From a virus: a stretch of DNA of 41,911 nucleotides. The translations under genes and the position numbers were made by a program. Below are positions 1 to 41,911 of this stretch, one piece after another (positions within the stretch are counted from its first letter, which is position 1; each line of letters starts with the position of its first letter). The stretch lies in the IMG/VR virus record IMGVR_UViG_3300029893_000022, positions 1 through 41,911 of that record. One strand, written 5' to 3'. The notes beneath the pieces are model-generated. The model was not told the DNA's origin and made no database searches. It saw only the letters and a program-made list of their open reading frames with translations.

Positions 1-79
1 AGTTACGGGCTGCCCGATACAGATACTCTGGGTCGCCGATGGCGATCAGAGCCTCGATCAGCCGCGGATCGTAGCGGTC
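1..79. repeat. terminal exact direct repeat; identical to 41833..41911
   Basis: Character-by-character identity of window positions 1-79 with 41833-41911; both copies lie inside coding sequence for the tandem-repeat protein. Confidence 0.9.
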
Positions 80-598
80 ATCGGGCAGGTTGCAGGCTGC
101 CCGATACAGCCACTCTGGGTCGCCGGTGGCGATCAGAGCCTCGACCAGCCGCGGATCATAACGGCTATCAGGTAGATCGTAGGTCGCCATGAATAGCAGC
201 CGGGCTTCGCCAGTGGCGATCAGTGCCTCGACCAGGCGCGGATCGTAGCGGTCATCGGGCAGGTTGCAGGCTGCCCGATACAGCCACTCTGGGTCGCCGG
301 TGGCGATCAGAGCCTCGACCAGCCGCGGATCATAGCGGCTGTTGGGCAAGTTACGGGCTGCCCGATACAGATACTCTGGGTCGCCAGAGGCGATCAGAGC
401 CTCGACCAGCCGCGGATCATAACGGCTATCAGGTAGATCGTAGGTCGCCATGAACAGCCATTCTGGGTCGCCGCTGGCGATCAGAGCCTCGACCAGCCGC
501 GGATCGTAGTGGCTGTCGGGCAGATCGTGAGTCGCCGTGAATAGCAGCCAGGCTTCGCCGGAAGCAATTAACTTATCTATATCATCATCAGTATTCAT
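1..598 (-). CDS. tandem-repeat protein (about 27-aa repeats YDPRLVEALIAxGDPExLYRAAxNLPxxR), 3-prime end runs off window start
   Basis: Minus-strand ATG at 598-596 gives MNTDDDIDKLIASGEAW... then seven or more 27-aa repeats; open to position 1. The listed plus-strand ORF 223..453 is the antisense shadow. Paralogous to 41152..41775. Confidence 0.6.
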   Translation of the reverse strand, partial: MNTDDDIDKLIASGEAWLLFTATHDLPDSHYDPRLVEALIASGDPEWLFMATYDLPDSRYDPRLVEALIASGDPEYLYRAARNLPNSRYDPRLVEALIATGDPEWLYRAACNLPDDRYDPRLVEALIATGEARLLFMATYDLPDSRYDPRLVEALIATGDPEWLYRAACNLPDDRYDPRLIEALIAIGDPEYLYRAARN

Positions 599-687
599 GA
601 TTCTCTCTCCATTTGCCTAAAGTATAACACACGTATTACACACAATCAATATGTTTAGATTAGAAATAGATTAGAAAAGGTATGTAC

Positions 688-715
688 TTGACCATTCCTG
701 TTTGTGTGTTAAAAT
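688..715 (+). promoter_or_regulatory. putative sigma70-like promoter for the lysis genes
   Basis: TTGACC (688-693), 16-bp spacer, TGtTAAAAT extended -10 (707-715), in the divergent intergenic region 599-731 just upstream of the ATG at 732. Confidence 0.3.
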
Positions 716-731
716 TGGGCTGGAGGTGATT

Positions 732-1028
732 ATGGATGCAGAGACTTTATCCATGCTGGCCGGGGCTGTTCTATCCCTGGCGTTTTCCTATGTGCCGGGA
801 TTATCATCCTGGTATGATCCCTTAGCCGCCGAGTACAAGCGCCTGGTGATGCTCGGCTTGTTGGTGCTTGTAGCAGGGGCGGCCTTTGCCCTGGCATGTG
901 CAGGCCTGGCGGCAGACCTGGGGCTGGCGTTGACCTGTGACCGGCAAAACGCAGTGGGGTTGGTGCGTGCGCTGGTGCTGGCAATCGCCGCCAACCAGGG
1001 CGTTTTCAAACTTACCCGCAAGCCATAG
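732..1028 (+). CDS. holin-like small membrane protein
   Basis: ATG at 732 preceded by GGAGGTGA; 98 aa with two to three hydrophobic helices; directly upstream of the endolysin gene. Confidence 0.45.
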   Translation: MDAETLSMLAGAVLSLAFSYVPGLSSWYDPLAAEYKRLVMLGLLVLVAGAAFALACAGLAADLGLALTCDRQNAVGLVRALVLAIAANQGVFKLTRKP

Positions 1029-1361
1029 ATGGATGTTGATAGCTGGGTCGCGATTATTATCGCTTTGATTGGCGCGGCAGCCGGCATTGGTGGTCTGATC
1101 CGCCAGGCTCTGCGCGATAAGCCAGACATTGCAGCACAGTATGAGCAGATGGCGGAGCGCCAGGCCATGAAAATACAACAGATGCAGGCGCGCATAGACG
1201 CGCTGACAGGTGAAATCGAAGAGCTGAAGCAGGCTCTCGAAGAGCGAGATCGGTTGATCCAGGCATGGCAGGCTGGGATCAGGATGCTAATTGACCAACT
1301 AACGGCAAATGAAATCATCCCAGTCTGGATGCCGAAAGAGAAAGCGGACAAGACAAAATGA
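1029..1361 (+). CDS. membrane-anchored coiled-coil protein (possible lysis accessory or spanin-like)
   Basis: N-terminal hydrophobic segment WVAIIIALIGAAAGIGGLI followed by a charged helical region (EIEELKQALEERDRLIQ); stop overlaps the next start (ATGA). Confidence 0.5.
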   Translation: MDVDSWVAIIIALIGAAAGIGGLIRQALRDKPDIAAQYEQMAERQAMKIQQMQARIDALTGEIEELKQALEERDRLIQAWQAGIRMLIDQLTANEIIPVWMPKEKADKTK

Positions 1362-2020
1362 TCTATCCTGTCCCGAAAGATAGCATCATCACGCAGACCT
1401 ATCAGGATCATGTAGAGCGTGCAAAACGCAATGGATGGTGCTATCGTCCCGGAAGATGTCCTGGTGGCGTGTGGTACTATGGCGGCATAGACTGGGCAGT
1501 AGTGACCGGCACGCCGGTACAGGCTGCCGAATCCGGTTTGGTTGTTACCGCCCGCCAGGATGCCACAGGCTATGGCACGCACATAAAGATCAACCACGAA
1601 GACGGACGGGAAACAATCTACGCCCATCTATCGGAGCTTCGAATCCAGGCTGGCGATAGGGTAATCGCCGGTCAAGTTATTGGGCTATCAGGAAATACAG
1701 GTAATTCAACCGGCCCTCATCTACACTTCGAATTGCGAGTAAACGGGATACCGGTTGATCCAATGCCATATTTGACAGGTGAAATCCAGGCTGGCGATAA
1801 TGATAATACCCCGGAAAAGCCGGCCTGGAAGGAAATAAAACCTGGAGACATAGTCACCATTGCCAGCCCCTATCGGATACGCGCCGCGCCGGGAACCACG
1901 GCGCGCATCCTGGCGACCATTGCCAACTCTACCCAGGCTGAGGTCATCAGCCTGGATAACACAGGCTGGGCAGAGGTCATCATCAGGGGCTGGGTTCACC
2001 CCGACGGTTTGATTAAATAA
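1358..2020 (+). CDS. peptidase M23 (LytM-type) endolysin
   Basis: Motifs HIKINHEDGRETIYAHL and NTGNSTGPHLHFELR match the HxxxD and HxH zinc-binding signature of M23 peptidases; C-terminal extra domain of about 70 aa. Confidence 0.75.
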   Translation: MIYPVPKDSIITQTYQDHVERAKRNGWCYRPGRCPGGVWYYGGIDWAVVTGTPVQAAESGLVVTARQDATGYGTHIKINHEDGRETIYAHLSELRIQAGDRVIAGQVIGLSGNTGNSTGPHLHFELRVNGIPVDPMPYLTGEIQAGDNDNTPEKPAWKEIKPGDIVTIASPYRIRAAPGTTARILATIANSTQAEVISLDNTGWAEVIIRGWVHPDGLIK

Positions 2021-2023
2021 GCG

Positions 2024-2051
2024 CCCGGTGCGACAGAGATGTCGCACCGGG
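2024..2051. terminator. stem-loop terminator between convergent genes
   Basis: CCCGGTGCGAC-agagat-GTCGCACCGGG, 11-bp perfect stem; on the minus strand it is followed by TTATTTAAT. Lies between the endolysin stop (2020) and the minus-strand small ORF stop (2066). Confidence 0.4.
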
Positions 2052-2065
2052 CTTGCTGGTCGGCA

Positions 2066-2188
2066 CTATTTCGCACTGAGGATGGCGATTAACACCGCCG
2101 CCCCCAGCACGATGGCCGCCATAAGATTGAATGGCGGCGTAACCATCAGATAGGCTGCCACAGGGGCGGCCAAAAGTAACAGTTTCAT
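2066..2188 (-). CDS. small hydrophobic peptide (40 aa)
   Basis: Not in the ORF track (under 60 aa). AAGGAGAAtgaaATG RBS; MKLLLLAAPVAAYLMVTPPFNLMAAIVLGAAVLIAILSAK, almost entirely hydrophobic; last cistron of a minus-strand operon. Confidence 0.4.
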   Translation of the reverse strand: MKLLLLAAPVAAYLMVTPPFNLMAAIVLGAAVLIAILSAK

Positions 2189-2415
2189 TTCATTCTCCTT
2201 GCCCGCTTTACCCCGCGGGCTGGGGTGATCCTACCGGCGATTCCGATTCCACCCATCGCCACTGTGCCGTCCTGGCGCGGGCGTGTGGTGGCGGTTACCA
2301 TCCCTCACGCCTTATTTGGGATGGCCCATGAGCGCCGCGGCAGCATACACTCTGCCGCACCGGGCTTTCACCGGTCGCCCACCCGTGAGGGTGGGCGGGC
2401 CTTGCGGGCGGGGGG
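2189..2415 (-). ncRNA. candidate structured intercistronic RNA element, copy 1
   Basis: GC-rich segment starting right after the stop of gene 2416..2790; about 85 nt are 85% identical to copy 2 (2791..2929). Minus-strand hairpins CGCCCACCC-ucac-GGGUGGGCG (plus 2376-2397) and GCGGCAG-aguguaug-CUGCCGC (plus 2337-2358), plus further hairpins toward the small ORF. Confidence 0.35.
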
Positions 2416-2790
2416 CTAGTCCTCAGGAGGCAACAGCCCCTCCGCTTTTGCCCTTTCACGGGTCATATAGACCTCGTGAGCAGCGAAATTAATTCGCTCT
2501 TTTTTGTCCGGTCTCCCGGACAAGCCTTCGAAGAATTTCTGAGTTGGCTTTTTGGGGAAGTAGTTATTCCCCAGACCCAACTCATTTTTTAAGTTTTTCG
2601 AAGTTATCACCCGCACCGGATACGGGACGTTTGCCAGACCCGCCTGCGAAGAACAGAACTTACAAACGTGAACATACGTCTGAGACTCATTGTCCCAGGC
2701 CTCGTTGTTTGTCTCATCTCTGCACATTGTGCAGGGGGCCCATGTCCAGCCCCCCCTGTCATCATACTTTCTCACCCATTCGGCCTTCAC
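2416..2790 (-). CDS. Cys-rich (zinc-ribbon-like) hypothetical protein
   Basis: Likely GTG start at 2790 with AGGAGA 5 nt upstream (the longer listed ORF 2416..3006 runs through copy 2 of the RNA element); 124 aa with C-x2-C ... C-x2-C (CTMC, CKFC). Confidence 0.5.
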   Translation of the reverse strand: MKAEWVRKYDDRGGWTWAPCTMCRDETNNEAWDNESQTYVHVCKFCSSQAGLANVPYPVRVITSKNLKNELGLGNNYFPKKPTQKFFEGLSGRPDKKERINFAAHEVYMTRERAKAEGLLPPED

Positions 2791-2929
2791 TTTGTTCTCC
2801 TGCCCGCCTATGACCCGACGGGCGGGGTCTAGTGATTGATTGCCCATGAGCGCCGCGGCATCTCTGCCGCACCGGACTTCCACCGGTCGCCCACTCCGAG
2901 AGCGGGCGGGCCTTGCGGACTGGGAGGGG
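2791..2929 (-). ncRNA. candidate structured intercistronic RNA element, copy 2
   Basis: Starts right after the stop of gene 2930..3148. Same three-hairpin core as copy 1; the first stem carries compensatory changes (CGCCCGCUC/GAGUGGGCG with a G-U pair, plus 2888-2908) and the second keeps the stem with a GAGA tetraloop (plus 2855-2870). Confidence 0.35.
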
Positions 2930-3148
2930 CTACACAGGCTCGAAGAGCAACTCCCGTTCCCCCTCCACTGTTCCCCAGAAGCGACCGTTTGTCGCCTCGT
3001 CAACAACGATTTTTCCGACCGTCGGGTCGTACTCGATCATCATCTCAACAATTTCCCCCAGCCTGCCTACCTCCAGATACCCCCCCCAACGGGGGGTAAG
3101 GATTCTAACCATCCGCTCGTCATTTTCATAGTCCTTAATAGTAGTCAT
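2930..3148 (-). CDS. hypothetical protein (72 aa)
   Basis: GGAGGAGAcagaaATG RBS; first cistron of the minus-strand small-gene operon. Confidence 0.5.
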   Translation of the reverse strand: MTTIKDYENDERMVRILTPRWGGYLEVGRLGEIVEMMIEYDPTVGKIVVDEATNGRFWGTVEGERELLFEPV

Positions 3149-3212
3149 TTCTGTCTCCTCCCGGCCTTTTCCCCGACCGGTGGGGGGTTAGGTTGGTTGA
3201 CTGACTGTCTAT

Positions 3213-3240
3213 AGTGTAACACGTGTAGTACGAATGTCAA
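3213..3240 (-). promoter_or_regulatory. putative promoter of the minus-strand small-gene operon
   Basis: Minus-strand TTGACA (plus 3235-3240), 16-bp spacer, TACACT (plus 3213-3218), about 60 nt upstream of the start at 3148. Confidence 0.3.
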
Positions 3241-3404
3241 GCTGGTTTATGGAACATTAATCAAACTCTAATCTTTCTCGCTGGTATAATCCAACCGTGA
3301 TTACCGATGCCTGCTACTACCTGTACCTAGCCTGGTGTCTCTCCTGGCTCTATGTCCTGGCTCTGCATGCCGGTTTATGACGCGCCGCGTCATAGACCAC
3401 TCCA

Positions 3405-3466
3405 CTGTACATGTAGTGTATAATTGCACACATTTGTGCTATAATAAATGGCACAAATGTGCCATT
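3405..3466 (+). promoter_or_regulatory. promoter with overlapping palindromic operator-like sites
   Basis: TATAAT at 3419-3424 and TGcTATAAT at 3437-3445; inverted repeats TACATGTA (3408-3415), GCACA-catt-TGTGC (3426-3439) and TGGCACA-aa-TGTGCCA (3449-3464) end 2 nt before the ATG at 3467. Confidence 0.35.
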
Positions 3467-3976
3467 ATGACCGATAACAGTAACAGCAACAGCCTGCTCG
3501 CAAACGATCCTAACGAGCTACAGCGCATCCTACAGTCTCTCAGCATGCTACAACTGCGCTGGTTGATCGCGCGAACAGAGGTTGATACCGACAAGGAAGC
3601 CTGCGAGCGGATCGGTATCGCCTATCACAGCTGCATGCGCTGGCCTAACAGGAACGACATCCATCGGGCATTGCGCCTGATGATGTACGACAAACTGGAC
3701 GCAGCGCGTGAGCTGCTCAAACGGTCTGTGGTCGAGGCAGTGGAGGAGCTGCGCCGTGAGCTGGACGATCCATCACCGCGGATACGCCAGCGTGCAGCCA
3801 TCGAGATACTGGATCGGACGATGGGGCGTGCAGTCCAGCCGTCCATCATGATAACTGCCGGTGTGGATGACCTGTTACGTCGGATATGGGGCGACGACGG
3901 CGAGCCAGCACCTGGGCCGGCTGGGGATGTGATAGATGGAGAGATGACGGATGCGCCGGTGTCTGATGATGGTTAA
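3467..3976 (+). CDS. HTH DNA-binding protein (terminase small subunit-like or transcriptional regulator)
   Basis: Start taken at ATG 3467 because the longer listed ORF from 3335 runs through the promoter and operators. HTH-like segment DKEACERIGIAYHSCMRW; later IRQRAAIEILDRTMG resembles the conserved C-terminal helix of P27-type small terminases; acidic tail. No obvious RBS. Confidence 0.5.
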   Translation: MTDNSNSNSLLANDPNELQRILQSLSMLQLRWLIARTEVDTDKEACERIGIAYHSCMRWPNRNDIHRALRLMMYDKLDAARELLKRSVVEAVEELRRELDDPSPRIRQRAAIEILDRTMGRAVQPSIMITAGVDDLLRRIWGDDGEPAPGPAGDVIDGEMTDAPVSDDG

Positions 3977-3979
3977 GAT

Positions 3980-4766
3980 AAGGTCGCTTATCGCGAGCGT
4001 AATGTTTTGAGGTTTTGTAGGTGATCGCAACGCATATTGACATACCCCCACATCTGGGGGTATGTCGCGTTATATGGGGGTTGCATCCAGTAGTTGGTGG
4101 TGTATCAGTAGATGCCGGAGTGTATCAGATGTATCAAGATGCCGGCTGATTGTATCAGTGTATCATTGGATTGTATCATTGTATCAACCCGTACATGTGG
4201 GTGGTAGTGTCTCGTACGGTGTACATACCCCCATATATAGGGGTATTGAGAAGCAATAAATTGTATCAGTGTATCATCTATCTATCATAGGTTAAGCAAC
4301 CAAGGCAACCAAGGCAACCAAGGCAACCAGAGCAACCCCTATATATAGCCATCAATGCCGTATATGGATACTACCCCCCATATATGGGGGTATAATAATT
4401 GATGATTTTTAATCTTCAATTAATGATTAAGCAACCTTTTTAAGCAACCTTAAGCAACCTGTAATGTATCTATATAATACTTGTACAATACCTAAACATT
4501 GATTATATGTATGTATAGGTTGCTTAAGTTGCCTTGGTTGCTTAAGTTGCCTTGGTTGCTCTGGTTGCTTAACCTCGTAAGCTTTAATATTTCATAACCA
4601 TACCAGTATATCAATCACTATTGCATTTTAGGGCTACTTTATGCCATTTTAGGGGTGTTTTAAGCCAAAAAATGCCCTAAATGGGCATCTCAGATTGTTT
4701 CCGGGCCGGCCAGGTCAGCCCGAAAAGGTGTCGAGGTTAAGCAACCAAGGCAACCGGTGCAACCTT
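3980..4766. repeat. iteron-rich AT-rich noncoding region (candidate replication origin or packaging/partition site)
   Basis: TGTATCA repeats (4101-4187, 4261-4277); C/G-tract palindromes (4043-4062, 4225-4246, 4372-4392); GCAACCAAG tandem repeats (4296-4337) with an inverted array (4518-4573); TAAGCAACC x3 (4428-4460); AT-rich core (about 4393-4430); GCAACC cluster at 4738-4764. Confidence 0.5.
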
Positions 4767-4768
4767 AT

Positions 4769-5053
4769 TTATTGATCGTACCGGTGCATGATTTCGAGAA
4801 ACTGTTCTACACTGTACACAATCGCTGCAGGTGTATCATCCCCAAACTGCGACCACAACGCCAGCTCTCTTTCGGTCAGCTTGCCCCCAGGCGACTTGAT
4901 CTCCAGTGCCACCCAGCGGCCAGACCTGGACAAACAAAACGCATCCGGCGCACCATCCCCCTGACGATACGTGTCTACCCATACATAGCCGGCCCGCCGT
5001 GCTGCATCCCGTATCGCTGCGTGGTTAGCGTCTACACGTGCGCTGTATCTCAT
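4769..5053 (-). CDS. VRR-NUC domain nuclease
   Basis: GAPDAFCLSRSGRWVALEIKSPGGKLTERELALW matches the PD-(D/E)xK core of VRR-NUC (G.PD ... ALEIK ... GKLT..E..W); GAGGA RBS; start overlaps the upstream stop (ATGA). Confidence 0.6.
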   Translation of the reverse strand: MRYSARVDANHAAIRDAARRAGYVWVDTYRQGDGAPDAFCLSRSGRWVALEIKSPGGKLTERELALWSQFGDDTPAAIVYSVEQFLEIMHRYDQ

Positions 5054-5454
5054 CTGTCCTCATCTTGTCCATTGATCGGGAGCAAGTTTTTGGCAATTCT
5101 CAGCATCGAGCGTAAGTGATATTCGTTTTCGCAACTAAGCAAGAAGCGCCTCGCCTGCTTCTTCTTGTCGGCATCGGCGATGCCTAGCGCCAGGCGCTGC
5201 CGCTCGCGGATGGCTTCCAATGCCAGACGCTCGACCTCGCCATCGGCGTCCGGCGTCCAGATCGGCGGACGCCAGATGAGCCATTGGCGCAGGTCATGCC
5301 GGTAAGCCACACGACCTGCAAAACGCTCGGCGAAGAATTCAGCGTTGCCCGCATCTGTTAGCGCGAAGTCGTCGGCGGCGCTGGTTTCTTCTATCGGAAC
5401 AACCCCAGAGCAGTTGACGGCAATAGTTTCAATAGGGGGAGTTGTTGATACCAC
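5050..5454 (-). CDS. primase/helicase N-terminal-domain-like protein (possible gene fragment)
   Basis: FALTDAGNAEFFAERFAGRVAYRHDLRQWLIWRPPIWTPD matches the TDxGNAxRF ... W.W.G..W N-terminal motif of phage D5/P4-type primase-helicases, but the ORF is only 134 aa, starts at GTG with no RBS and has no polymerase or helicase motifs. Confidence 0.4.
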   Translation of the reverse strand: MVSTTPPIETIAVNCSGVVPIEETSAADDFALTDAGNAEFFAERFAGRVAYRHDLRQWLIWRPPIWTPDADGEVERLALEAIRERQRLALGIADADKKKQARRFLLSCENEYHLRSMLRIAKNLLPINGQDEDR

Positions 5455-6014
5455 CGGTGAGTATATGATTATGGAGCGCGGCTTTGGAGCTGATTAATTC
5501 ATCTCCGAGTGTGCGCATGATTCTTGCCCGGGGTCGAAAAAATCCTTCACCAATTGTCTGATTTTGATCGCTCATTTGACATCATCTCGTTGGATAAGTA
5601 TTTTATCTGGTTTTGGAACCAAATATCGGATCCGGCACATGCACGCCCAGCTCGTTGCGGATGTACTTAAGGACTCCTGGCGCGTGCTTGCCTGGCGTTC
5701 ATCTGTCCATTTTCTGCCCATAATAAACGGCTTTGTAGAGAAAATCGTTGAACAACCGACAGATTTGAAGCCAGTTCTGGTCATGGTTTGGGGTGATCTG
5801 ATAGTTGCCGTTAATCGCCGGGATTTTTTGCATGAGCAATCCTGGTAGTGGAGATATGCCCCTGGCGTGTATCCTTCAGGACGTTGGGGATAACTGTCAG
5901 CAGATATAATCGGTGATCAATGATACGAGGTAGGTGTATCATATATGCAACAATCTTCCTGGATTATGAGACAGTTTTATTGTATACACATTGCATAAGA
6001 GCCTGTTGCATAAC

Positions 6015-6227
6015 CTATCTGGGCAATACATATCGGTACCCCCGTTTTTCTCCTTCAGGGATAAGCCAGCCGCTGGCAACCAGATTACGGGCGATATGAA
6101 GAGCAGTGTGTCTTTTAACGCGGAGAATCCGGCGAATATCTCGATTGGTGATAAATCCTTGAGTTTTGATTTCCTCCAGCAGGCATTCACACGCTCTGCT
6201 CGCGGTAGCAGCCAGCGTTTTCGCCAC
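6015..6227 (-). CDS. small winged-helix DNA-binding protein (putative)
   Basis: ITNRDIRRILRVKRHTALHIARNLVASGWL is HTH-like; GTG start with weak RBS. The overlapping listed ORF 5939..6460 looks less protein-like. Confidence 0.35.
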   Translation of the reverse strand: MAKTLAATASRACECLLEEIKTQGFITNRDIRRILRVKRHTALHIARNLVASGWLIPEGEKRGYRYVLPR

Positions 6228-6275
6228 CAGGCGACCAGTTCCGAGAATGGCAAGTTGCGATAGACTCGTTCAGTA

Positions 6276-6524
6276 TCACGGCCTTCCATGTACGTTTCCA
6301 GATTGTTCACCAGGCGAAACAGGAATACTTCTCGCTTCACACCATGACGAAGCAATTCGGATGAAAATCTTAATTGGTTCAGCACTCGAACCATTGTTTG
6401 CCATTTCCGGCGCGGTCGCCGCTGCAGTGCTGGCGGACTGGGAGGTCTGACGGCAAGCAAAAGCGAACCAAAACAGAGCAGCGAACATCACGGCAATCAG
6501 GATCAGGACAATCCAGCGCTTCAT
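6276..6524 (-). CDS. small membrane or lipoprotein-like protein
   Basis: ATG at 6524 overlaps the upstream stop (ATGA) and uses GGAGGA from the upstream gene end; MKRWIVLILIAVMFAALFWFAFAC is a signal/TM segment ending in Cys. Confidence 0.4.
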   Translation of the reverse strand: MKRWIVLILIAVMFAALFWFAFACRQTSQSASTAAATAPEMANNGSSAEPIKIFIRIASSWCEARSIPVSPGEQSGNVHGRP

Positions 6525-7123
6525 GGCCGTCCTCCGTTGGAACCCTGGCAATACCCGCAGGAGCAGGCAGGGCGTTGACCGGTCTTAACGGCGGCAACCA
6601 GTCGGTCGAGCTTGGCGTTGATCTTCTCGGCGACGGTATCGCTGTGAGAAACGCCGATAACGCGCATCTCGCCGGTGTCGCGCGCCAGATATAGCACATG
6701 GGCGCGCTGGTATCCGGCGAAGTGCATATACGCCTGCACCTGAAAGAAGACGCGGTTAGGCAGTCGGGGCGGTTCAGGGAGCCATTTGGCGCATTCGATG
6801 GTCTTTATCTCTAACAAATCTCCTTCCACCTCGCCATCGGGATGTCCCTGCACCAGACCATCGTACAAAACGATCGGATTCGCTGCGCGATAAAGACCCA
6901 TCTCGATCAGACGAGCGACGAGCGCCTCTTCCAGAGCATACCCCATTGCATCTTTCAGGCGCTCCCGGGTGCTGTGAGGAACCCCGTGTGTGTAAATGTC
7001 GTAGATGACTCGTTCACACCCGCCGATAGATGACAGACCGATATAGTTACGACGTTCTTGGTGGCGGCTGCTCACGCGTGATGTGAAGTCAATAATAGCG
7101 GACTGCAATTGGATAGATAGCAT
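6521..7123 (-). CDS. Cas4-like PD-(D/E)xK nuclease with Cys cluster
   Basis: AAGGAGC RBS; DGEVEGDLLEIKT (D ... E.K); one N-terminal Cys (GGCER) plus C-terminal CSCGYC, the pattern of Fe-S-containing Cas4/RecB-family nucleases. Confidence 0.55.
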   Translation of the reverse strand: MLSIQLQSAIIDFTSRVSSRHQERRNYIGLSSIGGCERVIYDIYTHGVPHSTRERLKDAMGYALEEALVARLIEMGLYRAANPIVLYDGLVQGHPDGEVEGDLLEIKTIECAKWLPEPPRLPNRVFFQVQAYMHFAGYQRAHVLYLARDTGEMRVIGVSHSDTVAEKINAKLDRLVAAVKTGQRPACSCGYCQGSNGGRP

Positions 7124-7135
7124 ATAGAAGCTCCT

Positions 7136-7279
7136 TTACAGGTCGAAAGCCAAATCTATGGCGTGAAGATGGAGTTTGGAGAACAGCGCACGGCGTTGGG
7201 TGGGTTCATCCCGCTTGCGTTTAATATGTCCCCAGTTGCGTACCGGCAACTCCCGCCGGCAACGACTACATGTTTTCAT
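7136..7279 (-). CDS. small basic Cys-containing peptide (47 aa)
   Basis: Not in the ORF track. ATG at 7279 overlaps the methyltransferase stop (ATGA); MKTCSRCRRELPVRNWGHIKRKRDEPTQRR...; lies just downstream of repeat copy R1, whose start codon is ACG instead of ATG. Confidence 0.35.
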   Translation of the reverse strand: MKTCSRCRRELPVRNWGHIKRKRDEPTQRRALFSKLHLHAIDLAFDL

Positions 7280-8001
7280 TCTGCGCCTCTCGTTCCAGCT
7301 CGTCTATGGCGTCCTGCGGCACATGATAGCTCACGCAGCATCCACCGTCCAATGTATTCTGTGTATGCTGGTGGGATCGCTTCCGCCAGTTCGCCGCGCG
7401 TCATCCAGTTTATTCCCAATGCGCTCCGCCCGACCGCCAGCGAAAAGTTATGGCCGATAATCGTTGCCATCTTAGATGGATCACTGAAGTATTTATTGAG
7501 TCTTTCAAATCCGACTTTCTCGCGTGTGCATCCCGCAGGGTAAAAATAGATGGAAGGGCTGGTTTCGAATCGCCTGTGTCTATGTGTTTTCAGCCCAAAC
7601 ATCGTTCCACATAGTACGAGCGAATCCTTGCTCAGCCCGTCTTCTCCAACCGCTTCGACGATGTTTTCGATGATGTAGGGTTTACCAGTTGCAATCAGCG
7701 TTTTGCGAACATTCTTTATCAGGCGTGGATAGACTGTGACATCTACTATTCCCTTCATGCGACTGTATCCCTGACATGGAGGGCTGGCGTGGATGATGTC
7801 GTACTCTGACCCGTGTTCCGTCAGGTAATCCAGGGCATCGCCCTGGATGAACCTGAACGGATAGTGTGGCTGCGGATGGATGTCAATCCCTGTAATGTCT
7901 ATAATTCCCGCATGATAATAGCCCATCGCCGCGCCGCCGGCCCCGCAGAACAGATCGAGCAATCTTATTTTGTTGTTCTCTTGCCTCTCGTTCCAGCTCA
8001 T
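7276..8001 (-). CDS. DNA (cytosine-5)-methyltransferase
   Basis: Motif I DLFCGAGGAAMGY, motif IV SPPCQGYS, ENV-like IENIV; 241 aa (compact). Start codon and AGGA RBS lie inside repeat copy R2. Confidence 0.75.
   Translation of the reverse strand: MSWNERQENNKIRLLDLFCGAGGAAMGYYHAGIIDITGIDIHPQPHYPFRFIQGDALDYLTEHGSEYDIIHASPPCQGYSRMKGIVDVTVYPRLIKNVRKTLIATGKPYIIENIVEAVGEDGLSKDSLVLCGTMFGLKTHRHRRFETSPSIYFYPAGCTREKVGFERLNKYFSDPSKMATIIGHNFSLAVGRSALGINWMTRGELAEAIPPAYTEYIGRWMLRELSCAAGRHRRAGTRGAE
7285..7324 (-). repeat. conserved gene-start module, copy R1
   Basis: gcctctcgttccagctcgtctatggcgtcctgcggcacat; about 92% identical to R2 and R3; the start-codon position reads ACG. Confidence 0.8.
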
Positions 8002-8022
8002 CTATGGCATCCTGTGGCACAT
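7983..8022 (-). repeat. conserved gene-start module, copy R2 (contains the methyltransferase start)
   Basis: gcctctcgttccagctcatctatggcatcctgtggcacat; minus strand reads cacAGGAtgccatagATGAGCTGGAACGAGAG, encoding MSWNER. Confidence 0.8.
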
Positions 8023-8062
8023 TTGCTCGCGCCTATCACTCAGCTTGAGTTCCATTCAGCAA

Positions 8063-8425
8063 CTATTTGTTCGCTTCATCCTTTTCTATCATCCACTGTT
8101 TAACCTCCATCAGAAACTTGACTTCTTCTCTGGCAGCTAAGACTGCCCGATCGCGATTGTCTTCCGCGCGAAAATAGTCTTCAAACGGCGTATATTTGCA
8201 CCAGACGAAGCCTGTGTATAGCTTAACTGGACACCATTTGCATCTATCGTCAAGATACTTTGCGCAGAGCGAACACGTATTACTCCCGCCATTGTAAATG
8301 TACTCAATGGACGGGTCATTGTAGGCATCTGCGATATATTACCATTTTTGTATTGCCTGGTCAATGTCACCAGGTTCCATGTCATAAGCCACTAATTTGC
8401 TTTGTATGATGATCTCCAGCTTCAT
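8063..8425 (-). pseudogene. Cys-rich zinc-ribbon-like gene interrupted by an in-frame TAA
   Basis: AGGAGGA RBS and ATG at 8425; 28 codons, then TAA (8341-8339), then 91 in-frame codons with no start codon (YIADAYNDPSIEY...NTCSLCAKYLDDRCKWCP...) to TAG at 8065. The listed ORF 8137..8385 is an out-of-frame shadow. Confidence 0.35.
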
Positions 8426-8660
8426 TTTGATCCTCCTGTTCTCGTTCCAGCTCATCTATGGCGTCCTGTGGCACATAATAGCCATGCTCACGTAATGTCC
8501 TGAGAAACTCCGCCGTCTCGCCTGGTGTATCAAAGTCGCGGCTGTCTCCATCATAGGGGCCACCCGCAAGCCATTTAACGTGTACCACATAGACGCCGTC
8601 CGAATAGTAGCAGTACACGTCCGATCTGAAGTTATCGCTGCTAAATCTGCAGTACGCCAT
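8382..8660 (-). CDS. hypothetical protein (92 aa)
   Basis: GGAGAG RBS and ATG at 8660; 3-prime end reads through repeat R3 and overlaps the next gene. Confidence 0.5.
   Translation of the reverse strand: MAYCRFSSDNFRSDVYCYYSDGVYVVHVKWLAGGPYDGDSRDFDTPGETAEFLRTLREHGYYVPQDAIDELEREQEDQNEAGDHHTKQISGL
8441..8476 (-). repeat. conserved gene-start module, copy R3
   Basis: ctcgttccagctcatctatggcgtcctgtggcacat; its ATG (8455) is in frame with the ATG at 8425 of the Cys-rich gene, giving MSWNENRRIK-MKLEII. Confidence 0.8.
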
Positions 8661-8663
8661 CTG

Positions 8664-9011
8664 TCACTCTCCTATCAATTCCAACTGCCCACGCTCGATC
8701 ATCCTGCGGCGCCGCGTCTGCGCGGCATTGTGCCGATGATGTGCAACATCATATCGCAGATGGCATCTCTGGCACATCGCGCGTAGGTTCGACGGATCGT
8801 TGTTGTGCGTGTCGTGATCCAGATGCGCCACGGTCAGGATCACCCGCCCGCGGAATTGCTGCGCCGGTTGATGATCCATCTCCTCGCAGCGTCCACTGTG
8901 ATCTATCCCGCACTCGCCCGTGCATTCGCACTGCCCGCCGGCGCGGTCGTGTCGGATCGAGAGCGATATTTCTCGCCAGTTTTCGGGATAGTTGCGCATG
9001 TCAATCGGCAT
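8664..9011 (-). CDS. HNH endonuclease
   Basis: CECTGEC ... LTVAHLDHDTHNNDPSNLRAMCQRCHLRYD: Cys pairs flanking the H-N-H core. Confidence 0.75.
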   Translation of the reverse strand: MPIDMRNYPENWREISLSIRHDRAGGQCECTGECGIDHSGRCEEMDHQPAQQFRGRVILTVAHLDHDTHNNDPSNLRAMCQRCHLRYDVAHHRHNAAQTRRRRMIERGQLELIGE

Positions 9012-9186
9012 ATCCTGTTATTCCTCTTCTTCGCTGCCGTCAAACAACGACATCTGCTTCACATGCCCGTCCAATGGCAAACAGTGTGGGCTAAACCACA
9101 ATCGTTCTTTGGTGCGGTTCTCGCTATTTGCTGTCTTGCCATTGCTGTTGCCATAGGAACGCCCGGCAGTCCAGGAGTTTTATAAT

Positions 9187-10242
9187 CTAATGAATTGTCT
9201 TCTGTAGTGACCATCGTGATCCGTTCCGATAGACGATATTCTTCTCTGCCAGGACTTCCAGGGAGCGCATGATCGTTCCCTTATTTCGTCCTGTCACTTC
9301 CGATAGTTCTAGCAGTGTTACTCCGCCTTCGTAGCTGCGGATGATGTTTATCAGTTCGCGTTGCCCATCTGATAGTACTTCTTCCGGCTTTGCGATCTGC
9401 CAGCTTGTGGTTGTCAGGTCGAAACGCAGATCGAGCATTTGCTCCTCGATGTCGCGTCCAGAGATTGCCAGCTTTGCGCCTGTCTTCCCCGGTTCTTTAT
9501 ATAGCCCCAAGATGGTATCTGCTACCGCGCCTTTGGATGTTGATCCGATGATGTCGCTAATCGGATCGTCGTTTCCGGTGAGCAGTCCGCGTTTACGATG
9601 GTGATCTATGACGATGATAGATACACCCTCGGAAGTTGCTTCCTGGAGGGGTCCCATGACGTGTGTGACTGCGCCCATGTCGTTCCAGTCGCGGACGTGG
9701 AATGCACGGGTGAGAGTATCTATGATTAACAGGGAATAACCGGCGTCTCTTGCGAATGTTGCAAACGTGCTTGAGTTTTTGAATAGCAATTGAAAATCTC
9801 TGGAGAATACTACGTTTAGATTTCTTTGTGCCTCTGCCGTCCAGTTTTGTTTGTGTTGTCGTTCGCGGAAACGGCGTTGGCCATCTTCGAGCGCGCAGTA
9901 GAATACTTTTCCGGGCGTTACCTTGCGCCCTAGAAAGTAGCCATCCGAACAGATCGCCAGTGCCAGCTCCATTGCGAACCAGGATTTGCCTTTTTTGGGA
10001 GGTCCCGCGAGCAGTGTAAATCCGGCGGGGATGATTTCTTCCACCACCCAGGCCGATTCGGGGAATTCCATATTGTAGATTTCATCACCGCGCCATATAC
10101 GTGGCTCATATTTCGGCTTGCGCTTGGGCGCAGCTTCCGAGGCCGGCGGCTCCGGCATTGATGATTCCGGCGTCAATATCCGTTGATCGTTGCCGGATAA
10201 CCGATCAATCAGGTTTTTGAGGGAATCCATATCATCATTCAT
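9187..10242 (-). CDS. RecA-like (AAA_25/RepA-type) ATPase with C-terminal winged helix; putative replicative helicase or initiator
   Basis: Walker A LLAGPPKKGKSWFAMELA; Walker B SLLIIDTL and IIVIDHHRK; C-terminal HTH-like LLELSEVTGRNKGTIMRSLEVL. Confidence 0.7.
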   Translation of the reverse strand: MNDDMDSLKNLIDRLSGNDQRILTPESSMPEPPASEAAPKRKPKYEPRIWRGDEIYNMEFPESAWVVEEIIPAGFTLLAGPPKKGKSWFAMELALAICSDGYFLGRKVTPGKVFYCALEDGQRRFRERQHKQNWTAEAQRNLNVVFSRDFQLLFKNSSTFATFARDAGYSLLIIDTLTRAFHVRDWNDMGAVTHVMGPLQEATSEGVSIIVIDHHRKRGLLTGNDDPISDIIGSTSKGAVADTILGLYKEPGKTGAKLAISGRDIEEQMLDLRFDLTTTSWQIAKPEEVLSDGQRELINIIRSYEGGVTLLELSEVTGRNKGTIMRSLEVLAEKNIVYRNGSRWSLQKTIH

Positions 10243-10580
10243 AGCGATTCCCTCAACTCTCTTTGTAATCGGTCAAGACTGTTAAAAAAAATCCAATCTT
10301 GCTCCAATTGCATCGCAAGATTGCTTATGTCATTATAGTATTCTCTGGCTTCGATCAGCCAGATTGTTATGGTTATTTTATCTCTGGGTGATGGCTGCGC
10401 GTTGATGTCCCTGCGCAGGGCAGAGATAAATCGTCTGGCGCATTCATCTGTGAATTGATCTGGCGATAACTTATCTATCGCTGCCAATACTTCATCCGGC
10501 CACACCAGCGCGCAACCTGCCAGCATGCGCCCCAATCTGGCAATACGCTGTAGCAGAAGATCATTTATTGTTGCTGGCAT
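10239..10580 (-). CDS. hypothetical protein
   Basis: 113-aa ORF; its stop overlaps the ATPase start (ATGA). Confidence 0.5.
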   Translation of the reverse strand: MPATINDLLLQRIARLGRMLAGCALVWPDEVLAAIDKLSPDQFTDECARRFISALRRDINAQPSPRDKITITIWLIEAREYYNDISNLAMQLEQDWIFFNSLDRLQRELRESL

Positions 10581-10728
10581 TTTTCTTCGCCGACTGTAGC
10601 TTTTTGTACTCTTTGTTGATAAGCTGGCGTAGCACTTCGCCCTTTGTCACTTCCAGCATTTCTGCTATTTTCTGCAATCGCGATAGTTCTTCTTCTGAGA
10701 TCCGAAATGCGAACAGTGTGCGTCTCAT
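10561..10728 (-). CDS. ribbon-helix-helix (CopG/Arc-like) regulator
   Basis: Start taken at ATG 10728 with GGGAGAGGG RBS (the listed ORF extends upstream without support); MRRTLFAFRISEEELSRLQKIAEMLEVTKGEVLRQLI is a beta-strand then two helices, typical of RHH proteins. Confidence 0.5.
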   Translation of the reverse strand: MRRTLFAFRISEEELSRLQKIAEMLEVTKGEVLRQLINKEYKKLQSAKKNASNNK

Positions 10729-10747
10729 GCCCTCTCCCTTCGAAAAA

Positions 10748-10789
10748 TTGTTATACAATATGTTATACCATATGATTCGTTTTTTATCA
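10748..10789 (-). promoter_or_regulatory. putative promoter of the minus-strand early operon with GTTATAC direct repeats
   Basis: Minus-strand TTGATA (plus 10784-10789), 17-bp spacer, TATAAC (plus 10761-10766); tandem GTTATACa and GTTATACc (10748-10770) overlap the -10 region. Confidence 0.3.
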
Positions 10790-10857
10790 AGGATAATTGT
10801 GTTATTATATATTGGTAGGGGGTAATTGGTCTGGTTGGTTGCTCTCTCTCCTGAGGC

Positions 10858-10883
10858 CAGACGCACCATATATGGTGCGTCTG
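10858..10883. promoter_or_regulatory. perfect 10-bp inverted repeat (operator-like)
   Basis: CAGACGCACC-ATATAT-GGTGCGTCTG in the divergent intergenic region; a TGtTATAAT extended -10 on the plus strand (10921-10929) lies just downstream. Confidence 0.4.
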
Positions 10884-10908
10884 TGCCGTTAATTTAAGTG
10901 ATTACCAT

Positions 10909-12345
10909 ATGTTGTATCGCTGTTATAATACAGTTATGCAACAAAGCCTGGAAAAATATGTTTCTGCGGCTAAAGACGCCGGTTGCACTGCCGATCAAAT
11001 GCGGCGATTCCTGACCGCCGGTTATATTGCCCTCCCCTGGACTTTGAATTTTCATGCCGCCGCACGCATGGCGGATCAAGATGACGGCCCTTACTGGATT
11101 GCCCTGGGCGGCGCACGCGGCCCAGGAAAATCCCACGCCGTGCTGGCACAAGTGGCACTGGATGATTGTCGTCGTCAACCAGGATTGACTGTATTATATC
11201 TGCGAAAGTTACAACGATCCGCAGGAGAAAGTCTCGAAGGTCTGGCAAAGCGTGTTCTGGGCAGGGTGGCTTATAGTTATAGTGGAGCGAGTGGGTTGTT
11301 GCGTGTGGGGGAAAGCCGGATTATCATCGGCGGTTATCGCAATAGCCAGGACATTGATCGCTATATCGGCCTGGAATATGATGCGGTCGTCATAGAAGAA
11401 GCGACACAAGTCGGAGAAGATAGAATCACTGCTTTGCGCGGTAGTATCCGTTCCAGCATTCAAGGATGGCGAACACGAGTTTATCTCTCTACTAACCCAG
11501 GCGGAATCGGACACCGATGGTTCAAAAAGACATTCGTCCGCGCCGATCCAACAACCCGCTTTCTGGGGCTTCCGGTTCGTTTCTTTCCGGCTACTTACCG
11601 CGATAATCCGTTCTTGAGCCGTGACTATATCGAATACCTGGAATCTCTGCGCGGCCCGTTGGGTTCTGCATGGCGCGATGGCGATTGGGATACATTCGAA
11701 GGTATTGCATTCCCAGATTGGAATGGTGCAGAACATGTCGTCGAACCATTCGATATTCCTAAAGAATGGCCGCGCTGGAGGGCAATTGACTGGGGCTATG
11801 CCGCGCCCCTCGTTTGCCTGTGGTTATCACGCGATCCTGACAGTGGAAGAATATATGTCTATCGTGAATATACTGCGAAGCAATTGACGGATCGCCAGCA
11901 GGCAAGGATCATCCGCGAATTGACATCGCCAGGTGAAAATATCAATATCACGTATGCCGATCCAAGCATGTGGGCAAAGAAGAATGTCGCAGATGTGGTG
12001 ACCAGCATTGCCGATGAATATCGAACAGAAGGTATAATATTAACGCCTGCTGATAATGATCGCATAGATGGGAAGCAGCGCATCCATCGCCTGTTGGCAA
12101 AATTGCCGGATGGCAAGCCTGGATTGCAGGTGATGTCTAATTGCGAATATTTGATCGAGACTATGGAAACAATTCCCAGCAGTTTAATCTGGCCCGAAGA
12201 TGTTGACACGGAGGCGGACGATCATGCCTACGATGCACTGCGCTATGCATTGACGAATTACGATCACAAGCCGACGGAACGCGTAGGAATGGGGATATTG
12301 TTATATAACCGCGAGTTTGAGAAACTAAGGAAGATACTGGGATGA
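10909..12345 (+). CDS. terL: terminase large subunit
   Basis: Walker A GGARGPGKSHAV; Walker B-like YDAVVIEEATQ; C-terminal nuclease-like region (IDWGYAAP ... DHAYDALRYAL). Start uncertain: ATG 10909 or ATG 10936 (MQQSLEK...). Confidence 0.85.
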   Translation: MLYRCYNTVMQQSLEKYVSAAKDAGCTADQMRRFLTAGYIALPWTLNFHAAARMADQDDGPYWIALGGARGPGKSHAVLAQVALDDCRRQPGLTVLYLRKLQRSAGESLEGLAKRVLGRVAYSYSGASGLLRVGESRIIIGGYRNSQDIDRYIGLEYDAVVIEEATQVGEDRITALRGSIRSSIQGWRTRVYLSTNPGGIGHRWFKKTFVRADPTTRFLGLPVRFFPATYRDNPFLSRDYIEYLESLRGPLGSAWRDGDWDTFEGIAFPDWNGAEHVVEPFDIPKEWPRWRAIDWGYAAPLVCLWLSRDPDSGRIYVYREYTAKQLTDRQQARIIRELTSPGENINITYADPSMWAKKNVADVVTSIADEYRTEGIILTPADNDRIDGKQRIHRLLAKLPDGKPGLQVMSNCEYLIETMETIPSSLIWPEDVDTEADDHAYDALRYALTNYDHKPTERVGMGILLYNREFEKLRKILG

Positions 12346-14045
12346 CAGAAAAAAAGTACGATGAACAAAAGTTTCTGGAATTGACACAGTATGCGTATGA
12401 TATGCAGACTTCCAGTTCTGGGCGTGATGAGATGATCCAGGCCATGCGCCACATGTACACACTGGATGACCCAGAATTAGAGAAGCTCGGCAATACGTTC
12501 AAGAATATCGTAATCTCATATTCTCCCACAGCGAGCAATGCAATCGAAACCGCAGTGCGCTTGTTGAGCGTCAACGAACCGGGCGTGAACGTGCCGGAAG
12601 AAATGCACGAAACGACCGACCCGGAAACGCTGAATAATATTGAACGGTTTGCCCAAATTATGCTGCGGCAGTCGGATCGAATTCGCGGATCTCTGTTGAT
12701 TGTGGATGGTATTCGTTCTGGTTTGCTGTATGATGAGATTCACATAACCGTTAATAGCACGAATGATCTATATGAACAGGTGAAAAGCCGCGGCGGTGGA
12801 TTGGCAGCGCGCGCAGAACGTGTCAAAAATCTGACGCCTTATCTGTTTTCTGTGCATGATCCGACAGGTTGTTATGTGGATTGGGACATTATGGGGATGC
12901 GCGCCTGGGCGCGGCGAGTAGAAATGAGCGCGCAACGGATCATAGATGAATATGGAGATGCCGGAAGAGAAGCCGTTGGATCATATTCGAGTAGCTCACT
13001 CGGACGATTGAATACTTATTTTGTCTGGTCAATGTGGGATTTGGATTATTACGTCTGTTGGATCGAAGGCGCAAAAAAGCCGATCTATTTTCGAGAGAAT
13101 GAATTAGGATTTATTCCGGTTGTGGTGCATACAATCGAAGGTTCTGAGATGTTCTCTGATCGGAAGATGCGCCGAATGCCGTTCCTGTATCGCATGTGGA
13201 AAAGCGGCGTTTGGAAAAGCCAAAATATTGCGCTATCGGCAATCTATACCAGAGCAAGAACCAGAATGTGGGCGACCTATTTATACAAAGCCCCATCTGA
13301 TGCAAGCAAGCCGGAAATTGATTTGACTATGCCGATCAATATGATTCAGATTGATCCGCGATATGAAATGATGCCGTTCCCCTCCGATCCGGCGAACAAC
13401 GAAATGTGGCAGGCGTGGAATTTATCCGATCAGCTTGGCACAGAAAGCACGATCTATAAACAGGTTGCCGGTAAGCCCTTGGGACCAAATTCTACATACA
13501 GCGAGACGGCACTTCTTTCACAAGCAGGGCGCTTGCCATTAGTGCCGGTGCAGCGCAAGATGGAATGGGCGCTGGGCGACGCGCTGCGGATGGCTTTCTT
13601 GTGGATGAAGAACGATTCTGGGGAATATCAAGGACAGGAACGCGGAAACATTTATACCTTGAACGCCGCACAGATACCGGATAATCTTGAAATAGAAGTC
13701 AATCTGGATATTGCCATGCCGCAGGATCGCCTGCAACAGGCAAACATTTTCAATATTCTGAAGGATCGTGTACCGGATGAATATTTGTACGAACATCTGT
13801 TGAATGAACGTCAACCCAAAGAAATGGTGAAGCGTCTATGGCAACAAAGAATACGAGATGCCTTGATTGGGAGCGAATTACAACAGATGATGCAACAACA
13901 ACAGGCGCAGAATATGCCACAGCCACCACCTTCCCAGCCAGAAGCGATGGGAATGCAAGGAATACCGCCGGAGATGATGATGGGTGGAATGCAGGGGCCC
14001 GAACAAATGCGCGGTGAACAGATGCCCGGAGGTGAAATGCCGTGA
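12342..14045 (+). CDS. portal protein (putative)
   Basis: 567 aa immediately after terL with ATGA overlap; size and position typical of portal; Gln/Met/Pro-rich C-terminal tail. Confidence 0.65.
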   Translation: MTEKKYDEQKFLELTQYAYDMQTSSSGRDEMIQAMRHMYTLDDPELEKLGNTFKNIVISYSPTASNAIETAVRLLSVNEPGVNVPEEMHETTDPETLNNIERFAQIMLRQSDRIRGSLLIVDGIRSGLLYDEIHITVNSTNDLYEQVKSRGGGLAARAERVKNLTPYLFSVHDPTGCYVDWDIMGMRAWARRVEMSAQRIIDEYGDAGREAVGSYSSSSLGRLNTYFVWSMWDLDYYVCWIEGAKKPIYFRENELGFIPVVVHTIEGSEMFSDRKMRRMPFLYRMWKSGVWKSQNIALSAIYTRARTRMWATYLYKAPSDASKPEIDLTMPINMIQIDPRYEMMPFPSDPANNEMWQAWNLSDQLGTESTIYKQVAGKPLGPNSTYSETALLSQAGRLPLVPVQRKMEWALGDALRMAFLWMKNDSGEYQGQERGNIYTLNAAQIPDNLEIEVNLDIAMPQDRLQQANIFNILKDRVPDEYLYEHLLNERQPKEMVKRLWQQRIRDALIGSELQQMMQQQQAQNMPQPPPSQPEAMGMQGIPPEMMMGGMQGPEQMRGEQMPGGEMP

Positions 14046-14047
14046 CG

Positions 14048-14248
14048 ATGAATATTGATGATCTGCGTGAGATGATTCTGGCTGCACGCCGCGAAGCGGC
14101 CGATATTGTGCGGGATACGATAGATGATTTTTATCGCCCAGACCGCGAATTGGAACTTGCTCTACATGCATCTACTCTGCCGGTGGATGCATGGCAATAT
14201 GTTGATCCAGAGATCAGACGGCAGATAATGGAGGTGTTCAATGCCTAG
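14048..14248 (+). CDS. hypothetical protein (66 aa)
   Basis: ATG at 14048 with GGAGGTGA upstream. Confidence 0.45.
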   Translation: MNIDDLREMILAARREAADIVRDTIDDFYRPDRELELALHASTLPVDAWQYVDPEIRRQIMEVFNA

Positions 14249-14930
14249 AGACCCTTATGATCATCCATCCTCTTGGCGTCCGATTGGTGGAGGTCGCTCG
14301 CCTTATCCAACCTATGGGCAGGGGCCGTATATGCCGCCGGTCAGGGGCCGATCTTCTTATCCAACCTATGGGCAGGGGCCATATATGCCGCCAACTGCCG
14401 CACCGCGGCAAACTCCGCAGCCAACCGCCGGTGGCTGGAATCCTGGCGTATATCAAAGAATGAGTACCTGGGTGGATTTAATGCGAGAAAATAATCAACC
14501 TGCCGGTTGGTATGGCGCAACATCTGGCGGCTATACGGGACGAGTCTATGGTGAGCTTGGTGGCCTCGGCGCTTATAATCCCGTGACCGGAGCATGGGAA
14601 CCGGCGATTACGGCTACGATGTATGACCCCAATTATGGGAATCCGGCGACTTATAGCGGATATACTTTCAGTAGAAACAGAAACCGTGGAGGTCGCTATG
14701 CATGGATGACTAATCTCTGGGAACAAAGATTGGGGCGTGAATTGACACCACAAGAAAGATATGATGTGATGAATCCGGCACGCTTCAATCCATATACCGG
14801 AGAGACAAAAGTCCCTGCGGGCAAAAAGGTATTAGGTTATAAGCCAAAAGCCGGTGGCAAGAAAGGCAAGAAGGGCCGTGCAGGTGTTGCGCCTGGATGG
14901 ACGAGCGCCGTAGCGCAATTCAACGTATAA
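14241..14930 (+). CDS. Pro/Gly/Tyr-rich low-complexity protein with internal duplication
   Basis: GGAGGTG RBS; duplicated motif YPTYGQGPYMPP; Lys-rich C-terminus; likely virion-associated given its position. Confidence 0.55.
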   Translation: MPRDPYDHPSSWRPIGGGRSPYPTYGQGPYMPPVRGRSSYPTYGQGPYMPPTAAPRQTPQPTAGGWNPGVYQRMSTWVDLMRENNQPAGWYGATSGGYTGRVYGELGGLGAYNPVTGAWEPAITATMYDPNYGNPATYSGYTFSRNRNRGGRYAWMTNLWEQRLGRELTPQERYDVMNPARFNPYTGETKVPAGKKVLGYKPKAGGKKGKKGRAGVAPGWTSAVAQFNV

Positions 14931-14934
14931 AAAG

Positions 14935-17900
14935 ATGACCGATCGTCCACCTTCCTCTCCTGATGCAGGTGAAATCTGGCGCGGCGTCTTCGGCGATCTT
15001 TATGGATTGGATCGCCCGGAAAGACAGCCGATGCGCCCAGAAGCTGTCGAGCGCCCAGAAATACCCAGGAATCTTGTCAGTTATGACAGTGAACGTCTCA
15101 AGACGCTCTATGGATTGACGCGCGCCACAACCAGACCGGAATGGATGGATGACCGCGTAAGCGGATTGATTGAGCAAGCGTACAACTTCTATGAGCAAAA
15201 CAATCTTTTGCCTACGGAAGTAGTCAGCTTGCTGGATGCAATTCCACTCGAAGGAATCCAAATGCCGCAAATTGGCGCCGAACCATTGCCGGAAATTGCC
15301 CCCGGACAGGCGCGTTATTACGGCATGACTGAGGAAGAATGGAATTCTTTAGACCCGTGGCAGCGATTGAGCATGCGCGTCATGGGAACGGCTGTTCCGG
15401 CGGGAGCGGCAACCGGTGCGGTAGCCGGCATTGCCGGAGGTGGTGGTCTTCAAGGTGGGATCGTCGGCGCGGCCATTGGTACAGGTTTGGGAGTCCTCGG
15501 ACAGAAGTTTCCGGCGCTGCAAACCTTCATGGATCGTGTGCTGGGCGTTGCCTGGCGCACCGGTAAACGCGCCGTTGGCACTGTTGGACTTGGATTGTAT
15601 TCGCTCAAACCTGGCGATGATTTCACGTTTGGTGAATGGATACGCAATCTGGATGATGCCTGGTATGCGTCTGAGCATGCGGCGCGGGTAATGCCGCTTG
15701 CAAGTCCTATGGAAGCATTTACCCGCCTTCAACCATTCCAAATACCGGTGGCCGGAATGCGCACCGGACTGGAAAGTATCCAACGCGGATTGGAAGGGCT
15801 TGGATTTGGTCGGCAGGCAGAACAAGTAGAAAAGGTTTCTCAACTATTTCCAGGGATAAAATCTCCGGTTGAATTGCGCATTGAGGATGGAAAATGGAAA
15901 GTATCCACGGTGCCCCGCCCGCAGATGGAAGCCTGGGAATTTGGAACGACTAAAACTCGCATCATCCCTGAAGAACAACAAGGCGCGCGGGCGCTGATCG
16001 AATATATGCGCCGTCTGGATTCTATCCCACCAGAACAGTGGGCGGAGGGACGTGCTGCCCTGGATGAAGAATTCGTGCAGCGTTATGGATTCCAGGGACA
16101 GATGAAAGAATTGTTGGGGTCTATCTTTCTCGATCCGTTTAATTATTTGGGGGGATGGACAACGAAAATAGCCGGGGGTGTGGGGAAATTACTCGGCGCA
16201 GCACCGGAGTTTGCAAATGCAATGGAAGGTGCAGCAGGGCCGGTTCAGGGTGTCCAACGCTTCAAAGCCCTGACGCGCACAATGGAGTTTGCGGATTGGA
16301 AACAATTATCGCCCATCGAGAAATGGTTGAGCGGCGCTTATTCCCCGGACGGAACACCAAAATTGTTGGAGAAGATGCCCAATGGCGGCATCCGTGGCGC
16401 AGCTTATAAGGCACTTGGCGGAGACAGCAGTCCTATCGCACGATCTTTTGGTTATCTGTTTCATCTGACGCCAGAGTCCAGAGTAAAAGAACTGGTCAAT
16501 GTTGGGTCTCAGAATATTGCCATGATCGCAGATCGGGCGGCAATGAACCCTGAACAATTCGTGAAGTTCGTGGAATTGATCGCGGATAATCAGATCGAAG
16601 CCGCTGCGCAATTGTCGGTAAAGGCATTTGGGGGGCCGGAGATGGGAGCGCTGATTCCTTCGTTGCGCGAGAATTTGCCCCTGTTGAAACAGGCCTTGGA
16701 AGAATATAACTCACCGCAGGCGCGCCAGATGCGCATTGCATTGCAGAATATCGCCAAAGTGAACAACATAGACGAAGCGACATTGATAAAACGCTTGATG
16801 GATATTCGCAGTGGTGATCGCAATGCTTTGACTTTCTTCAATAGCCTGCGAGAAACTGCTCAACGTGTGGGGGATGATGCAGCACAGGCGATATTGAAAG
16901 CCATTGATGATGGAGAATTGACGCCGGAAAGTCTGAAAGAATTTGCCGATGCAGTGAGCAGCAAGGGCGCAGTGTGGAGCGATAATCAGATGATCGGCAA
17001 GATGTATGCCACACTGATAGATGGCGTATCCCAATGGGCAGTGGATTATTATGGAGTAAAGCCCGATTCCTTTTCCATTCGATTGGGGAATATCGTTCGT
17101 CAGGTACAAGGACTGGTATTTCTGGATGCTTCGCCATCATATGCATTGCAGAACATTATAGACAACACATTGAAGATCACACGTGAAGGGGGTATTCTTG
17201 GATTTGCTATTTCCGGCGGGGCGCAAAAGTATATTGCGGATTTCTATCATGGGATTGCGCCAGAAAGTCTTGTGAAAGGTGGCTTGGCTGAATACTCATT
17301 CGGCGGAAAGGCATTGCCGGGTGCCATTGCCAAAGCAAAAGAAACACCGCCGGATGCAATTTCCAGAGCCGAAAAATTGATAAGCGGAATTCGGGAGAAG
17401 CTGCCTGTCTCGATGGGCAGATTATCCGCCAGGGCTGAGGTAAAAATGCGCACCGCAGCCTTTGCGGATGGTTTGCGCAAAGCAATGAACAATCTGTGGC
17501 AACCCGGAAAAGGATTTGATCGTTTGCCCGCAGAACTCGAAAATGCAATCGGCAAAGAAAATGCTCATGCTCTCTATAACAAGATCGCCGGGCTGCATGA
17601 TGGACAGAAGATTATTGATAGCCTGTTCGCCGAAGCAGATATTGGGCGGGTGGTAGATGAAGCTGTTGGGGATGCTGCTTCTGCTTTAGGGAAAGACGCT
17701 ACGGCGGCACGCCAATTGTTGGATCAGCTTGGCATCTTAGATCAGTTAAGAGAGAAATTACCGCCAGGGGCTACGAGCAATCAAATACATGCCGCCTTTG
17801 ATGACGTAGTGAAACAGGCGCGTCAGGAATTTGCCAAACAACATCGAGAACAAGTCATGGCGCGTTTCGAGAAGGCGATTAATAAAAGCTCCGAAGAAGG

Positions 17901-20900
17901 AACATTAGGGACATTGGCGGTTTTCGATGATATTTCTCAGATGCATTATGAGCAACGCATGTATGACATCAGTCAGTGGGATGCCATTTTTTCTGGGAAA
18001 GAGATCGGCGTTCGAGGAGATGATATTTCGGCGGCTGTGATTCGCCAGTATGAACAACAACGAGATGCGTACAAAATGCTCAATGAAAACGTACGCGCTA
18101 TGTACGCCGGTGTCTCTGAGGCGTTGGGAGTTGACAGCGCTTATGGAAAATTCTTTGCCAATACTGCTTTGGATGAACATAATCTGTGGCGTGGTTTTTA
18201 CGACACGGTTCTGGCGGACTATAAACGATTGCGGGCGGAAGCTGCGAAGCTGAAAGGAAAAGATGTACCGGCTCAGGAATGGAAGCGCATCAGCGATCTT
18301 TGGGCGGAAGTGAGAGAAAAGAACCGTCAGCTCTATATCGAGACCAATACCAGAGCTTTGGAGATACAGGCGGCGCGGGATACGAAAGTCGTAGAGATGA
18401 TTGGGACGCGCTATGGCGAAGAAGCTGCTGTGGCTGCCAAACAATGGTTGGATGGAGTACGAAACATAACAGACGAACTTTATACTGCTGTTGAAAACTT
18501 CCGCCTGAGCCTGGAAGAGATGCCACGTGAACAACGCGGCCCGGCGTGGGAGAAATTCTGGCGCGAGACCTATCAACCGTTGATGGCAAGACGCCTCGCC
18601 GAGAACCTGGCTGGCGCACGCGAAGTCTATGCACGGGCAATGCAAATCGAAAAATCTGGAGCGGCAAGCCCACCCAGAGCCGAACCTATTGCGCCTGCCG
18701 AGAAATGGGTTCAGGAAGCACGCCAGCAGAAATTATATGAAATGACCGGCCTCACCGAACAAGATCGTTTGTTTGTGATAGAGATGCGCCGTCTGGCTTC
18801 TGAGTATGGAATTCCGAGCGCAGATGAAAGTGGAAGACCGATTTCCGGTTTCGATAAACGCCTTATCAATACGATCAATAAATATGGTGGGACAGATTAT
18901 AAAGATATTCTGGAGATCAATCCTGAAATTGCACGCCAGGCATTGGAGCGGCATGCAATTGAAAAAGGAATTGAATTACCGCAAGAACCGCGCGTTGCTG
19001 ATTTTCCAGAACCTGATCCAGACGAGGTTCTGAAACTAGCACAGACGATTGAACAGGAACGGCTTGAAGGCGCATTGCGCGGATGGACAGAAGATTTACC
19101 CGGATACAAGCCGATTGAAAAGAAACCGACCGCTCCGACAGGAGCAGATGTGATTGGCGTAGCACCTCCAGGGACGATAGATGGTTTATCTGGGATGCCG
19201 CTTTATGACATCAATTGGCAAGGATGGAATACTGAGGTCAGCCCATTGTTGCGCGCATTGGAAGATACTATGCTTGATCCGACAAAGCGAGCAGTGACGG
19301 CTAAGAATCTGAATCTTACACCAGAACAAACCAAAGCCTTGCGTTTGTGGGCAGAGAAAGTTCGTGGACAATTGACAGATGCCAAGTTCGCTGCCACAAA
19401 GTTTTCTGAGATCAGTATGAATATGGCGATGCTGGATTATGATCGGCGTTATGGTTTAGATAATATTGCCAACTTATTCATCCCTTATCAATTCTGGTAC
19501 ACGCGTTCTGCACTGAACTGGATGCTTACTGCTATTGACCGACCGGCGTGGTTCGTGCAATGGCATCGCATCCGTGAAATGCAAGAAGAATTAGCCAGAC
19601 CGGTGGAAGGATTTCCTTCGCGTCTGGCGGGAAAGCTGGCTATTCCAATGCCTTTTATGCCGGAGGGTTGGGGCAACACGATTTATGTTGATCCGTGGCA
19701 TCAGATATTCGGTTTCGAAAGTATGCTTGCCCAGGTAACGCGGCCGTTGGCACGTGATATTTCTAATCGTGTTGGGCGTGCCACTTATATTATTGACGAA
19801 ATGATACAGAATGGCGAGATTACACCCGAAGAGGGCGATCAAGCCAAAAAGAGTCAATCCGGCGCAATATGGGAACAAGCATATAGACAAGCAGAAGCCG
19901 AAGTGAAGGCAGAAGTTTCCACACCGCTGGATTTGGTCAACACTGTGTTCTCATTTAGCTTGCCGTTGCAATGGGCATTAGAACGAACAGGATTATTACA
20001 GGATCGTTATGGTGGTGGTGTTGGTAGTTACCCATTGTTCTCCACCATTCAGAACATCACCAGCTTCATGACGCCAGGTGGAATCAACATACCGGAGACA
20101 ATATCCAATGCATTGGGAGCGGCTGAAAATCCAGAAGCCTATCGTGGTTTTCTGTATGAATACTATATTCAGCGCGAACTGGCGAACATGGCTGCTAATG
20201 GTGCAGATATTGAATTGATCCGCAAAGCAATGGTAGATAAGAGCGGCCCGCTTTGGGAAGCGGCGGAAAGAACTGCGGCACAACAACAGGCGGTTCGTTC
20301 TTTTGCGTCTATCTTCTGGGCGGACTTCTTTCCAGAGGGCGAAGAACAACAGAGAAAGTTGAGAACTCTATTCGAGCAATATGCCGATCAAGGAAAGCTG
20401 ACGGAGTTTTTCGATAAATATCCAGAGTATCAGGCGCGCATGATGCTTAGAAACTGGGATGATCCAGAAGCCATGATGCGTCAATTTTTGGTCAGCAATG
20501 CCTGGGATGCCTATTATAAATTGAGCGATTTAGAGAGACGCGCTGTGCGTGAACAGTTCGGCGATCTCTTTGCGGATAGTTTCTTGAACAAAGAGACGCG
20601 TAGCTATGACAGCATTGATACAGAGACGCTTGCCGGATGGGTGCGTGCTATGCGTGGGGTTGTTCCTGAAACTGCGCCAGGGGGGATGCCACAGATTGAA
20701 CTGCCGACGCCGGAATTAAGTGCGCTCTATGACCAATATAATTCGCTTCCTGGATCAGATTTGATGAAATTCTACTGGTCATTGCCGGAAGCGATGCGAG
20801 ATGAATTCAAGCGCAATCATCCAGAATATTATCAGTATCAGGATGCGAAGGCGATCTTTTTGATGCAGCATCCTGATCTATTGCCATACATCATTAGCGA

Positions 20901-21384
20901 GGATAGCTATCTTGCTGGCGCATCGCCAGAAGTTTTACAGGAATATTATTTCTATCTGGCTGAAAGAGCAATGTATTTTCCTATGATTAAGGCGACACAG
21001 AATCAATATTACAGCCTTCCAAAGAATGAACGTCGGGCATTTCTGGCGCAGCACCCAGAATTGAAAGCCTATTGGGATTGGAATAGAGATCGGAAAGATC
21101 AATTATCTCCAATGGCGCGTTATTATGTGATAGGCGAAGAGGGGATGCGCAAAGAAGCGCTGGGGAATTTATATGAGCCGGAATATGAAGTGAACTATGA
21201 GGTATTCCCAACAGAATTATTGACATTTCTGCTGGCAGAATCGCTTCTCAATCGTCCGCTGGGGCCGAGCAGCATGGCGACTCTGCGTGATATTTGGGAA
21301 CAAGAGCGCCCGCCCATGTCTTTTGAGGATTGGCTTGCTCTGGTAAGACAGGGATTTGCATGGGATCCAATCAATGCAAGATAA
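14935..21384 (+). CDS. giant protein (2149 aa), function unknown; possibly virion-internal or ejection protein
   Basis: A 6450-nt open frame between portal and scaffold/capsid genes; N-terminal Gly-rich hydrophobic segment (GTAVPAGAATGAVAGIAGGGGLQGGIVGAAIGTGLGVLG); otherwise largely helical and charged; no Walker or polymerase motif recognised. Confidence 0.8.
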   Translation: MTDRPPSSPDAGEIWRGVFGDLYGLDRPERQPMRPEAVERPEIPRNLVSYDSERLKTLYGLTRATTRPEWMDDRVSGLIEQAYNFYEQNNLLPTEVVSLLDAIPLEGIQMPQIGAEPLPEIAPGQARYYGMTEEEWNSLDPWQRLSMRVMGTAVPAGAATGAVAGIAGGGGLQGGIVGAAIGTGLGVLGQKFPALQTFMDRVLGVAWRTGKRAVGTVGLGLYSLKPGDDFTFGEWIRNLDDAWYASEHAARVMPLASPMEAFTRLQPFQIPVAGMRTGLESIQRGLEGLGFGRQAEQVEKVSQLFPGIKSPVELRIEDGKWKVSTVPRPQMEAWEFGTTKTRIIPEEQQGARALIEYMRRLDSIPPEQWAEGRAALDEEFVQRYGFQGQMKELLGSIFLDPFNYLGGWTTKIAGGVGKLLGAAPEFANAMEGAAGPVQGVQRFKALTRTMEFADWKQLSPIEKWLSGAYSPDGTPKLLEKMPNGGIRGAAYKALGGDSSPIARSFGYLFHLTPESRVKELVNVGSQNIAMIADRAAMNPEQFVKFVELIADNQIEAAAQLSVKAFGGPEMGALIPSLRENLPLLKQALEEYNSPQARQMRIALQNIAKVNNIDEATLIKRLMDIRSGDRNALTFFNSLRETAQRVGDDAAQAILKAIDDGELTPESLKEFADAVSSKGAVWSDNQMIGKMYATLIDGVSQWAVDYYGVKPDSFSIRLGNIVRQVQGLVFLDASPSYALQNIIDNTLKITREGGILGFAISGGAQKYIADFYHGIAPESLVKGGLAEYSFGGKALPGAIAKAKETPPDAISRAEKLISGIREKLPVSMGRLSARAEVKMRTAAFADGLRKAMNNLWQPGKGFDRLPAELENAIGKENAHALYNKIAGLHDGQKIIDSLFAEADIGRVVDEAVGDAASALGKDATAARQLLDQLGILDQLREKLPPGATSNQIHAAFDDVVKQARQEFAKQHREQVMARFEKAINKSSEEGTLGTLAVFDDISQMHYEQRMYDISQWDAIFSGKEIGVRGDDISAAVIRQYEQQRDAYKMLNENVRAMYAGVSEALGVDSAYGKFFANTALDEHNLWRGFYDTVLADYKRLRAEAAKLKGKDVPAQEWKRISDLWAEVREKNRQLYIETNTRALEIQAARDTKVVEMIGTRYGEEAAVAAKQWLDGVRNITDELYTAVENFRLSLEEMPREQRGPAWEKFWRETYQPLMARRLAENLAGAREVYARAMQIEKSGAASPPRAEPIAPAEKWVQEARQQKLYEMTGLTEQDRLFVIEMRRLASEYGIPSADESGRPISGFDKRLINTINKYGGTDYKDILEINPEIARQALERHAIEKGIELPQEPRVADFPEPDPDEVLKLAQTIEQERLEGALRGWTEDLPGYKPIEKKPTAPTGADVIGVAPPGTIDGLSGMPLYDINWQGWNTEVSPLLRALEDTMLDPTKRAVTAKNLNLTPEQTKALRLWAEKVRGQLTDAKFAATKFSEISMNMAMLDYDRRYGLDNIANLFIPYQFWYTRSALNWMLTAIDRPAWFVQWHRIREMQEELARPVEGFPSRLAGKLAIPMPFMPEGWGNTIYVDPWHQIFGFESMLAQVTRPLARDISNRVGRATYIIDEMIQNGEITPEEGDQAKKSQSGAIWEQAYRQAEAEVKAEVSTPLDLVNTVFSFSLPLQWALERTGLLQDRYGGGVGSYPLFSTIQNITSFMTPGGINIPETISNALGAAENPEAYRGFLYEYYIQRELANMAANGADIELIRKAMVDKSGPLWEAAERTAAQQQAVRSFASIFWADFFPEGEEQQRKLRTLFEQYADQGKLTEFFDKYPEYQARMMLRNWDDPEAMMRQFLVSNAWDAYYKLSDLERRAVREQFGDLFADSFLNKETRSYDSIDTETLAGWVRAMRGVVPETAPGGMPQIELPTPELSALYDQYNSLPGSDLMKFYWSLPEAMRDEFKRNHPEYYQYQDAKAIFLMQHPDLLPYIISEDSYLAGASPEVLQEYYFYLAERAMYFPMIKATQNQYYSLPKNERRAFLAQHPELKAYWDWNRDRKDQLSPMARYYVIGEEGMRKEALGNLYEPEYEVNYEVFPTELLTFLLAESLLNRPLGPSSMATLRDIWEQERPPMSFEDWLALVRQGFAWDPINAR

Positions 21385-21428
21385 ATCTCATGTTATAATA
21401 ATTGTACAAGTGTATGAGGAGGTCTTGA

Positions 21429-22139
21429 ATGGACAGTATTGACAACAGCTTTGGGAGTGGTTTGGCGGAGGAACAACTGCCGGACGAAACCATTCAGGCG
21501 GATGGCGCACTTCCAGAGAGTCAACCACAATACGTCACAGAAGACATTCTGGAGCATGTTTTGGATCAGTTCAGCGAAAAGCTGACACGTAAAATCCAGA
21601 GCATGACGGACAAGAAGTCTGACCGCATCAAGAAAGAACTGGAGAAGAAACTGCAAGAGAAGGCTGAGATTTATGCGGCGCTGGGATTACAGATGCCAGA
21701 ACACATAAAACAGCAAGAGATCGAGCGTTATCTTCAGTCAATCCAGGATCAGCCGGAAGCAGACGAAGGAGCTGCTCCTATCATTCCTGATCCGATTGTG
21801 GAGGCGGTCAACCGGCGCGCAGCGCTGATCGAGAAGAGGTATGGCGTGACTTTGAATGAAGATGACCCTGAGATCAAGCTGGTCAACTTCCGCACGCTGG
21901 ACCCAATGGAATATCTCGAATCGCGTGAAGCGGCGGTGAAGGCGAAGGCCGCGCGTCTGAAAGGCGCGGGGCAAGGTGCGCCGTCTGTGCCTGCTGCACG
22001 TTCCCCGGCGATAGGTCAGGGTCAGCCCAGCGGTGATTTGATGGCACAGTATCTGCGCGAGATACAAAGCGTTCGCCCTGGAAGCGAAGAGGCGCTGCAA
22101 ATTCGGCGCAAATATCGCCAGAAGGGGTTGGCTCTATGA
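21429..22139 (+). CDS. scaffolding-like protein (putative)
   Basis: GAGGAGG RBS; acidic, helical, coiled-coil-rich 236-aa protein directly upstream of the capsid gene. Confidence 0.5.
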   Translation: MDSIDNSFGSGLAEEQLPDETIQADGALPESQPQYVTEDILEHVLDQFSEKLTRKIQSMTDKKSDRIKKELEKKLQEKAEIYAALGLQMPEHIKQQEIERYLQSIQDQPEADEGAAPIIPDPIVEAVNRRAALIEKRYGVTLNEDDPEIKLVNFRTLDPMEYLESREAAVKAKAARLKGAGQGAPSVPAARSPAIGQGQPSGDLMAQYLREIQSVRPGSEEALQIRRKYRQKGLAL

Positions 22140-22155
22140 ATTAGGAGGTTTTTAA

Positions 22156-23304
22156 ATGGCTGTCACGGATAGTCCATTCAGCACTTACAGCGATACCACC
22201 ACTCATCGCCGGGCAATTACGGATGTCATCAGCTTGATTGACCCGACCACCACTCCGGCGATTGCCGCGATGGGCGGTTTGGATGGAGCTGCTTCAAAAT
22301 TTCGTTTTGTGAACTGGCCTTCAAAGACTGTCGAATGGCTTGAGGATACTCATGCTCCATTGAGCGATACTTTGAATGAATCGGCCAGCATCACTTCTAC
22401 TGTCACCACGATTACGGTTACGGATGCTTCGCTGTATGAGCCAGGATACATTATCAAGATTGATAGTGAATATCTCTGGGTCTCCTCGGCTGCGATTACA
22501 ACCAATATCTTGACCGTTACTCGTGGCGTTGCCGGTTCTACGGCTGCGACCCACGCCTCCACTGCGTCTATTGAGATCATCTCCAATGCACGCGTGGAAG
22601 GTGCGGAAAGCACGCCGATTGCATTTACGACTCGTACAACCGGTTCGAATGTGACACAGATTTTCCATCAGGAAGTCAAAGTCCCGCGTTCGCAAATCAA
22701 GTTATCTCAATATGGCATTGCAGATGAAATGGCTTATCAGAAAGATAAGGCTGTTCCGGCGATTATGCGCATGATTGAGAAACATATATTTAACTCGAAG
22801 GCGCTTTCGACCGGTTCTGTTTCGGTTGGCCGCATCATGAACGGCTTGCAGGGCTTCATCACCACCAACAAGATCAGTGGAGCGAGTCTGTCTCAGGCGG
22901 CATTTGAGAATGCGGTTCTTTCCGCTTATAACAATGGTGGCGGCGGGCCGTGGGTGGCATTCGTCAATCCGGTTGTGAAACAGAAGATCAAAAACTTCTA
23001 TGACACGACTGGAGTAGCTTCGGCGACCATCCTGCGTGTATCTCAGGATACGCGCGAAGTCGGCATGAACATTGACCGCATCAACACCCCATTTGGTACG
23101 GTTGATCTGGTGATGACGCGTTGGGTTGCTTCCAACATTGTTCCCATCGTTGACCTGCAACACGTTGGGTTCATCACCTATGATCCGTTCCAGTGGGAAG
23201 ACCTCGCCAAGACCGGCGACTATGAGCGCGCCGAAGTGGTCGGCGAGTTCACCTTCTGCCTGCGACAGGAGAAGGCACACGCCATTTTGACCGCGGTGAG
23301 CTAA
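22156..23304 (+). CDS. major capsid protein (putative)
   Basis: AGGAGG RBS; 382 aa; position after scaffold; followed by a strong hairpin terminator. Confidence 0.6.
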   Translation: MAVTDSPFSTYSDTTTHRRAITDVISLIDPTTTPAIAAMGGLDGAASKFRFVNWPSKTVEWLEDTHAPLSDTLNESASITSTVTTITVTDASLYEPGYIIKIDSEYLWVSSAAITTNILTVTRGVAGSTAATHASTASIEIISNARVEGAESTPIAFTTRTTGSNVTQIFHQEVKVPRSQIKLSQYGIADEMAYQKDKAVPAIMRMIEKHIFNSKALSTGSVSVGRIMNGLQGFITTNKISGASLSQAAFENAVLSAYNNGGGGPWVAFVNPVVKQKIKNFYDTTGVASATILRVSQDTREVGMNIDRINTPFGTVDLVMTRWVASNIVPIVDLQHVGFITYDPFQWEDLAKTGDYERAEVVGEFTFCLRQEKAHAILTAVS

Positions 23305-23310
23305 TCAACT

Positions 23311-23340
23311 GAGGGGCGGTGGAAACGCCGCCCCTCTTCT
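23311..23340 (+). terminator. putative intrinsic terminator after the capsid gene
   Basis: GAGGGGCGG-tggaaac-CCGCCCCTC stem-loop followed by TTCT. Confidence 0.45.
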
Positions 23341-23350
23341 AAAACCGACA

Positions 23351-23575
23351 ATGTCTCTATCGAGCATCAGCCCCATTGTAAAGTGTAAATATCCTGGATG
23401 CGGGCGTTATGTGACGATTCAGATCGAAACGTTTGTTTCAGACCCCGACGGACAGATCATGCAATTATCTATGAAAACAGCGATGGAAAATGCATTGTGC
23501 GATTTCCATCGGCGTCAACGCGCCTGGTACTCACAGCAAGGGCGTCTTGAGGATTGGGAAGCCGGAAGACCATAG
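23351..23575 (+). CDS. small Cys-containing hypothetical protein
   Basis: 74 aa with CKYPGC ... CDFH; weak RBS. Confidence 0.4.
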   Translation: MSLSSISPIVKCKYPGCGRYVTIQIETFVSDPDGQIMQLSMKTAMENALCDFHRRQRAWYSQQGRLEDWEAGRP

Positions 23576-23586
23576 AAGGATAGATC

Positions 23587-24492
23587 ATGAGCCACAAAAT
23601 TGATATTGGAATTGCCTGCGGACAGGTGCAGTATTCTTCCTGGTGGGGAAGAATGCTTGGCTTGCTATTACAGGAACAGCAAAACGGAATAGAAATTGGA
23701 CAGATCATGACCATTGGAAGCGCGCTGCCCGATTTCAACAAAAACAACATCGTTGGCGGATGGCGAAACGTCAATGAAAAAGGGCGTGCTTCGAAGACCG
23801 ATGCCAACCGCGTGGTGATTACCAAGAGATTCCTGGGCGGCGATCCACAGCATGATTGGAAGGCAGAATGGCTGATGTGGTTCGATGACGATACCGTACC
23901 GCCGGATAACGTCATATCCAGATTGCTGGCACACAATAAAGATGCAGTCGCCGGGCTGTATTTCAATCCCAATCCGCCGAAGAATCCAATTGCTTATGTG
24001 AAAAATAAAGATGGCGTTGGATATGACGCGCTCTATAATTTTCCTTATGGGGCGCTGATGCAGGTGGATAGCGTTGGGATGGGGTGTACATTGGTACACC
24101 GTTCCGTTTATGAACGCATCCAGAGTGAATTTGAAATCTTTGTCCGTCCTAATGGCTCTTATATGCCCATACATAAGAGCGCCATCTATAATAAGAACAT
24201 TCCAGAACTTACGGCACAACCGGAAACGATGAAAGAAATCGTCATCAATGGCTGGTATTGCATGCGAATACAAAAACCAGACGAAGACGATGATCGTGCA
24301 TTTCCATTTTATGCGATGGAATATGGACGGACAGAGGATCATCACTTTTGGGAGCTTGCGGCACAGGTGGGCATCAGACCGTGGGTGGATACTACGATCA
24401 CCTGCGGCCATATCAAACCGGCGGCTGTGACGTATAAGGACTACAAAGATTATGTCAATGGGGTAACATATGAGAATACTGGCGCAAGGTAA
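23587..24492 (+). CDS. GT-A fold (family 2-like) glycosyltransferase
   Basis: GAAGGA RBS; DxD-type motif MWFDDDTVPPDN in a 301-aa soluble protein. Confidence 0.6.
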   Translation: MSHKIDIGIACGQVQYSSWWGRMLGLLLQEQQNGIEIGQIMTIGSALPDFNKNNIVGGWRNVNEKGRASKTDANRVVITKRFLGGDPQHDWKAEWLMWFDDDTVPPDNVISRLLAHNKDAVAGLYFNPNPPKNPIAYVKNKDGVGYDALYNFPYGALMQVDSVGMGCTLVHRSVYERIQSEFEIFVRPNGSYMPIHKSAIYNKNIPELTAQPETMKEIVINGWYCMRIQKPDEDDDRAFPFYAMEYGRTEDHHFWELAAQVGIRPWVDTTITCGHIKPAAVTYKDYKDYVNGVTYENTGAR

Positions 24493-24958
24493 TCCCGAAT
24501 TAATCAAGCAACGATATGGGGGATTGGGAATTGAGATCGTCGAGGAATTATCTGAGGATGATAAAGATTTCGACATGATCGTATTGGATCATGTATTGCA
24601 ACAATTCAATCGGCGTGATGTGCCGGAAGCAATTGAATACTATAAGGAGAAATTGAAAACGGGTGGGGATATGATAGTCACCACGCCAAGCCTTGAATGG
24701 GCTTGCAGCGAGATCGTGACGAACGACAATCCATCTGCAATGGTCTATCTCAGCCTTTATGGCGACGACAATGTACAAAACAGAAGTGGCTTTACGCTGA
24801 ATTGGTTGCGGGCTATTCTTGAACGCGCCGGATTTTATACCAAGATAGCAATTGGAGAATGGTATATTGCCGAAGTGAATGGACAGCGGGAAAAAGCCAT
24901 GAAAAACACAGTCATTGGAACGAAAATGCCTGAGGATCCGTCGGAGGCGATTGAGTGA
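24470..24958 (+). CDS. methyltransferase-like protein (divergent)
   Basis: 162 aa overlapping the glycosyltransferase 3-prime end; DMIVLDHVLQ resembles the motif II region of class I methyltransferases, but no clear GxGxG motif. Confidence 0.45.
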   Translation: MRILAQGNPELIKQRYGGLGIEIVEELSEDDKDFDMIVLDHVLQQFNRRDVPEAIEYYKEKLKTGGDMIVTTPSLEWACSEIVTNDNPSAMVYLSLYGDDNVQNRSGFTLNWLRAILERAGFYTKIAIGEWYIAEVNGQREKAMKNTVIGTKMPEDPSEAIE

Positions 24959-25470
24959 TGCTGGCAAATTACAGGAAAGTTATCGAATGGGTGAAGAAAA
25001 GAAAGCCAGAACGCGGAGATATTCTTGAGATTGGTTGCTTGGGCGGAGATGGAACGCGTCTGTTGGCAAATGAATTTCCAGATCGAACGATTGTAGTCGT
25101 TGATCCGTTCGATATACAAGCCGACAAAACGCCGGGGATGGAAGAACTTTACCAGAAGGAATTGAAAGGGCGGGATCAGATCGAAGTCTTTTCGGAAAAC
25201 ATATCCAATGCAAAGGCGACGATCAAAATTGTGCCGATGGACAGCCGTGATTGGACGCCATCTGAGGAATTCTTTCTGGCTATTGTGGATGGAGGACATT
25301 CCGCAGATTGCATCGAAAATGATCTACGCAAGCTTTGGGCAATCACGCGTTATATTGCAGTACATGATTACGGAACGATGCCGGATGTTACAAAAGTCGT
25401 GGATCAATATATCGAGGCATTGAAGCCGAAGACAACACGCATAGATGATTTCATTATTCTGGAGTTTTGA
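24958..25470 (+). CDS. class I SAM-dependent methyltransferase (TylF/O-methyltransferase-like)
   Basis: GGAGG RBS; motif I ILEIGCLGGDGT; acidic-loop VVVDPF; AIVDGGH. Confidence 0.65.
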   Translation: MLANYRKVIEWVKKRKPERGDILEIGCLGGDGTRLLANEFPDRTIVVVDPFDIQADKTPGMEELYQKELKGRDQIEVFSENISNAKATIKIVPMDSRDWTPSEEFFLAIVDGGHSADCIENDLRKLWAITRYIAVHDYGTMPDVTKVVDQYIEALKPKTTRIDDFIILEF

Positions 25471-26669
25471 TGATATTCTTGATTTTTGCCTTATCGCTTT
25501 GGTATGCCTGGCGTTATAGTCGGACGGAGATTGATCCAGATTGGGCAATGTTCAATTTGGAGGGATTTACCGGCGCAAGATACGGCAAAGATTTCATTGA
25601 TTGCAAATCCCCTCTAATACACTACTGGTACAGGGGCATTGCAAAAATGGTGGGCAAAGACGTGAAACGTGTAAAGTTTGCCCACCATTTTCTTATATCT
25701 ATTCCTGGGTTCATCATTGGCGGGTGGCAGGGATTGGCATTCGTCGCTCTGGTCAATAGTGGATGGCTATATGCCTTCCACGGGAACGTCGGACAACAGG
25801 CGGCGGGATTGATTATGCTCTCGCTCTTTGCGCAGCAGGAATGGATTTCAACGGCTTTGTTGTTCGCTGCGGTAGCATTCGAACCCAAACTGGTATCTGT
25901 GCTTGTCATTCCCTTATTGCATGGGTGGTATCTTCCTTTTACACTGCTTTCGTTGACAGGGATAAGTATTGCGCTGCTAATACGCTTCTACGCTCCGCAA
26001 TATTGGGGCTGGTTATGGGAAGCGAATATTGTTGTGCCGAAGCGCATGACGGAGATGAGACGTAAACTGCTCAAAAATGGAGTGGATTATATCAATATTC
26101 CATCTCAGGGAATGTTATTCATCTTGCCGTGGCTTTGGTTTGCGATTGTCAATCGCCCAGATGTTCTATATTGGCTGCCGTTATTTCTCTATATGTTATT
26201 GATGATCGTTGGAATTGCTGTGCGCTCCAATCACTTCATTCCGTTGGCGGCGTGGATCGCGCTTGCTTTGCCACAGACGGCAATCTACGGATTATTGGCG
26301 ACGGAAATCCTGAGCGGAATGTTCTATTTACCCAATATCTGGCGCAGATATTACCCTGGACTGGCGAACATTAATCAAGATGCAAAGGCGGTTGGAGAAT
26401 GGCTGAGAGATAAGCCGGGCAGATTATGGGTGAATGGATTGCATACGGGAATCTATATCTATTCCGGTAAGCCGCCATTTGGTGGAATGACAGAACAAAT
26501 CGAGATTCGCGAGAATGTTCATGAACGGCGGGAGGCATGGCGCAATGCATTCAAGGCAAGTCCGCCAGAATGGGTGGTTGTTGGCTTCGAGCCAGGATGG
26601 AAATTCGAGCCAATAGGTTATAATCTTGTTGCGAAAACAATGCATAGTAATATCTACAGGAGGTCTTGA
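25470..26669 (+). CDS. polytopic membrane protein, GT-C-like glycosyltransferase (putative)
   Basis: GGAG RBS; about 400 aa with nine or more hydrophobic helices and a soluble C-terminal region; resembles lipid-linked-sugar-dependent membrane glycosyltransferases. Confidence 0.55.
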   Translation: MIFLIFALSLWYAWRYSRTEIDPDWAMFNLEGFTGARYGKDFIDCKSPLIHYWYRGIAKMVGKDVKRVKFAHHFLISIPGFIIGGWQGLAFVALVNSGWLYAFHGNVGQQAAGLIMLSLFAQQEWISTALLFAAVAFEPKLVSVLVIPLLHGWYLPFTLLSLTGISIALLIRFYAPQYWGWLWEANIVVPKRMTEMRRKLLKNGVDYINIPSQGMLFILPWLWFAIVNRPDVLYWLPLFLYMLLMIVGIAVRSNHFIPLAAWIALALPQTAIYGLLATEILSGMFYLPNIWRRYYPGLANINQDAKAVGEWLRDKPGRLWVNGLHTGIYIYSGKPPFGGMTEQIEIRENVHERREAWRNAFKASPPEWVVVGFEPGWKFEPIGYNLVAKTMHSNIYRRS

Positions 26670-26670
26670 A

Positions 26671-26964
26671 ATGGAAATCTATAATCGCGTGGTGAGTGGC
26701 GAACTTGCCGGATCAATATCGGCGGCACAGATGCCGAACATCATTTGCCGTGCAGTTATCTTTACTGCACTCAAATCGAATGCCGGTAATGTTTATATCG
26801 GCGGGGCGGAAGTTACCAAACCGGATGGAACGACCGATACTACCAGCGGTTTGGAATTAGCCCCTGGGACGATCAGCCCCTGGTTTTATGTACAGAATAT
26901 GAGCAAGCTATACTATATCTGTGATAATGCCGGAGATGATCTGACCTATGTCGCATTAGGATAA
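26671..26964 (+). CDS. hypothetical structural protein
   Basis: Start at ATG 26671 with AGGAGGTC RBS (the listed ORF 26626..26964 starts earlier inside the upstream gene). Confidence 0.5.
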   Translation: MEIYNRVVSGELAGSISAAQMPNIICRAVIFTALKSNAGNVYIGGAEVTKPDGTTDTTSGLELAPGTISPWFYVQNMSKLYYICDNAGDDLTYVALG

Positions 26965-26976
26965 TAGGAGGCGAAC

Positions 26977-27429
26977 ATGGCCGGATGGACAAACAGGGGT
27001 AAGTATTCTAACCTTGCGCTATGGGCAAGGACGACTGCGCCGGTGACCACCAGCTTTTACATGGCATTGGTGAAAAGCACTCCAACGGCAGATACCAATC
27101 TCATGTCTGATCTGACGGAGATTGCTACCGGAAATGGATACACCAGCGGCGGTATCAGCCTGAGCCGAAATGCGACAGACTTCGACGTTCTGACCGAGGA
27201 CGACACGAATGATATTGCTTATGTGCAGGTAAAAGATATTGTCTGGACGGCAAGTGGTGGAACACTGCCATTAGATGGGAACGGCGCAACATATGCCGTC
27301 ATCACGGATGATAATGCAACGGTCAGCAGCCGCCAAGTATATCACTATGGAAGCTTGGGCAGCGCACGCGTAGTAAGCGATGGACAGACATTGACGATTC
27401 AGAATTTCGAGATTCGCTTGGCGGAGTAA
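26977..27429 (+). CDS. hypothetical structural protein
   Basis: AGGAGGCGAAC RBS; 150 aa, Thr/Ser/Gly-rich, beta-rich composition. Confidence 0.5.
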   Translation: MAGWTNRGKYSNLALWARTTAPVTTSFYMALVKSTPTADTNLMSDLTEIATGNGYTSGGISLSRNATDFDVLTEDDTNDIAYVQVKDIVWTASGGTLPLDGNGATYAVITDDNATVSSRQVYHYGSLGSARVVSDGQTLTIQNFEIRLAE

Positions 27430-27434
27430 AGAAT

Positions 27435-27836
27435 ATGCGCTGGATAAGAAAATTGCTTTCGGACATTACCGGAAAGTATGATGTAATGGCCTATGCCAGA
27501 CGCGAGAAGCGTGAAGAAGACCTGGGTTGCGAATGGTATGCCTTCCTTCCTTCCGAGATATATCCGGCAACACTGGCGCGCATCTATCAGGCGCGCAACG
27601 AAGATGAAGCTCCAGAAGAATTGATTGATCCGAAGTCGCCACTTCCAAAAGGCATCGCTGAATATTATCAAAATCGGGCGCGTTCATTTTCAGATGAAGC
27701 ATTTGAATTGAATACAGAAGAACGTGAAGCACTCTTAGAACTGGCACGGCTTTGGTTTACCCAGGCGCTACATGTGCGAGTTGAAAGGCCTATAGGTGTA
27801 CATATCTTGAAAGATGACGCCTATAAATTGAGGTAG
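27435..27836 (+). CDS. hypothetical protein
   Basis: 133-aa ORF in the structural gene series. Confidence 0.5.
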   Translation: MRWIRKLLSDITGKYDVMAYARREKREEDLGCEWYAFLPSEIYPATLARIYQARNEDEAPEELIDPKSPLPKGIAEYYQNRARSFSDEAFELNTEEREALLELARLWFTQALHVRVERPIGVHILKDDAYKLR

Positions 27837-28124
27837 ATGCGAGTACTTATGAATGAGATTGAAATTGATATTCCACAAATGGGTATCAGATATACCGAAG
27901 AAGGAGAACTCGGACTGCATATCATAATTATGGTTAAGAGCAGCATGGAAGTAGATGATGTTGCTGTTGCGATAACGACGCACCCGGAAGAAGTCTCTGA
28001 GGATTTCCGAGAGTACTATGAGGACGGATTCAGAGATATTTTTGGAATGCCATTTACAGAATTGTTGCTAGAGTTGAAGAGGAAATCAGACATTGATTCT
28101 CTTCTGGAGAGTCTGGATGTTTGA
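27837..28124 (+). CDS. hypothetical acidic protein
   Basis: 95 aa; ATG directly follows the upstream stop. Confidence 0.45.
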   Translation: MRVLMNEIEIDIPQMGIRYTEEGELGLHIIIMVKSSMEVDDVAVAITTHPEEVSEDFREYYEDGFRDIFGMPFTELLLELKRKSDIDSLLESLDV

Positions 28125-28139
28125 GCGAGGAATAGCCTG

Positions 28140-29135
28140 ATGGCATTTGGAGATGTGATTCAGACGGCGGAGAACAGTGTTGCCAGCGGCGCAGTAACGG
28201 TGACGTTCTCCGCTGCGACGGCTGGGAACCTGTTGATCTTCTGCGTTGCCAGATCCTCAGCATTAGCAGTCGGGACTACATGGGGAACACCTACCGGATG
28301 GACTGCTCTGACTAACACACCAGAAAATGTTGGAAATCTGGGTGCGACCTGGTACTATAAGATTGCCGCGGGAGGCGAAACATCTGTTACCAGTGCCGAA
28401 AGCACACCGCCAGGCAATGGGCGTGGTGTGGTGGTGGAATTTGCGGGACCTTTTGCGACCACACCACTGGATCAAACGGCGGAGAATGAGAGCAATCTAT
28501 CAACCGTCGTTACTTCGCAAGCCAGTGGAACAACAGGAACGACATCGCAGGCGGATGAACTTGCAGTTGTGTTCTTTGGGGCAGATACGGCTATCAATGT
28601 GGATGAAAGCCGAAACTATAACAACAGCTTCAGTGAAGTGATCTTTTCCAATGCCGTGACGAACAATGCACGGGCGGCAGTGGCGGTAGCGCGGCGGGTG
28701 CTGAGCGCAACGGGAACATACTCTTGTACATATTCCTGTACCGACACCGGCGATGAGATGTACGGTGCAATTGCCACTTTCAAAGCGCAATCCGGCGGCG
28801 GTATTTCTGTGACGCCAACGGCTGCCTCTTCGACGGCGAGTTCGATCAATCCGACTGCTGTTTTGGGAAGCCTTTCTGTGACGCCGGGGGCTGCGGCGGC
28901 AAGCACGACCGTAGTCGCTCCCACAGCAATATTAGGAAGCGTGAGTGTGACGCCGAGTATTTGTACGGCATCTGCTTCGACAGTTGCCCCTTTGACGGTT
29001 TATGGATCGGTAATCATTGATGGGATTGTTGCTCTGGCAAGAGCATTGGTATTGAATCCGCAGGTACAGGGCGGCGAGACGGCGAGTGCAATCAAGAATG
29101 TGGCTCATTATCTCTTCGACAGATTTGGGAGATAA
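28140..29135 (+). CDS. tail fibre-like protein with tandem SVTP repeats
   Basis: 331 aa; C-terminal tandem repeats (ISVTPTAASSTASSINPTAVLGSLSVTPGAAAASTTVVAPTAILGSVSVTP...); Ser/Thr/Ala/Gly-rich. Confidence 0.5.
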   Translation: MAFGDVIQTAENSVASGAVTVTFSAATAGNLLIFCVARSSALAVGTTWGTPTGWTALTNTPENVGNLGATWYYKIAAGGETSVTSAESTPPGNGRGVVVEFAGPFATTPLDQTAENESNLSTVVTSQASGTTGTTSQADELAVVFFGADTAINVDESRNYNNSFSEVIFSNAVTNNARAAVAVARRVLSATGTYSCTYSCTDTGDEMYGAIATFKAQSGGGISVTPTAASSTASSINPTAVLGSLSVTPGAAAASTTVVAPTAILGSVSVTPSICTASASTVAPLTVYGSVIIDGIVALARALVLNPQVQGGETASAIKNVAHYLFDRFGR

Positions 29136-29162
29136 TATGTATAATAGGAATGGAGGTGTGAT

Positions 29163-29339
29163 ATGGCCAAGAAAAAGAAAAAGGTGCGTGGCTTCGAAAA
29201 GAACGCACAATTAATTGCCAAACGACAAGGTATTAGCATGGAAAGTGCCAGGAAGATTTTAGCTGCCGGTGCGCGTCGAGCATCTCCGGCTGCAAAGCGG
29301 CGCAATCCACGTTTGAAAAGAGTGAAAGGCAAACCATAG
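29163..29339 (+). CDS. small highly basic protein (58 aa)
   Basis: Not in the ORF track. AGGAATGGAGGTG RBS; MAKKKKKVRGFEKNAQLIAKRQG...KRRNPRLKRVKGKP, Lys/Arg-rich. Confidence 0.4.
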   Translation: MAKKKKKVRGFEKNAQLIAKRQGISMESARKILAAGARRASPAAKRRNPRLKRVKGKP

Positions 29340-29348
29340 GCATAAACC

Positions 29349-30146
29349 ATGACGACCCTATTCAATGCCACGCTAGAACTGGCAAAAGTATTGGGCTATG
29401 TTATTTCTTCCACCACGACCGCCGATGGTTCAACCACGACACTCATAGACTCGGCGCGTGTCACTGAAGTGGATGATTTCTGGAATGGTGGCACACTCTG
29501 GATTACCAGCGGCACTTATAGCGGCAACAGCCGAAAAGTGACAGACTTTCTGAATTCTACTGGAATGTTCACTTTTTCGCCCGCTCTTGCCGGAGCGCCG
29601 GGAACCGGCAATACCTATAGTGTCATCAATGGAGATTGGCCGAAGGAAATGCTGATCCAGTTCATCAATCAGGCATTGCAGGACATGGGGGATGTTCCGG
29701 CGATTGACACCAGCCTGACCACCACGGCGAACACTGCACGCTATGCGCTGCCTTCGGGCGTCTATAACATCAAACGTGTGGAAATCGAAGAGAACATCAG
29801 CTCAGCTTATCCTTACATTCCGTGGTTATTGTGGCGAGAGATAGATGGTTATCTGGAATTCGATCTACAATATCCAGAAGCCGGAAAAACTATCCGATTG
29901 ACTTATGAAGCTAAACATGCCACGGTGAGCAGCGATGCTTCGATCATCAGCAATTACGTTGATCTGCGGCTGCTGGTGTGGAGTGCGGCGGTTCACGCCT
30001 GGCGCTGGCGGATGCAACGTGTGGGCGGGGATAAGCCGATCTTCCTGCAAATGATGAGCGAAGCCATACAAAATCGAGACAAATTGCTTGCAAACCCTGA
30101 GATGCGCAAGAGAATTCCGAAAGATCCGCGAGTGCCGTTATTATGA
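29349..30146 (+). CDS. hypothetical tail/structural protein
   Basis: 265 aa; stop overlaps the next start (ATGA). Confidence 0.5.
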   Translation: MTTLFNATLELAKVLGYVISSTTTADGSTTTLIDSARVTEVDDFWNGGTLWITSGTYSGNSRKVTDFLNSTGMFTFSPALAGAPGTGNTYSVINGDWPKEMLIQFINQALQDMGDVPAIDTSLTTTANTARYALPSGVYNIKRVEIEENISSAYPYIPWLLWREIDGYLEFDLQYPEAGKTIRLTYEAKHATVSSDASIISNYVDLRLLVWSAAVHAWRWRMQRVGGDKPIFLQMMSEAIQNRDKLLANPEMRKRIPKDPRVPLL

Positions 30147-32884
30147 CAGCTACAGCCAGTATCTTCAATGAACGCAGTACGCACCATGTTGTCTTATCTT
30201 CCGGGGCTACAAGCGTTGGATTGATTTTGAGTGATAACCGTGGGAATGCATCGCCGCTGGCGTTTGACATTACCCCTATGGAAAGTGGTACGATCAAGAC
30301 ATTTCAAGGGGTGGAGAAGTATAGCGATCTGGATATGCCCTATGAAAGCATTGTGCAGGAAGAGTGGGGCGGCGGGCAAGGAAACTTTGACTTCGATAAA
30401 GATCATTCCATGTACAAAGATGGGATGATAGATACCATTCGTTCTGAACAAATGATCGTTCCGGGGATGGCAGTATATGCTCAAGGGTTTTACCGAAATC
30501 ATGCGACTTCGTGGGATTATCGCACCTCTGCCGGTGATGCAGTGCAATATTCCGCTTATGAGCTGGAAAGTTATCCAAAGGCGATTGCGCAAAAATTTAC
30601 TGCGTCTTTAAATTTCAATGCAAAATATATCACGTTCGTCTATAAGAGGACAGACCCCCTCGATCCTGCCGGAAATATTATGATTTCGATCTGTGCGGAT
30701 GATGCAGGAGGAAGCAAGCCCGGAACTGCACTACAATTTTATGCGATGCCTGCATTGCCATATCCCTATGAATGGCGAACTGTAAGGGTCGTATCTGATA
30801 CGACTTTGGCTTTGACCTCCGGTACTAGTTATTGGGTGAAATTCGGCGGCATGTCGGGCGGAGCCGGAACAAGAAGCGCCATTCTAACCAATTCAATTGC
30901 CAGAACAACATATCAAACGACGGACGGCACGAACTGGACAAGCTTAGGAAAAAGTATTTATTTTCGCCTCACGGATTCAGATACGACGCGCAACTGTAAA
31001 GCTCACTTTGTCGAATATAAAGGCGGCTTGTTATGGGTGGCGCAATACGATAACAATTCTCCATCTAAATTATTTGTTTATCCACATGTTCCATTTGGCG
31101 TTGCAACCGGAACGCAAACTTCATCAACCTTGCAAGACACAACCAGAACCTGGACAACGGATACATTTAAGGGTGGTATTGTAAAAATTATGCGTGGCAC
31201 GGGAAGCGATCAAAAGCAACCCTGGCGATTGATTACCGGCAATACAGCAAATACTCTGAGCGTTTCTCCAGATTGGGACGTTACACCTGTCTCTGCGTCT
31301 TCCGAATATGTCATTATAGGATCAGATCAATTTTATGAATTTACTGCATTTGATACAAACTATGATGTCGTTGTGAAAGATGTTCTGGCAGCAAATGGCG
31401 CACTCTATTTTGCCAATGGCGACAGCACGGCAATGGTGCGCATGGTTGGATATAACAATGCCGGAACGTGGACATGGGATTATTCAGACCTGGGCGGATA
31501 TACGGCCGGCAGTCCGGCAGAGACAGGGCAATTCAGCCACTTACTCTATGCGGGAGATGAGGCGGGGAATTTCGTTTGGGGAGCGACGGGCGGCTTTCCA
31601 CCACAGCTCTATAAGGCAGAACCGGTAGACTTGACCGGAACAAGCATCCCCGGAAGTCCGTCGCTTACTTTCAATGCTTATGATGGGGCGAATGGAAACA
31701 TAGGGGATTTATATCAACGAATTACCGGATTGATTCAGTATGGCACTTATGGCAATGTGCATGTATTAAAGGAAGAGGGCATCTGGCAAGTCTATAACGG
31801 ACGCTCATTTCGTATCAGTTCGGAAGAACAACGCGTTGCTACCGATTATCGCTCTGGAAAAGCCCGAACGACAAAGGGCAGTTATCTGTACTTCGCCTGG
31901 CATGATACAGTATTCCGCTACTATGAAGGAGTCTTCGATAACATCGGCCCCAATTGGGGGGGAAAGAGTTTGCCGGATGATCGGCGGGGTGTTATCTCGG
32001 CTATTGTTTCTTATCCTGGAATGCTGATCGTTGCAATTGATGGCGGAACGAGTAAGTATTCCAGCATCATGGCATATAACGATCAGGGATGGTGTACGCT
32101 TTATGTAGCACCAGATGTTGGAATGCGCATACAGTCTCTCTATATCCAGAGCATGCCGGGAGATAATGTAGATCGGCTATGGTTTTCTTGCGGTGCAGAC
32201 ATTCTTTGGATGCCGTTAAGCGTCGATCCTTACAATCATCCACGGGTTCAATATCATTTCTATCCTTTCTGGTGTGGGGGCATATTGGAGACATCGGATT
32301 ATTATCTTTCGATGAATGATATTGAGAAGTATTATCGCAAGCTGAAAATAAGCTGGAATGTCAAATTGCACCGTGATCCGGTTGGCGCAATCTATATCAA
32401 ATCAATAGACGCTGCAGGAGATGATGACACCTTAGGCGCAATCTATGTCCAAGACTACGAGGCATCCAGTGGCTCTGTCGTTGTGGATAAATCTGGTAAG
32501 AAGATACGTTTCATATTATGCTTCGACAATTACTGGAGCGACAATACGCCGCGCATCATTGCAACGACAATCGAGGCAGTGAAACGTTTCGATCAGGAAT
32601 ATACGATCTTGCTGACGGCGCGCCTGGAAGATAACGAAGTCAATCTGCTGGGCAATCCAGACGATTACCGCACTGCATTAGATAAATACAATGCATTGAT
32701 TACATTGCAAAACACGACTGCGCCGGTGACCATGCATAGCATGATTAAATCATTGGACAGCAAGTCGGTATTTGTGGATCGAGTGAAGATCAGACCGGTA
32801 TGGGAACATCTGGAAGAACGTGATCGCTCGAATGTGGAACGCTATCTGGTTGAGATTGCGCTGATAGATGCACTGACATCATGA
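30143..32884 (+). CDS. large tail protein (913 aa; putative tailspike or receptor-binding protein)
   Basis: Long beta-rich sequence with many Gly/Thr/Ser/Tyr/Trp; largest gene of the tail region. Confidence 0.6.
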   Translation: MTATASIFNERSTHHVVLSSGATSVGLILSDNRGNASPLAFDITPMESGTIKTFQGVEKYSDLDMPYESIVQEEWGGGQGNFDFDKDHSMYKDGMIDTIRSEQMIVPGMAVYAQGFYRNHATSWDYRTSAGDAVQYSAYELESYPKAIAQKFTASLNFNAKYITFVYKRTDPLDPAGNIMISICADDAGGSKPGTALQFYAMPALPYPYEWRTVRVVSDTTLALTSGTSYWVKFGGMSGGAGTRSAILTNSIARTTYQTTDGTNWTSLGKSIYFRLTDSDTTRNCKAHFVEYKGGLLWVAQYDNNSPSKLFVYPHVPFGVATGTQTSSTLQDTTRTWTTDTFKGGIVKIMRGTGSDQKQPWRLITGNTANTLSVSPDWDVTPVSASSEYVIIGSDQFYEFTAFDTNYDVVVKDVLAANGALYFANGDSTAMVRMVGYNNAGTWTWDYSDLGGYTAGSPAETGQFSHLLYAGDEAGNFVWGATGGFPPQLYKAEPVDLTGTSIPGSPSLTFNAYDGANGNIGDLYQRITGLIQYGTYGNVHVLKEEGIWQVYNGRSFRISSEEQRVATDYRSGKARTTKGSYLYFAWHDTVFRYYEGVFDNIGPNWGGKSLPDDRRGVISAIVSYPGMLIVAIDGGTSKYSSIMAYNDQGWCTLYVAPDVGMRIQSLYIQSMPGDNVDRLWFSCGADILWMPLSVDPYNHPRVQYHFYPFWCGGILETSDYYLSMNDIEKYYRKLKISWNVKLHRDPVGAIYIKSIDAAGDDDTLGAIYVQDYEASSGSVVVDKSGKKIRFILCFDNYWSDNTPRIIATTIEAVKRFDQEYTILLTARLEDNEVNLLGNPDDYRTALDKYNALITLQNTTAPVTMHSMIKSLDSKSVFVDRVKIRPVWEHLEERDRSNVERYLVEIALIDALTS

Positions 32885-32890
32885 TAGAAA

Positions 32891-33244
32891 ATGCCAGTTG
32901 GAAACAATTACCTTGTACAAGGATCGTGGGCAAGCAAAGAGGAATATTATTTCTCTCTGGCATTGGATCGTCTCAGAATATCCTATCAATTTCAATTGTC
33001 TTTGTGGATGGGCAATTTGCGCCGCGGTGGAGTGAAGATAGATTTTCTTGTGTTCATTCCATATCGGCAACCGGTAGAAATCTTAGGCACACGTTGGCAC
33101 ACAGGAAGTTTCGGAAAAGATGATCCGTGGCGTCTGGCGCGCATTCGTGCGCATTTCAAACGAGACGTGATCGAAATTTGGGATTATGACTTAGAGACGC
33201 CGGATGAGGCTTATATCACGGCCAGGCAAAAATTGAGGGTATGA
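32891..33244 (+). CDS. hypothetical protein
   Basis: 117-aa ORF; no clear RBS. Confidence 0.4.
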   Translation: MPVGNNYLVQGSWASKEEYYFSLALDRLRISYQFQLSLWMGNLRRGGVKIDFLVFIPYRQPVEILGTRWHTGSFGKDDPWRLARIRAHFKRDVIEIWDYDLETPDEAYITARQKLRV

Positions 33245-33245
33245 G

Positions 33246-33704
33246 ATGGAAGGGCTGATTGCTCCACTGATTGCAGTATATACACAAAACACAGGACAGA
33301 CGTTTTCCAGTGGTGTGACTACTGTAGTCAATTATGAGACGAAACAGATAGACACTTATAAAGCAGTGACAACAGGCAGCGCATGGAAATATGTTGCGCC
33401 GATTTCGGGAGTACATATTATCAATGCGCGACTTTTATTCAATACCAGCACTGCATGGGCATATGGGGAAGTAGCCAGTTTATATATATATCACAATGGC
33501 ATCTATCATCTTGTTGATCATTGGTCAGACATCAACAGCTCAACCACGGCAGTAACCAGGATGTTGCGAGGTACATATATCATGCGTCTCAATGTGCTGG
33601 ACACGATACAGATATATGTTAATCAAGCCAGCGGCGCAAATCTGACTACAACCAGCGATTATCGGTCTAATCGTGTCGAGATCATTGCATGGCCGGAGAA
33701 ATGA
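33246..33704 (+). CDS. hypothetical structural protein
   Basis: 152 aa, beta-rich composition. Confidence 0.5.
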   Translation: MEGLIAPLIAVYTQNTGQTFSSGVTTVVNYETKQIDTYKAVTTGSAWKYVAPISGVHIINARLLFNTSTAWAYGEVASLYIYHNGIYHLVDHWSDINSSTTAVTRMLRGTYIMRLNVLDTIQIYVNQASGANLTTTSDYRSNRVEIIAWPEK

Positions 33705-34516
33705 AATATCACGTTATCGTTGTCAGCGATATGCACCTGAACAGTGCAGTCAGCCTTTGCCCGCCGATTGTGAATTTGGATGACGGGGGTACTTATCATG
33801 CCAGCAAAGGGCAACGCTGGCTTTGGGATTGCTGGAAGGACTTTGTACAGAATTGCGCGAAGCTCGAAGGAGAGAAGATCGCCATATTGAACGGTGATCT
33901 GGCAGAATTGGATATTAAACGAAGAAGTATCCAGTTAGTGTCTACGAACAAAGCCACCATTCAGCGCCTCATTTTGGAGGCGCTCGAACCTTTAATAGAT
34001 GTCGTAGATCATGTGATCGTCATTCGTGGAACGGCGGCACATACCGGAAAAAGCGCATGGATCGAAGAAGCGATTGCCAATGATCTGGATCACACGGCAC
34101 GCTATTCAGATAATATTGCTTCCTGGTGGCATTTCCGCGGGGTAATCGGTGGAGTACGAATGGATGTGGCGCATCATGCCAGCATGGGTTCTATACCGTG
34201 GGGCAGGGCGAACGCAGTTAACACGGCAGCGGCGAAAATCACATGGCTCTATACAGTCAAGATGAAACAGCCAATACCGCACGTTGCCATTCGCAGCCAT
34301 AATCATCTGCGCGCAGATAGCTATGACAATTATGACGTGCGGGTATTATTTACCCCTTGCTGGTCGTTGGCGACCGAGTATAGTTATCGGACAGGACGTG
34401 AAAATGATGCGGCGGATATTGGCGGCTATGTGATCCACTGCGAGAACGGGAAGTACGATGTGGATAAATACAATTACAATTACGACATGAGGCAAATATG
34501 GAAGTGGAGAATCTGA
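33689..34516 (+). CDS. calcineurin-like metallophosphoesterase
   Basis: VVSDMHL, GDLAELD, GTAAH and later His-rich motifs fit the metallophosphatase signature; start may be the ATG at 33701. Confidence 0.65.
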   Translation: MAGEMKYHVIVVSDMHLNSAVSLCPPIVNLDDGGTYHASKGQRWLWDCWKDFVQNCAKLEGEKIAILNGDLAELDIKRRSIQLVSTNKATIQRLILEALEPLIDVVDHVIVIRGTAAHTGKSAWIEEAIANDLDHTARYSDNIASWWHFRGVIGGVRMDVAHHASMGSIPWGRANAVNTAAAKITWLYTVKMKQPIPHVAIRSHNHLRADSYDNYDVRVLFTPCWSLATEYSYRTGRENDAADIGGYVIHCENGKYDVDKYNYNYDMRQIWKWRI

Positions 34517-34761
34517 ACATTGAAGATGCAATGCAAGAAATCTATCACGCCTTTTCGCATGATAGATTAGATGAGGATGAATTCACAGTACGCATGTATG
34601 CCGAATTACACGGCATTCCATATCAGACGGCTAACAATCATCTATTGAAGGCATTAATGGCGGGGAAGTTGACCCGCCGCTATGCGATCCACGGCGGGAG
34701 GCAATGTTGGGCTTACCGTGTTGTTCGCGATGCCGAACACACAGATCGCACAGACAAATGA
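34498..34761 (+). CDS. hypothetical protein
   Basis: 87-aa ORF at the end of the plus-strand block. Confidence 0.45.
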   Translation: MEVENLNIEDAMQEIYHAFSHDRLDEDEFTVRMYAELHGIPYQTANNHLLKALMAGKLTRRYAIHGGRQCWAYRVVRDAEHTDRTDK

Positions 34762-35059
34762 GACCTGGGTCTTCGTAGCGGTGTGGCTCGCGCCGACCGC
34801 TACGATAGCACCAGGTTTCGATAATATCCCCTTTCTTGATGCGAATGAGGGGATGAGTGGAGAGGGGTTTGTAATCGTCAGTTGAGATCATAGGTAATGA
34901 AGTCAAAATCTTCCCGTGGCAAGGTATTTTCGAAGAGTGTCTTGTCCGTATAATATACCACGCGATCTGGCAGAAGCGAGGGATAGGTATTCTCCATCTT
35001 CTGATAGTAGAAGATATGTTGATGATAGTTGAACAGGATCAGTTGAATGTAATTCATAG

Positions 35060-35610
35060 GTCGCTCATTGTATATGGGTTACTAATTGACATGGCTTGCA
35101 CGGAGTTTTTGGGTTACTTCCATCGCTTAGCTCGCTTCTCTGTAATGGGTTACTTTGTTAGCTTGGCTCGCTTACGCTAGATGGGTTACTCCTCTCGAAT
35201 GGCTCGCTTCGTTCCGTTGGGTTACTTGCTGTGCTTGGCTCGCTTCTGCGACATGGGTCACTCAACTCATATGGCTCACTTCCTCAGTTTGGGTTACTCA
35301 CTGAGCTTGGCTCGCTTGTATATCATGGGTTACTCCTTGAGACTGGCTCGCTTGGGTAGCATGGGTTACTCATAATCGGTGGCTCGCTTCATCACCCTGG
35401 GTTACTCGCCAGCAATGGCTCGCTTACCCACTTTGGGTTACTTGCTTCGCTTGGCTCGCTTTCTTTTGATGGGTTACTTCACCCTCTTGGCTCGCTTTCT
35501 TAGCTTGGGTTACTTGCCGAGTTTGGCTCGCTTGTATATCATGGGTTACTCACTAACACTGGCTCGCTTCCGTCTTCTGGGTTACTCCGCGGTAATGGCT
35601 CGATTGGGCT
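35060..35610. repeat. tandem array A of a 36-bp dimeric repeat (18-bp half-units TGGGTTACT+N9 and TGGCTCGCTT+N8), about 15 units
   Basis: Read directly: the two cores alternate with strict 18-bp spacing; variable segments are pyrimidine-rich on the plus strand; downstream (3-prime) of minus-strand gene 35619..36311. Confidence 0.85.
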
Positions 35611-35618
35611 TGCCGAAA

Positions 35619-36311
35619 TTATATCTCATCATACCACCCAAACTCTTCCGGCGTATATAGGCGATGATGATTGTTCTCTGCCACAATCCAGGGATCGCTA
35701 ACAGGCAATCCCTCTAACTTGCGCCATACCAGCCACAGGTGCGATAACCACACTTTTATCATCTTGCGCATGGCGGCGTTATGCTTGTGCAGCTTTGTCC
35801 AATCTTCGCGGCTTTCGTACTCCTCGCGCGCCTTGTCGTAAATGTCGCGATAGGGACTGCCGGAGCGCAGGAAGGATGAACCGATCAAATAGCAGGTTGT
35901 CTTGAGGCGAATGTTGTAATGGAGTTTCTCGCCCTTGACCGGCTTCTCGCGTTCTCCGTTGATGACGGCATAACCTGCATACCGCCAAAGGGCGCTGATG
36001 GTATCGGCGCGGTGGATGTCAATCATCACCACCGTTTTCAGAGCAAGTGTCTTTCCGACGCCTCTCACGCGGCACATATATTCCACAATCGGAAAATCAT
36101 CCGCCAAATCTTTGATGGATGAATCCAGCTCATCTTCCAACAACTGGAATTTGGTCATCCACTGCTCGATATAATGGCGGTACGTTGGATTATCAGTACC
36201 GCGGTCTATTGCGGACAGGCGATTGCTGAATTGAATGCGTGCTTTCTGGATGATTCGGTCTCGCAGATCAACCAACGCACGGGCTAAAACTGAAATAGAT
36301 GGGTCTGTCAT
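35619..36311 (-). CDS. IS110-family recombinase C-terminal domain-like protein (coiled coil plus helix-hairpin-helix), lacking the N-terminal DEDD catalytic domain
   Basis: AAGGAGAG RBS and ATG at 36311; VRGVGKTLALKTVVMIDIHRADTISALWRYAGYAV and HNAAMRKMIKVWLSHLWLVWRK resemble the conserved C-terminal (Transposase_20-type) region of IS110/IS116/IS902 proteins; only 230 aa; no DEDD motifs. Confidence 0.6.
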   Translation of the reverse strand: MTDPSISVLARALVDLRDRIIQKARIQFSNRLSAIDRGTDNPTYRHYIEQWMTKFQLLEDELDSSIKDLADDFPIVEYMCRVRGVGKTLALKTVVMIDIHRADTISALWRYAGYAVINGEREKPVKGEKLHYNIRLKTTCYLIGSSFLRSGSPYRDIYDKAREEYESREDWTKLHKHNAAMRKMIKVWLSHLWLVWRKLEGLPVSDPWIVAENNHHRLYTPEEFGWYDEI

Positions 36312-36361
36312 GATATTCTCTCCTTATATAGTATGTATGGTAACGCTTACTGATCTTAGGT

Positions 36362-37215
36362 TTGCTTCCCAATTCCGGCTCGCTCTCAACGAATGGACTG
36401 CTCTTCCTTAATGGCTCGCTCTTTTTATCTGGGTTTCTGCATCGAAATAGCTCGCTCCTCTCGTCTGGATTGATTGTTCATTGTGGCTCGCTTATGCTCC
36501 ATGGGTTACTTTTCGATCCTGGCTCGCTTTCCGTCTCTGGGTTACTTAGAGATGCTGGCTCGCTTGCGCGGGATGGGTTACTCACGTTGCCTGGCTCGCT
36601 TCATTATCCTGGGTTACTTGACCTTTGTGGCTCGCTTACTTGGTTTTGGTTACTCGTCAATTATGGCTCGCTTCTCGCATATGGGTTACTCCGTTATTCT
36701 GGCTCGCTTGCGCAGGTTGGGTTACTCACTGCGTATGGCTCGCTTACTTGCCATGGGTTACTCACCGCGTCTGGCTCGCTTGCATATCCTGGGTTACTCC
36801 TGAACTTTGGCTCGCTTCAGCATCGTGGGTTACTCTCCGCGTCTGGCTCGATTGCAGTAGTTGGGTTGCTTTTACAGTTCGGCTCGCTTCCCGCACGTGG
36901 GTTATGGGTTACTCATCTTCAGTGGCTCGCTTTCGGTTTCTGGGTTACTTTCGCCTACTGGCTCGCTTTCTGACTCTGGATTACTTGTATGCAATGGCTC
37001 GCTTACACATCGTGGGTTACTCTCCGTGTCTGGCTCGCTTGCATATCATGGGTTACTCCTAAACAATGAATGGCTCGCTTGCGCGGGATGGATTACTCAC
37101 GTTGCCTGGCTCGCTTCTCCAGCTTGGGTTACTCAAGTTGCCTGGCTCGCTTCGTCATCATGGGTTACTTTTCAAGGGTGGCTCGCTTTATTCATTCAGA
37201 ATGGCTCTTCCATTC
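36362..37215. repeat. tandem array B of the same 36-bp dimeric repeat, about 23 units
   Basis: Same cores and orientation as array A; includes segmental duplications (for example GGCTCGCTTGCGCGGGATGGgTTACTCACGTTGCCTGGCTCGCTT at about 36563 and 37071); upstream (5-prime) of gene 35619..36311. Confidence 0.85.
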
Positions 37216-37410
37216 CTCGCGCGGATCAATACCGAGTTCACGACAGATATAGATGGCTTCATCGCGCAATATCTTGTTGGACTCCACCTGATCTGACAGG
37301 AATTCGAACGCTGCATCTTTGCCATGACGACGCATCTTATTAATCGCCGTCTGACGCGCTATGACAAAAGGCATGTAAGACAATGGAATGTCGTCCATCT
37401 TATCCTCCAT
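37192..37410 (-). CDS. hypothetical protein
   Basis: 72-aa ORF; an internal ATG at 37398 is preceded by GGAGGA. Confidence 0.4.
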   Translation of the reverse strand: MEDKMDDIPLSYMPFVIARQTAINKMRRHGKDAAFEFLSDQVESNKILRDEAIYICRELGIDPREEWKSHSE

Positions 37411-37485
37411 ACATCCAGGTCAATATGATTCCGATCAATGCCATCAGCACCAGGGCTTCCAACAGGACAAGAACCGCTCCGAGTT

Positions 37486-37974
37486 TCATTGCTGCACCTC
37501 TTGGCTGAAAGCCTCCGGCGGCAATGCACCAACCGGAAGCAACATCAACCCAACCAGCGGCACGGTAGCATTGGCAGCGGAGCGCAACGCAGCCTGAACG
37601 GCAGGAACACTTCCCATCACTTCTTGCCATCCGTGCGCCTTGAGTTCGGCAGCGATCTCCCCCATCGTCTTTGGCAAGACATAATTACCCTTGCCACCGG
37701 TCAGGCGATAGAAAAGCGCAATCGGATCGCCGACGTTGCAGTCGAGACAGGCAAAGCCGAACCCATCTGCAACGCGCCAGACGACAAGAGTTAGATTGTC
37801 TTTCCACAGGACGGCAGTTCCGGGGGCGGCGTTGAGTGCCGCCCGGATGCCTTCACGTGTGGCAGCCGGCTGGAGGGGTACGATCTGCCCCTCGGCGATT
37901 GGCGCTCCAGCGCAGGCCGCAAGATTGAACGCCAACCAGATCAAGATCATGTGTTCGAACAATTTGCGATACAT
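37486..37974 (-). CDS. lipoprotein (putative)
   Basis: Start taken at ATG 37974 with AAAGGAGATAACG RBS (the listed ORF extends to 38109); signal peptide with lipobox-like LAAC. Confidence 0.5.
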   Translation of the reverse strand: MYRKLFEHMILIWLAFNLAACAGAPIAEGQIVPLQPAATREGIRAALNAAPGTAVLWKDNLTLVVWRVADGFGFACLDCNVGDPIALFYRLTGGKGNYVLPKTMGEIAAELKAHGWQEVMGSVPAVQAALRSAANATVPLVGLMLLPVGALPPEAFSQEVQQ

Positions 37975-37987
37975 CGTTATCTCCTTT

Positions 37988-38326
37988 CTATGGATAGGGT
38001 GGATATGGATATGGGGTAGATATTGGCGGATATGGTTCTGGAGTTTCCGTCGGTGTTGCCGGATAGTAAGGGTCTGGGAGCATAGGTGTTGCCGTGGCCG
38101 GTTCATCAATGTTCAACGGAGCGCAATTCAGATATACCTTTCTGGTAATGCGCAGCTTCTTAGATAGCGTCAGGTTGCAAGTGTACCAACCTGGTTGCGG
38201 AGTGCCGTAGATCACTTCGCCTTTTATCATCACGCCCTCAATCTCGGCATGAGCCAGGCCTTGTTGGATAGTCAGCAGCAAGACGGCCAACAATGTTATT
38301 CCGGTTGCAAATTGAAATTTACTCAT
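37988..38326 (-). CDS. secreted protein with Pro/Tyr-rich C-terminus
   Basis: GAAAGGAGAA RBS; signal peptide MSKFQFATGITLLAVLLLTIQQGLAHA; C-terminal PYPYPPYP tract. Confidence 0.5.
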   Translation of the reverse strand: MSKFQFATGITLLAVLLLTIQQGLAHAEIEGVMIKGEVIYGTPQPGWYTCNLTLSKKLRITRKVYLNCAPLNIDEPATATPMLPDPYYPATPTETPEPYPPISTPYPYPPYP

Positions 38327-38556
38327 CTGGTTCTCCTTTCGTTGAGATGTGATCCAAGTTTTATCAGCAGCTCTACTGCGCCGCAGACACCCAGGCCACG
38401 CACCTGGTTGGTCAATAGATTGATCTGCTTGATGATCTTCTGTCTTTCTGATTCGCTCAAATTATCAAAACGATCCAGGTAATATCCACTATCTTCTAAA
38501 CTGGACGTTGATAATTCTTTGCGAATACGATACTCGGTGATGATGTAATCTACCAT
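38323..38556 (-). CDS. hypothetical protein
   Basis: 77-aa ORF overlapping its neighbours by a few nt. Confidence 0.45.
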   Translation of the reverse strand: MVDYIITEYRIRKELSTSSLEDSGYYLDRFDNLSESERQKIIKQINLLTNQVRGLGVCGAVELLIKLGSHLNERRTR

Positions 38557-38780
38557 CAGTAAGCCTCTAATCCGAGATAATGAATAATTGTCAAGGCGGC
38601 TTCATCTGCCGAATTACAATAGGCGCAATAGTAATCTTTATGCCCAAAATTTATTTCGGTGTCACTGAGTGCAATGAATAATCCTTGATATTGACCGCGT
38701 GGATAGGGCAGGAAGAACAATAATTCCTTTGATTCCCGCGCAGCCCATTCAAGCAATGCGATCATCTCTTCAATATTCAT
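38556..38780 (-). CDS. hypothetical protein
   Basis: 74-aa ORF. Confidence 0.45.
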   Translation of the reverse strand: MNIEEMIALLEWAARESKELLFFLPYPRGQYQGLFIALSDTEINFGHKDYYCAYCNSADEAALTIIHYLGLEAY

Positions 38781-39298
38781 ATCTCACCACAATCCAAAAC
38801 TTTATAACGGTGTATCACTGCTCCTGCCTCATCCATCTCTACAGGCGATAAATCTTTACCGCGCTGGTCTGGTCTGAGATAAGGCAGATCAATTGACCAC
38901 ACTTCTATTGCAGCAGCCGCGATGGACAGCGGAATATTTCCTATGACAATCCTGCCATCAATTTGAGACACATCTTCTACATGGTCAATGACTTTGCAGG
39001 AGGTATATCCGCGTTGTCGTAGCCACTCAATTGCTCCGGCATGGCGAGAGACAATGATGTAATAATCTGAAGAATGATTCGCCAAAACAAACTGGAGTAC
39101 ATTCTTCTCAATTGCTTCATCCACCAATGCTTCTGGATAACCATCCATAAGCGCATAGTGGCGAGCTTTGTCTTTCCAGCCTTCTTTCTCAAGATCAGAA
39201 AGAGATGGTTCTCGTGAAAGATACCAGGATTCTATGGCAGCCAACCTATAATTGCCTGCATCAACATATTGTTCAATTAGTTTATATGTGTCGTTCAT
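38777..39298 (-). CDS. hypothetical protein (173 aa)
   Basis: AGGAGAAAGA RBS; no family recognised. Confidence 0.5.
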   Translation of the reverse strand: MNDTYKLIEQYVDAGNYRLAAIESWYLSREPSLSDLEKEGWKDKARHYALMDGYPEALVDEAIEKNVLQFVLANHSSDYYIIVSRHAGAIEWLRQRGYTSCKVIDHVEDVSQIDGRIVIGNIPLSIAAAAIEVWSIDLPYLRPDQRGKDLSPVEMDEAGAVIHRYKVLDCGEI

Positions 39299-39479
39299 TC
39301 TTTCTCCTGATCCAATCGTTCAGATGTTCTGGAGCAACAACAGTTTCGAACATCTCTAGCGTGTCATAATAATTGCGGCGCAAGTCTGCTACGATTTCTT
39401 CTGCGGTGGGGCGACAGTACTTCTGGCAAAACTCGCGCCGCGCCGGGGTATCCTTGAAGATGCAATCAGAACAGATCAT
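39282..39479 (-). CDS. small Cys-containing hypothetical protein
   Basis: Start taken at ATG 39479 (MICSDCIFKD...); C-x2-C and CxxxC motifs. Confidence 0.45.
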   Translation of the reverse strand: MICSDCIFKDTPARREFCQKYCRPTAEEIVADLRRNYYDTLEMFETVVAPEHLNDWIRRKNERHI

Positions 39480-39606
39480 GAGCAATGCTCCATATTCCCA
39501 GCCCTACCAGGCATAAGCACGCCCAGATCAGACTAGAAAAGATCGTAGCGTAGATCATGCCACGGAAGAATGGATTGACAGGTGGGATAGGATCGTTGTC
39601 ATCCAT
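39466..39606 (-). CDS. small membrane peptide (46 aa)
   Basis: Not in the ORF track. GGAGGCTATTA-ATG; MDDNDPIPPVNPFFRGMIYATIFSSLIWACLCLVGLGIWSIAHDLF has one TM helix. Confidence 0.35.
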   Translation of the reverse strand: MDDNDPIPPVNPFFRGMIYATIFSSLIWACLCLVGLGIWSIAHDLF

Positions 39607-39728
39607 TAATAGCCTCCAAGCCATGCAACGACGGCATGTAACATTGCCGGATGCGCTTCCAGGAATAGATAGAAGGCATACAACAAGACGAAGAAAGCCG
39701 CAAGTAGGATTGTCTGATGGTCATTCAT
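39606..39728 (-). CDS. small membrane peptide (40 aa)
   Basis: Not in the ORF track. GGAGGAAATATA-ATG; MNDHQTILLAAFFVLLYAFYLFLEAHPAMLHAVVAWLGGY. Confidence 0.35.
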   Translation of the reverse strand: MNDHQTILLAAFFVLLYAFYLFLEAHPAMLHAVVAWLGGY

Positions 39729-40876
39729 TATATTTCCTCCGGTGGAGGTGAATCGTCCATTAGAAATTGTTGTCCTTCGGCGAGGAGAGCTTCATTGTAT
39801 GCTGCCTGAGCCTCCTTGTAGGCCATTGGATCAGGTTGATAATCGCCGCCGCTATCCTGAGTTGGTTTGAGCCAATCCAGCGCGGCCAGGATCATAGGAT
39901 CGGGAACATCCTTCATGCTGTCCTGACCGAACACATACCTTTGAAAGGTATGGCGTTTGTCATCGTCCTGGAAAATCTTATCCAGGAGCATTGCTACCAG
40001 GCCGCGTTGCTTATTGGATGCCGTCTTTTCCTTGTATTTTCCGGCTTTGATGGCGATGGCTTCCACCAATGCGGCGGGGGGGAGTGGGCGTTCAAATTTG
40101 CCGGGCTTGGGTTTCGGTGCCGATGTCTCGAAGCCGAGTTCTTGCATGATTTCATTTTCGCTTCGTCTTTCGGCTTCGGCGAATGCAACATCCACAGATG
40201 GAGCATCTATGAATTCTCCCTCGATCTCCTTCTCGGCCTGTTCTATAATGGATGCGTCATTTGGGTCGAGGTATCCCCAACGCATGATGAGGAGGCGGAG
40301 AACAGTCTTGCGCTCCATCGCCTCCGGGTCTTTACGCCAGATGCTCTGTTCATTGGAATAGTTGTTCGGATTATATCTCTTGGCGTGGGCATGGATTTGT
40401 TCGACGGTCATGTAAAGGGTTTTTCTGAACCCATTGACCATCTCGAAGGCGCCCAGCCATCCGATCACCTTGTCGCCTGTGCGCGAACCGCCGATCGTGT
40501 GCAATCCGGTGATGCGATCTTCGATCACTTCTTCCCCCTCGTAAATCTTACCGACATTGATATATCGGTACTGGCCGGTTCTGACGGCCATATCGTAAAA
40601 GCCTTTGTATCCAGGCCAGAAAACAGCTTTACCTTTGATCGGAACGATATAGGCCTGTCGTTTCGAGGCATCCACAGACAGACGCAAGGTGGCGGCACGC
40701 ATGGCTGCCACAAAAATTGATTGCGGCGTACACTGTTGGAGCTTACCGGTTGGATCGTTCGCCACGGTAAGCAAAACCGATGAAATGTAGGAGGCGGCGT
40801 TGTCCTTTCCCAGGACTTCTGCGAACTGAGACATCACTGCCTCAGATCGCATATACAACTCAATTTCGTTGCCCAT
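39728..40876 (-). CDS. RecT-like single-strand annealing protein (putative)
   Basis: AAGGAGAG RBS; 382 aa; N-terminal half resembles RecT/Red-beta-type annealing proteins by pattern only; acidic C-terminal tail. Confidence 0.5.
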   Translation of the reverse strand: MGNEIELYMRSEAVMSQFAEVLGKDNAASYISSVLLTVANDPTGKLQQCTPQSIFVAAMRAATLRLSVDASKRQAYIVPIKGKAVFWPGYKGFYDMAVRTGQYRYINVGKIYEGEEVIEDRITGLHTIGGSRTGDKVIGWLGAFEMVNGFRKTLYMTVEQIHAHAKRYNPNNYSNEQSIWRKDPEAMERKTVLRLLIMRWGYLDPNDASIIEQAEKEIEGEFIDAPSVDVAFAEAERRSENEIMQELGFETSAPKPKPGKFERPLPPAALVEAIAIKAGKYKEKTASNKQRGLVAMLLDKIFQDDDKRHTFQRYVFGQDSMKDVPDPMILAALDWLKPTQDSGGDYQPDPMAYKEAQAAYNEALLAEGQQFLMDDSPPPEEI

Positions 40877-41183
40877 TTAATCTCTCCTTTATGATCTTAT
40901 TCTGTTCAACGATATGCGCAATGGTTGCGCAGACTACACACTCATTGCAACTGCACCCGCCGGCTTGATAAGTGCTGCGGGCAAGGATCATATTTTTGTA
41001 GGCTTGCTGCCAGACTTCACGCCAGACGGCAGCCAATTCATTTTCGCCATCCGGCACTGTCGTCCATATATGCAGCGCTTCGGCTTCGATCTCTTCGGCG
41101 CTACGTAGCCATTCTGGACGCCAACGGCGGGCATAATGCCCATCGGCTATATTAGCTTGATCTAAGATTGCCCAATCGTTCAT
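40860..41183 (-). CDS. hypothetical protein
   Basis: 107-aa ORF with a CSCNECVVC motif. Confidence 0.45.
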   Translation of the reverse strand: MNDWAILDQANIADGHYARRWRPEWLRSAEEIEAEALHIWTTVPDGENELAAVWREVWQQAYKNMILARSTYQAGGCSCNECVVCATIAHIVEQNKIIKERLNGQRN

Positions 41184-41775
41184 TCTCTGCCTCTTCCTGC
41201 ATTGCTTTCGCCACTAATAAGCGCAAGTACTGGGACACATTCCCTGGAGACTTGCGTCGCAGAAACTCAATCTGTTCAGTAGTCATCCTTACATTGACTA
41301 TCTGCATCGGTTTATTTTCCATCGTTCCTACCTTATCCAGCCCCACAAATACAGTTTCAGAGAGGAATGATGATGAATGCTGAACATTCTCAATAATAGA
41401 AAGTGTCTCGACCAGCCGCGGATCGCGGCGGCTGTTGGGCAAGTTACGGGCTGCCCGATACAGATACTCTGGGTCGCCGATGGCGATCAGAGCCTCGATC
41501 AGCCGCGGATCGTAGCGGCTGTCGGGTAATTCAATGGCTGCTCGATATAGCCAGATAGCTTTACCAATGGCGATCAACGCCTCTAATAGTCGCTGATCGT
41601 ATCGGTCGTCGGGGAGGTCAACGATAGCCTGGTATATCCAGGTAGCATTACCAGTGCCGATTAGCGCATCCAGTATACGCGGGTCGTATTGGCCATATGG
41701 CAACTCGCGAGCTGCCCAGTATAGCTCCTCGGCGACGCCAGATGCAATTAAGCTATCAATATCAAGGGTGTCCAT
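41152..41775 (-). CDS. tandem-repeat protein (27-aa repeats) with in-frame C-terminal RHH-like segment
   Basis: AGGAGAGG RBS before ATG 41775; five repeats of the YDPRLxEALIAIGxxxxLYRAAxxLPxxRYD type; the last 56 codons (from the internal ATG at 41322, preceded by AGGTAGGA) read MENKPMQIVNVRMTTEQIEFLRRKSPGNVSQYLRLLVAKAM, RHH-like. Confidence 0.6.
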   Translation of the reverse strand: MDTLDIDSLIASGVAEELYWAARELPYGQYDPRILDALIGTGNATWIYQAIVDLPDDRYDQRLLEALIAIGKAIWLYRAAIELPDSRYDPRLIEALIAIGDPEYLYRAARNLPNSRRDPRLVETLSIIENVQHSSSFLSETVFVGLDKVGTMENKPMQIVNVRMTTEQIEFLRRKSPGNVSQYLRLLVAKAMQEEAENERLGNLRSS

Positions 41776-41911
41776 GTTCCTCTCCTTTCATTAGTGCCTT
41801 GACCAGCCGCGGATCATAGCGGCTGTTGGGCAAGTTACGGGCTGCCCGATACAGATACTCTGGGTCGCCGATGGCGATCAGAGCCTCGATCAGCCGCGGA
41901 TCGTAGCGGTC
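41762..41911 (-). CDS. C-terminal end of a tandem-repeat protein, 5-prime part beyond the window end
   Basis: Minus-strand frame open from 41911, reading DRYDPRLIEALIAIGDPEYLYRAARNLPNSRYDPRLVKALMKGEEHGHP then TGA at 41764-41762; same frame (mod 3) as the partial gene at 1..598. Confidence 0.5.
   Translation of the reverse strand, partial: DRYDPRLIEALIAIGDPEYLYRAARNLPNSRYDPRLVKALMKGEEHGHP

Follow-up and report, generated by a model that had tools for sequence, protein, structure and literature searches.

Phages of the headful-packaging types represented by P22 and SPP1 contain circularly permuted, terminally redundant DNA and assemble as circles without fixed ends. Phages with direct terminal repeats yield contigs with identical ends, and completeness tools of the CheckV type apply the rule that a direct terminal repeat denotes a complete genome; circular contigs from a de Bruijn graph show an overlap of their ends as well. 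In the window that we analyzed (the entire stretch of 41,911 nt of viral DNA), positions 1-79 are identical to positions 41833-41911, and 79 nt was the sole workable length of a terminal overlap when the two ends were compared. Trimming one copy leaves a unit of 41,832 nt. The first-pass annotation had pointed out both the end identity and this unit length, and had considered the genome probably complete and circular or circularly permuted; a second contig that reads through the proposed join supports this assessment. We hold with a probability of about 0.82 that the genome is complete at 41,832 nt and assembles as a circle, and that the 79 redundant end bases stem from a cut in a tandem-repeat gene.

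An identity over 79 nt would be impossible by chance in random sequence, but not in the array in which it is found here. Seventy-seven of the 79 terminal bases recur at positions 41442-41518 in the neighboring paralogue, and further copies, each with 8-20 mismatches, are present at positions 88, 262, 349, and 436. Since the array also holds exact repeats that are longer than the overlap (98 and 91 nt), the end identity, real as it is, proves little on its own about the two ends belonging together; its lack of uniqueness weakens it as lone evidence and does not contradict closure. The additional argument that 41,832 is divisible by three is irrelevant, because the reading frame is kept at every join made through an exact overlap. 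GC skew tracks gene orientation and is uninformative with respect to the join.

As far as sequence comparison can carry the point, the decisive evidence for closure is the GenBank contig DYGH01000004.1 (41,876 nt), which matches the window without a single mismatch across the 10,760 and 12,745 nt compared (approximately 23.5 kb). It spans window positions 139 to 41832 and then continues with positions 1-182, so that the proposed join lies in its interior. Past the base equivalent to 41911, its next 103 nt are exactly those of window positions 80-182, a combination that is present nowhere else in the window. The ends of DYGH01000004.1 themselves overlap by 44 nt (139-182), and its cut is located 138 nt away from that of the window. 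Both contigs nevertheless give the same unit (41,876 - 44 = 41,911 - 79 = 41,832 nt).

Joining the ends merges two partial minus-strand genes. The one at the 5' end possesses a promoter-like site, a ribosome-binding site and an ATG start codon but no stop codon, while the one at the 3' end has a stop codon but no start codon. Together (598..1 plus 41832..41762) they form one open reading frame of 669 nt that encodes 222 amino acids and is closed by a stop codon, just as the earlier proposal of a continuous frame of about 222 codons had it. The same proposal placed the end of this gene just before the ribosome-binding site and start codon of the paralogue (Table 1). In fact, there is a 14-nt overlap between the two genes: the TGA stop codon lies within the paralogue reading frame, which begins with an ATG at 41773-41775, and the AGGAG-type ribosome-binding site of the paralogue is contained in the final codons of the joined gene. 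The GenBank annotation of DYGH01000004.1 also calls the same partial gene with a 14-nt overlap with the paralogue.

Closing the circle would restore the 222-aa gene as the first gene of a long minus-strand operon, probably read from the divergent promoter region (599-731). The order of this putative operon would be the joined gene, the paralogue, a 107-aa reading frame and RecT, with a Csx16-domain protein further down. A consensus scan of the intergenic region found two promoter-like sites where 0.9 were expected; one (649-621, minus strand) faces the joined gene and the other (688-715, plus strand) the lysis genes. The 11-nt direct repeat TAGATTAGAAA, detected by TRF, is present there in two copies (656-677).

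Table 1. Features of the joined repeat-protein gene and of its surroundings (window coordinates).
Feature	Coordinates	Strand	Remarks
5' copy of the overlap	1..79	.	Part of repeat units J7 and J6 (joined gene)
Joined gene, N-terminal 199 codons	1..598	-	ATG 596-598; GGAGAG ribosome-binding site 607-612
Tandem array	8..523	-	87-nt (29-aa) units and 261-nt super-period; TRF
98-nt exact repeat	63..160	.	Other copy 237-334
66-nt exact repeat	128..193	.	Other copy 389-454
Divergent intergenic region	599..731	.	Two promoter-like sites and an 11-nt direct repeat
Paralogue, 207 aa	41152..41775	-	Four and a half 29-aa repeats, then a C-terminal beta-alpha-alpha segment
91-nt exact repeat, paralogue unit P4	41428..41518	.	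Other copy 41819-41909 (= 41819-41832 + 1-77)
Joined gene, C-terminal end	41762..41832	-	Rest of J7, tail DPRLVKALMKGEEHGHP, TGA 41762-41764
3' copy of the overlap	41833..41911	.	Redundant; dropped to obtain the 41,832-nt unit

The repeat period, previously given as 81 nt, is 87 nt (29 codons), as is evident from the TRF analysis (period 87, 5.9 copies, 78% matches; period 261, 87% matches) and from the array copies that begin at positions 1, 88, 262, 349, and 436. This register is kept across the join, where unit J7 (70..1 plus 41832..41816) again comprises 87 nt. Exact repeats of 98, 91, 69, and 66 nt are present in and around the gene, and only the two longest exceed 79 nt. Units J4 and J6 are identical (87/87) and lie within the 98-nt repeat. 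Paralogue unit P4 matches J7 at 84 of 87 positions, whereas P2 and P3 reach just 47-60 of 87 with any unit of the joined gene; the 91-nt tract shared by P4 and J7 resembles the product of a duplication or of gene conversion. The 91- and 98-nt repeats are not interleaved but follow each other in the order R2 R2 R1 R1, and hence there is a single path through them, given that each loop is used once.

Each of the two long contigs ends within the array, so that the repeats, not chance, determined the breakpoints; the first-pass annotation was right to caution that the overlap is part of repeat DNA and might be an artefact. The two ends of DYGH01000004.1 (139 and 182) correspond to the exit and entry 55-mers of the 66-nt repeat (193 - 55 + 1 = 139; 128 + 55 - 1 = 182), which suggests that its assembler used k = 55; the 44-nt overlap then fits 2k-L with the 66-nt repeat. 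For the 79-nt overlap, a k of 77 explains where the contig starts (leaving the 91-nt repeat leads to position 1) but not where it ends, and a plain unitig at k = 79 is incompatible with exact repeats of 91 and 98 nt. We found no assembler with a k-mer size of 79 that would also resolve repeats of 91-98 nt. A circle opened by the assembler within the tandem-repeat gene would leave 79 surplus bases at the ends, and the end identity is an ordinary assembly feature.

It is unlikely, yet the most serious of the alternatives, that the circle is right and the repeat number wrong, with extra 29-aa units, or extra 391-nt segments between the 91-nt repeats, collapsed in both assemblies. The exact repeats described above would permit this, every k=31 Logan contig ends at the edge of the array, and the intact 222-aa gene is present in no assembly of the 5.8-billion-protein collection; this leaves two assemblies of short reads as the basis for the repeat number. 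Moreover, related strains differ in the type of unit at the same position (for example L007 unit 2), so the array does change. Against a collapse stands the finding that two contigs whose assembly parameters apparently differed arrive at the same 41,832-nt unit. Common Illumina reads exceed 98 nt, and single reads of such a length could bridge the 98-nt repeat. The runs SRR5011275 and SRR5011273 hold 100% identical sequence, and one set of reads may underlie both long contigs, so that a collapse of extra units (for example of further 174-nt loops) could affect both of them. We infer that the joined gene contains exactly seven repeats.

A related idea, which we consider improbable, is that recombination keeps the locus of the two neighboring repeat genes variable: 87-nt cassettes would move within each paralogue and from one to the other, and the exact tracts of 91 and 98 nt would be the traces of such exchange. 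The type of unit found at a given position would then differ among strains. If this holds, the surface through which the first early protein binds could change rapidly; its target might be, for instance, a host defence or a takeover target. Copy-number heterogeneity in the population, if real, would also account for every assembly breaking at the array.

We regard it as very improbable that the ends are not neighbors at all, and that the window is a linear fragment ending in two repeat-protein genes, or in one gene with intervening sequence, whose end identity reflects repeat homology. Identities among units do occur, as the pairs J4/J6 (87/87) and J7/P4 (91 nt shared exactly) attest, but DYGH01000004.1 extends beyond 41911 with exactly window positions 80-182 and closes to the same length, and the logic of the proposed operon would require the join. 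Although phages with direct terminal repeats likewise yield identical contig ends, it is just as far-fetched to view the 79 nt as the true terminal repeat of a linear virion genome, since the two contigs share no fixed termini (the second ends at 139/182 with its 44-nt overlap elsewhere), the 79 nt lie inside a coding tandem array and mostly recur in the paralogue, and they are short for a phage terminal repeat.

With a complete genome that assembles as a circle as the favored reading, trimming the 79 redundant bases makes the contig usable as a complete phage genome of 41,832 nt; its two end reading frames are best annotated as a single 222-aa gene, with caution as to the repeat number. Beyond its behavior in assembly, we infer that the molecule in cells or virions forms a circle, or else is circularly permuted with terminal redundancy. 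The genome is that of a novel phage: it encodes a large terminase, an SU10-type capsid protein and a lysis cassette with an M23 peptidase, along with AAA_25 helicase, D5_N, RecT, and methyltransferase modules; no integrase match was found among the reading frames scanned. A clear TIGR-Tas locus is present at 35075-37197. Blastn of positions 38000-41911 found no relative among GenBank phages, and RecT had none in IMG/VR and a single one (38% identity, of no use for the join) among JGI metagenome contigs. The exact intergenic 60-mer was absent from GTDB representatives and IMG/VR, the exact 26-mer at the stop/start overlap from JGI metagenome contigs, and a conserved repeat 20-mer from IMG/VR; no mention of the accession numbers was found in the literature. 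Since no close relative is present in GenBank phages, IMG/VR, or GTDB representatives, the complete sequence can usefully serve as a reference. We saw no sign of a new mechanism.

The AlphaFold2 model of the 199-aa part of the joined gene product (pLDDT 95.2) contains 14 helices, two per 29-aa repeat, and for the full protein we predict a solenoid of alpha-helices in which a 29-residue helix-turn-helix unit is repeated seven times. Among these repeats, helix A (DPRLVEALIA) hardly varies, in contrast to helix B and the loop. The 222-aa protein would most likely serve as a binding scaffold early in infection. The C-terminal segment of the paralogue possesses an internal ATG and a ribosome-binding site of its own, and from its model (strand 158-164, helices 166-175 and 180-206; pLDDT only around 60) it may be a ribbon-helix-helix domain. 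Profile support for this identity was lacking: no ribbon-helix-helix family matched in Pfam (E ≤ 5) or NCBIfam (E ≤ 1), nor did a solved ribbon-helix-helix structure (best PDB match, E = 0.93). The repeat protein family is small (217 relatives among 1.84 billion representative proteins) and is not covered by Pfam. The repeat protein had no match in GenBank phages, and no known defence-system family matched the repeat proteins.

We compared the predicted fold with HEAT-like and armadillo-like alpha-solenoids (HEAT_PBS, PF03130; HEAT_2, PF13646; the PP2A A subunit; symplekin; designed helical repeat proteins). As in these, repeated helix-turn-helix hairpins are predicted to form a solenoid; unlike them, the 29-residue unit carries a signature of its own, LP[DN]xRYDPRL[VI]EALIA. 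HEAT_PBS scored 24.5 bits (cut-off 20.9) and RHA1_ro05818_N 32 (cut-off 27), in both cases with no significant single stretch, and HEAT_2 scored 21.1 (cut-off 27.7). No single repeat had a significant Pfam match, the best relatives (P0005-P0011) had no Pfam match at all, and TM-scores to solved structures were just 0.2-0.3. With headful-packaging phages this phage has the circle-like assembly in common; its large terminase matches Terminase_3 and Terminase_6 and is at most 35% identical to that of any GenBank phage. In comparison with typical circular contigs, the overlap is located in a tandem array where 77 of its 79 nt recur, both breaks fall in this array and not at an arbitrary point, and the overlaps of 79 and 44 nt are not simply k. 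Like circular contigs obtained from de Bruijn graphs, the window has an exact direct identity of its ends, a closed unit after trimming, and a second linearization of the same circle.

The window is the complete genome of a phage, assembled as a circle of 41,832 nt and opened within a repeat gene, which supports the first-pass reading of it as complete and circular or circularly permuted. As the first-pass annotation had stated, positions 1-79 equal 41833-41911 exactly, and removal of one copy of this overlap leaves a unit of 41,832 nt; when the window ends were compared, 79 nt was the sole overlap length that worked. Likewise as proposed, 598..1 followed by 41832..41762 on the minus strand form one continuous ORF (669 nt, 222 aa), and the repeat register is preserved over the join, with unit J7 of this joined gene consisting of 70..1 plus 41832..41816 (87 nt). 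Three details had to be revised. The repeat period is 87 nt (29 aa) rather than 81 nt, with TRF periods of 87 and 261 over 8-523 and copies beginning at 1, 88, 262, 349 and 436. The divisibility of 41,832 by three is irrelevant to the reading frame. Finally, the joined gene does not stop ahead of the ribosome-binding site and start of its neighboring paralogue (41152-41775): its TGA (41762-41764) falls within the paralogue ORF (ATG at 41773-41775), an overlap of 14 nt that is also present in the GenBank annotation, and the ribosome-binding site of the paralogue sits within the final codons of the joined gene.

Taken alone, the end identity would amount to no more than repeat homology. After circularization, four exact direct repeats of 66 to 98 nt are present in this region, units J4 and J6 are identical (87/87), and J7 matches the paralogue unit P4 at 84 of 87 positions, so that 77 of the 79 terminal bases are present in the paralogue as well; a 79-nt match between two distinct units would be unremarkable here. 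Only two repeats exceed 79 nt, and since these are not interleaved, there is a single path with each loop (the stretch between exact-repeat copies) used once. The ambiguity left by this analysis is the number of times each loop is used.

Closure is supported by a second contig, DYGH01000004.1 (assembly GCA_020724785.1; 41,876 nt), which was found by exact-protein look-up in GenBank, has the opposite orientation, and reads through the proposed join in its interior. Its first 10,863 nt follow window 31152-41911 with 0 mismatches and then continue for 103 nt that equal window 80-182 exactly, while the final 12,745 nt agree with window 139-12883, again with 0 mismatches. The two ends of the record overlap as well, by 44 nt (window 139-182). 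It is thus the same circle opened at a point 138 nt from the cut in the window, and the unit lengths agree (41,876-44 = 41,911-79 = 41,832). Its ends are the exit and entry 55-mers of the 66-nt repeat 128-193 (193-55+1 = 139; 128+55-1 = 182), which suggests that they arose from a k=55 graph broken at this repeat; no comparable k-mer rule was found for the 79-nt overlap. The end overlap is hence nothing unusual for an assembly; the phage itself is novel, and its DNA could be circular or permuted linear, both being compatible with assembly into a circle.

The repeat number is less certain than closure, because the window contig and DYGH01000004.1, which may share reads, both break inside the array of tandem 87-nt repeats, and no intact copy of the joined protein was present among 5.8 billion proteins, where only four distant relatives matched. 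Logan contigs of SRR5011275 and SRR5011273, which share 100% identity with the window, end at the array edges. One starts at 476; another (33,539 nt), to judge by its length and the single end that was matched, would reach to ~41457, 30 nt inside the 91-nt repeat and matching the expectation for k=31. Contigs of other runs and JGI samples (95-99% identity) likewise stop at the array.

Coordinates of features in the phage genome
Feature	Position	Strand	Remark
98-nt exact direct repeat	63-160 = 237-334		
66-nt exact direct repeat	128-193 = 389-454		
69-nt exact direct repeat	41801-37 = 317-385		
91-nt exact direct repeat	41428-41518 = 41819-41909		
Promoter-like site	649-621	minus	in divergent region 599-731
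Promoter-like site	688-715	plus	in divergent region 599-731
Lysis cassette	732-2020		with M23 peptidase
Large terminase	10909-12345		Terminase_3/6 matches
ORF, 2149 aa	14935-21384	plus	between presumed portal and capsid genes
SU10-type major capsid protein	22156-23304		
TIGR array	35075-35614		about 13 periods of 36 nt
Tas gene, 230 aa	35619-36311	minus	NCBIfam TIGR_Tas_endo match
TIGR array	36485-37197		about 19 periods of 36 nt

That the window is a phage genome is evident from its terminase, capsid and lysis genes, and from AAA_25 helicase, D5_N, methyltransferase and RecT genes; no integrase was matched among the ORFs scanned. No relatives were found in GenBank phages, IMG/VR or GTDB representatives, and the terminase is ≤35% identical to that of any known phage. 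Neither the presumed portal (12342-14045) nor the 2149-aa ORF had a match in Pfam or PHROGs. The joined gene is the first of a minus-strand operon leaving the divergent region, in which an 11-nt direct repeat (TAGATTAGAAA, two copies at 656-677) between the promoter-like sites is a candidate operator. Without the join, the window lacks a start region upstream of the paralogue and the genes that follow it, and carries a 5' partial gene without a stop and a 3' partial gene without a start. A cluster of short tandem and inverted-looking repeats (4149-4667), including GCAACCAAG (4.7 copies) and GGTTGCTTAAGTTGCCTT (2.4 copies), lies in a lower-GC stretch and may be an origin or regulatory region; Logan contig L002 ends inside it, at 4325. 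A strain with 98.7% identity (SRR29054605; contig L011, 10236-11815) has, in place of window ~6415-7973 with the methyltransferase gene (7276-8001) and its neighbors, a swapped accessory cassette that consists of a 120-aa ORF and the gene for a 397-aa protein matching DruA (PF14236).

The joined protein comprises seven 29-residue units followed by a short tail. Among the units, helix A (DPRLVEALIA) hardly varies, and helix B plus loop occurs in three types (WLFMATYDLPDSRY, YLYRAARNLPNSRY and WLYRAACNLPDDRY). Among 1.84 billion representative proteins there were 217 relatives (E≤0.001), the best being long repeat proteins with a similar WPDxRY signature and without a Pfam match. We would guess that it serves as a scaffold for binding and is produced early in infection, and that the paralogue may be anchored to DNA. 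In the paralogue, four and a half units are followed by a beta-alpha-alpha segment that, in a model of low confidence there, resembles a ribbon-helix-helix domain, an identity for which profile searches gave no support. The degenerate fifth repeat of the paralogue (41338-41424) runs directly into this segment (41152-41337), where AAGGTAGGA precedes a separate ATG (MENKPMQ...), so that a small DNA-binding-like protein could also be made from this internal start. P4 matches J3 and J7 at 80-84 of 87 positions, versus 47-60 for P2 and P3 against all J units, an indication that a tract of ~120 nt was recently duplicated or converted. Related strains (L003, L005, L007 and L008; flanks 95-97% identical) differ from the window in the unit types found at given positions of the gene: unit 2 of L007 is of the WLYRAACNLPDDRY type, as opposed to WLFMATYDLPDSRY in the window, and the N-terminal unit differs in L003, L005 and L008. 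The array changes in steps of whole units.

Within the RecT operon, 38777-39298 (minus strand) encodes a 173-aa protein with a Csx16/Cas_VVA1548 domain (Pfam E=5e-17; PADLOC Csx16 E=4e-18), an accessory domain of type III CRISPR systems that, when encoded by a phage, could interfere with cyclic-oligoadenylate signaling. By its sequence, 35075-37197 is a TIGR-Tas locus. Its two arrays share one orientation, flank the 230-aa gene, and strictly alternate 18-nt units (TGGGTTACT plus 9 variable nt and TGGCTCGCTT plus 8 variable nt). A simple tandem-spacer model (≤2 mismatches) found no self-targets of the spacer pairs above chance in the phage's own genome. The 230-aa protein, possibly of the nuclease-less TasA type given its shortness, scored 183.5 bits against NF052498 (cut-off 100) and matched PDB 9mty_A (IS110-type C-terminal domain; E=1.9e-28) and solved TasH chains (E=2.4e-15), and the layout of the locus fits the published definition of TIGR-Tas systems (PMC12045711).

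Follow-up and report, generated by a model that had tools for sequence, protein, structure and literature searches.

Two twister-sister ribozymes between the cistrons of a three-gene phage operon

Results

An operon of three small genes on the minus strand

The window, by which we mean the whole stretch of 41,911 nt that was analysed, is a phage genome that encodes a large terminase, an M23/SH3 endolysin, a spanin-like protein and a primase. It corresponds to NCBI contig DYGH01000004.1 (GCA_020724785.1, 41,876 bp). Its large terminase shares no more than 35% identity with that of any catalogued phage, and a search of 50,697 phage records returned neither a megablast match to positions 1900..3400 nor a blastn match to the first of the two intercistronic elements described below. 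Region 1900..3400 contains three small cistrons on the minus strand together with the following features, given in the order in which they would be transcribed:

3213..3240, minus strand: strong sigma-70-type promoter-like site (TTGACA, 16-nt spacer, TG-TACACT; 10/12 in a consensus scan, with an extended -10 TG)
3161..3180, minus strand: 5'-UTR hairpin 1 (CCGGUC-GGGGAAAA-GGCCGG), with CCCCCC before it and the GGAGGAG Shine-Dalgarno of ORF1 directly after it
2930..3148, minus strand: ORF1, 72 aa, ending with TAG at 2932..2930; the public record also calls a 72-aa gene
3129..3102, minus strand: second, weaker promoter-like match inside ORF1 (9/12 in a consensus scan)
2802..2823, minus strand: 5'-UTR hairpin 2 (GCCCGUC-GGGUCAUA-GGCGGGC), with CCCC before it and the AGGAG Shine-Dalgarno of ORF2 after it
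2416..2790, minus strand: ORF2, 124 aa when started at GTG 2790; it contains CxxC...CxxC motifs and ends with TAG at 2418..2416
2201..2220, minus strand: 5'-UTR hairpin 3 (GCCCGC-GGGGUAAA-GCGGGC), with CCCCA before it and the AAGGAG Shine-Dalgarno of ORF3 after it
2066..2188, minus strand: ORF3, a hydrophobic peptide of 40 aa; three public assemblies also call this gene at 40 aa
2023..2052, minus strand: terminator-like 13-bp GC hairpin followed by GCUUAUUUAA (terminator scan; -30.5 kcal/mol, z -4.5)

The promoter-like site upstream of ORF1 and the terminator-like site after ORF3 suggest that ORF1-ORF3 form a single transcription unit. A good Shine-Dalgarno sequence is present at each of the three ORFs, and the leader motif made of a hairpin followed by a Shine-Dalgarno occurs in the 42-kb window only before these three cistrons. 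None of the three products matched a Pfam or PHROG family. ORF2 has a single homologue in the protein database, P0002 (50% identity), which is found on contigs such as L085; no ORF2 relatives were found in IMG/VR. The public call for ORF2 is 155 aa long and takes as its start a GTG that lies within the SL4 loop of ribozyme 1 (see below); it is probably too long, since P0002 (128 aa, 97% coverage) supports the shorter N-terminus. The leader of ORF3 is structured and 141 nt long, and would start at the cleavage site of ribozyme 2.

Both intercistronic elements belong to the twister-sister class

An Rfam 15 scan of the whole 41.9-kb window yielded exactly two matches above the gathering score, both to RF02681 (Twister-sister; gathering score, 34 bits) and both on the minus strand. 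Ribozyme 1 (2923..2837; 63.0 bits, E 4e-12) and ribozyme 2 (2412..2319; 60.6 bits, E 2e-11) each cover model positions 1-81 of 81, and for a sequence of this size such E values indicate a similarity far beyond chance. A permissive Rfam scan of 1900..3400 produced no further credible match. The two copies, 512 nt apart, are made up as follows:

2837..2923, minus strand: Twister-sister ribozyme 1 (RF02681, 63.0 bits; own model, 75.2 bits; fold)
2920..2917 with 2845..2842, minus strand: ribozyme 1, P1
2916..2912, minus strand: ribozyme 1, L1 5' strand, GCAAG
2911..2909 with 2854..2852, minus strand: ribozyme 1, P2
2908..2900 with 2896..2888, minus strand: ribozyme 1, P3
2887..2871, minus strand: ribozyme 1, P4/SL4, loop GUGGAAGUC
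2870..2865 with 2860..2855, minus strand: ribozyme 1, P5
2851..2846, minus strand: ribozyme 1, L1 3' strand, GCUCAU
C2848 / A2847, minus strand: ribozyme 1, cleavage predicted by homology to C62-A63 (PMC5660989)
2319..2412, minus strand: Twister-sister ribozyme 2 (RF02681, 60.6 bits; own model, 70.5 bits; fold)
2409..2406 with 2327..2324, minus strand: ribozyme 2, P1
SL4 loop of ribozyme 2, minus strand: GUGAAAGCC
P5 of ribozyme 2, minus strand: 7 bp with an 8-nt loop
C2330 / A2329, minus strand: ribozyme 2, cleavage predicted by homology

The minimum-free-energy folds of both copies comprise P1-P5 in a four-way junction, in which P1-L1-P2 encloses P3, P4 and P5. The 2-Å structure of a four-way twister-sister ribozyme by Zheng et al. 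(2017) defines the conserved residues G5 C6 A7 A8 G9 and G59 C60 U61 C62 A63 U64, as well as G29 U30 G31 N A33 A34 G35 N C37 in SL4; the scissile step is C62-A63 in the L1 3' strand, and the SL4 loop docks onto L1 (PMC5660989) through its G-U-G-N-A-A-G-N-C sequence, forming contacts T1 and T2. All residues that are highly conserved in this crystal structure are present in both copies. The L1 strands are exact (GCAAG and GCGCUCAU), the conserved SL4 nucleotides GUGNAAGNC are kept, and the loops GUGGAAGUC and GUGAAAGCC vary only at the two N positions, which are G/U and A/C in the window as compared with N in the consensus. Both elements are therefore four-way-junction twister-sister ribozymes by family and structure. 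The option of a self-cleaving ribozyme, the most specific of several that, like a processing site, were offered in a preliminary description made from the sequence, is thus the one to which the full-length Rfam/Infernal assignment of both copies leads.

The class was reportedly first presented by Weinberg et al. in 2015. RF02681 has been catalogued since 2015, and the two new copies are otherwise ordinary instances of the family: they share with it the helices P1-L1-P2 together with P3, P4 and P5, the L1 strands and the SL4 sequence GUGNAAGNC, a C-A cleavage step near the 3' end, and a location in phage small-gene regions, often in several copies. They depart from the Rfam consensus at two points only. 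The junction pair that is A.C in the consensus (A14.C23) is a Watson-Crick G-C pair in the window copies, and P3 measures 9 bp as opposed to 3-5 bp in known twister-sister ribozymes. The junction of the window copies reads GGCC-CG..., in contrast to the GGCC-GAC... of the common gut-phage type, and this junction and the unusually long 9-bp P3 are shared with only a few of the relatives reported below (L018, L019 and L045).

Sequence differences between the copies preserve the fold

As the preliminary description had pointed out, each intercistronic gap opens with a shared element directly 3' of a TAG stop (minus strand, 2932..2930 for ORF1 and 2418..2416 for ORF2). The estimate given there, about 85 nt at about 85% identity, is close to the outcome of a local alignment that starts at the TAG and runs through the whole element, in which 85 of 103 columns are identical (82.5%). 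When only the ungapped columns of the ribozyme 1/ribozyme 2 alignment are counted, identity is 93%. The three adjacent minus-strand hairpins that had been proposed for each copy were recovered (-47.4 and -55.3 kcal/mol; z-scores, -2.8 and -3.5). They are enclosed by P1 (4 bp) and P2 (3 bp) with a conserved internal loop between these two helices, all of which that description lacked.

The copies differ in two places, the first stem (P3) and the loop of the third hairpin. The paired substitutions reported earlier for P3 (CGCCCGCUC/GAGUGGGCG versus CGCCCACCC/GGGUGGGCG) do preserve pairing: one U-A pair is replaced by C-G, which is truly compensatory, and one G.U pair by A-U. A stem retained under loops that differ between the copies (GAGA versus 8 nt) was also found, but it is the third hairpin (P5) and not the second, as had been stated; the second (P4) carries a 9-nt loop of conserved sequence. 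Strand specificity, which the same description had argued from pairing, is borne out by folding energy for the first copy (-40.1 kcal/mol on the plus strand versus -47.4 on the minus strand), in which the plus strand has a C.A mismatch in place of the G.U pair of P3, but not for the second (-58.8 on the plus strand versus -55.3 on the minus strand). The elements are assigned to the minus strand because covariance-model scores reach 60-75 bits there, and the plus strand gives no match at E<=1.

Homologues and covariation

Relatives were first searched for with a degenerate pattern of the conserved core, which identified 70 loci in IMG/VR and 11 loci in bacterial genomes, all of the latter in gut Clostridia, for example Gemmiger, Oribacterium, Acutalibacter and Oscillospiraceae. 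A covariance model of our own, built from 25 sequences that included both window copies, gave 128 matches of at least 67 bits in 82 sources (IMG/VR phage contigs and gut Clostridia genomes), and scored ribozymes 1 and 2 at 75.2 and 70.5 bits, respectively. On the reverse strand, scores with this model did not exceed 27.5 bits. Most of the relatives found are carried by gut Oscillospiraceae phages, to which the window phage itself is unrelated.

In an alignment of 82 distinct sequences, 91.4% of cells fall in standard pairs, as compared with 28-47% when the partners are slid, and double substitutions are seen at 17 of the 25 base pairs. The covariation score is 0.276 versus 0.082 in shuffles, none of 500 of which reached 0.276; this alignment was fitted to the model, and the structure is independently known from crystallography. 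A selected RNA structure, as suggested by the preliminary description from the two copies, is thereby supported by covariation among homologues, the lack of which that description had named as refuting evidence.

The ribozymes abut the stop codon of the preceding gene

The placement of the ribozymes relative to genes was analysed in 113 non-redundant contexts. In 109 of them (96%), P1 is preceded by an ORF of 50 codons or more whose end lies between -1 and +12 nt before it, as compared with 9.6% of random positions, and the next start codon after the cleavage site lies at a median distance of 55 nt and a minimum of 29 nt. The upstream ORFs of the class fall into 29 clusters, at least 24 of which are unrelated, so the adjacency of stop codon and P1 was not inherited with one gene. 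Two to five copies, spaced 315-880 nt apart, were found on 26 of the 82 locus-strands, and a single copy on the other 56; the locus L042 has five consecutive genes with a ribozyme after each. In gut phages, the downstream gene is often a primase (phrog_19458). The window conforms to this pattern, with stop-to-P1 distances of 9 nt (ribozyme 1) and 6 nt (ribozyme 2), cut-to-start distances of 57 and 141 nt and a spacing of 512 nt between copies, and its arrangement therefore represents the normal habit of the class. The adjoining stop codon is TAG at both window copies, as it is in 5 of the 113 contexts across the relatives.

Possible decayed copies in the window and in a relative

The terminator-like hairpin at 2023..2052 is identical at 14 of 15 nt to SL4/P5 of ribozyme 2 (p about 0.002), and is possibly a decayed third copy of the ribozyme. 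A third intact ribozyme after ORF3 was rejected: the site scores 17.2 bits (E 1.9) with the Rfam twister-sister model and lacks P3 and P4.

A second case is provided by contig L085, where the syntenic gap upstream of P0002 contains a weak twister-sister-like element (3838..3917) that scores 16.8 bits with our own model and 16.8 bits with Rfam for its P3-P4 part. It retains P3 and a perfect P4/SL4 (GCUGGUGCAAGUCCAGC), has a degenerate L1 3' strand (GCACAU) and is devoid of P5, and looks like a ribozyme that has decayed in a relative. Downstream of P0002 lies an ordinary terminator, and the gene upstream of P0002 is unrelated to ORF1. With a degenerate element on one side and an ordinary terminator on the other, L085 indicates that the ribozymes are dispensable for this gene.

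Discussion

Proposed processing of a tricistronic RNA

We consider it likely that twister-sister ribozymes 1 and 2 cut a tricistronic RNA into three monocistronic RNAs. The precursor, of ~1.2 kb, would extend from the promoter-like site at 3240..3213 to the terminator hairpin at 2052..2023, both of which were placed by consensus scans. Each ribozyme would fold while emerging, with SL4 docking onto the internal loop L1, and, with Mg2+ present, attack by the C2848 or C2330 2'-OH on the neighbouring phosphate would cut the RNA before A2847 or A2329; this chemistry is expected because of homology to crystallised and biochemically tested members of the class. The resulting ORF1 RNA (~360 nt) would have ribozyme 1 with a 2',3'-cyclic phosphate as its 3' end. 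The ORF2 RNA (518 nt) would start with a 5'-OH, carry its own hairpin and Shine-Dalgarno, and have ribozyme 2 as its 3' end, and the ORF3 RNA (~310 nt) would consist of a 5'-OH, the 141-nt structured leader, the coding region and the terminator. Both downstream messages would begin with 5'-OH-AUGGGC, unphosphorylated, and have leaders of 57-141 nt. As each ribozyme would cut itself near its 3' end, nearly the whole of it would stay on the upstream message and could cap its 3' end compactly. Message stability and translation rate may thus be set separately for each of the three small genes. Processing of polycistronic transcripts, altering the stability or translatability of the products, is a published hypothesis for bacterial and phage ribozymes; like most self-cleaving ribozymes of bacteria and phages, twister-sister has as yet no established role (PMC6765202).

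Each 3' cleavage product would begin with AUG (A63-U64-G), which is in frame with ORF2 in copy 1 and opens a 5-codon ORF in copy 2. A leaderless mRNA read from this AUG was rejected, and the AUG is regarded as a coincidence. Most such ORFs are shorter than 72 codons among the 82 pattern matches (loci and window), and the leaderless reading is disfavoured by P0002, which supports the start at GTG 2790. A tRNA-like cloverleaf was likewise rejected, with no tRNA or tmRNA found in the window by ARAGORN.

Alternative explanations

GC-rich hairpins are common between genes, and plus-strand ORFs of 64-124 aa run across both elements; both observations would fit a REP-like repeat, a transcription terminator, a site for protein binding or part of a gene encoded on the plus strand. 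We regard such a non-ribozyme origin as extremely improbable, and it is effectively refuted by the Rfam, own-model and covariation results. The matches to Rfam are full-length (E about 1e-11), the plus-strand model score is under the reporting threshold, and the terminator scan detected neither a terminator-like site nor a U-tract at or after either element. An intrinsic terminator and a REP-type repeat, of which only two copies would be present in the window, were rejected accordingly. Translation of the region on the plus strand, which the preliminary description had named as evidence that would count against an RNA element, is not indicated either: the overlapping ORFs are without a Pfam match and absent from the public gene calls, which are on the minus strand. 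The translational regulator and the protein-binding element that it had also listed are not needed, and regulated cleavage may still be compatible with ribozyme identity. That the copies are inactive relics, kept as exonuclease-blocking 3' structures or as recombination 'bookends' by which small-gene cassettes are swapped, also appears very unlikely to us. The units of hairpin, Shine-Dalgarno, ORF, stop codon and ribozyme do share their flanks while carrying unrelated ORFs, the upstream ORFs across the class belong to 29 clusters, and decay is seen at the syntenic site in L085 and possibly in the terminator after ORF3. Yet every nucleotide of the catalytic core and of the tertiary contacts is intact in both window copies, whose helices are kept by compensatory changes; neither would be expected of relics, because a generic hairpin or DNA identity alone requires neither, and the decayed copies themselves show what relaxed constraint looks like. 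A role in recombination could coexist with catalysis.

Cleavage might in addition be gated by ribosomes, which is a refinement of the processing explanation and not its replacement. The footprint of a terminating ribosome extends past the stop codon. A ribosome terminating on ORF1 or ORF2 would consequently cover P1, L1 and P2, which suggests an extra coupling to termination, and we think it unlikely, but worth entertaining, that it unwinds these elements; we give no better prospects to the corollary that cleavage depends on translation of the upstream cistron and that the ribosome helps to release the 3' product. The asymmetry of the setting speaks for gating, with a stop codon abutting or overlapping P1 in 96% of the 113 contexts versus 9.6% at random and a downstream start codon never less than 29 nt from the cut, although the tight spacing could equally reflect selection against an unprotected single-stranded 3' UTR, or genome compaction. 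It is quite unlikely, in our estimate, that the ribozymes act as termination-coupled 'punctuation marks' and that excised array cassettes are possibly ligated into circular mRNA; if this were true, each small phage gene would be cut out only after it is translated, or only when it is not. For the window, the circular form would imply that the double cut frees the 518-nt ORF2 RNA (2847..2330) and that an RtcB-type ligase joins its ends, which is highly improbable. Hardly more credible is the accompanying proposal that the 5' AUGGGC pairs with GCCC, the P1 strand set free in ribozyme 2, and that an exonuclease-resistant mRNA results. The required 5'-OH and 2',3'-cyclic phosphate ends follow from the ribozyme mechanism (PMC8782182), the P1 3' strand GGGC is identical in both ribozymes, the excised RNA is very structured (z -7.2) with its two ends paired in the minimum-free-energy fold, and arrays of near-identical ribozymes are common in the class. 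Tandem ribozyme pairs yield circular RNAs in other systems (bioRxiv 10.1101/2024.05.16.594327), and eukaryotic retrozymes and engineered twister-flanked circles offer a parallel. On the other hand, 518 is not divisible by 3, and circle formation is not the general role of the class, since most loci are single-copy (56 of 82 locus-strands).

Relation to other self-cleaving RNAs

The twister ribozyme was reportedly described by Roth et al. in 2014. The twister fold depends on a pair of pseudoknots, and its cut falls on the loop strand opposite to that of twister-sister (PMC6154101); the site lies in the 5' strand of the P1-P2 loop. No Rfam match to twister was obtained in 1900..3400 even at E<=10, and the loops of the window copies match twister-sister. 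The Rfam models of twister, hammerhead, pistol and hatchet gave no match in the window. Twister and the bacterial and phage hammerheads, located in 3' UTRs or between cistrons, resemble the window copies in being small self-cleaving RNAs near phage genes for which transcript processing has been proposed (PMC6765202), but differ from them in fold and active site. Among the self-cleaving ribozymes of bacteria, only glmS has an established role. Its cut in an mRNA leaves a 5'-OH end, as proposed here, and thereby alters what becomes of the message downstream (PMC6765202). However, glmS is metabolite-dependent, resides in the 5' UTR and is confined to one gene family, whereas the window copies have no ligand pocket, lie just 3' of diverse ORFs and show no Rfam match to glmS. 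A likeness in layout is found in eukaryotic RNA viruses, whose ribozymes fill an intergenic UTR, create the 5' end of the downstream cistron and, in closely spaced pairs, can free a unit-length RNA. Those are mostly hammerhead, twister or deltavirus ribozymes that cut a few nucleotides before a start codon, in contrast to the window, where the genome is that of a DNA phage and Shine-Dalgarno-dependent initiation takes place 57-141 nt past the cut.

Implications

The relatives point to a class-wide rule, in which the stop codon abuts P1 and 29 nt or more separate the cut from the next start codon, and the predictions that follow from it are testable. The locus offers a compact natural test case within 1.2 kb, comprising a host-type promoter-like site, three small cistrons that each have a hairpin and Shine-Dalgarno of their own, and two intact ribozymes, together with a possible decayed copy that serves as terminator and a relative, L085, with a degenerate version of the ribozyme. 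These predictions bear on how translation termination, RNA cleavage and the fate of mRNA may be coupled.

Placement of twister-sister ribozymes among phage genes

The position of twister-sister ribozymes relative to the neighbouring genes was drawn from the phage contigs of loci L001-L081. In 96% of these contexts, the upstream gene has its stop codon ending -1 to +12 nt ahead of helix P1, and the distance from the cut to the next start codon has a median of 55 nt and a minimum of 29 nt. This stop-codon/start-codon spacing is a class-wide rule for the twister-sister ribozymes of phage contigs. The units of one gene and one ribozyme form arrays of up to five, as in locus L042 (8308..10909), and the gene downstream of the ribozyme is often a phrog_19458 primase.

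RNA structure around and within the operon cistrons

The 5' sides of all three cistrons of the minus-strand operon (ORF1, ORF2 and ORF3) share one small motif, which across the 42-kb window is restricted to these three sites:

3180..3161, minus strand, 5'-UTR motif
2823..2802, minus strand, 5'-UTR motif
2220..2201, minus strand, 5'-UTR motif

Each copy consists of a CCCC run followed by a GC hairpin of 6-7 bp, with an 8-nt loop beginning GGG(G/U), and an AGGAG Shine-Dalgarno sequence lies 0-2 nt 3' of the hairpin. The CCCC run and the GGGG loop could pair in an H-type pseudoknot. The coding RNA of ORF2 (2790..2416, minus strand) contains numerous local GC hairpins and is unusually structured, with a z of -4.7; three other stretches of the window give -1.5, -2.3 and -3.2. 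The public call of ORF2 (155 aa) begins at a GTG within the SL4 loop of ribozyme 1, the twister-sister match between ORF1 and ORF2.

Possible ribozyme remnants

Two regions resemble parts of a twister-sister ribozyme, one in L085, a locus outside the window, and one in the window itself:

L085 3838..3917, plus strand, degenerate twister-sister-like element
2071..2009, minus strand, terminator hairpin region 3' of ORF3

The element in L085 is positioned in the gap 5' of the only known homologue of ORF2, and a hairpin resembling the 5'-UTR motif is also found upstream of that homologue (L085 3965..3984). P3 and P4/SL4 are intact and the 3' strand of the internal loop L1 reads GCACAU, while P5 is missing and the score falls below the Rfam threshold. 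Such an element is either a ribozyme that has decayed or a minimal variant not yet described. The terminator hairpin 3' of ORF3 has 14 of 15 nt (AAGCCCGGUGCGaCA) in common with SL4/P5 of ribozyme 2, the match between ORF2 and ORF3 (p ~0.002), and is bordered by GCAAG and GCUUAU, which resemble both strands of L1; against Rfam it reaches only 17.2 bits. A third ribozyme copy, stripped of P3 and P4, may have turned into this terminator.

Other repeats in the window

Tandem 87-nt repeats occupy 8..523 (~6 copies, 78% matches) and reappear at 41355..41909; their presence at both window ends suggests that the genome is circularly permuted and that the junction falls inside a single long array of 87-nt (29-codon) repeats. 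Two large arrays with a 36-nt period, at 35110..35602 (roughly 14 units) and 36484..37188 (roughly 20 units), are built of the conserved 9-mers TGGGTTACT and TGGCTCGCT, which alternate every 18 nt with variable 9-nt spacers between them. These arrays may be coding (hexapeptide repeats), or may instead bind protein or be iteron-like. At 4296..4337, the 9-nt sequence GCAACCAAG is repeated in tandem (4.7 copies), and its inverted counterpart, GGTTGCTTAAGTTGCCTT, lies at 4518..4560. The AT-richer stretch of ~180 nt between them adjoins the primase and nuclease genes, and this arrangement looks like a replication origin.

ORF3 and the lysis cassette

ORF3 (2188..2066, minus strand) encodes a 40-aa peptide that is hydrophobic almost throughout, and is convergent with the end of the lysis cassette:

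702..2020, plus strand, lysis cassette with a holin-like ORF, a spanin-like ORF and an M23/SH3 endolysin

ORF3 is preceded by a strongly folded 141-nt leader, the 5' end of which would be generated by ribozyme 2. Its product could be a small peptide of a membrane or toxin-like kind, with 5' processing required for its expression.

Follow-up and report, generated by a model that had tools for sequence, protein, structure and literature searches.

The window analysed here comprises 41,911 nt of viral DNA (IMG/VR record IMGVR_UViG_3300029893_000022, positions 1 to 41,911) and represents a complete circular assembly, the first 79 nt of which are identical to the last 79, so that the true length is ~41.8 kb. 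Two convergent genes, one on the plus and one on the minus strand, leave between their stop codons (TAA at 3974–3976 on the left and 4769–4771 on the right) a gap of 792 bp (3977–4768), and the ~780 bp of noncoding sequence originally predicted at this position are indeed free of genes. The gene on the left (3467–3976, plus strand; the longest open reading frame starts from a GTG at 3335) encodes the small terminase subunit, TerS. This protein has almost no close homologues, and no close relatives of TerS, the helicase described below or P0002 were found in IMG/VR; a full HMMER scan recovered 386 remote homologues of TerS. Of the 67 homologues scanned, 36 match PHROG 2538 ("terminase small subunit"), and in IMG/VR loci the homologous genes are located directly upstream of TerL- and portal-sized open reading frames. 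The TerL proteins of two such loci, L038 and L043, are 52–54% identical to the TerL of the window. Thus, the helix-turn-helix gene that had been described as small-terminase-like is a real terS, as judged by both PHROG 2538 and the gene order in IMG/VR loci. The terL gene itself (10909–12345) lies ~7 kb from terS, and the interval between the two is occupied by the repeat region and a 6-kb early/replication module encoded on the opposite strand, providing an example of a terS split from its terL with a putative origin in between.

The gene on the right (4769–5053, minus strand) is the last one of the early/replication operon and encodes a 94-aa nuclease-like protein matching PHROG 93 ("endonuclease", E 5e-9). 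It is followed by a gene for a D5_N domain fragment (5050–5454), and the module further includes a Cas4/RecE-like exonuclease, a methyltransferase, an HNH endonuclease (8664–9011), a 113-aa protein and a RepA-like helicase (9187–10242, minus strand). The anticipated nuclease/replication block to the right of the repeats is therefore borne out by the Pfam and PHROG matches of the module genes. A Pfam scan recognised no primase in the window, the D5_N fragment being the only relevant match. The operon opens with a 54-aa ribbon-helix-helix-like protein (10565–10729), an assignment read from the sequence; a longer open reading frame enclosing this gene matches PHROG 876 and 12301 ("repressor/regulator").

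The right-hand part of the gap is rich in short iterated units. The motif RGCAACY occurs 35 times in the window, compared with 17.8 ± 4.2 copies in shuffled sequences, and 16 of the copies fall within 4295–4755; a TGCAACC at 4758–4764 brings the number of GCAAC(C/T) units to 17, which form four arrays. Array A (4289–4337, plus strand) consists of five 9-bp units, namely TAAGCAACC, three copies of AAGGCAACC and AGAGCAACC, and array B (4427–4461, plus strand) of three TTAAGCAACC units with 13- and 10-bp spacing. Array C (4517–4575, minus strand) contains six 9-bp units with GCAAC(C/T) on the helicase-coding strand, and array D (4734–4765, plus strand) three 9-bp units that end 3 nt short of the stop codon of the neighbouring gene. 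No further arrays of RGCAACY units are found elsewhere in the genome. Two segments are markedly AT-rich relative to the genome as a whole (50% GC): a tract at 4394–4426 (15% GC) and a 55-bp core at 4462–4516 (20% GC), which is enclosed by the facing arrays B and C and represents a candidate DNA-unwinding element. Over the 100 bp that begin at 4390, in which the 4462–4516 core is placed, the duplex is less stable than anywhere else in the genome. Arrays A and B on one side and array C, on the opposite strand, on the other flank this core, creating an AT-rich centre with opposed iterons. Read along the helicase-coding strand, the order is array C (six units), the 55-bp AT-rich core, array B (three inverted units), palindrome P3 (described below) and array A (five inverted units).

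The left third of the region (4039–4288) is built of different elements. TGTATCA occurs 17 times in the window, compared with 5.4 ± 2.4 in shuffles, and nine plus-strand copies lie within 4101–4276; no 7-mer cluster in the genome is denser. Seven direct copies make up cluster I (4101–4186, plus strand), where they are interleaved with two copies of AGATGCCGG and are partly arranged as doublets 8–9 bp apart, repeated at intervals of 21 bp. Cluster II (4260–4288, plus strand) contains an 18-mer, ATTGTATCAGTGTATCAT, identical to positions 4149–4166, with degenerate TCTATC copies after it. Palindromes of the form TACCCC-N6-9-GGGGTA are present four times in the window and not once in 100 shuffles, and three of them lie inside the region: P1 (4039–4066, with TACCCC...GGGGTA at 4043–4062), which reads GACATACCCCCA-CATC-TGGGGGTATGTC and has fully (100%) complementary arms; P2 (4223–4246, with TACCCC...GGGGTA at 4226–4245), ACATACCCCCATATATAGGGGTAT; and P3 (4370–4393, with TACCCC...GGGGTA at 4372–4392), ACTACCCCCCATATATGGGGGTAT. 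The fourth palindrome (3078–3098) is located outside the region, upstream of terS. A half palindrome joined to one inverted iteron unit, TATATGGGGGTTGC, is found at 4071–4084 on the minus strand and is the inverted partner of 4332–4345. Candidate additional binding sites at promoters, represented by GGGGGT...GGTTGGTTG strings at 3184–3205 and 10815–10845, were rejected, the copies being too few to be told apart from chance.

Three further elements complete the inventory. A terminator-like hairpin (3985–3999, plus strand) follows terS; a similar hairpin, GCTCGCGATAA...TTATCGCGAGC, is present at the junction of terS and the early genes in the distantly related phage locus L104, where it stands after the zinc-ribbon gene that follows terS. 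At 4619–4690 there are two direct 21-bp repeats that carry CATTTTAGGG and one imperfect inverted copy with a TTTAGGG core, and at 4702–4722 a GC hairpin (CGGGC, an 11-nt loop and GCCCG) can be read from the sequence. The repeat families of the original prediction were all recovered, with counts far above those in shuffled sequences, as were the inverted partner array about 220 bp away (the tandem runs of arrays A and C begin 222 bp apart) and the AT-rich core amid the repeats. Array D, the CATTTTAGGG repeats, the AGATGCCGG copies and the GC hairpin at 4702–4722 had not been part of that description.

The sole close relative found for the region is a 2.7-kb JGI contig (L036), which is 95.3% identical across it and shows the same degree of conservation there as in terS and the neighbouring coding sequence. 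The substitutions are unevenly distributed: 6 of the 285 repeat positions differ, versus 35 of the 504 other positions (Fisher p = 0.0025), and the sole change inside any array converts one unit variant to another. The stem of the GC hairpin is likewise kept. The homology ends after array D, where a transposase-like gene begins, which we take to be IS982-like. The elements of the left third and the CATTTTAGGG repeats, just like the arrays, can be regarded as real and conserved putative binding sites, as judged from sequence.

A blastn comparison of the region with GenBank phages returned nothing but a 42-nt chance match, and a scan of the region for promoters and terminators gave results not above those for shuffles. 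DnaA boxes (TTATCCACA, at most one mismatch) and IHF sites (WATCAANNNNTTR) are absent from 3977–4768, although the host's own consensus may differ for both. The exact search of IMG/VR for 2.7 copies of GCAACCAAG was discarded: its 35 matches all correspond to unrelated coding or simple repeats (KATKAT, NQGNQG), with only one methylase match shared; a metagenome scan with TTAAGCAACCAAGGCAACC identified three loci, all of them unrelated. The cumulative GC skew of the whole genome, proposed as a check on the location of the origin, was computed and has its extremes at ~10 kb and ~35 kb; because these are the sites where gene orientation switches, the skew tracks the direction of transcription and is uninformative on replication.

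It is conceivable that the region encodes structured noncoding RNAs, terminator hairpins or a guide-RNA array, since the three palindromes would form stable hairpins on either strand, convergent transcription enters the region, and the genome does carry a guide-RNA array elsewhere. Indeed, the large arrays at 35–37 kb, considered as a rival iteron origin, were rejected as such and correspond to a TIGR-Tas guide-RNA array. However, the region contains no Rfam match and no tRNA, the palindromes are not accompanied by T-runs, and matches of the TIGR spacers to the genome do not exceed chance expectation and are absent from the region. Given, in addition, that the arrays display inverted symmetry at the DNA level and covary with a DNA-binding helix (see below), we consider an RNA-based explanation to be the least plausible of those weighed here, with hardly any probability left to it.

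The probable trans-acting partner of the arrays is the helicase encoded at 9187–10242. The protein matches Pfam AAA_25 (E 5e-25) and, weakly, winged helix-turn-helix families; the family profile matches RepA of plasmid RSF1010 (PDB 1g8y, E 2e-8) and also, at residues 267–322, a winged helix-turn-helix protein. In the AF2 model (pLDDT 80), residues 292–346 are predicted to form a winged helix of three helices and a beta-hairpin wing (pLDDT 82–94). The top Foldseek matches of the model are to the RSF1010 RepA hexamer (TM 0.69), and the best matches by sequence and fold, RSF1010 RepA, Twinkle, DnaB and RecA/Rad51, all share the RecA fold. The names of the organisms encoding helicase homologues point to a probable host within the Anaerolineae (Chloroflexota). 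In the window, 4.4 kb separate the helicase gene from the arrays (9187 vs 4765), which are placed at the operon's end, and no repeats were seen in the 176 bp that follow the helicase stop codon.

The relatives of the helicase link it to the arrays. Except in one related phage, the genes of all close relatives for which downstream DNA is available are followed immediately by an array with a 9-bp period, and this in turn by an inverted one (L057, L059, L060, L062, L066, L085/86, L101 and L103), and many distant relatives likewise carry direct and then inverted 9-bp-period arrays after the helicase gene (L067, L071, L074, L075, L077, L081 and L087). The arrays of the relatives begin within tens of bases of the helicase stop codon. 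L057, L059 and L060, for which genes were called, are small elements in Anaerolineae genomes and adjoin an integrase gene. Their arrays comprise nine copies of TGGGAAACC followed by three of GGTTTCCTG in L057, where there is also a second pair (six CTACAAC with three inverted copies); 5.7 copies of GCAACAGAG followed by three of TTTGTTGCC in L059; and 5.8 copies of GCAACAACG followed by 2.9 of TCTGTTGCC in L060. A further 39 loci came from scanning IMG/VR and one genome for each species. For the 36 loci with downstream room, period-9 arrays occur at 0.85 per kb between −40 and +1000 of the stop codon versus 0.027 per kb elsewhere. The repeat sequence itself is diverse across lineages (GCAACAGAC, AGGAAACAT, CTGCTACAC, GTACGTTGC, ACCGTCACC and AGAGCGTTA), and the commonest size of the first array is 5.7–6.1 units. 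The order and orientation of arrays C, B and A in the window agree with those in L085/L086 (six, three and four units), and in the distant relative L077 the multi-array region extends over ~750 bp.

When the loci of twelve relatives were searched with the proteins of the window by tblastn, there was no match to the terminase, the helicase and one weak unrelated match being all that was found. Together with the integrase neighbours, this indicates that the arrays travel with the helicase rather than with the terminase. The association does not hold everywhere: a more distant related phage with the same gene layout (L102, L104) has no array after the helicase gene and none at the junction of terS and the early genes (about 107 bp), and the position of the element is accordingly not conserved. 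Furthermore, the direct and inverted arrays of the integrated relatives nearly abut, without an AT-rich centre, so that a melting site between the arrays is a proposal specific to the phage of the window.

In close relatives, the arrays are followed by a zinc-ribbon primase gene. Arrays placed between helicase and primase genes could regulate the primase, and iteron plasmids are known to use extra sets of iterons for control; array D, which has no AT-rich partner, could be viewed in the same way. The arrays of the window might thus bind the helicase but serve in copy control, titration, handcuffing or regulation of a neighbouring gene, with initiation taking place elsewhere. We regard this as improbable, however. 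The region sits between convergent gene ends and there is no downstream gene for it to regulate, which makes an operator role for the arrays unlikely; moreover, the facing arrays lie on either side of the DNA that melts most easily in the genome, and as these units form no array elsewhere, the phage lacks an alternative origin of this type.

Indirect evidence that the helicase reads the arrays comes from covariation. In a set of ten proteins with identities of 45% or more, two positions of the predicted recognition helix correspond to the repeat core without exception (10 out of 10 cases): an RNxGT(L/I)xR helix goes with GCAAC repeats (the window, L059, L060, L062, L085 and L103), and an R(N/Q)xGN(L/I)xK helix with GGAAAC repeats (L057, L065, L066 and L101). 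For L101 and L103, the repeat type was predicted from the helix before the DNA was looked up, correctly in both cases. The helicases of the window and L057 are 79% identical in the ATPase domain and those of L059 and L065, from one MAG, 89%, yet the two members of each pair have different repeat types; the correspondence thus reflects at least two independent switches rather than a single inherited event. In the AF2 model, the covarying residues, T323 and R326, are placed on the third helix (321–333) of the winged helix.

The same observations bear on the possibility that the region is a partition centromere, on the model of type Ib and type II plasmid partition systems, in which centromeres consist of short repeats, or a global regulatory array, bound in either case by the ribbon-helix-helix-like protein that opens the early operon. 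Ribbon-helix-helix partition proteins do bind arrays of 7–11-bp repeats. Nevertheless, the repeat core changes together with the helicase helix, the operator-like repeats at the promoter of the ribbon-helix-helix protein itself (TGTTATAC) are unlike the arrays of the region, and no ParA, ParM or ParB is encoded among the open reading frames scanned, which include part of those in the tail region. We therefore assign this explanation a very low probability.

Collectively, these results lead us to propose that the right-hand 480 bp (4289–4765) are the replication origin of the phage, of the iteron type, a reading to which we assign, on sequence evidence, a probability of roughly 0.7. The original prediction had left the choice between an origin, a packaging site and a centromere; the link between helicase and arrays and their covariation favour the first for 4289–4765 and speak against the other two as far as the arrays are concerned. 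In the proposed mechanism, the 17 GCAAC(C/T) units are putative iterons to which the hexameric RepA-like helicase of the phage would bind through its C-terminal winged helix, and array C faces arrays B and A across the 55-bp, 20% GC core. Helicase assemblies bound on both sides of 4462–4516 would melt the core, the helicase would then load itself onto the single strands, and priming by host or phage would follow; array D, 160 bp away, might provide a further loading or control site. Each of these steps, from helicase binding through melting and self-loading to the start of replication at the arrays, is one that we infer.

Four other repeat families of the region stand outside this explanation. 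A packaging site is an alternative reading of the region. According to this alternative, TerS would bind the repeats and the terminase would cut concatemers there, with either the whole region or only the left third (4039–4288) involved. A real terS adjoins the region, the usual location of pac or cos sites is within terS or next to it, and a ring of helix-turn-helix domains could well accommodate the TGTATCA direct repeats, which are in part phased at 21 bp; in addition, the phage encodes an HNH endonuclease. The minimal elements of the relatives carry the 9-bp arrays alone, which implies that the left third is not required by an element of the helicase type and is dispensable to it. Conversely, the 9-bp arrays follow helicase genes in loci with no match to the terminase genes of the window, and their core covaries with the helicase helix. 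Among 20 loci encoding TerS relatives, no repeat cluster recurs in the vicinity of terS, and the gene for the L104 TerS, which is 46% identical to that of the window, is trailed only by a small gene and hairpins; the lack of such a cluster argues for a single functional entity, and the inverted iteron unit at 4079–4084, which brackets the left third, hints at the same. On balance, we consider a packaging site unlikely, albeit the strongest of the competing explanations. The left third and the CATTTTAGGG repeats may be accessory elements of the origin, or else a terminase recognition site beside terS, and the palindromes could act as priming signals, by analogy with the ssi hairpins of the RSF1010 oriV.

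More tentatively, and with less confidence than we place in the origin itself, the combination of an SF4 RepA-like helicase, a winged helix and a 9-bp array might allow loader-independent assembly of a hexamer on duplex DNA, the origin in this phage being merged with a terminase recognition site. Each helicase subunit would then read one repeat. A spacing of 9 bp rotates successive sites by about −51 degrees, within a range of roughly −50 to −60 degrees, so that the six winged helices of a ring or lock-washer could read six sites; speculatively, the six units of an array may match the six subunits of the helicase. The specificity for the repeat would be reprogrammable by the two helix residues, from T/R to N/K. 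If so, such reprogramming would let co-resident elements avoid incompatibility, as exemplified by L059 and L065 in one MAG, and the TGTATCA cluster by terS would couple the start of replication to the start of packaging within a 790-bp hub.

As a phage feature, such an origin is the expected cis element of a replication module. The signature of helicase, winged helix and arrays is widespread in phages and integrated elements of Anaerolineae, Clostridia, Christensenellales and other lineages, and offers a means of annotating origins in uncultured viruses and mobile elements from sequence alone. The two-residue recognition code is testable, and the system is a candidate for studying how SF4-type helicases are loaded without a separate loader. 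No account of this combination of helicase and arrays turned up in the literature searched, which is weak evidence of absence.

The region combines features of several well-characterised systems. As with the pac sites of SPP1 and P1, it adjoins terS and has short repeats clustered on both sides of a central segment. It differs from them in that its arrays covary with a helicase and, in the relatives, adjoin helicase genes in loci without a terminase match; a cut site is not identifiable in the window from sequence. With the classical iteron origins (Rep_3, P1, lambda O/ori), it shares direct repeats beside an AT-rich unwinding element, and the TGTATCA doublets, recurring at ~21 bp, are comparable with iterons of 19–22 bp. 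The helicase-linked arrays, in contrast, have a 9-bp period as opposed to iterons of 17–22 bp, the region lacks DnaA boxes and IHF consensus sites, and Pfam and PHROG scans of the early open reading frames detected no initiator of the Rep_3 or O type.

RSF1010 (IncQ) provides, with RepA, the closest solved fold and sequence match of the ATPase domain. In the oriV of this plasmid, iterons and an AT-rich stretch occur together with palindromic ssi hairpins, which act as signals for priming and to which the TACCCCC...GGGGGTA palindromes of the window are possibly analogous. RepA, however, has no DNA-recognition domain, and the 20-bp iterons of RSF1010 are bound by a separate protein, RepC, whereas the helicase of the window appears to carry the recognition function fused to it and the period is 9 bp; nor was a RepB'-type primase identified in the window. 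The alpha protein of P4 is a primase-helicase with a C-terminal DNA-binding domain that acts on octamer repeats in both orientations, in two cis regions (ori and crr). The window resembles P4 in its short repeats in both orientations and in the D5_N-type domain encoded in the module. Unlike the helicase of the window, alpha unites an SF3 helicase and a primase in one protein; the P4 repeats do not form 9-bp tandem arrays, and there is no sequence relationship between the two elements.

A further counterpart is found in the staphylococcal pathogenicity islands (SaPIs). SaPI Rep helicases bind short iterons via a C-terminal winged helix; the iterons are placed on the two sides of an AT-rich centre and point in opposite directions, and the Rep proteins are described as initiators that melt the origin and load themselves (PMC9371898). 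The modelled helicase of the window likewise has a C-terminal winged helix, a putative reader of iteron cores of 5–6 nt, and there too an AT-rich centre has opposed iterons on both sides. The number of sites is similar (6–12 in SaPIs versus 17 in the window), and, as in SaPIs (PMC9371898), the sites of the relatives of the window helicase begin directly downstream of the gene. A separate initiator or loader is not evident in the window. There are also differences: the SaPI Reps are SF3 or SF6 (AAA+) helicases, whereas the helicase of the window has the RecA fold of RSF1010 RepA; the iterons of the window form strictly 9-bp-periodic tandem arrays, the first of which usually has about six units in the family; the putative origin lies 4.4 kb from the helicase gene, unlike in most relatives; and the probable host belongs to the Anaerolineae. 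We conclude that the element of the window would work like the origins of SaPIs and P4 and, by virtue of its RecA-fold helicase, its 9-bp tandem arrays and the displacement of the origin from the helicase gene, is distinct from both of these families.

Two helicase elements, i.e., loci encoding relatives of the RepA-like helicase (L059 and L065), were found within a single Anaerolineae genome, MAG Ch10. The ATPase domains of the two proteins are 89% identical, but their recognition-helix residues differ, as do the repeat cores (GCAAC in L059 and GGAAAC in L065). Such divergence would be expected if a change in specificity avoids incompatibility between co-resident elements. A different arrangement characterizes one more distant subgroup of the helicase relatives (~30% identity), encoded in L088, L090, L092, and L093, as well as in L068 and L097. 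An array following the helicase gene is absent from these loci, and an array with a 10-bp period is located upstream of the gene, at a constant distance of 2.7-2.8 kb in L088, L090, L092, and L093, at 4.1 kb in L068, and at 2.1 kb in L097.

In L036 (2447-2686), the only close relative, the match to the window stops ~14 nt past the 9-bp repeat array D. The next gene in this contig encodes a protein with an N-terminus resembling that of an IS982-family transposase. In the window, ~7 kb of sequence, comprising the origin region together with an early module in inverted orientation, separates terS (3467-3976) from terL (10909-12345). The two genes adjoin each other in at least 15 related loci; L102 and L104, contigs from a related phage, share the split layout.

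Upstream of terS, two twister-sister ribozymes (Rfam RF02681) were identified on the minus strand (2319-2412 and 2837-2923), flanked by lysis genes on one side and terS on the other, with scores of 60.6 and 63 bits (gathering score, 34). Segments similar to these ribozymes are also present in L036. Given that a fourth TACCCCC...GGGGGTA palindrome, with the loop CCAAC, lies outside the origin region, ~370 bp upstream of terS (3078-3098), this palindrome family is not limited to the origin region. Another repeat, TGTTATAC, is found in two copies in the divergent promoter region of the early genes and terL (10749-10774 on the plus strand) and in two further, inverted copies in AT-rich sequence preceding the lysis genes (622-643 on the minus strand). 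These copies are probably operator sites common to both regions. Immediately upstream of terL is a perfect 26-bp palindrome, CAGACGCACCATATATGGTGCGTCTG (10858-10883).

The window assembly is circular or terminally redundant, as shown by the 79-nt terminal overlap (positions 1-79 are identical to 41833-41911), and the junction is spanned by a tandem repeat of 87 nt, or 29 codons (8-523 and 41442-41911). The structural block includes a single 2149-aa ORF on the plus strand (14935-21384), with the portal region on one side and the gene for the major head protein on the other.

A gene for a 230-aa protein on the minus strand (35619-36311) is bordered on both sides by long arrays built of 36-nt units (35057-35610 and 36370-37195). 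In each unit, TGGGTTACT(C/T) alternates with TGGCTCGCTT, the two motifs being separated by variable spacers of 8-9 nt; by scripted count, the arrays contain ~40 and ~47 copies of the respective motifs. Matches between the spacers and the phage genome were not above chance level. The 230-aa protein matches an IS110 C-terminal domain protein (PDB 9mty, E 2e-28) and the TasH chains (21kl, E 2e-15). The locus is organized like a TIGR-Tas RNA-guided system. Its Tas protein is devoid of a nuclease domain and TasA-like, a class for which RNA-guided repressor activity has been reported (bioRxiv 10.64898/2026.09.09.750476).

Follow-up and report, generated by a model that had tools for sequence, protein, structure and literature searches.

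What places the same short sequence at consecutive gene boundaries in a phage genome? In the viral record IMGVR_UViG_3300029893_000022, analysed over its full length of 41,911 nucleotides and called the window here, a C5 cytosine methyltransferase gene lies between two copies of a repeat and a Cys-rich gene follows a third. The initial annotation read these copies as a module that supplies a weak AGGA ribosome-binding site, an ATG and the codons MSWNE to three genes, and as boundaries at which cassettes are exchanged. The phage is uncultivated, and no known phage has a large terminase more than ~35% identical to its own. We use the repeat itself, its neighbouring genes and close relatives from metagenomes to ask where the copies come from and what they do.

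The repeat is present as three direct copies on the minus strand, none of which is expected by chance: the 23-nt pattern GCCATAGAYGAGCTGGAACGAGA gave three matches at ≤3 mismatches compared with 0.00 in 100 shuffles. A search of the 41.9-kb window found no fourth copy. All three share a 35-nt core (GTGCC...CGAGA) with the same two nucleotides, AT, upstream of it. R1 and R3 have 8 upstream nucleotides in common (GCTATYAT, reaching 7330 and 8482), and R1 and R2 have 3 nt in common downstream of the core (GGC), giving a repeat of 37–43 nt with extensions. The >90% identity first reported for the copies is borne out, with values of 92.5% for R1/R2 over 40 nt, 97% for R2/R3 over 36 nt and 94% for R1/R3 over 36 nt within the intervals initially annotated. 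Coordinates of the copies and of the surrounding genes are given in Table 1.

Table 1 Repeat copies, accessory genes and recombination genes in the window
Feature	Position	Strand	Remarks
HNH endonuclease gene	8664..9011	-	directly upstream of P92; present in every relative covering the position
P92, 92-aa gene, function unknown	8382..8660	-	N-terminus MAYCRFSSDNF; phrog_13573 (unknown function)
R3, native copy	8440..8482	-	core 8440-8474 plus 8-nt 5' extension GCTATTAT
Cassette 1, Cys-rich gene	8063..8425	-	start ATG 8425 behind AGGAGG (8437-8432)
B flank spacer, 42 nt	8021..8062	-	Cys-rich stop codon to R2 core; unique junction with repeat
R2, orphan copy	7986..8022	-	core 7986-8020 plus AT; contains ATG 8001
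Cassette 2, orphan C5 cytosine methyltransferase, 241 aa	7276..8001	-	nearest homologues 56-59% identical
R1, orphan copy	7288..7330	-	core 7288-7322 plus GCTATCAT
47-aa ORF (MKTCSRC..)	7136..7279	-	first gene of the z block; start ATG 7279
RecE/Cas4-like (YqaJ-like) recombination exonuclease	6521..7123	-	phrog_434 RecE-like, phrog_1990 Cas4-domain, E ~1e-11
DruA 3' remnant	6184..6415	-	DruA intact in L017
RecT-family single-strand annealing protein	39728..40876	-	PF03837, E 9.4e-34

The variation among the copies revealed their source. All four differences within the window fall at third codon positions of the frame that reads VPQDAIDELERE (the VPQD frame), where they are synonymous. Across the six core variants seen, third positions of this frame account for 7 of 9 variable sites (binomial probability ~0.008), and the same variation is non-synonymous in the MSWNE frame. 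The VPQDAIDELERE frame corresponds to the conserved C-terminal motif of P92, after which an acidic tail follows; P92 homologues at 28–38% identity keep both the motif, G[YF]xVPxxAIxxL, and the tail. Throughout the P92 family, this tail overlaps the Shine–Dalgarno (SD) sequence and start codon of the next gene, whichever gene that is. The copies thus come from P92 coding sequence. R3 codes for YYVPQDAIDELERE within P92, and stop codons precede R2 in the VPQD frame. R1 reads YHVPQDAIDELEREAQNENM and then a stop codon in that frame, and is read out of frame by the methyltransferase, which ends in LSCAAGRHRRAGTRGAE before its stop. P92 is the anchor gene whose 3' end gave rise to the repeat; R3 is the native 3' end, of which R1 and R2 are orphaned duplicates. 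We rejected an in-place target-site duplication, since the single-nucleotide polymorphisms (SNPs) between copies follow the coding frame and 35–43 nt is too long. We also rejected the repeat as a general feature of the P92 family: orphan 3'-end copies occurred at none of 23 distant P92-family loci. Searches of phage records with P92 by tblastn, and of IMG/VR and the JGI metagenome contig set with a degenerate pattern for PQDAIDELER, returned no match.

We next compared gene order at the repeat in relatives whose flanks are 93–100% identical to the window. Left flanks were coded A (P92 body), B (end of the Cys-rich gene plus spacer) or C (end of the methyltransferase), and right flanks x (Cys-rich start), y (methyltransferase start) or z (47-aa start). 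The three junctions of the window recur in other contigs: A-R-x in L001, L002 and L017, B-R-y in L018 and L019, and C-R-z in L003. Other junctions differ. L014 has A-R-z, a single copy joining P92 straight to the 47-aa and exonuclease genes, and L015 and L016 have B-R-z, a single copy joining the Cys-rich gene straight to the same genes. L017 and L020 have B-R'-DruA, in which a diverged copy (R') is followed by DruA in the place of the methyltransferase; in L017 a paralogue of the 47-aa ORF follows DruA. There are five gene arrangements at 93–100% backbone identity. The relatives all come from a few metagenome projects, and two further records, L021 and L022 (NCBI GCA_020724785.1), are the window itself and were not treated as an independent genome. 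A DNA search of INPHARED phages in distant mode matched only unrelated mycobacteriophage methyltransferases, complete E. coli genomes gave no match, and the exonuclease and Cys-rich protein had no close relatives in IMG/VR.

The single-copy arrangements differ from the window exactly at the repeat. In L015 and L016, the methyltransferase is absent precisely between R2 and R1 and one copy is left. In L014, the Cys-rich gene and methyltransferase are both absent, one copy is left, and P92 is completed as an intact 80-aa ORF ending ELEREVQNENM. The proposal in the initial annotation that the copies mark cassette boundaries where recombination takes place is therefore supported, and alignment of related genomes shows that gene content between copies varies (L014–L017 and L020). 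L014, L015 and L016 share the DruA-remnant junction of the window (aligned through 6184) and DruA is intact in L017, so that the simplest account of L014 is that the segment between two copies was deleted. The SNP combinations of the single copies (L014, L015 and L016) do not match simple R2/R1 or R3/R1 chimeras; since the window's own copies could not yield them by one simple crossover, either the parents had slightly different alleles or gene conversion took place.

The difference between the window and L017 has another basis. Differences between R2 and R' begin at core position 3, which rules out a left crossover inside the core; it lies instead in, or to the left of, the shared B flank. 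The right edge of this replacement is non-homologous and corresponds to the DruA remnant. R2 and R', although their core alleles differ greatly, have an identical boundary with B, and the boundary between C and R1 is only 8 nt away. Such clustering would be unexpected for random illegitimate joins unless selection or a break hot-spot were involved.

Our main reading, to which we assign a probability of roughly 0.8, is that the orphan copies are scars of the P92 3' end and that short-homology recombination between copies adds and removes cassettes. P92 is followed by a hypervariable accessory locus whose cargo includes the Cys-rich protein, the C5 methyltransferase, the 47-aa ORF with the RecE-like exonuclease, and DruA. 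Unequal recombination between phages with different cargo would retain a short piece of the P92 3' end ahead of the incoming or resident block, leaving R1, R2 and the R' of relatives as scars and R3 as the functional original; unequal or illegitimate crossovers probably made these scars. At 35–43 nt and 92–97% identity, the scars would therefore now be substrates for short-homology recombination. Recombination of R2 with R1 would remove the methyltransferase, and recombination of R3 with R1 would remove the Cys-rich gene and methyltransferase together and rebuild an intact P92. In reverse, genes would be gained when an excised circle inserts or when the phage exchanges DNA with a relative infecting the same cell. 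Parsimony suggests the direction of each event, deletion or insertion.

The genome encodes predicted machinery suited to this process: a single-strand annealing protein of the RecT family, with an exonuclease as its partner. Red-type recombination needs ~30 bp of homology (PMC2327257), a minimum that the 35-nt cores at 92–97% identity exceed, and phage Rad52-like recombinases drive exchange at short, diverged homologies (PMC3945230). RecT is therefore a candidate catalyst, probably acting with the exonuclease, and we infer that recombination between the repeats depends on it. The two genes are not adjacent in this genome; the exonuclease belongs to the block that follows R1.

A more far-reaching proposal, to which we give little credence, is that the P92 tail serves as an integrase-free docking site for accessory genes, forming a homologous-recombination cassette array analogous to an integron. 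Cassettes would be exchanged as excised circles carrying one repeat copy, or by way of breaks where the core has its constant 5' edge. Reuse of an identical B boundary with two different core alleles hints at such a site, and the lack of orphan copies at the 23 other P92-bearing loci speaks against it. If true, the phage population would accumulate and lose genes for defence and counter-defence (those for the C5 methyltransferase, DruA and the exonuclease) behind one anchor.

Also improbable is capture initiated by a nuclease or otherwise site-specific, with a break at the fixed 5' edge of the core (between AT and GTGCC), perhaps made by the adjacent HNH endonuclease, and repair in which one side anneals at the repeat while the opposite side is joined illegitimately. 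Two independent left boundaries within 8 nt of each other, the constancy of the B boundary across core alleles and the position of the HNH gene next to P92 would all fit this scenario. However, the HNH gene is found in all arrangement types that cover its position (L001, L014, L017, L018 and the window), with no presence/absence polymorphism among relatives, and the distant P92-family loci again lack orphan copies. Homing endonucleases are recognized by being present or absent together with the mobile segment, a pattern not seen among relatives covering the HNH gene. Survivorship can also explain the clustering, as long repeats are lost fast and the downstream start region must stay. Any role for HNH in breaks near the repeat is speculative.

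The translation module of the initial annotation is a very improbable explanation of the repeat. It is contradicted by the frame in which the copies vary and by its start codon, which is not shared: R1 has ACG in place of the MSWNE ATG, as does the R3 copy of L001 and L002. The Cys-rich gene had been thought to begin inside R3, but ATG 8455 is the codon replaced by ACG in those relatives. The gene instead starts 6 nt after an AGGAGG motif, and is called from the equivalent ATG behind AGGAGG in L001 and L017, where it is intact (118 and 120 aa); the window carries a nonsense allele with an in-frame TAA at 8341–8339. For R1, the initial annotation noted the ACG codon and the small ORF beginning downstream of it. 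This 47-aa ORF begins at 7279, and its SD, GAGAGG, extends across the 3' boundary of the R1 core. The idea that R2 also forms the 3' end of the upstream gene likewise fails, since the Cys-rich stop codon (8065–8063) precedes the R2 core by 42 nt.

Only for the methyltransferase is a translational role of the repeat plausible. ATG 8001 within R2 is in frame, is the annotated start (P0005) and has AGGA 8 nt upstream; a start in R2, as first annotated, would be possible there. The ancestral start position, judged against 24 homologues, is ATA 7968–7966 in the window, and the gene may now start at ATG 8001. Even so, the homologues begin M[KR]LLDLF, the MSWNE extension is found in none of the 24, and they end shortly after IGRxLL without a repeat-type tail. 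The window's enzyme draws ~11 N-terminal residues from R2 and ~10–15 C-terminal residues from R1, and its stop codon, TGA, shares bases with the start codon of the following ORF (ATGA). The distance from the end of the core to the start is 14 nt for the Cys-rich gene, 17 nt for the methyltransferase at its ancestral position and 8 nt for the 47-aa ORF; of the three, two carry an SD and an ATG of their own 8–14 nt past the core.

Misassembly appears unlikely, and we give almost no weight to the possibility that the single-copy junctions are chimeras formed at a collapsed repeat, with no real cassette variation behind them. Such artefacts are a concern with the informative contigs, which are short (1.2–2.0 kb) and come from short-read metagenome assemblies. 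Yet the longest exact stretch common to two copies in one genome is 23 nt, below the usual assembly k-mer size, and the core SNP combinations could not be produced by a single switch. Two independent samples yield the identical B-R-z junction, the B-R-z and B-R'-DruA forms coexist in sample 3300038436, and the A-R-z-type P92 variant (P0161) is recorded on three contigs. The different cassette of L017 lies on a 29.6-kb contig. Scarcely credible is a peptide tag, VPQDAIDELERE, placed on three proteins with two relying on programmed frameshifting: the peptide frame is conserved in all copies, but two stop codons close it just upstream of R2, R1 is out of frame with the methyltransferase and has no slippery site, methyltransferase homologues have no such tail, and RNA folding gave no stimulatory structure (z-scores −0.6 to 0.4).

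Several known systems invite comparison. PeSL (promoter-early stem-loop) elements of T4-type phages are ~100-bp intergenic motifs with a sigma-70 promoter, a stem-loop terminator and an SD, occurring ~50 times per genome, and recombination between flanking copies has been proposed to release an excised circle able to re-insert (Arbiol et al. 2010, PMC2839356; PMC4122927). As with PeSL, the repeats here lie at gene boundaries in a hypervariable region of non-essential genes, and a gene flanked by two copies in one phage corresponds to a single copy in close relatives (L014, L015 and L016). Unlike PeSL, the repeat is 35–43 nt, has three copies, comes from the coding 3' end of one gene and lacks a sigma-70-like promoter and stable stem-loop. 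A promoter/terminator cassette was accordingly rejected: we found five weak promoter-like sites in 6900–9300 compared with 2.4 ± 1.5 in shuffles, of which one touches a copy (7351–7323, at the left edge of R1) and none is common to the copies; the minus strand likewise showed nothing terminator-like where the copies lie. With fold z-scores of 0.39, −0.56 and 0.41, the three copies gave no sign of structured RNA, and the sole Rfam match lay outside them (E 0.2).

Lambdoid phages also exchange modules at short common boundary sequences (Martinsohn et al. 2008, PMC2327257; De Paepe et al. 2014, PMC3945230), using Rad52-like recombinases (Red-beta, RecT or Erf) that act on ~30 bp and tolerate divergence (PMC2327257, PMC3945230). 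There, as here, one junction can be homologous and the other illegitimate. Module exchange in lambdoid phages is mostly deduced from homology 'shoulders' that one phage shares with another, whereas here population variants are directly visible and the homology is tandem within one genome, so that it would also drive intragenomic gain and loss of cassettes. By analogy, the locus would work like PeSL shuffling combined with lambdoid boundary sequences, without a promoter or stem-loop in the repeat.

Two other systems are more distant. SAS/ESAS sequences of Cluster K mycobacteriophages share a 13-bp consensus, GGGATAGGAGCCC, lie 3–7 bp from starts in at least 10 copies per genome and have a proposed translational role (Pope et al. 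2011, PMC3203893). They too are asymmetric repeats just upstream of several non-structural genes, overlapping upstream gene ends. The core here differs in ending 8–17 nt before the real starts and in varying with the frame of the upstream gene, and the SAS consensus had no match in the window at ≤2 mismatches. The interpretation in the initial annotation resembles SAS. Integron cassettes, reported also in phages (PMC9892861), share with this locus a tandem series of cassettes that hold one gene each, are delimited by copies of a recombination sequence and follow a fixed anchor. Their attC sites, which are imperfect palindromes, form hairpins and require the IntI integrase. We rejected an attC-like palindrome here, having found no inverted repeat within or between copies and no fold structure; an integrase domain was present in none of the 20 window ORFs scanned against Pfam.

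The locus is a clear but ordinary case of phage genome shuffling that offers an unusually clean natural snapshot of how phages gain and lose accessory genes. In two variant arrangements, the crossover maps to a 35-nt sequence of known origin, the 3' end of a neighbouring gene. The cargo is of the defence and counter-defence type, with two different orphan methyltransferases, DruA and a recombination exonuclease. If each scar travelled with its cassette, a P92 ending VPQDAIDETEREARNNWIQPN before its stop codon would be expected directly upstream of DruA, and one ending EREAREQQN directly upstream of the window's methyltransferase. For annotation, the locus carries a warning: at both termini, the methyltransferase has extensions that are encoded by scars and not by native sequence. 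More broadly, these observations bear on whether phage mosaicism arises by illegitimate or by short-homology recombination, and suggest a two-step route in which an illegitimate join leaves a short scar that may then become a homologous hot-spot.

Three copies of one sequence lie on the minus strand within 7273-8482 of the window. Upstream of the 35-nt core, R1 and R3 have 8 further bases in common; downstream, R1 and R2 share 3. The initial annotation had described the copies as over 90% identical, and across its own coordinates we obtained 92.5-97%, which confirms it. A 23-nt central pattern (≤3 mismatches) gave 3 matches versus 0 in 100 shuffles, with no copy elsewhere in the whole window.

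Repeat copies, junctions, gene arrangements and other loci (left flanks: A, body of P92; B, end of the Cys-rich gene with its 42-nt spacer; C, end of the methyltransferase; right flanks: x, y and z, starts of the Cys-rich gene, methyltransferase and 47-aa ORF; L numbers, relative contigs; window positions unless a contig is named)
Feature	Position	Strand	Carried by	Details
R1 core	7288-7322	minus	window	35 nt, GTGCC..CGAGA
R2 core	7986-8020	minus	window	35 nt, GTGCC..CGAGA
R3 core	8440-8474	minus	window	35 nt, GTGCC..CGAGA
A-R-x			window, L001, L002, L017, L018-L020	
B-R-y			window, L018, L019	
C-R-z			window, L003	
A-R-z			L014	
B-R-z			L015, L016	
B-R'-DruA			L017, L020	
T1			window	P92, Cys-rich, methyltransferase, 47-aa ORF, exonuclease
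T2			L015, L016	Cys-rich gene, one copy, 47-aa ORF; no methyltransferase
T3			L014	P92 (intact, 80 aa, ending ..ELEREVQNENM, stop), one copy, 47-aa ORF
T4			L017, L020	B flank, diverged R', intact DruA (E 2.6e-100)
T5			L001, L002	Cys-rich gene, small ORF; no other cassettes
DruA 3' remnant	6184-6415	minus	window	94% identical to L017 DruA
Intact DruA	L017 10622-11815		L017, L020	Druantia DUF4338; solitary
51-aa ORF	9059-9214	minus	window	remnant of D12-class (Dam) methyltransferase
Intact Dam	L001 2498-3589		L001	363 aa
36-nt-period arrays	35091-35620, 36411-37205		window	~35 units together
GCAACCAAG inverted blocks	4289-4337, 4516-4575, 4734-4764		window	9-mers
ACATACCCCCAnATnTGGGGGTAT palindromes	4040, 4223, 4370		window	
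87-nt tandem repeat	8-523, 41355-41909		window	runs off both ends
Csx16/Cas_VVA1548-domain protein	38777-39298	minus	window	Pfam E 5e-17; PADLOC Csx16 E 4e-18

All four core positions at which R1, R2 and R3 differ are third-codon and synonymous in the frame VPQDAIDELERE (VPQD frame); read in the MSWNE frame, these differences are non-synonymous, and one of them replaces the proposed ATG with ACG. Across six core variants, relatives' copies included, 7 of 9 variable sites fall at VPQD-frame third positions (binomial probability ~0.008, our own calculation). This is the frame of P92, a 92-aa ORF (8382..8660, minus) that runs through R3 as ..REHGYYVPQDAIDELEREQEDQNEAGDHHTKQISGL and then stops. 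P92 homologues form only 4 clusters in a large protein database. Distant loci (7 from IMG/VR and GTDB, 16 from metagenomes) all keep the N-terminal M[AS]YCRFSSDNF, and in nearly all the C-terminus has G[YF]xVPxxAIxxL and then an acidic tail that overlaps the start of the next gene. Because the VPQD frame is that of P92 and the C-terminal motif is conserved in homologues, R3 is P92's native 3' end. Two stop codons precede R2 in this frame, and in R1 the VPQD frame differs from the methyltransferase's reading frame; R1 and R2 are orphan copies of the P92 3' end.

The copies had been proposed to act as translation modules supplying ribosome-binding site, start codon and MSWNE codons. The VPQD-frame synonymy speaks against this, as does R3 of L001 and L002, both close relatives, which reads ..ATAGACGAG.. 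with ACG as the MSWNE 'ATG'; the methyltransferase is a possible exception. Nor does the Cys-rich gene start in R3: it is called from ATGAAGCTG (window 8425), 6 bases past AGGAGG. The 47-aa ORF does begin at ATG 7279 as annotated, its Shine-Dalgarno sequence GAGAGG straddling the R1 core end. Among 24 methyltransferase homologues the N-terminus is M[KR]LLDLF and the C-terminus lies 8-14 residues past IGRxLL. The window protein has ATA (7968-7966) at the homologues' start-codon position, 11 extra N-terminal residues from R2 and ~10-15 extra C-terminal residues from R1; its stop codon TGA and the ATG of the following ORF overlap (ATGA). It probably borrows ATG 8001 within R2. Past the core, flanks x, y and z are still alike (..CARAAT[G/A]A..), with ATG or ATA at the same relative position, compatible with each having once been a junction between a P92 tail and the next gene. 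Separately, the window Cys-rich gene (8063-8425) is a nonsense allele (28 aa + 90 aa; 118-120 aa in relatives), with an in-frame TAA at 8339-8341 (minus) that is AAA in L001 and CAA in L017.

Searches of INPHARED, E. coli genomes, IMG/VR and a JGI contig set found no close relatives; exact and near-exact protein look-ups recovered contigs whose flanks match the window at 93-100% identity. Together with the window, these display five gene arrangements (T1-T5). The earlier suggestion of recombination-mediated cassette exchange is supported, as gene content varies between copies and a single copy occupies the T2 and T3 joints. The diverged copy R' (L017, L020) differs at 6 of 35 bases and reads VPQDAIDETEREARNNWIQPN, then stop, in the P92 frame. 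Assembly chimeras are an unlikely source of the single-copy junctions, since the longest exact match between copies of the same genome is 23 bases, single copies carry SNP combinations unreachable by one switch, and T2 and T4 are both present in sample 3300038436.

The junction of the DruA remnant is common to the window, L014, L015 and L016, and T1, T2 and T3 therefore seem to descend from one replacement of the DruA 5' part. Since T4 carries the Cys-rich gene upstream, the simplest account of T3 is deletion of what lay between the P92 copy and the one downstream; T1 and T2 differ by methyltransferase loss or gain between two copies. Three joins look illegitimate: the DruA replacement lacks homology at its right edge, the C-R1 joint falls within the methyltransferase's non-conserved tail, and the B-R joint lies 42 nt past a stop codon. 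A lone phage DruA, as in L017 and L020, is unusual.

The best reading is a two-step origin: scar formation, then recombination between scars. Unequal or illegitimate crossovers between phages with different genes behind P92 would leave a short piece of the P92 3' end, including the downstream gene's Shine-Dalgarno sequence, ahead of the retained block. The synonymous pattern, clearest in R', is compatible with divergence of the scars at a time when they were still coding sequence in different P92 alleles. These 35-43-nt scars would then recombine with each other, removing cassettes; the reverse, or exchange with a relative, would add them. Red-type recombination needs a minimum of roughly 30 bp (PMC2327257), which the scars reach or exceed, and phage Rad52-like recombinases are effective on short, diverged homologies (PMC3945230). 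The window encodes phage RecT and a RecE/Cas4-like exonuclease, and we infer that copy-copy recombination depends on RecT.

The B-R boundary is identical for R2 and the very different R', and the C-R1 boundary is only 8 nt from that position. Such clustering may reflect survivorship, long repeats being deleted fast and the downstream start region having to stay. Alternatively, a break hot-spot near ..AT/GTGCC may lie behind it, and an HNH gene sits next door.

The scar locus works like PeSL shuffling in T4-type phages (PMC2839356) and the short boundary homologies of lambdoid phages, but it differs from a PeSL in having neither promoter nor stem-loop. Folding revealed no RNA structure in the copies, Rfam no family at them, and promoter and terminator searches nothing common to the three. 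SAS and attC identities were rejected: the SAS motif is absent from the window, and the copies contain no palindrome. Since 23 other P92-family loci have no orphan 3'-end copies, the repeat reads as a lineage-specific accident, not a built-in system.

Elsewhere, the Dam locus has lost ~895 nt in the window and a further 91 nt in L014 (window 9127-9037); L001 has Dam without the C5 enzyme, the window C5 without Dam, and L014 neither. The 36-nt-period arrays alternate TGGGTTACT and TGGCTCGCTT motifs with variable ~8-nt spacers, flank ORF 35619..36311 (minus), and could be binding sites (perhaps partition or centromere-like) or a coding repeat. Intergenic region 3976-4769, between divergent genes, holds the GCAACCAAG blocks and ACATACCCCCAnATnTGGGGGTAT palindromes and resembles an origin or operator region. 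The 87-nt repeat suggests that the genome is circular or has terminal redundancy, and that the repeat lies across the junction.

In L010, a distant P92-family locus (Roseateles MAG), the P92 homologue is followed, after a few hundred bases, by a large ORF (6877-8409) that starts with MTLRFGSVCSGIEAAS.. and, judged on this N-terminal sequence, resembles a C5 methyltransferase; cargo of this kind behind a P92 anchor gene may therefore recur.

Follow-up and report, generated by a model that had tools for sequence, protein, structure and literature searches.

What does a stop codon mean when the reading frame behind it continues as clean, protein-like sequence? This question is raised by positions 8063-8425 (minus strand) of the window, i.e., all 41,911 nt of the virus record IMGVR_UViG_3300029893_000022, where a cysteine-rich gene is split by an in-frame TAA. 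A first reading made from the letters of the DNA (here referred to as the sequence-only reading) had offered three options, namely, I) a recent nonsense mutation, II) a sequencing error, and III) programmed readthrough. Near-identical relatives offer the best means of interpreting a lone in-frame stop whose downstream frame is clean, and they are central to the present analysis. The locus most probably carries a nonsense allele (CAA to TAA) that is real and recent, in a cassette gene that is dispensable; translation would terminate there, and the rest of the gene would be left untranslated. The event itself, the knockout of a gene by a nonsense change, is an ordinary and already known phenomenon. 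Two by-products of the analysis may outweigh the stop codon, i.e., a large and uncatalogued cysteine-rich family with a confident predicted fold, and an exchange hotspot at a 35-58-nt junction that holds a C5-methyltransferase, a DruA-family protein, or nothing in relatives.

Layout of the interrupted gene

On the minus strand, an ATG at 8425-8423 opens 28 sense codons (MKLEIIIQSKLVAYDMEPGDIDQAIQKW; 8342-8425), which are followed by a TAA at 8341-8339. After this TAA, the frame stays open for another 91 sense codons (YIADAYNDPSIEYIYNGGSNTCSLCAKYLDDRCKWCPVKLYTGFVWCKYTPFEDYFRAEDNRDRAVLAAREEVKFLMEVKQWMIEKDEANK; 8066-8338), up to a TAG at 8065-8063. Across the stop position (X), the sequence reads QAIQKW-X-YIADAYNDPSIEYIYNGGSNTCSLCAK (...QAIQKW-X-YIADAYN...). 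The ATG is preceded, at a distance of 7 nt, by the Shine-Dalgarno sequence GGAGGA (8433-8438, minus strand), which is conserved in 5 of 5 relatives. The sequence-only reading had described a start at 8425 with a strong ribosome binding site, 28 codons, a TAA, and a 91-codon continuation in the same frame, and its coordinates were found to be exact on the minus strand. An in-frame ATG further upstream, at 8455 (MSWNENRRIK...), was rejected as the gene start because it is ACG in two relatives (L003 and L004), and 8425 is therefore taken as the real start. A frameshift was rejected as well, since both parts share one frame.

Past the stop, the only in-frame ATG, GTG, or TTG codons are two ATGs, located 15 and 9 codons before the end. 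The ORF listing contains no ORF of at least 20 aa in the frame of the gene downstream of the stop, and no Shine-Dalgarno sequence was found there either. The downstream part thus lacks its own start, just as the sequence-only reading had stated, and a separately initiated downstream gene was rejected because of this and because the protein domain spans the stop. A run of 91 open codons would arise with a probability of about (61/64)^91 = 0.013 at a GC content of 50%. Chance does not account for the open frame here, given the 99% identity of the joined sequence to an intact protein of 120 aa and its membership in a family with 740 cluster representatives. Gene callers emit an out-of-frame 82-aa ORF (8137-8385, minus strand) in the TAA-bearing assemblies L013, L015, and L016, but the 120-aa gene in L014, which carries CAA. 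This 82-aa ORF was rejected as a gene and is regarded as a gene-caller artefact, and the locus is best annotated as a pseudogene or disrupted copy of the 120-aa gene.

The protein family and its predicted fold

The joined protein has two C-x2-C motifs, CSLC (residues 51-54) and CKWC (residues 62-65), and a fifth cysteine at residue 76, all of them downstream of the stop. When 1.84 billion cluster representatives were searched exhaustively with HMMER, 740 family representatives (clustered at 50%) were obtained at E <= 1e-3 and 41 at E <= 1e-10. Family members are mostly 100-150 aa long, while some have 2-4 tandem copies of the domain and reach up to 688 aa. Motifs seen among the members (P0010-P0180) are SIxKWxxI, TCALC, CxGCPV, and TPY. 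In a 44-sequence alignment, K27, W28, C51, C54, C62, C65, C76, and P80 are invariant; the stop comes directly after the invariant Lys-Trp, and the five invariant cysteines are all encoded beyond it. The residue after KW in 186 domain instances is in most cases E (78), Q (44), K (26), or R (14), and it is a stop in none. The sequence-only reading had named a separately initiated downstream gene as the case that would speak against a split gene; the domain match begins upstream of the KW motif in 190 of the 192 family domain matches, with K27 and W28 invariant, and the answer is negative.

The AF2 model of the intact protein, with the 44-sequence alignment as input, is a single compact domain (mean pLDDT 97.5, pTM 0.90) with a beta-hairpin (residues 2-14) and five helices (residues 21-34, 52-60, 66-71, 80-86, and 91-119). 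Codon 29 falls in the middle of the first of these. In the model, the 28-aa peptide that can still be translated, ending in K27 and W28, comprises the beta-hairpin and 8 residues at the beginning of helix 1, and helices 2-5 are encoded after the stop together with the invariant cysteines. Since both the alignment and the model place the stop inside a conserved domain, neither fragment is plausible as an independent unit. The zinc-ribbon pattern that the sequence-only reading had pointed out stands in part. Both C-x2-C motifs are real and invariant, and they resemble zinc-ribbon-type modules in being a pair of such motifs, 7 residues apart, here accompanied by a fifth invariant cysteine. The predicted fold, however, is a beta-hairpin plus a helical bundle and not a zinc ribbon.

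Neither the protein nor the 44 family members matched a family in Pfam, PHROGs, or NCBIfam, and tblastn of the intact protein against 50,697 GenBank phage records returned nothing. A profile search of PDB sequences gave insignificant matches only, and the family has no significant structural neighbor. The contigs of two members (80 kb and 194 kb) carry long arrays of small unannotated genes that resemble phage early regions, and one of these two regions (L010) additionally contains genes for Lar (restriction alleviation) and for a DNMK-family protein (PF21448). The family product is putatively a metal-binding early accessory protein.

Codon 29 in close relatives

A search of the joined sequence against 5.8 billion proteins led to one cluster, whose representative (P0001) is 120 aa long, is 99% identical to the joined sequence over its full length, and has Gln at the stop position. 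A second member of the cluster (P0002, 130 aa) is the same sequence called from an upstream ATG; both differ from the window only by this Gln. A third member (P0003, 118 aa) has Lys at the same position. Five close-relative contigs keep the gene as one intact ORF of 118-120 aa (up to 130 aa as called). In the DNA alignment of the six copies, codon 29 is TAA in the window, CAA (Gln) in L001, L005, and L006, and AAA (Lys) in L003 and L004. The L003/L004 copy further shows two 3-nt indels that keep the frame, along with a few substitutions close to its ends and only synonymous changes in the cysteine core. Comparison with homologues had been suggested as a check, and its outcome here is that relatives hold a sense codon within a single uninterrupted ORF; the locus is indeed one gene split by an in-frame TAA, as had been claimed.

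The nearest relative (L001; Logan SRR29054605, a 29.6-kb contig) is collinear with positions 18428-7973 of the window at 98.7% identity. The T/C difference at 8341 is the sole difference between the two across positions 8019-10500 of the window (2.48 kb), and the remainder of the 10.4 kb that they have in common differs by approximately 1.6%. The 91-codon stretch after the stop is identical to that of the intact L001 gene. As judged from this alignment, the stop arose by a C-to-T transition on the coding strand at window position 8341 (CAA to TAA). Being the only difference from L001 in 2.48 kb, the change appears to be very recent, and this recency would explain why the downstream frame is undamaged. 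Of the options put forward earlier, the recent nonsense mutation is hence the one that the near-identical relatives, with their CAA or AAA, bear out. Two further searches returned no match, i.e., a search of GenBank phage DNA for similarity to positions 7900-8700 (distant mode) or 8000-30000 (near mode), and an exact-pattern scan of codon 29 (42 nt or 35 nt, with N at the variable base) in viral_contigs, metagenome_contigs, and genome_contigs. As for the cause of the transition, deamination of a 5-methylcytosine made by the C5-methyltransferase that is encoded next to the gene could be a candidate; the context TGG[C]AA fits no motif known to us.

Recurrence of the stop allele in other assemblies

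A single-base difference from the nearest relative, known from assemblies and not from reads, might in principle be an error of sequencing or assembly, with CAA as the true codon. The T at 8341 is, however, also present in three other assemblies, namely, L013 (NCBI GCA_020724785.1, DYGH01000004.1), L015 (Logan SRR5011275), and L016 (Logan SRR5011273), all of which match the window with 100% identity in the stretches that were compared. The four assemblies with the T come from at least two or three separate runs, and a third-party MAG is among the evidence; in addition, the site is outside any homopolymer. Consensus substitution errors are rare at normal coverage. The run accessions are neighboring, and the T-bearing assemblies may all derive from one phage population, even from one DNA preparation, so the recurrence of the T speaks for reproducibility across sequencing runs and not for independent origins. 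The presence of the T in three further assemblies nevertheless makes a random error unlikely, and the sequencing error that had been listed among the options is considered highly improbable.

Stop codon usage and the genetic code

TAG-to-Gln recoding occurs in some phages, and the Gln codon (CAA) that relatives carry at exactly codon 29 would suit a phage in which TAA is read as Gln. Against such a reassignment, TAA ends approximately 18 of the 56 crudely called ORFs of the window, 11 of them as TAAT, including large structural genes; genes of 2149, 382, and 331 aa are among those that end in TAA, and the other genes common to the window and L001 are of equal lengths. Only a single in-frame TAA was found. 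The assembly has an exact terminal overlap of 79 nt (1-79 = 41833-41911) and is therefore taken to be a complete circle; ARAGORN detected 0 tRNA genes in the whole of it, and Rfam likewise gave none. The sequence-only reading had held that TAA is a true stop elsewhere and that reassignment is unlikely, and both statements agree with these data. On the basis of stop codon usage, reassignment is effectively refuted, its probability being next to nil.

Termination or readthrough at the TAA

A full-length 120-aa protein could still be made if the TAA were passed by functional low-level or programmed readthrough, or by means of a host ochre suppressor tRNA. The fully open and intact downstream frame would fit this, as would the residues found at this position, which tolerates variation; Q and K (and E in the wider family) can be inserted by near-cognate or suppressor tRNAs. 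The recency of the mutation, however, explains the open frame equally well. The stop is found in 0 of 5 close relatives and 0 of 186 family domain instances, in contrast to what would be expected of a conserved signal, and its context (TAA followed by T, i.e., UAA-U) is that of a strong terminator, as a U at position +4 lowers stop-codon readthrough in E. coli (PMC5289835). The 131 nt of RNA downstream of the stop fold no better than shuffled sequences (z = -0.75), and the complete circular assembly contains no phage tRNA that could act as a suppressor. Moreover, relatives that have a sense codon at this position share the identical sequence downstream of it, which indicates that no readthrough signal has evolved. 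We therefore consider that readthrough or suppression very likely plays no part here. Programmed readthrough, the last of the earlier options, is without support, given a stop unique to this lineage, and the locus is in all likelihood not a case of recoding or readthrough.

Exchangeable cassettes at a conserved junction

In the window, three copies of a 35-58-nt junction repeat bound two cassettes, in the order copy, cysteine-rich gene, copy, C5-methyltransferase, copy (all minus strand). The repeat has the core GTGCCACAGGAYGCCATAGAYGAGCTGGAACGAGA and is a duplication of the 3' end of a 92-aa gene (8660-8382, minus strand). Copy 3 (8425-8482) lies within the 3' end of this gene (...YVPQDAIDELERE...) and forms the upstream boundary of the cassette with the cysteine-rich gene. 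Copy 2 (7971-8028) closes the same cassette on its downstream side and also bounds the methyltransferase cassette upstream, the latter ending at copy 1 (7273-7330).

Other arrangements are found in relatives. L007-L009 have one junction copy and no cassette. L001, L005, and L006 have a copy, the cysteine-rich gene, and a degenerate copy, after which L005 and L006 carry a gene of 363-365 aa. In the slot of the methyltransferase of the window, L001 (10387-11580, plus strand) encodes a 397-aa DruA-family protein with a full-length match to PF14236 (E = 2.2e-79). L002 has a different backbone and yet the same methyltransferase between two copies, with both junctions kept. A scan of viral_contigs with the junction repeat gave no match. 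The locus looks like a site of modular cassette exchange via recombination at the conserved junction. From the cassette layouts across L001-L009, the cysteine-rich gene is considered accessory and exchangeable, and its position in a swappable cassette, together with the lack of the gene altogether in some close relatives (L007-L009), indicates that the phage tolerates its loss.

Several side observations concern the genes at the junction. The DruA-family gene of L001 would be a member of a defense-system protein family (Druantia DruA) encoded by a phage. The C-terminus of the 92-aa protein has been rewritten by cassette insertion (...DELEREQEDQNEAGDHHTKQISGL in the window vs. ...DELEREVQNENM in the cassette-free L007-L009), and in the window its gene (8382-8660) overlaps the cysteine-rich gene by 44 nt. 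Likewise, a junction copy read in another frame encodes the last 16 residues of the methyltransferase.

Proposed course of events and selection on the allele

The following course of events is proposed. A C-to-T change at window position 8341 would have turned codon 29 of a 120-codon accessory gene into TAA. Ribosomes would start at the ATG at 8425, terminate at UAA-U, probably with high efficiency, and release a 28-residue peptide that is presumably functionless. The remaining 91 codons, with the five conserved cysteines and 4 of the 5 helices, would stay untranslated, leaving a fresh pseudogene whose downstream part has not had time to decay and hence still looks like protein-coding sequence. 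As the gene is part of a swappable accessory cassette in what would be the early/replication module, its loss would be tolerated and was probably neutral or nearly so.

Alternatively, the nonsense allele could be real but selected, if losing an early accessory protein helps the phage in its current host, e.g., through escape from a host defense that senses the protein or through removal of a toxic or incompatible function. Within a tract of 2.48 kb that otherwise matches L001 exactly, the stop is the sole substitution, and only 4.3% of the possible single substitutions in this tract (2.9% of the transitions) create a stop, although this figure of approximately 4% is not a fair test, because the case was picked for being a stop codon. 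Also in line with selection, the gene is located among swappable defense/counter-defense cassettes (the C5-methyltransferase in the window, DruA in L001), and on phage-like contigs, family members are found within rows of small early genes, in one case with a Lar gene close by. However, this is a single event, and the same data fit the neutral loss of a dispensable gene; selection for the loss is considered unlikely. It is a distinctly unlikely proposition, too, that the family protein is a target or trigger of defense or clashes with a neighboring cassette, and that the TAA marks an escape mutant that swept through the population. Recent nonsense mutation with neutral loss is the reading retained here.

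Other features of the genome

Apart from the interrupted gene, the window has further features of note. Two twister-sister ribozymes are located at 2319-2412 and 2837-2923 (both minus strand), 518 nt apart, and score 60.6 and 63 bits over the full RF02681 model (Rfam), for which the gathering score is 34 bits. A tandem array at 8-523 (87-nt unit, approximately 5.9 copies, 78% match) is situated at the assembly ends and runs over the circular junction; possible interpretations are a coding segment with internal repeats, an origin, or a packaging region. Two iteron-like arrays (35110-35602 and 36484-37188), with a 36-nt period in which TGGGTTACTC and TGGCTCGCTT alternate every ~18 nt, flank a gene of 230 aa (35619-36311, minus strand) and may be putative binding sites for a replication or partition protein.

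Comparison with known systems

The locus shares individual traits with several known systems. As in recoded phages (TAG to Gln, TGA to Trp; code 15/code 4), an in-frame stop is found where relatives have Gln. In contrast to these phages, there is a single case here, TAA is the normal terminator genome-wide, and the phage has no suppressor tRNA; phages are not known to recode TAA. The in-frame stop followed by a long, open, and protein-like extension is reminiscent of the coat/A1 readthrough of Q-beta. The prokaryotic programmed readthrough known to us, e.g., that giving the Q-beta A1 protein, uses UGA, whereas the stop at this locus is UAA-U and not in a leaky UGA context. It is, moreover, absent from all relatives, it cuts one domain rather than joining two functional units, and it has no downstream signal.

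With regard to the cassettes, lambdoid linkers and T4-type PeSL cassettes are conserved boundary sequences for modular exchange in phages, and the junction described here resembles them in that a short conserved boundary sequence recurs with different cassettes between its copies in relatives. It is unlike them in being composed of the 3' coding end of the 92-aa gene and the ribosome binding site and start region of the next gene, and not of a promoter with a stem-loop. The closest parallel to the stop codon itself is provided by classical ochre mutants and natural nonsense pseudogenes in phage accessory genes, in which a Gln codon (CAA) is likewise changed to TAA by one base, and which have in common with this locus a truncated product, an intact downstream frame, a dispensable gene, and intact orthologues. 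There is no difference in kind between them, other than that the present allele comes from metagenome assemblies and not from laboratory isolation.

What the first reader, a model, noticed from the sequence alone, without database searches (positions are those of the whole stretch)
14935..21384. A 2149-aa giant ORF between the portal and scaffold/capsid genes
A single 6.45-kb open frame takes about 15% of the genome in the head-morphogenesis position. It has a Gly-rich hydrophobic N-terminal segment and a long helical, charged body with no enzymatic motif I could recognise. Giant proteins here are usually packaged internal or ejection proteins, sometimes with anti-defence roles.
Basis: partly seen in the sequence, partly recalled or inferred. 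Interest (0 to 1): 0.6.

Follow-up and report, generated by a model that had tools for sequence, protein, structure and literature searches.

The report
Giant cysteine-free virion ejection-type protein
The 2149-residue gene is real and is most likely a protein packed into the phage head and shot into the host with the DNA: a stripped-down member of a very large, unnamed family whose bigger relatives carry anti-defence enzymes in one central slot.

Summary
The ORF (14935-21384, +, 2149 aa, 15.4% of the window) is real and not an assembly chimera: collinear full-length homologues at 74%, 42% and 39% identity lie on independent contigs. It has no hit in Pfam, PHROGs, NCBIfam or the PDB, and the predicted fold is almost all alpha-helical. 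An exhaustive profile search found at least 1719 related clusters, nearly all giants of 2000-5560 aa. None is in a cultured phage. The family has three parts: a conserved N block with a Gly-zipper hydrophobic segment, a single variable central slot, and a conserved C block at the extreme C terminus. In relatives the slot carries ART-PolyVal, ddrB-ParB, Sno/SNF2 helicase, GGDEF, RadC or PBECR domains, the hallmark cargo of 'polyvalent proteins'. Here it holds only a roughly 110-aa helical domain of unknown function. The protein has 0 Cys against 20 expected. Across 91 loci the family has 0.022% Cys against 0.77% in neighbouring genes, the known signature of ejected podovirus proteins (T7 gp15/gp16, N4 vRNAP). 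Synteny is fixed: TerL, probable portal, giant, scaffold, SU10-type capsid, adaptor, nozzle. Best reading: the phage's large ejection protein, a cargo-poor chassis. This is a new variant of a known kind. Packaging itself is not shown.

The parts
14935..21384 (+). Giant ORF, 2149 aa, 241 kDa, pI 5.1, zero Cys
14935..15324 (+). N-terminal leader, aa 1-130: acidic and weakly conserved, with P/W/Y motifs conserved across the family
15379..15498 (+). Gly-zipper hydrophobic segment, aa 149-188. It is the only strongly hydrophobic stretch and the candidate membrane-inserting element.
   Evidence: The homologue P0004 gives a weak Gly-zipper_YMGG hit at the same place. An N1 profile is conserved in 105 of 157 family proteins.
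15580..18702 (+). Conserved N block, aa about 216-1256: all alpha-helical apart from a small beta unit near aa 313-344
17776..18657 (+). Run of seven long helices (35-48 residues each), aa about 948-1241, at the end of the N block
   Evidence: pLDDT 74-86. The only fold matches are generic helical bundles.
18703..19134 (+). Central cargo slot, aa 1257-1400. It is the family's single insertion hot spot. Here it holds a small helical domain of unknown function plus a Pro-rich linker.
   Evidence: P0004 has an intact GGDEF domain in this slot. AF2 pLDDT is 82-91 for aa about 1260-1370.
19135..21381 (+). Conserved C block, aa 1401-2149, always at the extreme C terminus in the family. Its last third is an aromatic-rich helical repeat with recurring HPE(L/Y)xxY(W) motifs (aa 1962, 1979, 2040).
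10909..12345 (+). Large terminase
   Evidence: Terminase_3, 2e-13; phrog_2, 6e-39
12342..14045 (+). Probable portal, 567 aa
   Evidence: Position directly after TerL; synteny; weak SPP1_portal hits; no PDB or PHROG hit.
14042..14930 (+). Two small Cys-free ORFs (68 aa and 229 aa) abutting the giant. The 229-aa protein is Gly/Pro/Tyr-rich with a basic tail. A LysM-annotated protein occupies this place in the Manatee Spring virus.
21429..22139 (+). Probable scaffolding protein, 236 aa, assigned by position
22156..23304 (+). Major capsid protein, SU10 type
   Evidence: (PF17236, 1e-62)
29349..30146 (+). SU10-type adaptor
   Evidence: PF24175. It co-occurs with the giant in 49 of 91 loci.
30143..32884 (+). 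913-aa probable nozzle/tail protein. It always follows the adaptor.
   Evidence: 51 of 91 loci

Best explanation
The giant ORF encodes the large internal virion (ejection) protein of an uncultured podovirus of about 42 kb with SU10-like head and tail genes.

It is made late, together with the portal, scaffold and capsid proteins, and is enclosed in the procapsid. At infection it is expelled through the portal, adaptor and nozzle channel ahead of or with the DNA.

The conserved N block (Gly-zipper hydrophobic segment plus long-helix bundles) and the conserved C block (helical repeat at the free C terminus) form a 'chassis'. The chassis provides head incorporation and, after ejection, insertion into or extension across the cell envelope.

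Between the two blocks lies a single slot. In most relatives the slot carries 0.2-3.5 kb-equivalents (up to about 3500 aa) of enzymatic cargo delivered into the cell: ADP-ribosyltransferase, ParB-like nuclease, Sno/SNF2 helicase, GGDEF cyclase, RadC and PBECR RNase domains, often with a zincin-like HExxH motif. In this phage the slot holds only a helical domain of about 110 aa, so this copy is close to the bare chassis.

Shown: the ORF, the tripartite family architecture, the cargo domains in relatives, the cysteine suppression, the synteny and the all-alpha prediction. Inferred: packaging, ejection, which block does what, and conduit formation.
For: 1. Real, conserved gene. Collinear homologues at 74%, 42% and 39% identity cover 98-100% of the protein. 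The same protein occurs on 3 contigs.

2. Large family. A profile of the C block finds 1719 clusters with E<=1e-3 and 751 with E<=1e-30. Almost all are 2000-5560 aa, with the C block ending a median of 4 residues from the C terminus.

3. Tripartite design with one hot spot. 125 of 157 proteins have both blocks. The gap between them ranges from 11 to 3496 aa, with a median of 1187; the query's is about 150.

4. All Pfam-recognisable domains of relatives lie in that gap.
- P0004: GGDEF at 1241-1345, with an intact GGDEF motif.
- P0005: methyltransferase.
- P0009: ddrB-ParB.
- P0010 and P0011: DUF6908 plus Sno helicase, with GGDEF as well in P0011.
- P0012: GGDEF plus ART-PolyVal.
- In 24 further members: ART-PolyVal in 10, ddrB-ParB in 9, helicase in 3, GGDEF in 3, RadC in 1 and PBECR5 in 1.

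5. Cysteine suppression. The giant has 0 Cys against 20.5 expected from this phage's other ORFs (Poisson 1e-9). 130 of 157 family proteins have none. Across 91 loci there are 48 Cys in 218,993 aa (0.022%), against 0.767% in neighbouring same-strand ORFs. T7 gp15 (0 of 747), T7 gp16 (0 of 1318), N4 vRNAP (0 of 3500) and N4 gp51 and gp52 are also Cys-free, while the portals and tail proteins of those phages are not. PMC11445570 reports the same for Schitoviridae ejection proteins.

6. Fixed synteny on one strand in 91 loci: TerL, portal, giant, scaffold, MCP, then adaptor and nozzle.

7. It is the only Cys-free protein above 300 aa in the window. There is no other candidate for a large ejection protein; only ORFs of 87-275 aa follow the nozzle. 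In SU10 the ejection proteins gp20-24 are encoded there.

8. The all-alpha prediction with long helices and a Gly-zipper hydrophobic segment matches the general character of T7 gp15 and DEV gp72, which are 'entirely alpha-helical'.

9. The layout parallels DEV gp71 / N4 gp50: a transmembrane region N-terminal of the enzymatic core, and a C-terminal domain that binds the partner ejection protein.

10. Precedent: the 2811-aa polyvalent gp47 of podovirus phi24B was detected in virions by proteomics and proposed to be the ejection protein.
Against: There is no direct evidence of packaging or ejection: no proteomics, and no cultured relative. tblastn against 50,697 GenBank phage records finds only five metagenomic Manatee Spring genomes.

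No sequence, profile or fold similarity was found to any characterised ejection protein. hhalign probability is below 1% against N4 gp50, T7 gp15 and T7 gp16. Foldseek against the PDB found nothing at E<0.25.

No peptidoglycan hydrolase domain is present, unlike T7 gp16 or SU10 gp20.

The AF2 models are of modest quality (pLDDT 66 and 61, pTM 0.32-0.35). The most conserved stretch, aa about 1470-1610, is modelled poorly, so a hidden enzymatic fold cannot be excluded.

Cysteine absence is also seen in scaffolding proteins (T7 gp9 and this phage's own). It therefore proves selection against Cys, not ejection as such.

The host is unknown. If it is monoderm, as the prophage-like copies in Chloroflexi contigs hint, the periplasmic rationale for Cys avoidance is weaker.
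Confidence: 0.6

Rival explanations
1. The protein is primarily an injected anti-defence or host-takeover effector (a true polyvalent protein). Its N block, C block or small central domain would be an unrecognised enzyme or inhibitor. DNA delivery itself would not depend on it.
For: Relatives carry classic counter-defence and takeover domains. Iyer et al. list 40 uncharacterised LPD domains, several predicted to be enzymatic. The central domain at aa about 1260-1370 folds confidently and is shared by only about 10 of 157 relatives, as a cargo module would be. The C block has a few invariant charged residues: R1545, R1563, D1586, R1747, E1803, R1807 and E1831.
Against: The N and C blocks are retained even where the slot is almost empty (gap of 11-200 aa in 13 of 125 proteins). 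This points to an essential function of the chassis, independent of cargo. The invariant positions are mostly Pro, Gly, Trp, Tyr and Phe; none is His, Cys, Ser or Lys. The protein has only 15 His against 42 expected. Both blocks are predicted to be all-alpha repeats or bundles with no enzyme-like fold match.
Confidence: 0.2
2. It is an internal head protein that stays in the capsid. It would act as an inner-body, scaffold-like or DNA-organising core that helps assembly or packaging, and would not be ejected.
For: The gene lies between the portal and scaffold genes. This is where SPP1 gp7 and Mu F minor head proteins are encoded, as the phage-head MuF proteins described in the passages read; the gene order in SPP1 and Mu is recalled from general knowledge, not taken from those passages. 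Scaffolds are also helical, acidic and Cys-free.
Against: Enzymatic cargo such as ADP-ribosyltransferases, nucleases, helicases and cyclases in relatives makes sense only if it is delivered into the cell (PMC5512222). A 35-fold Cys depletion over 219,000 residues, including the enzyme domains, fits transit in an unfolded state or through an oxidising compartment rather than a resident core. There is no Phage_Mu_F hit.
Confidence: 0.1
3. It is a tape-measure-like or tail/fibre structural protein, and the phage would not be a podovirus.
For: Foldseek against BFVD lists mainly tape-measure proteins for the N block (best named hit E 5e-3). Tape-measure proteins are also long and helical, with Gly-rich hydrophobic segments.
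Against: TM-scores are about 0.07-0.11, so this is only a generic long-helix resemblance. The locus has an SU10-type adaptor and a nozzle homologue, and PHROGs and Pfam recognised no tail tube or sheath among the structural ORFs scanned. The gene sits upstream of the scaffold and capsid genes, not in the tail block.
Confidence: 0.03
4. It is an artefact: an assembly chimera or a fusion of several genes through sequencing errors.
For: None found. Some relatives in the protein library are C-block-only proteins of 630-1400 aa. These could be split genes or contig-end fragments.
Against: Full-length collinear homologues were found on independent contigs and samples. The identical protein occurs in NCBI, JGI and Logan assemblies. 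51 complete ORFs of 1.8-3.8 thousand aa with the same layout occur in IMG/VR and GTDB loci. Composition is continuous.
Confidence: 0.01

Closest known systems
Phage-type 'polyvalent proteins' (Iyer, Burroughs, Anand, de Souza, Aravind 2017, PMC5512222)
   Same: Both are giant proteins encoded among late virion genes of portal-terminase phages. Relatives of the query carry the family-defining cargo: ART-PolyVal, ddrB-ParB, the SNF2/Sno helicase, GGDEF, RadC, PBECR and zincin-like HExxH motifs. Both are predicted to be injected with the DNA.
   Different: The query has no recognisable enzymatic domain, so it does not meet the definition of several disparate activities in one chain. The conserved N and C blocks match none of the Pfam LPD or MuF models. 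The strict three-part layout with a single slot was not mentioned in the sections of the paper I read.
N4 gp50 / DEV gp71 virion RNA polymerase (Schitoviridae large ejection protein)
   Same: Both are giant, Cys-free and virion-borne. Both have a three-part layout: an N-terminal part with a hydrophobic or transmembrane region, a central enzymatic core, and a C-terminal domain that binds the partner ejection protein.
   Different: No RNA polymerase is present and there is no homology (hhalign probability 0.9%). The gene lies next to the portal, scaffold and capsid genes rather than in a gp71-72-73-type operon. The central module varies across the family instead of being a fixed RNAP.
T7 gp14/gp15/gp16 ejectosome
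   Same: gp15 and gp16 are Cys-free. They are alpha-helical and are ejected to bridge the envelope.
   Different: T7 uses three proteins encoded after the tail genes, and gp16 has a lytic transglycosylase. Here there is one polypeptide, no hydrolase domain and no detectable homology.
phi24B gp47 (2811 aa polyvalent protein found in podovirus virions; bioRxiv 10.64898/2026.04.10.717836)
   Same: Both are single giant proteins of a podovirus. gp47 was detected in particles and proposed to be the ejection protein and a trans-periplasmic conduit.
   Different: gp47 has LPD5, LPD1, LPD38 and MuF-C metallopeptidase domains. None of these is found in the query or in the 24 relatives scanned.
SU10 (Kuravirus) virion and its ejection proteins gp20-24 (PMC9509320)
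   Same: The capsid (PF17236) and adaptor (PF24175) types are the same, and a large protein follows the adaptor where SU10 has its nozzle.
   Different: SU10 has five separate ejection proteins encoded after the tail needle, one of them a transglycosylase. It has no giant gene between portal and scaffold. This phage is about 42 kb.
Mu F / SPP1 gp7 minor head proteins and MuF-fused toxins
   Same: MuF and SPP1 gp7 are head components of portal-terminase phages, and the MuF domain is used as a carrier fused to effector domains. From general knowledge, their genes also lie just after the portal gene, as the giant does.
   Different: There is no Phage_Mu_F hit. The size is ten times larger. The cargo is internal rather than C-terminal.

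Membership tests
Polyvalent proteins (Iyer et al. 2017) | Two or more domains of disparate biochemical activity in one polypeptide | tested here: not met
   The query has no Pfam, PHROG or NCBIfam domain and no catalytic motif. Homologues do meet this feature.
Polyvalent proteins (Iyer et al. 2017) | Encoded by a phage or conjugative element, next to late virion genes | tested here: met
   The gene lies between TerL plus probable portal and scaffold plus SU10-type MCP. The order is conserved in 91 loci.
Polyvalent proteins (Iyer et al. 2017) | Homology to proteins carrying the signature domains (ART-PolyVal, ddrB-ParB, MPTase, SNF2-methylase, PBECR, LPDs) | tested here: met
   The N and C blocks align with P0009-P0012 and 24 further giants that carry these domains. 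No LPD model hits the conserved blocks themselves.
Polyvalent proteins (Iyer et al. 2017) | Delivered into the host with the DNA | not testable with these tools
   This needs virion proteomics or infection assays.
Podovirus ejection (internal virion) proteins, T7 gp15/gp16 and N4 gp50-52 class | Strong suppression of cysteine | tested here: met
   0 of 2149 residues against 20.5 expected. The family has 0.022% against 0.767% in neighbouring genes. The reference proteins are Cys-free (PMC11445570).
Podovirus ejection (internal virion) proteins, T7 gp15/gp16 and N4 gp50-52 class | Predominantly alpha-helical, with a hydrophobic or membrane-active segment | tested here: met
   AF2 secondary structure. 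Gly-zipper segment at aa 149-188. Model confidence is only moderate.
Podovirus ejection (internal virion) proteins, T7 gp15/gp16 and N4 gp50-52 class | Sequence or fold homology to a characterised ejection protein | tested here: not met
   hhalign probability is below 1% against N4 gp50, T7 gp15 and T7 gp16. There are no PDB sequence hits and no Foldseek PDB hit.
Podovirus ejection (internal virion) proteins, T7 gp15/gp16 and N4 gp50-52 class | Present in virions and absent from emptied particles | not testable with these tools
   No cultured member exists.
Podovirus ejection (internal virion) proteins, T7 gp15/gp16 and N4 gp50-52 class | Cell-wall hydrolase domain in one ejection protein (T7 gp16 LT, SU10 gp20) | tested here: not met
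   No lysozyme, transglycosylase or peptidase domain was found in the giant. The Manatee Spring relative has a LysM-annotated gene just upstream.
N4-like virion RNA polymerase | Single-subunit RNAP catalytic core | tested here: not met
   There is no Pfam hit, and hhalign against N4 gp50 gives probability 0.9%.
Mu F / SPP1 gp7 minor head protein | Phage_Mu_F (PF04233) domain | tested here: not met
   There is no Pfam hit at E<=0.01 in the query or in the homologues scanned. Only the gene position agrees.
Tape measure protein | Encoded in a tail block with tube and chaperone genes; homology to TMP families | tested here: not met
   There are only generic BFVD matches with TM about 0.1. The gene lies in the head block, and the tail genes are an SU10-type adaptor and a nozzle homologue.

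The most novel reading that the evidence does not exclude
The conserved N and C blocks constitute a previously undescribed, self-sufficient single-polypeptide ejectosome 'chassis' with one plug-in slot. This would be a modular protein-delivery platform used by a very large clade of uncultured SU10-like podoviruses (at least 1700 clusters at 50% identity). Almost any enzyme of up to about 3500 aa could be swapped in and injected, provided it is Cys-free. The present phage would show the bare chassis, which would prove that DNA delivery rather than cargo is its core function.
Probability: 0.4. Interest if true: 0.65.

Novelty: new variant of a known kind. Interest (0 to 1): 0.5.

Why it matters
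If the reading is right, one gene family supplies both the DNA-delivery conduit and the vehicle for injected counter-defence enzymes. It does so in a large, globally distributed and entirely uncultured group of podoviruses.

The fixed N block, slot and C block layout gives a rule for finding injected phage effectors in metagenomes: whatever sits in the slot is cargo. It also gives a natural catalogue of Cys-free enzyme variants that tolerate passage through a phage tail.

The near-empty version in this window is the simplest construct for testing what the chassis does. The two conserved blocks are absent from Pfam, PHROGs, NCBIfam and the PDB, so defining them would improve annotation of thousands of viral contigs.

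Tried and rejected
- Direct annotation gave nothing usable. Pfam, PHROGs, NCBIfam and PDB sequence searches of the giant were empty. The NCBIfam aldehyde-dehydrogenase hit (15.6 bits against a cut-off of 615) is noise.
- Megablast against GenBank phages found no match. tblastn found only five metagenomic Manatee Spring genomes, both with the query and with a second family member.
- Foldseek of both AF2 models against the PDB gave no significant match. BFVD gave only generic long-helix hits to tape-measure proteins at TM about 0.1, which I rejected as evidence of homology. afdb50 was unavailable.
- A profile of the C block against PDB sequences gave nothing. The central domain against the PDB gave only de novo designed helical proteins.
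- hhalign of the family profile against N4 vRNAP, T7 gp16 and T7 gp15 gave probabilities below 1%. The one short match to the HELVH zincin motif of N4 vRNAP lies in insert columns of relatives, where the query has a gap.
- I tested whether the query's central domain is a degenerate GGDEF domain. It is not: P0004's GGDEF is an extra insertion or replacement in the same slot.
- The word-indexed protein search suggested a tiny family of 8-15 clusters. The exhaustive search showed this was a sensitivity artefact.
- I tried to confirm the portal by PDB sequence and profile searches, without success. Only weak Pfam support was obtained.
- P0012 could not be used in remote jobs.
- The host could not be determined.

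Full report
OBSERVATION

The window contains a single open frame at 14935-21384 on the + strand, with an ATG start, encoding 2149 aa.
- It takes 15.4% of the window. Such a stop-free run has a chance probability of about 1e-45.
- GC content and GC skew are continuous with the flanking late genes.
- The product is 241 kDa with pI 5.1.
- Its only strongly hydrophobic stretch is a Gly-rich segment at aa 149-188 (21% Gly over aa 131-215).
- Pfam, PHROGs, NCBIfam and PDB sequence searches find nothing.
- There is no HExxH, DxDxD, Walker A or GGDEF motif.

Neighbours are:
- TerL, 10909-12345 (Terminase_3);
- a 567-aa ORF that is probably the portal;
- two small ORFs of 68 and 229 aa;
- the giant;
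- a 236-aa probable scaffold;
- an SU10-type major capsid protein (PF17236, 1e-62);
- further downstream, an SU10-type adaptor (PF24175) and a 913-aa probable nozzle.

The portal call rests on position, on synteny, and on sub-threshold SPP1_portal matches only (query E 0.031; 5 of 23 homologues, best 1e-4). PDB searches did not help.

NOT AN ARTEFACT

Collinear homologues with 74%, 42% and 39% identity cover 98-100% of the protein on other contigs. The identical protein is recorded from NCBI, JGI and Logan assemblies on three contigs.

THE FAMILY

The word-indexed search suggested a rare protein (8, then 13 clusters). An exhaustive HMM search with an 11-sequence alignment of the C-terminal 750 aa told a different story. 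It found 1719 clusters (at 50% identity) with E<=1e-3 and 751 with E<=1e-30. Nearly all are 2000-5560 aa, with the match at the very C terminus.
- Of the 157 members held, 125 have both a conserved N block (query aa about 340-1250) and the C block. 105 also have the Gly-zipper region.
- The C block ends a median of 4 residues from the C terminus.
- The distance between the two blocks ranges from 11 to 3496 aa, with a median of 1187. In the query it is about 150 aa, and 13 of 125 members are below 200.
- Large insertions relative to the query are concentrated at aa 1243-1412.

So the family has a conserved chassis and one variable slot.

WHAT SITS IN THE SLOT

Every Pfam-recognisable domain in relatives lies between the blocks:
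- P0004: GGDEF, with the motif intact;
- P0005: a small methyltransferase domain;
- P0009: ddrB-ParB;
- P0010 and P0011: DUF6908 plus a Strawberry-notch/SNF2-type helicase, with GGDEF as well in P0011;
- P0012: GGDEF plus ART-PolyVal.

In 24 further members, ART-PolyVal occurs in 10, ddrB-ParB in 9, the helicase in 3, GGDEF in 3, RadC in 1 and PBECR5 in 1. 37 of 157 have a zincin-like HExGH...FxRxF pattern.

These are the signature domains of the phage-type 'polyvalent proteins' of Iyer et al. 2017. Those authors predicted that polyvalent proteins are packaged and injected with the DNA and are processed by a zincin-like peptidase.

The query's slot holds only a small domain (aa about 1260-1370) plus a Pro-rich linker. 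The domain is confidently predicted as five helices (pLDDT 82-91) and is shared with about ten relatives. It matches nothing known. In P0004 the same slot holds a GGDEF domain instead.

STRUCTURE

AF2 used 12-sequence alignments, because deeper ones could not be passed to the tool.
- aa 1251-2149: pLDDT 66, pTM 0.32, 69% helix. The last 330 residues are a confident aromatic-rich helical repeat (pLDDT 80-94) with recurring HPE(L/Y)xxY motifs. The most conserved stretch, aa about 1470-1610, is poorly modelled.
- aa 130-1250: pLDDT 61, pTM 0.35. This part is almost all helix, with one small beta unit and seven helices of 35-48 residues at aa about 948-1241.

Foldseek against the PDB found nothing for either model. 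Against BFVD the N block gave only low-TM (about 0.1) matches, mostly tape-measure proteins plus one 'large polyvalent protein associated domain' protein. That is a generic long-helix resemblance. Profile comparison with N4 vRNAP, T7 gp16 and T7 gp15 is negative.

CYSTEINE

The giant has no Cys. The other ORFs of the window have 0.95%, so 20.5 would be expected (Poisson 1e-9). His is also low, at 15 against 42 expected.
- 130 of 157 family proteins have no Cys at all, enzymatic cargo included.
- In 91 independent loci from IMG/VR and GTDB genomes, the giant-frame ORFs have 48 Cys in 218,993 residues (0.022%). Neighbouring same-strand ORFs have 0.767%.
- I checked known ejected proteins directly. 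T7 gp15 (747 aa), T7 gp16 (1318 aa), N4 vRNAP (3500 aa) and N4 gp51 and gp52 all have zero Cys. T7 gp8 and gp12 and N4 gp53, gp59 and gp43 do not.
- The DEV study reports the same suppression for Schitoviridae ejection proteins and attributes it to passage through the periplasm.

This is the strongest single argument that the giant travels out of the capsid. The giant is also the only protein above 300 aa in the window without Cys.

CONTEXT AND DISTRIBUTION

Across 91 loci the order on one strand is TerL, portal, giant, scaffold, MCP, then adaptor and nozzle. Adaptor and nozzle homologues are present in about 50 loci, wherever the flank is long enough.
- IMG/VR contigs are mostly 36-48 kb, like this window.
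- No cultured phage has the module. Among 50,697 GenBank phage records, only five metagenomic Manatee Spring podovirus genomes match. They have the same gene order and a LysM-annotated gene just upstream of the giant.
- GTDB hits are MAG contigs of Chloroflexi, Anaerolineales, Dehalococcoidia, Pirellulales, Gammaproteobacteria, WWE3 and Bacillota. Three lie inside Chloroflexi contigs of 250-330 kb, and two of those copies look frameshifted.
- The host of this phage is unknown.
- In SU10 itself, five ejection proteins (gp20-24) are encoded after the tail needle. Here only ORFs of 87-275 aa follow the nozzle, so the giant is the only candidate for a large ejection protein.

MECHANISM (INFERRED)

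The protein is made late and enclosed in the procapsid. On infection it leaves through the portal, adaptor and nozzle channel, necessarily unfolded or extended. Hence the all-helical build and the absence of Cys.

The Gly-zipper segment and long helices of the N block would insert into or span the envelope. The C block, which always needs a free C terminus, would mediate incorporation at the portal or capsid interior, or oligomerisation. This assignment is by analogy with DEV gp71 and N4 gp50, where a transmembrane region precedes the enzymatic core and the C-terminal domain binds the partner ejection protein.

Cargo in the slot is carried into the cell. Because chassis-only versions like this one persist, the chassis function is probably the essential one, and cargo is an add-on.

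An experimental precedent is phi24B gp47. It is a 2811-aa polyvalent protein found in podovirus virions and proposed to be the ejection conduit. It has different domains (LPD5, LPD1, LPD38, MuF-C).

COMPARISON AND NOVELTY

Functionally this is a known kind: large podovirus ejection proteins and polyvalent proteins.

Membership:
- The query fails the polyvalent definition itself, because it has no set of disparate activities. It is, however, homologous to bona fide polyvalent proteins.
- It shares the Cys-free, helical and hydrophobic-segment features of ejection proteins, but has no homology to any characterised one.
- It is not a MuF protein, a tape-measure protein or a vRNAP.

What is new:
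- the chassis family itself, which is absent from Pfam, PHROGs, NCBIfam and the PDB;
- its very large size and its restriction to uncultured SU10-like podoviruses;
- the strict single-slot architecture;
- the existence of near-empty versions.

I rate it a new variant of a known kind, with interest 0.5. Confidence that it is a virion protein is about 0.8. Confidence that it is ejected and acts as the delivery chassis is about 0.6.

SEEN IN PASSING

- A TIGR-Tas locus: a Tas endonuclease ORF at 35619-36311 on the minus strand (NF052498, 5e-54), flanked by two arrays of 36-nt dual-repeat units.
- 29-aa-repeat proteins encoded across the circular junction.
- A RecT gene.

Noticed in passing
window 35092-37205 (ORF 35619..36311, minus strand; arrays 35092-35656 and 36412-37205): A phage-borne TIGR-Tas system. 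The 230-aa ORF matches NCBIfam NF052498, 'TIGR-Tas system RNA-guided endonuclease' (E 5e-54, 183.5 bits, cut-off 100). It is flanked on both sides by arrays of 36-nt units. In each unit two conserved repeats (TGGGTTACT and TGGCTCGCTT) alternate with two variable stretches of about 8-9 nt. That is the dual-spacer tigRNA layout described by Faure et al. 2025 (PMC12045711)..
   Followed up: partly
window 1-648 and 41355-41909: Tandem repeats with an 87-nt period at both ends of the window form one array across the circular junction. On the minus strand they encode 29-aa repeats (consensus about LPDSRYDPRLVEALIA(S/T)GDPEWLYRAA), which look like HEAT/armadillo repeats. The repeats fall in two ORFs: 41152-41775, and one running over the junction.
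   Followed up: partly
window 39728-40876 (minus strand): A 382-aa RecT-family recombinase (TIGR00616, 9e-33). Nearby on the minus strand are AAA_25, D5_N (weak), RHH_1 (weak) and DNA_methylase (faint) genes.
   Followed up: no
window 14241-14930: The 229-aa ORF just upstream of the giant is Cys-free and Gly/Pro/Tyr-rich. It contains a 54-nt internal duplication (SPYPTYGQGPYMPP appears twice) and a Lys/Gly-rich basic tail. It has no homologues in Pfam, PHROGs or NCBIfam. In the Manatee Spring virus this position holds a 461-aa protein annotated 'lysin motif'. It may be a partner of the giant.
   Followed up: partly
window 4289-4337 and 4734-4764: A 9-nt tandem repeat, AACCAAGGC, repeated several times in a low-GC (44%) intergenic-looking region, with a second partial copy 430 nt downstream.
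   Followed up: no
window 7273-7330, 7971-8028, 8425-8482: Three copies (72-84% identical) of a 58-nt sequence inside three consecutive minus-strand ORFs. This suggests paralogous N- or C-terminal segments in small early proteins.
   Followed up: no
L003 11379-14438 (contig of homologue P0004): The related phage that carries the GGDEF-bearing giant has CTP_transf_3, NeuB, 2-hydroxyacid dehydrogenase and methyltransferase genes inside its structural block. These are nonulosonic/sialic-acid-type sugar genes, and they hint at glycosylated virion proteins. In this window, the 301-aa ORF 23587-24492 has weak glycosyltransferase PHROG hits.
   Followed up: no
L011 10001-12230 and L014 10001-11831 (Chloroflexia MAG contigs of 326 kb and 264 kb): The C-block matches are broken into several frames or pieces, and the containing ORFs are only 696 and 1230 aa. 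These look like decaying prophage copies inside bacterial chromosomes, which gives a lead to Chloroflexi as hosts for part of the family.
   Followed up: partly
family proteins P0020, P0057, P0067, P0089, P0104, P0120, P0133, P0154 (630-800 aa): Some library members consist of the C block alone. They may be contig-end fragments, or genuine split genes in which the C block is a separate polypeptide. They could not be looked up because the tool refuses proteins from that search.
   Followed up: no

Follow-up and report, generated by a model that had tools for sequence, protein, structure and literature searches.

The presence of glycosyltransferase and methyltransferase genes within the head module of a phage raises the question of what their products modify: the virion, the envelope of the host cell, or both. 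The window analysed here (41,911 nt) is the complete, circularly closed genome (~42 kb) of an uncultured, podovirus-like phage with a SU10-type capsid. A first-pass annotation had placed four overlapping, co-oriented genes between its capsid and tail genes. All four ORFs are present on the plus strand (23587-26669); the first overlap is 23 nt and the next two are TGATG stop/start junctions. They encode a glycosyltransferase (GT, 301 aa), two methyltransferase-like proteins (MT1, 162 aa; MT2, 171/170 aa) and a polytopic membrane protein (GT-C, 400/399 aa). The annotated position was right on the capsid side, where the gene for the SU10-type major capsid protein (22156..23304, plus strand; Pfam SU10_MCP, E 1e-62; PHROG 1328, major head protein) lies just outside the cassette proper. 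On the other side it needed refinement, as what comes next is five further small ORFs and then the head-tail adaptor (29349-30146). Chance ORFs were rejected: 286 homologues were found for GT and 70 for the membrane protein, their lengths being similar throughout, and the gene order is recurrent.

DNA- and protein-level searches of 50,697 GenBank phage records revealed no relative of the region or of GT-C. A tblastn search of the same records with GT gave one partial match, not to a mycobacteriophage, and capsid identity to them was always < 30%. As no close relative was found among these records, no isolate could be used for annotation transfer. One scan of a genome collection returned a single 5.9-kb fragment, binned in a Planctomycetales MAG, which is too weak a link for a host to be named. 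The phage is present in the samples GCA_020724785.1, SRR29564165, SRR5011273 and JGI 3300007352.

A G+C-rich RNA hairpin (23311..23336, plus strand; 11-bp stem, GAAA loop), spotted by eye and by folding, starts 7 nt past the capsid stop codon. Its folding energy is -25.5 kcal/mol (z -5.7), and none of 200 shuffled sequences was equally stable. An equally strong hairpin, of different sequence, occupies the same place in about 14 of 23 relatives. A consensus promoter and terminator scan showed no enrichment and did not call the hairpin a terminator, because of its poor T-run. A conserved hairpin at this point would suit reduced expression of the enzyme genes that follow, and it is likely to be an attenuator or stabiliser with that effect.

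Between the hairpin and GT is a small ORF (23351..23575, plus strand) encoding a 74-aa conserved protein. It has no significant Pfam match, and alignment revealed conserved Cys/His pairs in a zinc-ribbon-like pattern (CxxxxC...CxxH/C). In tblastn searches of related loci it was found between the capsid gene and GT in most relatives. The four genes originally taken as the unit stand, but the conserved block also takes in this fifth ORF.

GT (23587..24492, plus strand) is a soluble, GT2-like protein with a single Rossmann-like GT-A fold and no transmembrane segment. Its DxD motif (D100-D101-D102) and ED motif (E250-D251) are invariant across 37 homologues, and the idea that it might be a non-enzymatic structural protein was rejected on the invariance of these catalytic motifs. 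The mechanism is probably inverting. GT scored 13.8 bits against Pfam Glycos_transf_2 (gathering cut-off 23.3) and 14.8 against Anp1 (28.8); as both scores are under the cut-offs, its family assignment is valid at the level of the fold only. A PDB sequence-profile search gave only weak matches, to Mnn9 and A197.

MT1 (24470..24958, plus strand), which starts MRILAQGNPE, has a class-I methyltransferase fold with a degenerate SAM motif I. It scored 24.6 bits against Pfam Methyltransf_23 (cut-off 27), over model positions 73-160, that is, the C-terminal half only. Orthologues with an intact motif I (VLDVGCG), which include that of L036, scored 28.6 to 54.6 bits, above the cut-off. In an alignment of 22 orthologues, MT1 is the counterpart of genuine methyltransferases from related phages; in this phage it may be non-catalytic. 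MT1 has been kept in several sub-lineages although motif I is lost.

MT2 (24955..25470, plus strand; public gene call from ATG 24958) is a class I SAM methyltransferase of the Methyltransf_24 type, with a Rossmann-like fold, an intact motif I (ILEIGCLGGDG) and conserved DGGHS and HDY motifs. Its own score of 26.1 bits is marginally under the cut-off of 26.3; its orthologues in the related contigs L098 and L007 scored 30.7 and 27.1. MT2 is confined to the close clade formed by these two and the window (three-sequence alignment), and a word-indexed search with it matched only MT2 itself. PDB searches with MT1, MT2 and an MT2 profile were uninformative.

GT-C (25467..26669, plus strand; public gene call from ATG 25470) has about ten membrane helices and a C-terminal alpha/beta domain of about 85 residues. 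The first loop, after transmembrane helix 1, contains the motif IDPDWAMFN...YGKDFIDCKSP, in which D25, D42 and D45 are invariant and D23 nearly so; we take this to be the catalytic loop. The structural model, predicted with confidence, has the GT-C fold, and 360 of its residues superpose on ArnT, the closest solved structure. By sequence the protein fell below every Pfam and NCBIfam threshold and had no PHROG match; a PDB search with its profile gave no match at E ≤ 10, and a Foldseek search of the model against BFVD viral structures gave none at E ≤ 1e-3. A handful of weak sequence links (E 1e-6 to 6e-4) run through proteins that themselves match GT87 or PMT_2, and in the first loop DPD...DCKSP of GT-C aligns with FDPDE...DHKQP of a GT87-type protein. 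GT-C is an orphan relative of the ArnT/PMT/GT87 enzymes, belonging to no described family. Divergent homologues in cellular-looking contigs adjoin GT-A genes, encoding a Pfam GT2 enzyme that is GtrB-like by eye in L097 and a GT-A-like protein with a DAD motif in L105. GT-C enzymes characteristically take their sugar from a lipid-phosphate-linked donor on the extracytoplasmic face (PMC11127046). By homology, the donor for GT-C would be a polyprenyl-phosphate sugar and its active site would face the outside of the cytoplasmic membrane.

The enzyme classes proposed in the first-pass annotation, a GT-A (DxD) glycosyltransferase, two methyltransferase-like proteins of which one (MT2) has a clear motif I, and a polytopic protein resembling GT-C enzymes, were all borne out. 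The HMM classification that it suggested for the two transferases failed to assign a family from sequence, with GT sub-threshold in Pfam and GT-C without any match.

Over 20 distinct viral contigs show the same gene order, with amino-acid identities of 37 to 76%. In each of the 23 distinct related contigs that were compared (capsid identities 37 to 67%), GT and MT1 come after the major capsid gene, usually accompanied by the 74-aa ORF. The minimal arrangement, as in L035, is capsid gene, small ORF, GT, MT1 and adaptor, and many relatives have the GT-A/MT1 pair without GT-C. On the capsid tree GT-A and MT1 are universal, and GT-C is limited to one clade with scattered absences. This pattern marks GT-A/MT1 as a lineage-core module tied to the capsid gene and GT-C as an accessory gene, acquired at the base of a single clade, with several later losses.

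The link between glycosyl and methyl transfer is reinforced by gene fusion. In five distant viral contigs (L049, L050, L077, L084 and L090) GT-A and MT1-type domains are joined in one protein, and the fusions carry an intact motif I. In two of them, L049 and L084, a capsid gene from another family (phrog_9953) precedes it, with the fusion one gene downstream. The slot after MT1 is occupied in L024 by a gene whose product is homologous to MycE (E 1e-20) and TylE (E 4e-13), both sugar O-methyltransferases; PDB searches with three more unassigned genes from this slot, in L042 and L044, gave nothing meaningful. Taken together, the conservation of the GT/MT pair beside the capsid gene, the fusions and the MycE/TylE-like gene favour cytoplasmic glycosylation of a virion protein with a methylated sugar.

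A composite cassette acting in two layers is our tentative best explanation, to which we would give somewhat less than an even chance. It builds on the folds, motifs, gene order, conservation pattern and fusions described above, and from these we infer donors, acceptors, timing and benefit. The first layer would be the ancestral one, consisting of the 74-aa zinc-ribbon ORF, GT-A and MT1, fixed directly after the capsid gene throughout the lineage. GT-A would be a cytoplasmic enzyme using a nucleotide sugar, with its methyltransferase partner working on the same product. Late in infection a sugar would be placed on a virion protein, for which the capsid protein is the prime candidate, and would be O-methylated where the methyltransferase is active. 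In this phage, with the SAM-binding loop of MT1 lost, methylation is probably provided by the inserted, intact MT2.

In the second layer GT-C, working at the outer face of the cytoplasmic membrane, would move a single sugar from a polyprenyl-phosphate carrier onto an acceptor in the host envelope, and host enzymes would both make the donor and flip it. An enzyme that is expected by homology to act on that face cannot reach capsids assembling in the cytoplasm, and host-envelope modification fits its position better. A plausible benefit is the masking of receptors on infected cells and on lysis debris. Glycosylation of the virion and modification of the host surface had been offered at first as alternatives for the whole cassette; the comparison keeps both functions and suggests one for each half.

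Several points count against this two-layered scheme. Adjacency to the capsid gene is circumstantial, as late phage operons pack unrelated genes tightly. The retention of MT1 after loss of motif I is hard to square with a strictly catalytic role in sugar methylation. The outward-facing active site of GT-C is a prediction from homology only. For a phage, apparently virulent, that alters the surface of its host by a late-expressed enzyme, we can cite no experimentally established precedent.

GT-C always directly follows the GT/MT genes, the four genes of the window being contiguous and translationally coupled, and this argues for one pathway. In such a pathway, which we regard as the main rival and yet as rather unlikely, everything would be directed at the host envelope: GT-A would charge polyprenyl phosphate, the methyltransferases would methylate the product, a host flippase would export it and GT-C would transfer the sugar to LPS, teichoic acid, capsule or S-layer. 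This would amount to a Gtr/Arn-like system without a flippase of its own. The lipid-linked donor that GT-C needs normally comes from a partner GT-A (PMC11127046), ArnT works with the GT-A enzyme ArnC, and the divergent GT-C homologues of L097 and L105 also have GT-A neighbours. In a variant, GT-A and a methyltransferase would cap a nascent lipid-linked host polysaccharide in the cytoplasm, in the fashion of WbdD-type terminators. Either version would serve to mask receptors or to keep out superinfecting phages.

GT-C might instead be a protein O-glycosyltransferase, PMT-like or of the kind that modifies Ser/Thr-rich regions in streptococci, acting on an exported or membrane-inserted protein of phage or host. 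The genome does offer a candidate target, a Ser/Thr-rich protein of 331 aa (28140-29135). Its gene is restricted to L098 and L100, the closest relatives, and its distribution over the lineage does not follow that of GT-C; a signal peptide was not established on it. Enzymes of the ArnT/ALG type, with lipid or glycan acceptors, outscore PMT enzymes as structural matches to GT-C. We consider this reading very improbable.

DNA hypermodification, in which GT-A would glycosylate a modified base such as 5-hydroxymethylcytosine and the methyltransferases would decorate the sugar, is very improbable: the invariant R/DDD/ED..F motifs of GT-A do resemble the R...DDD...ED(Y/F) of DNA-glycosylating phage GT-A enzymes (bioRxiv 10.1101/2023.12.21.572611) and a C5-cytosine DNA methylase is encoded at 7276-8001 on the minus strand, but DDD and ED are generic among GT2-like enzymes, a Pfam search of the complete genome turned up neither a TET/JBP-type dioxygenase or other 2OG oxygenase nor a thymidylate-synthase-like hydroxymethylase, even at a permissive E-value, GT is inside the head module on the opposite strand, 16 kb away from the methylase, whereas the genes of known DNA sugar-hypermodification pathways are clustered (bioRxiv 10.1101/2023.12.21.572611), and DNA chemistry leaves no place for a membrane GT-C.

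A GT/methyltransferase pair beside the capsid gene in several uncultured lineages would make virion glycosylation testable and possibly widespread, with a bearing on particle stability, on grazing or immune recognition and on host range. The Rosetta-stone fusions provide a clean functional link that is useful for enzyme discovery, particularly of sugar O-methyltransferases. GT-C, with a compact 400 residues and no family assignment, opens a new way into the study of lipid-linked sugar transferases; the retention of such a membrane enzyme among the late structural genes of a phage in which no lysogeny genes were seen would also be unusual. The most general reading would be that capsids coated with O-methylated sugars occur in many uncultured environmental tailed phages, by means of capsid-linked GT-A and methyltransferase domains, separate or fused, and that one clade has added a late-operon GT-C for the envelope of the cell about to lyse. 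This is speculative and, as a generalisation, unlikely. If true, it would describe a two-compartment glycan strategy, a shield for the virion and a mark on infected cells and debris, within the structural module of a virulent phage.

Among known systems, the three-component Gtr modules (GtrA, the und-P-glucose synthase GtrB and a GtrC-type GT-C) are similar in that a phage-borne GT-C adjoins a GT-A, and in the expected chemistry, with a lipid-phosphate-sugar donor outside the cytoplasmic membrane (PMC11127046). The GT-C transferase of such modules has its counterpart here. However, the genome contains no GtrB-like membrane-anchored polyprenyl-phosphate sugar synthase. A crude hydropathy scan of all ORFs of at least 40 aa in the complete genome found no GtrA/SMR- or MATE-type flippase, in line with the earlier remark that none was obvious; it picked out only GT-C and a holin-like ORF of 108 aa with three transmembrane segments beside the endolysin. 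The latter (702-1028) was rejected as a flippase because it lies within the lysis cassette. Pfam detected no integrase in the ORFs scanned over the circularly closed genome, several of which have no assignment. With no flippase, GtrB-like synthase or integrase found in these scans, the cassette is not a classical seroconversion (Gtr) module. Unlike the Gtr modules of temperate phages, it is located in a late head operon and not beside an attachment site, and it has methyltransferases and a GT-C from outside the described families.

To our knowledge, firm evidence for virion glycosylation among bacterial viruses is confined to mycobacteriophages. Cluster O mycobacteriophages have an O-methyltransferase gene followed by three glycosyltransferase genes (PMC11600133), and enzymes of clusters O and F1 (Che8, Rita) are reported to modify capsid and tail-tube proteins (PMC11600133, PMC11256854, citing Freeman et al. 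2023). As in those phages, a glycosyltransferase and a methyltransferase, here predicted, are phage-encoded, soluble and cytoplasmic. No sequence relationship was found by tblastn with GT against the 50,697 phage records. The pair in our phage has a fixed place right behind the capsid gene, with a membrane GT-C in addition; no mention of a GT-C was found for the mycobacteriophage systems.

The archaeal virus STIV encodes a minimal GT-A glycosyltransferase, A197, linked to its glycosylated major capsid protein (PMC10551542). GT has 18% identity to A197, whose substrates are themselves unproven; it exceeds A197 in length by about 100 residues and has additional conserved loops. For GT-C the nearest parallels are ArnT (GT83), PMT_2 and GT87 (PimE-like) enzymes, with which it shares the GT-C fold and a small C-terminal extramembrane domain; an acidic first loop followed by K-x-P is common to GT-C and the GT87-type protein (D-P-D...D-C-K-S-P against D-P-D-E...D-H-K-Q-P). 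Unlike ArnT (541 aa in the solved chain), GT-C has 400 aa and is phage-encoded.

In PBCV-1, protein A064R combines two glycosyltransferase domains with a methyltransferase domain and both builds and 2-O-methylates the N-glycan of the capsid (PMC7826918). PBCV-1 is a giant virus of a eukaryote, its sequences are unrelated and it has no GT-C partner; in the window, unlike in A064R, GT and MT are separate genes. The fused architecture of A064R is nevertheless mirrored by the GT-MT fusions of the five distant contigs.

Four co-oriented genes follow the capsid region on the plus strand, as the first-pass annotation had placed them: a GT-A glycosyltransferase (GT-A, 23587-24492), two methyltransferase-like proteins (MT1, 24470-24958, and MT2, 24955-25470) and a membrane protein (GT-C, 25467-26669). 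GT-A and MT1 share 23 nt, and the second and third junctions are TGATG stop/start overlaps. These ORFs are conserved genes: 286 homologues of the glycosyltransferase and 70 of the membrane protein were found, almost all alike in length and located on viral-sized contigs.

The window ends in an exact 79-bp direct repeat (1-79 and 41833-41911), most likely produced where the assembly of a circular or terminally redundant genome overlapped itself; we therefore take the window as a circular assembly of an essentially complete phage genome (~41.8 kb). The identical sequence is deposited as contig DYGH01000004.1 (assembly GCA_020724785.1) and was found again in several metagenomes. Plus-strand genes run from the large terminase (10909-12345) through a 567-aa and a 229-aa protein, a giant ORF (14935-21384; 2,149 aa) lying between the portal region and the scaffold gene, a 236-aa scaffold-like protein and an SU10-type major capsid protein (22156-23304; Pfam E 1e-62) to the cassette, five small or medium ORFs, an SU10-type head-tail adaptor (29349-30146) and a 913-aa protein. 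The giant ORF has no Pfam or PHROG match, keeps its size in relatives (2,046 to 2,149 aa) and is a candidate for an internal protein or an ejection protein. The minus strand carries the genes for replication and recombination: RecT, an AAA_25 helicase-like protein, D5_N and a C5 DNA methylase. The lysis cassette (702-2020) encodes a 108-aa holin-like protein with three hydrophobic segments, a 110-aa protein and a Peptidase_M23 + SH3_3 endolysin. No integrase was found in the genome. Two further minus-strand ORFs (38777-39298 and 5939-6460), one with a Cas_VVA1548 domain (E 5e-17) and the other with a weak DruA (Druantia) match below threshold, may have to do with defence or counter-defence. 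Among 50,697 phage records neither the region nor GT-C had any match and capsid identity stayed below 30%, so that no isolated phage is close; the sole hint of a host comes from a Planctomycetales MAG, into which a 5.9-kb fragment had been binned.

Relatives were compared by tblastn and ORF maps of 96 fetched viral loci, many of them duplicate windows on shared contigs, giving 23 distinct mapped contigs. Capsid gene, a 74-aa Cys/His ORF (23351-23575), GT-A and MT1 form a block in all mapped members of the lineage (capsid identities 37 to 67%) except contig L044, the only one with no MT1 match. The minimal arrangement, in contig L035, is capsid gene, small ORF, GT-A, MT1 and adaptor. Only about half of the contigs have GT-C, and many relatives have GT-A but no GT-C; on a neighbour-joining tree of capsids GT-C falls in one large clade, within which it has been lost here and there (L024, L025, L035 and L029/L034/L043), and the sister clade is without it. 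In about 14 of the 23 members the capsid stop codon is followed directly by a strong hairpin whose sequence differs between them (-25.5 kcal/mol, z -5.7 in the window), a feature consistent with attenuation of the enzyme genes that come after it. The region's best sigma-70-like promoter match (29116-29145; TCGACA-18-TATAAT, 11/12) closely precedes a 58-aa lysine-rich ORF and the adaptor gene, and a separate neck/tail transcript may begin there.

The first gene was expected to encode a DxD glycosyltransferase of GT-A type, and its predicted structure (pLDDT 85) indeed has the GT-A fold, with D100-D101-D102 and E250-D251 invariant in 37 homologues. Pfam GT2 and Anp1 matches were below threshold, so the assignment holds at the level of fold. 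No hydrophobic segment was found in the protein, which is far closer to protein- or glycan-modifying GT-A enzymes than to polyprenyl-phosphate sugar synthases. Since its structural neighbours include the collagen glycosyltransferases LH3, ColGalT1 and mimivirus R699, it is of note that one relative without GT-C encodes a collagen-repeat, tail-collar-fibre-like protein after MT1 (L025, 11006-12103).

The clear SAM-binding motif I reported for one of the two methyltransferase-like proteins is that of MT2, which scores at the Methyltransf_24 threshold (its orthologues pass) and is limited to the closest relatives of the window, L098 and L007. MT1 needs a more guarded description, matching class-I methyltransferases in its C-terminal half only and having a degenerate motif I, although orthologues with VLDVGCG are unambiguous methyltransferases. 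Both clades include members whose motif I is intact, and several sub-lineages, among them the window phage, have a degenerate one; MT1 therefore probably became a pseudo-enzyme more than once and was nevertheless kept. In the window phage MT2 probably stands in for its lost catalytic function. Directly after MT1, contig L024, which has no GT-C, encodes a homologue of the macrolide-sugar O-methyltransferases MycE (PDB 3ssm, E 1e-20) and TylE (8ia9, E 4e-13; 11309-12151), so sugar O-methylation appears to recur in this slot.

When ORFs of more distant viral contigs were searched with lineage-built profile HMMs, five contigs proved to encode single proteins with an N-terminal GT-A and a C-terminal MT1-type domain with intact motif I (L084, 9695-11218; L050, 9389-10789; L049, 6980-8383; L090, 1341-2528; L077, 9809-10939). 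Such Rosetta-stone fusions link GT-A and methyltransferase to one product. Two of the fusion genes, those of L049 and L084, are one gene downstream of a major head protein that belongs to another family (phrog_9953), so that the placement near a capsid gene recurs in unrelated head modules.

The suggestion that the last gene encodes a GT-C-like polytopic membrane protein is borne out by its model (pLDDT 94.4, pTM 0.92), which has the GT-C fold. Pfam, PHROG and NCBIfam gave no match, no counterpart was found among predicted viral structures, and an exhaustive profile search through 1.84 billion representatives yielded no more than 82 proteins, of which the weakest matches are of GT87 or PMT_2 type. 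Aligned with one of these by hhalign (96% probability, 344 columns), GT-C pairs IDPDWAMFN...YGKDFIDCKSP with FDPDEAVY...YRDLFDHKQP, which we take to be the acidic first-loop motif and K-x-P motif of ArnT/PMT/GT87-like enzymes. By sequence, GT-C belongs to no described family. Divergent homologues in high-G+C, cellular-looking loci adjoin GT-A genes: in L097 (265-3953) a Pfam GT2 enzyme, GtrB-like by eye, together with a FAD amine-oxidase-like oxidoreductase, and in L105 a DAD-motif GT-A-like protein. Another such locus (L101, 494-5886) pairs the homologue with a glyoxal-oxidase-like protein and a 2OG-Fe(II) oxygenase.

Capsids of tailed phages are assembled in the cytoplasm. GT-C enzymes typically take lipid-linked sugar donors outside it (PMC11127046). 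Given these locations GT-C would not plausibly glycosylate capsids, and its target would most likely be an acceptor in the host envelope. We infer every function of the cassette, and tentatively favour, at a little less than an even chance, two layers of action, because GT-C would act outside the cytoplasm, and GT-A is soluble, resembles protein- or glycan-modifying enzymes more than polyprenyl-phosphate sugar synthases, and often occurs without GT-C. An ancestral capsid-linked GT-A/MT module would glycosylate a virion protein, the glycan being methylated where the methyltransferase is active. Accessory GT-C would alter the envelope late in infection, using a host-made, host-flipped polyprenyl-phosphate sugar, and may in this way hide receptors on infected cells and on debris.

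The tight coupling of the cassette genes, and the GT-A partners of cellular GT-C homologues, could instead reflect a single Gtr/Arn-like pathway aimed wholly at the host envelope. This is rather unlikely, since GT-A is soluble, non-GtrB-like and independent of GT-C across the lineage, and the genome yielded neither lysogeny genes nor a flippase, the latter as already remarked in the first-pass annotation. It is improbable that GT-C O-glycosylates an exported protein rich in Ser/Thr, for instance the 331-aa one encoded at 28140-29135, which has two hydrophobic segments and, near its C-terminus, a threefold Ser/Thr/Ala/Pro-rich LGS(L/V)SVTP repeat (no DNA-level tandem repeat was detected in the gene), because this protein, found in the closest relatives only, does not co-vary with GT-C. 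Sugar hypermodification of DNA, which the R/DDD/ED motifs of GT-A and the C5 DNA methylase might suggest, is slightly less probable still, as no TET-type dioxygenase or hydroxymethylase was detected in the genome and GT-A is not clustered with DNA-modification genes.

For the proposed virion-directed GT-A/MT module there are precedents. Virus-encoded glycosyltransferases and methyltransferases act on capsids in PBCV-1 (A064R; PMC7826918) and, reportedly, in cluster O mycobacteriophages (PMC11600133); STIV A197 is a more tentative precedent for a capsid-directed viral glycosyltransferase (PMC10551542). The cassette belongs neither with the mycobacteriophage and chlorovirus gene sets nor with phage Gtr modules, because it has no sequence relationship to the former, lacks the anchored GtrB-like synthase, flippase and detectable lysogeny genes of the latter, and includes a GT-C of no described family; yet in the way we infer it to work, it is partly like both.
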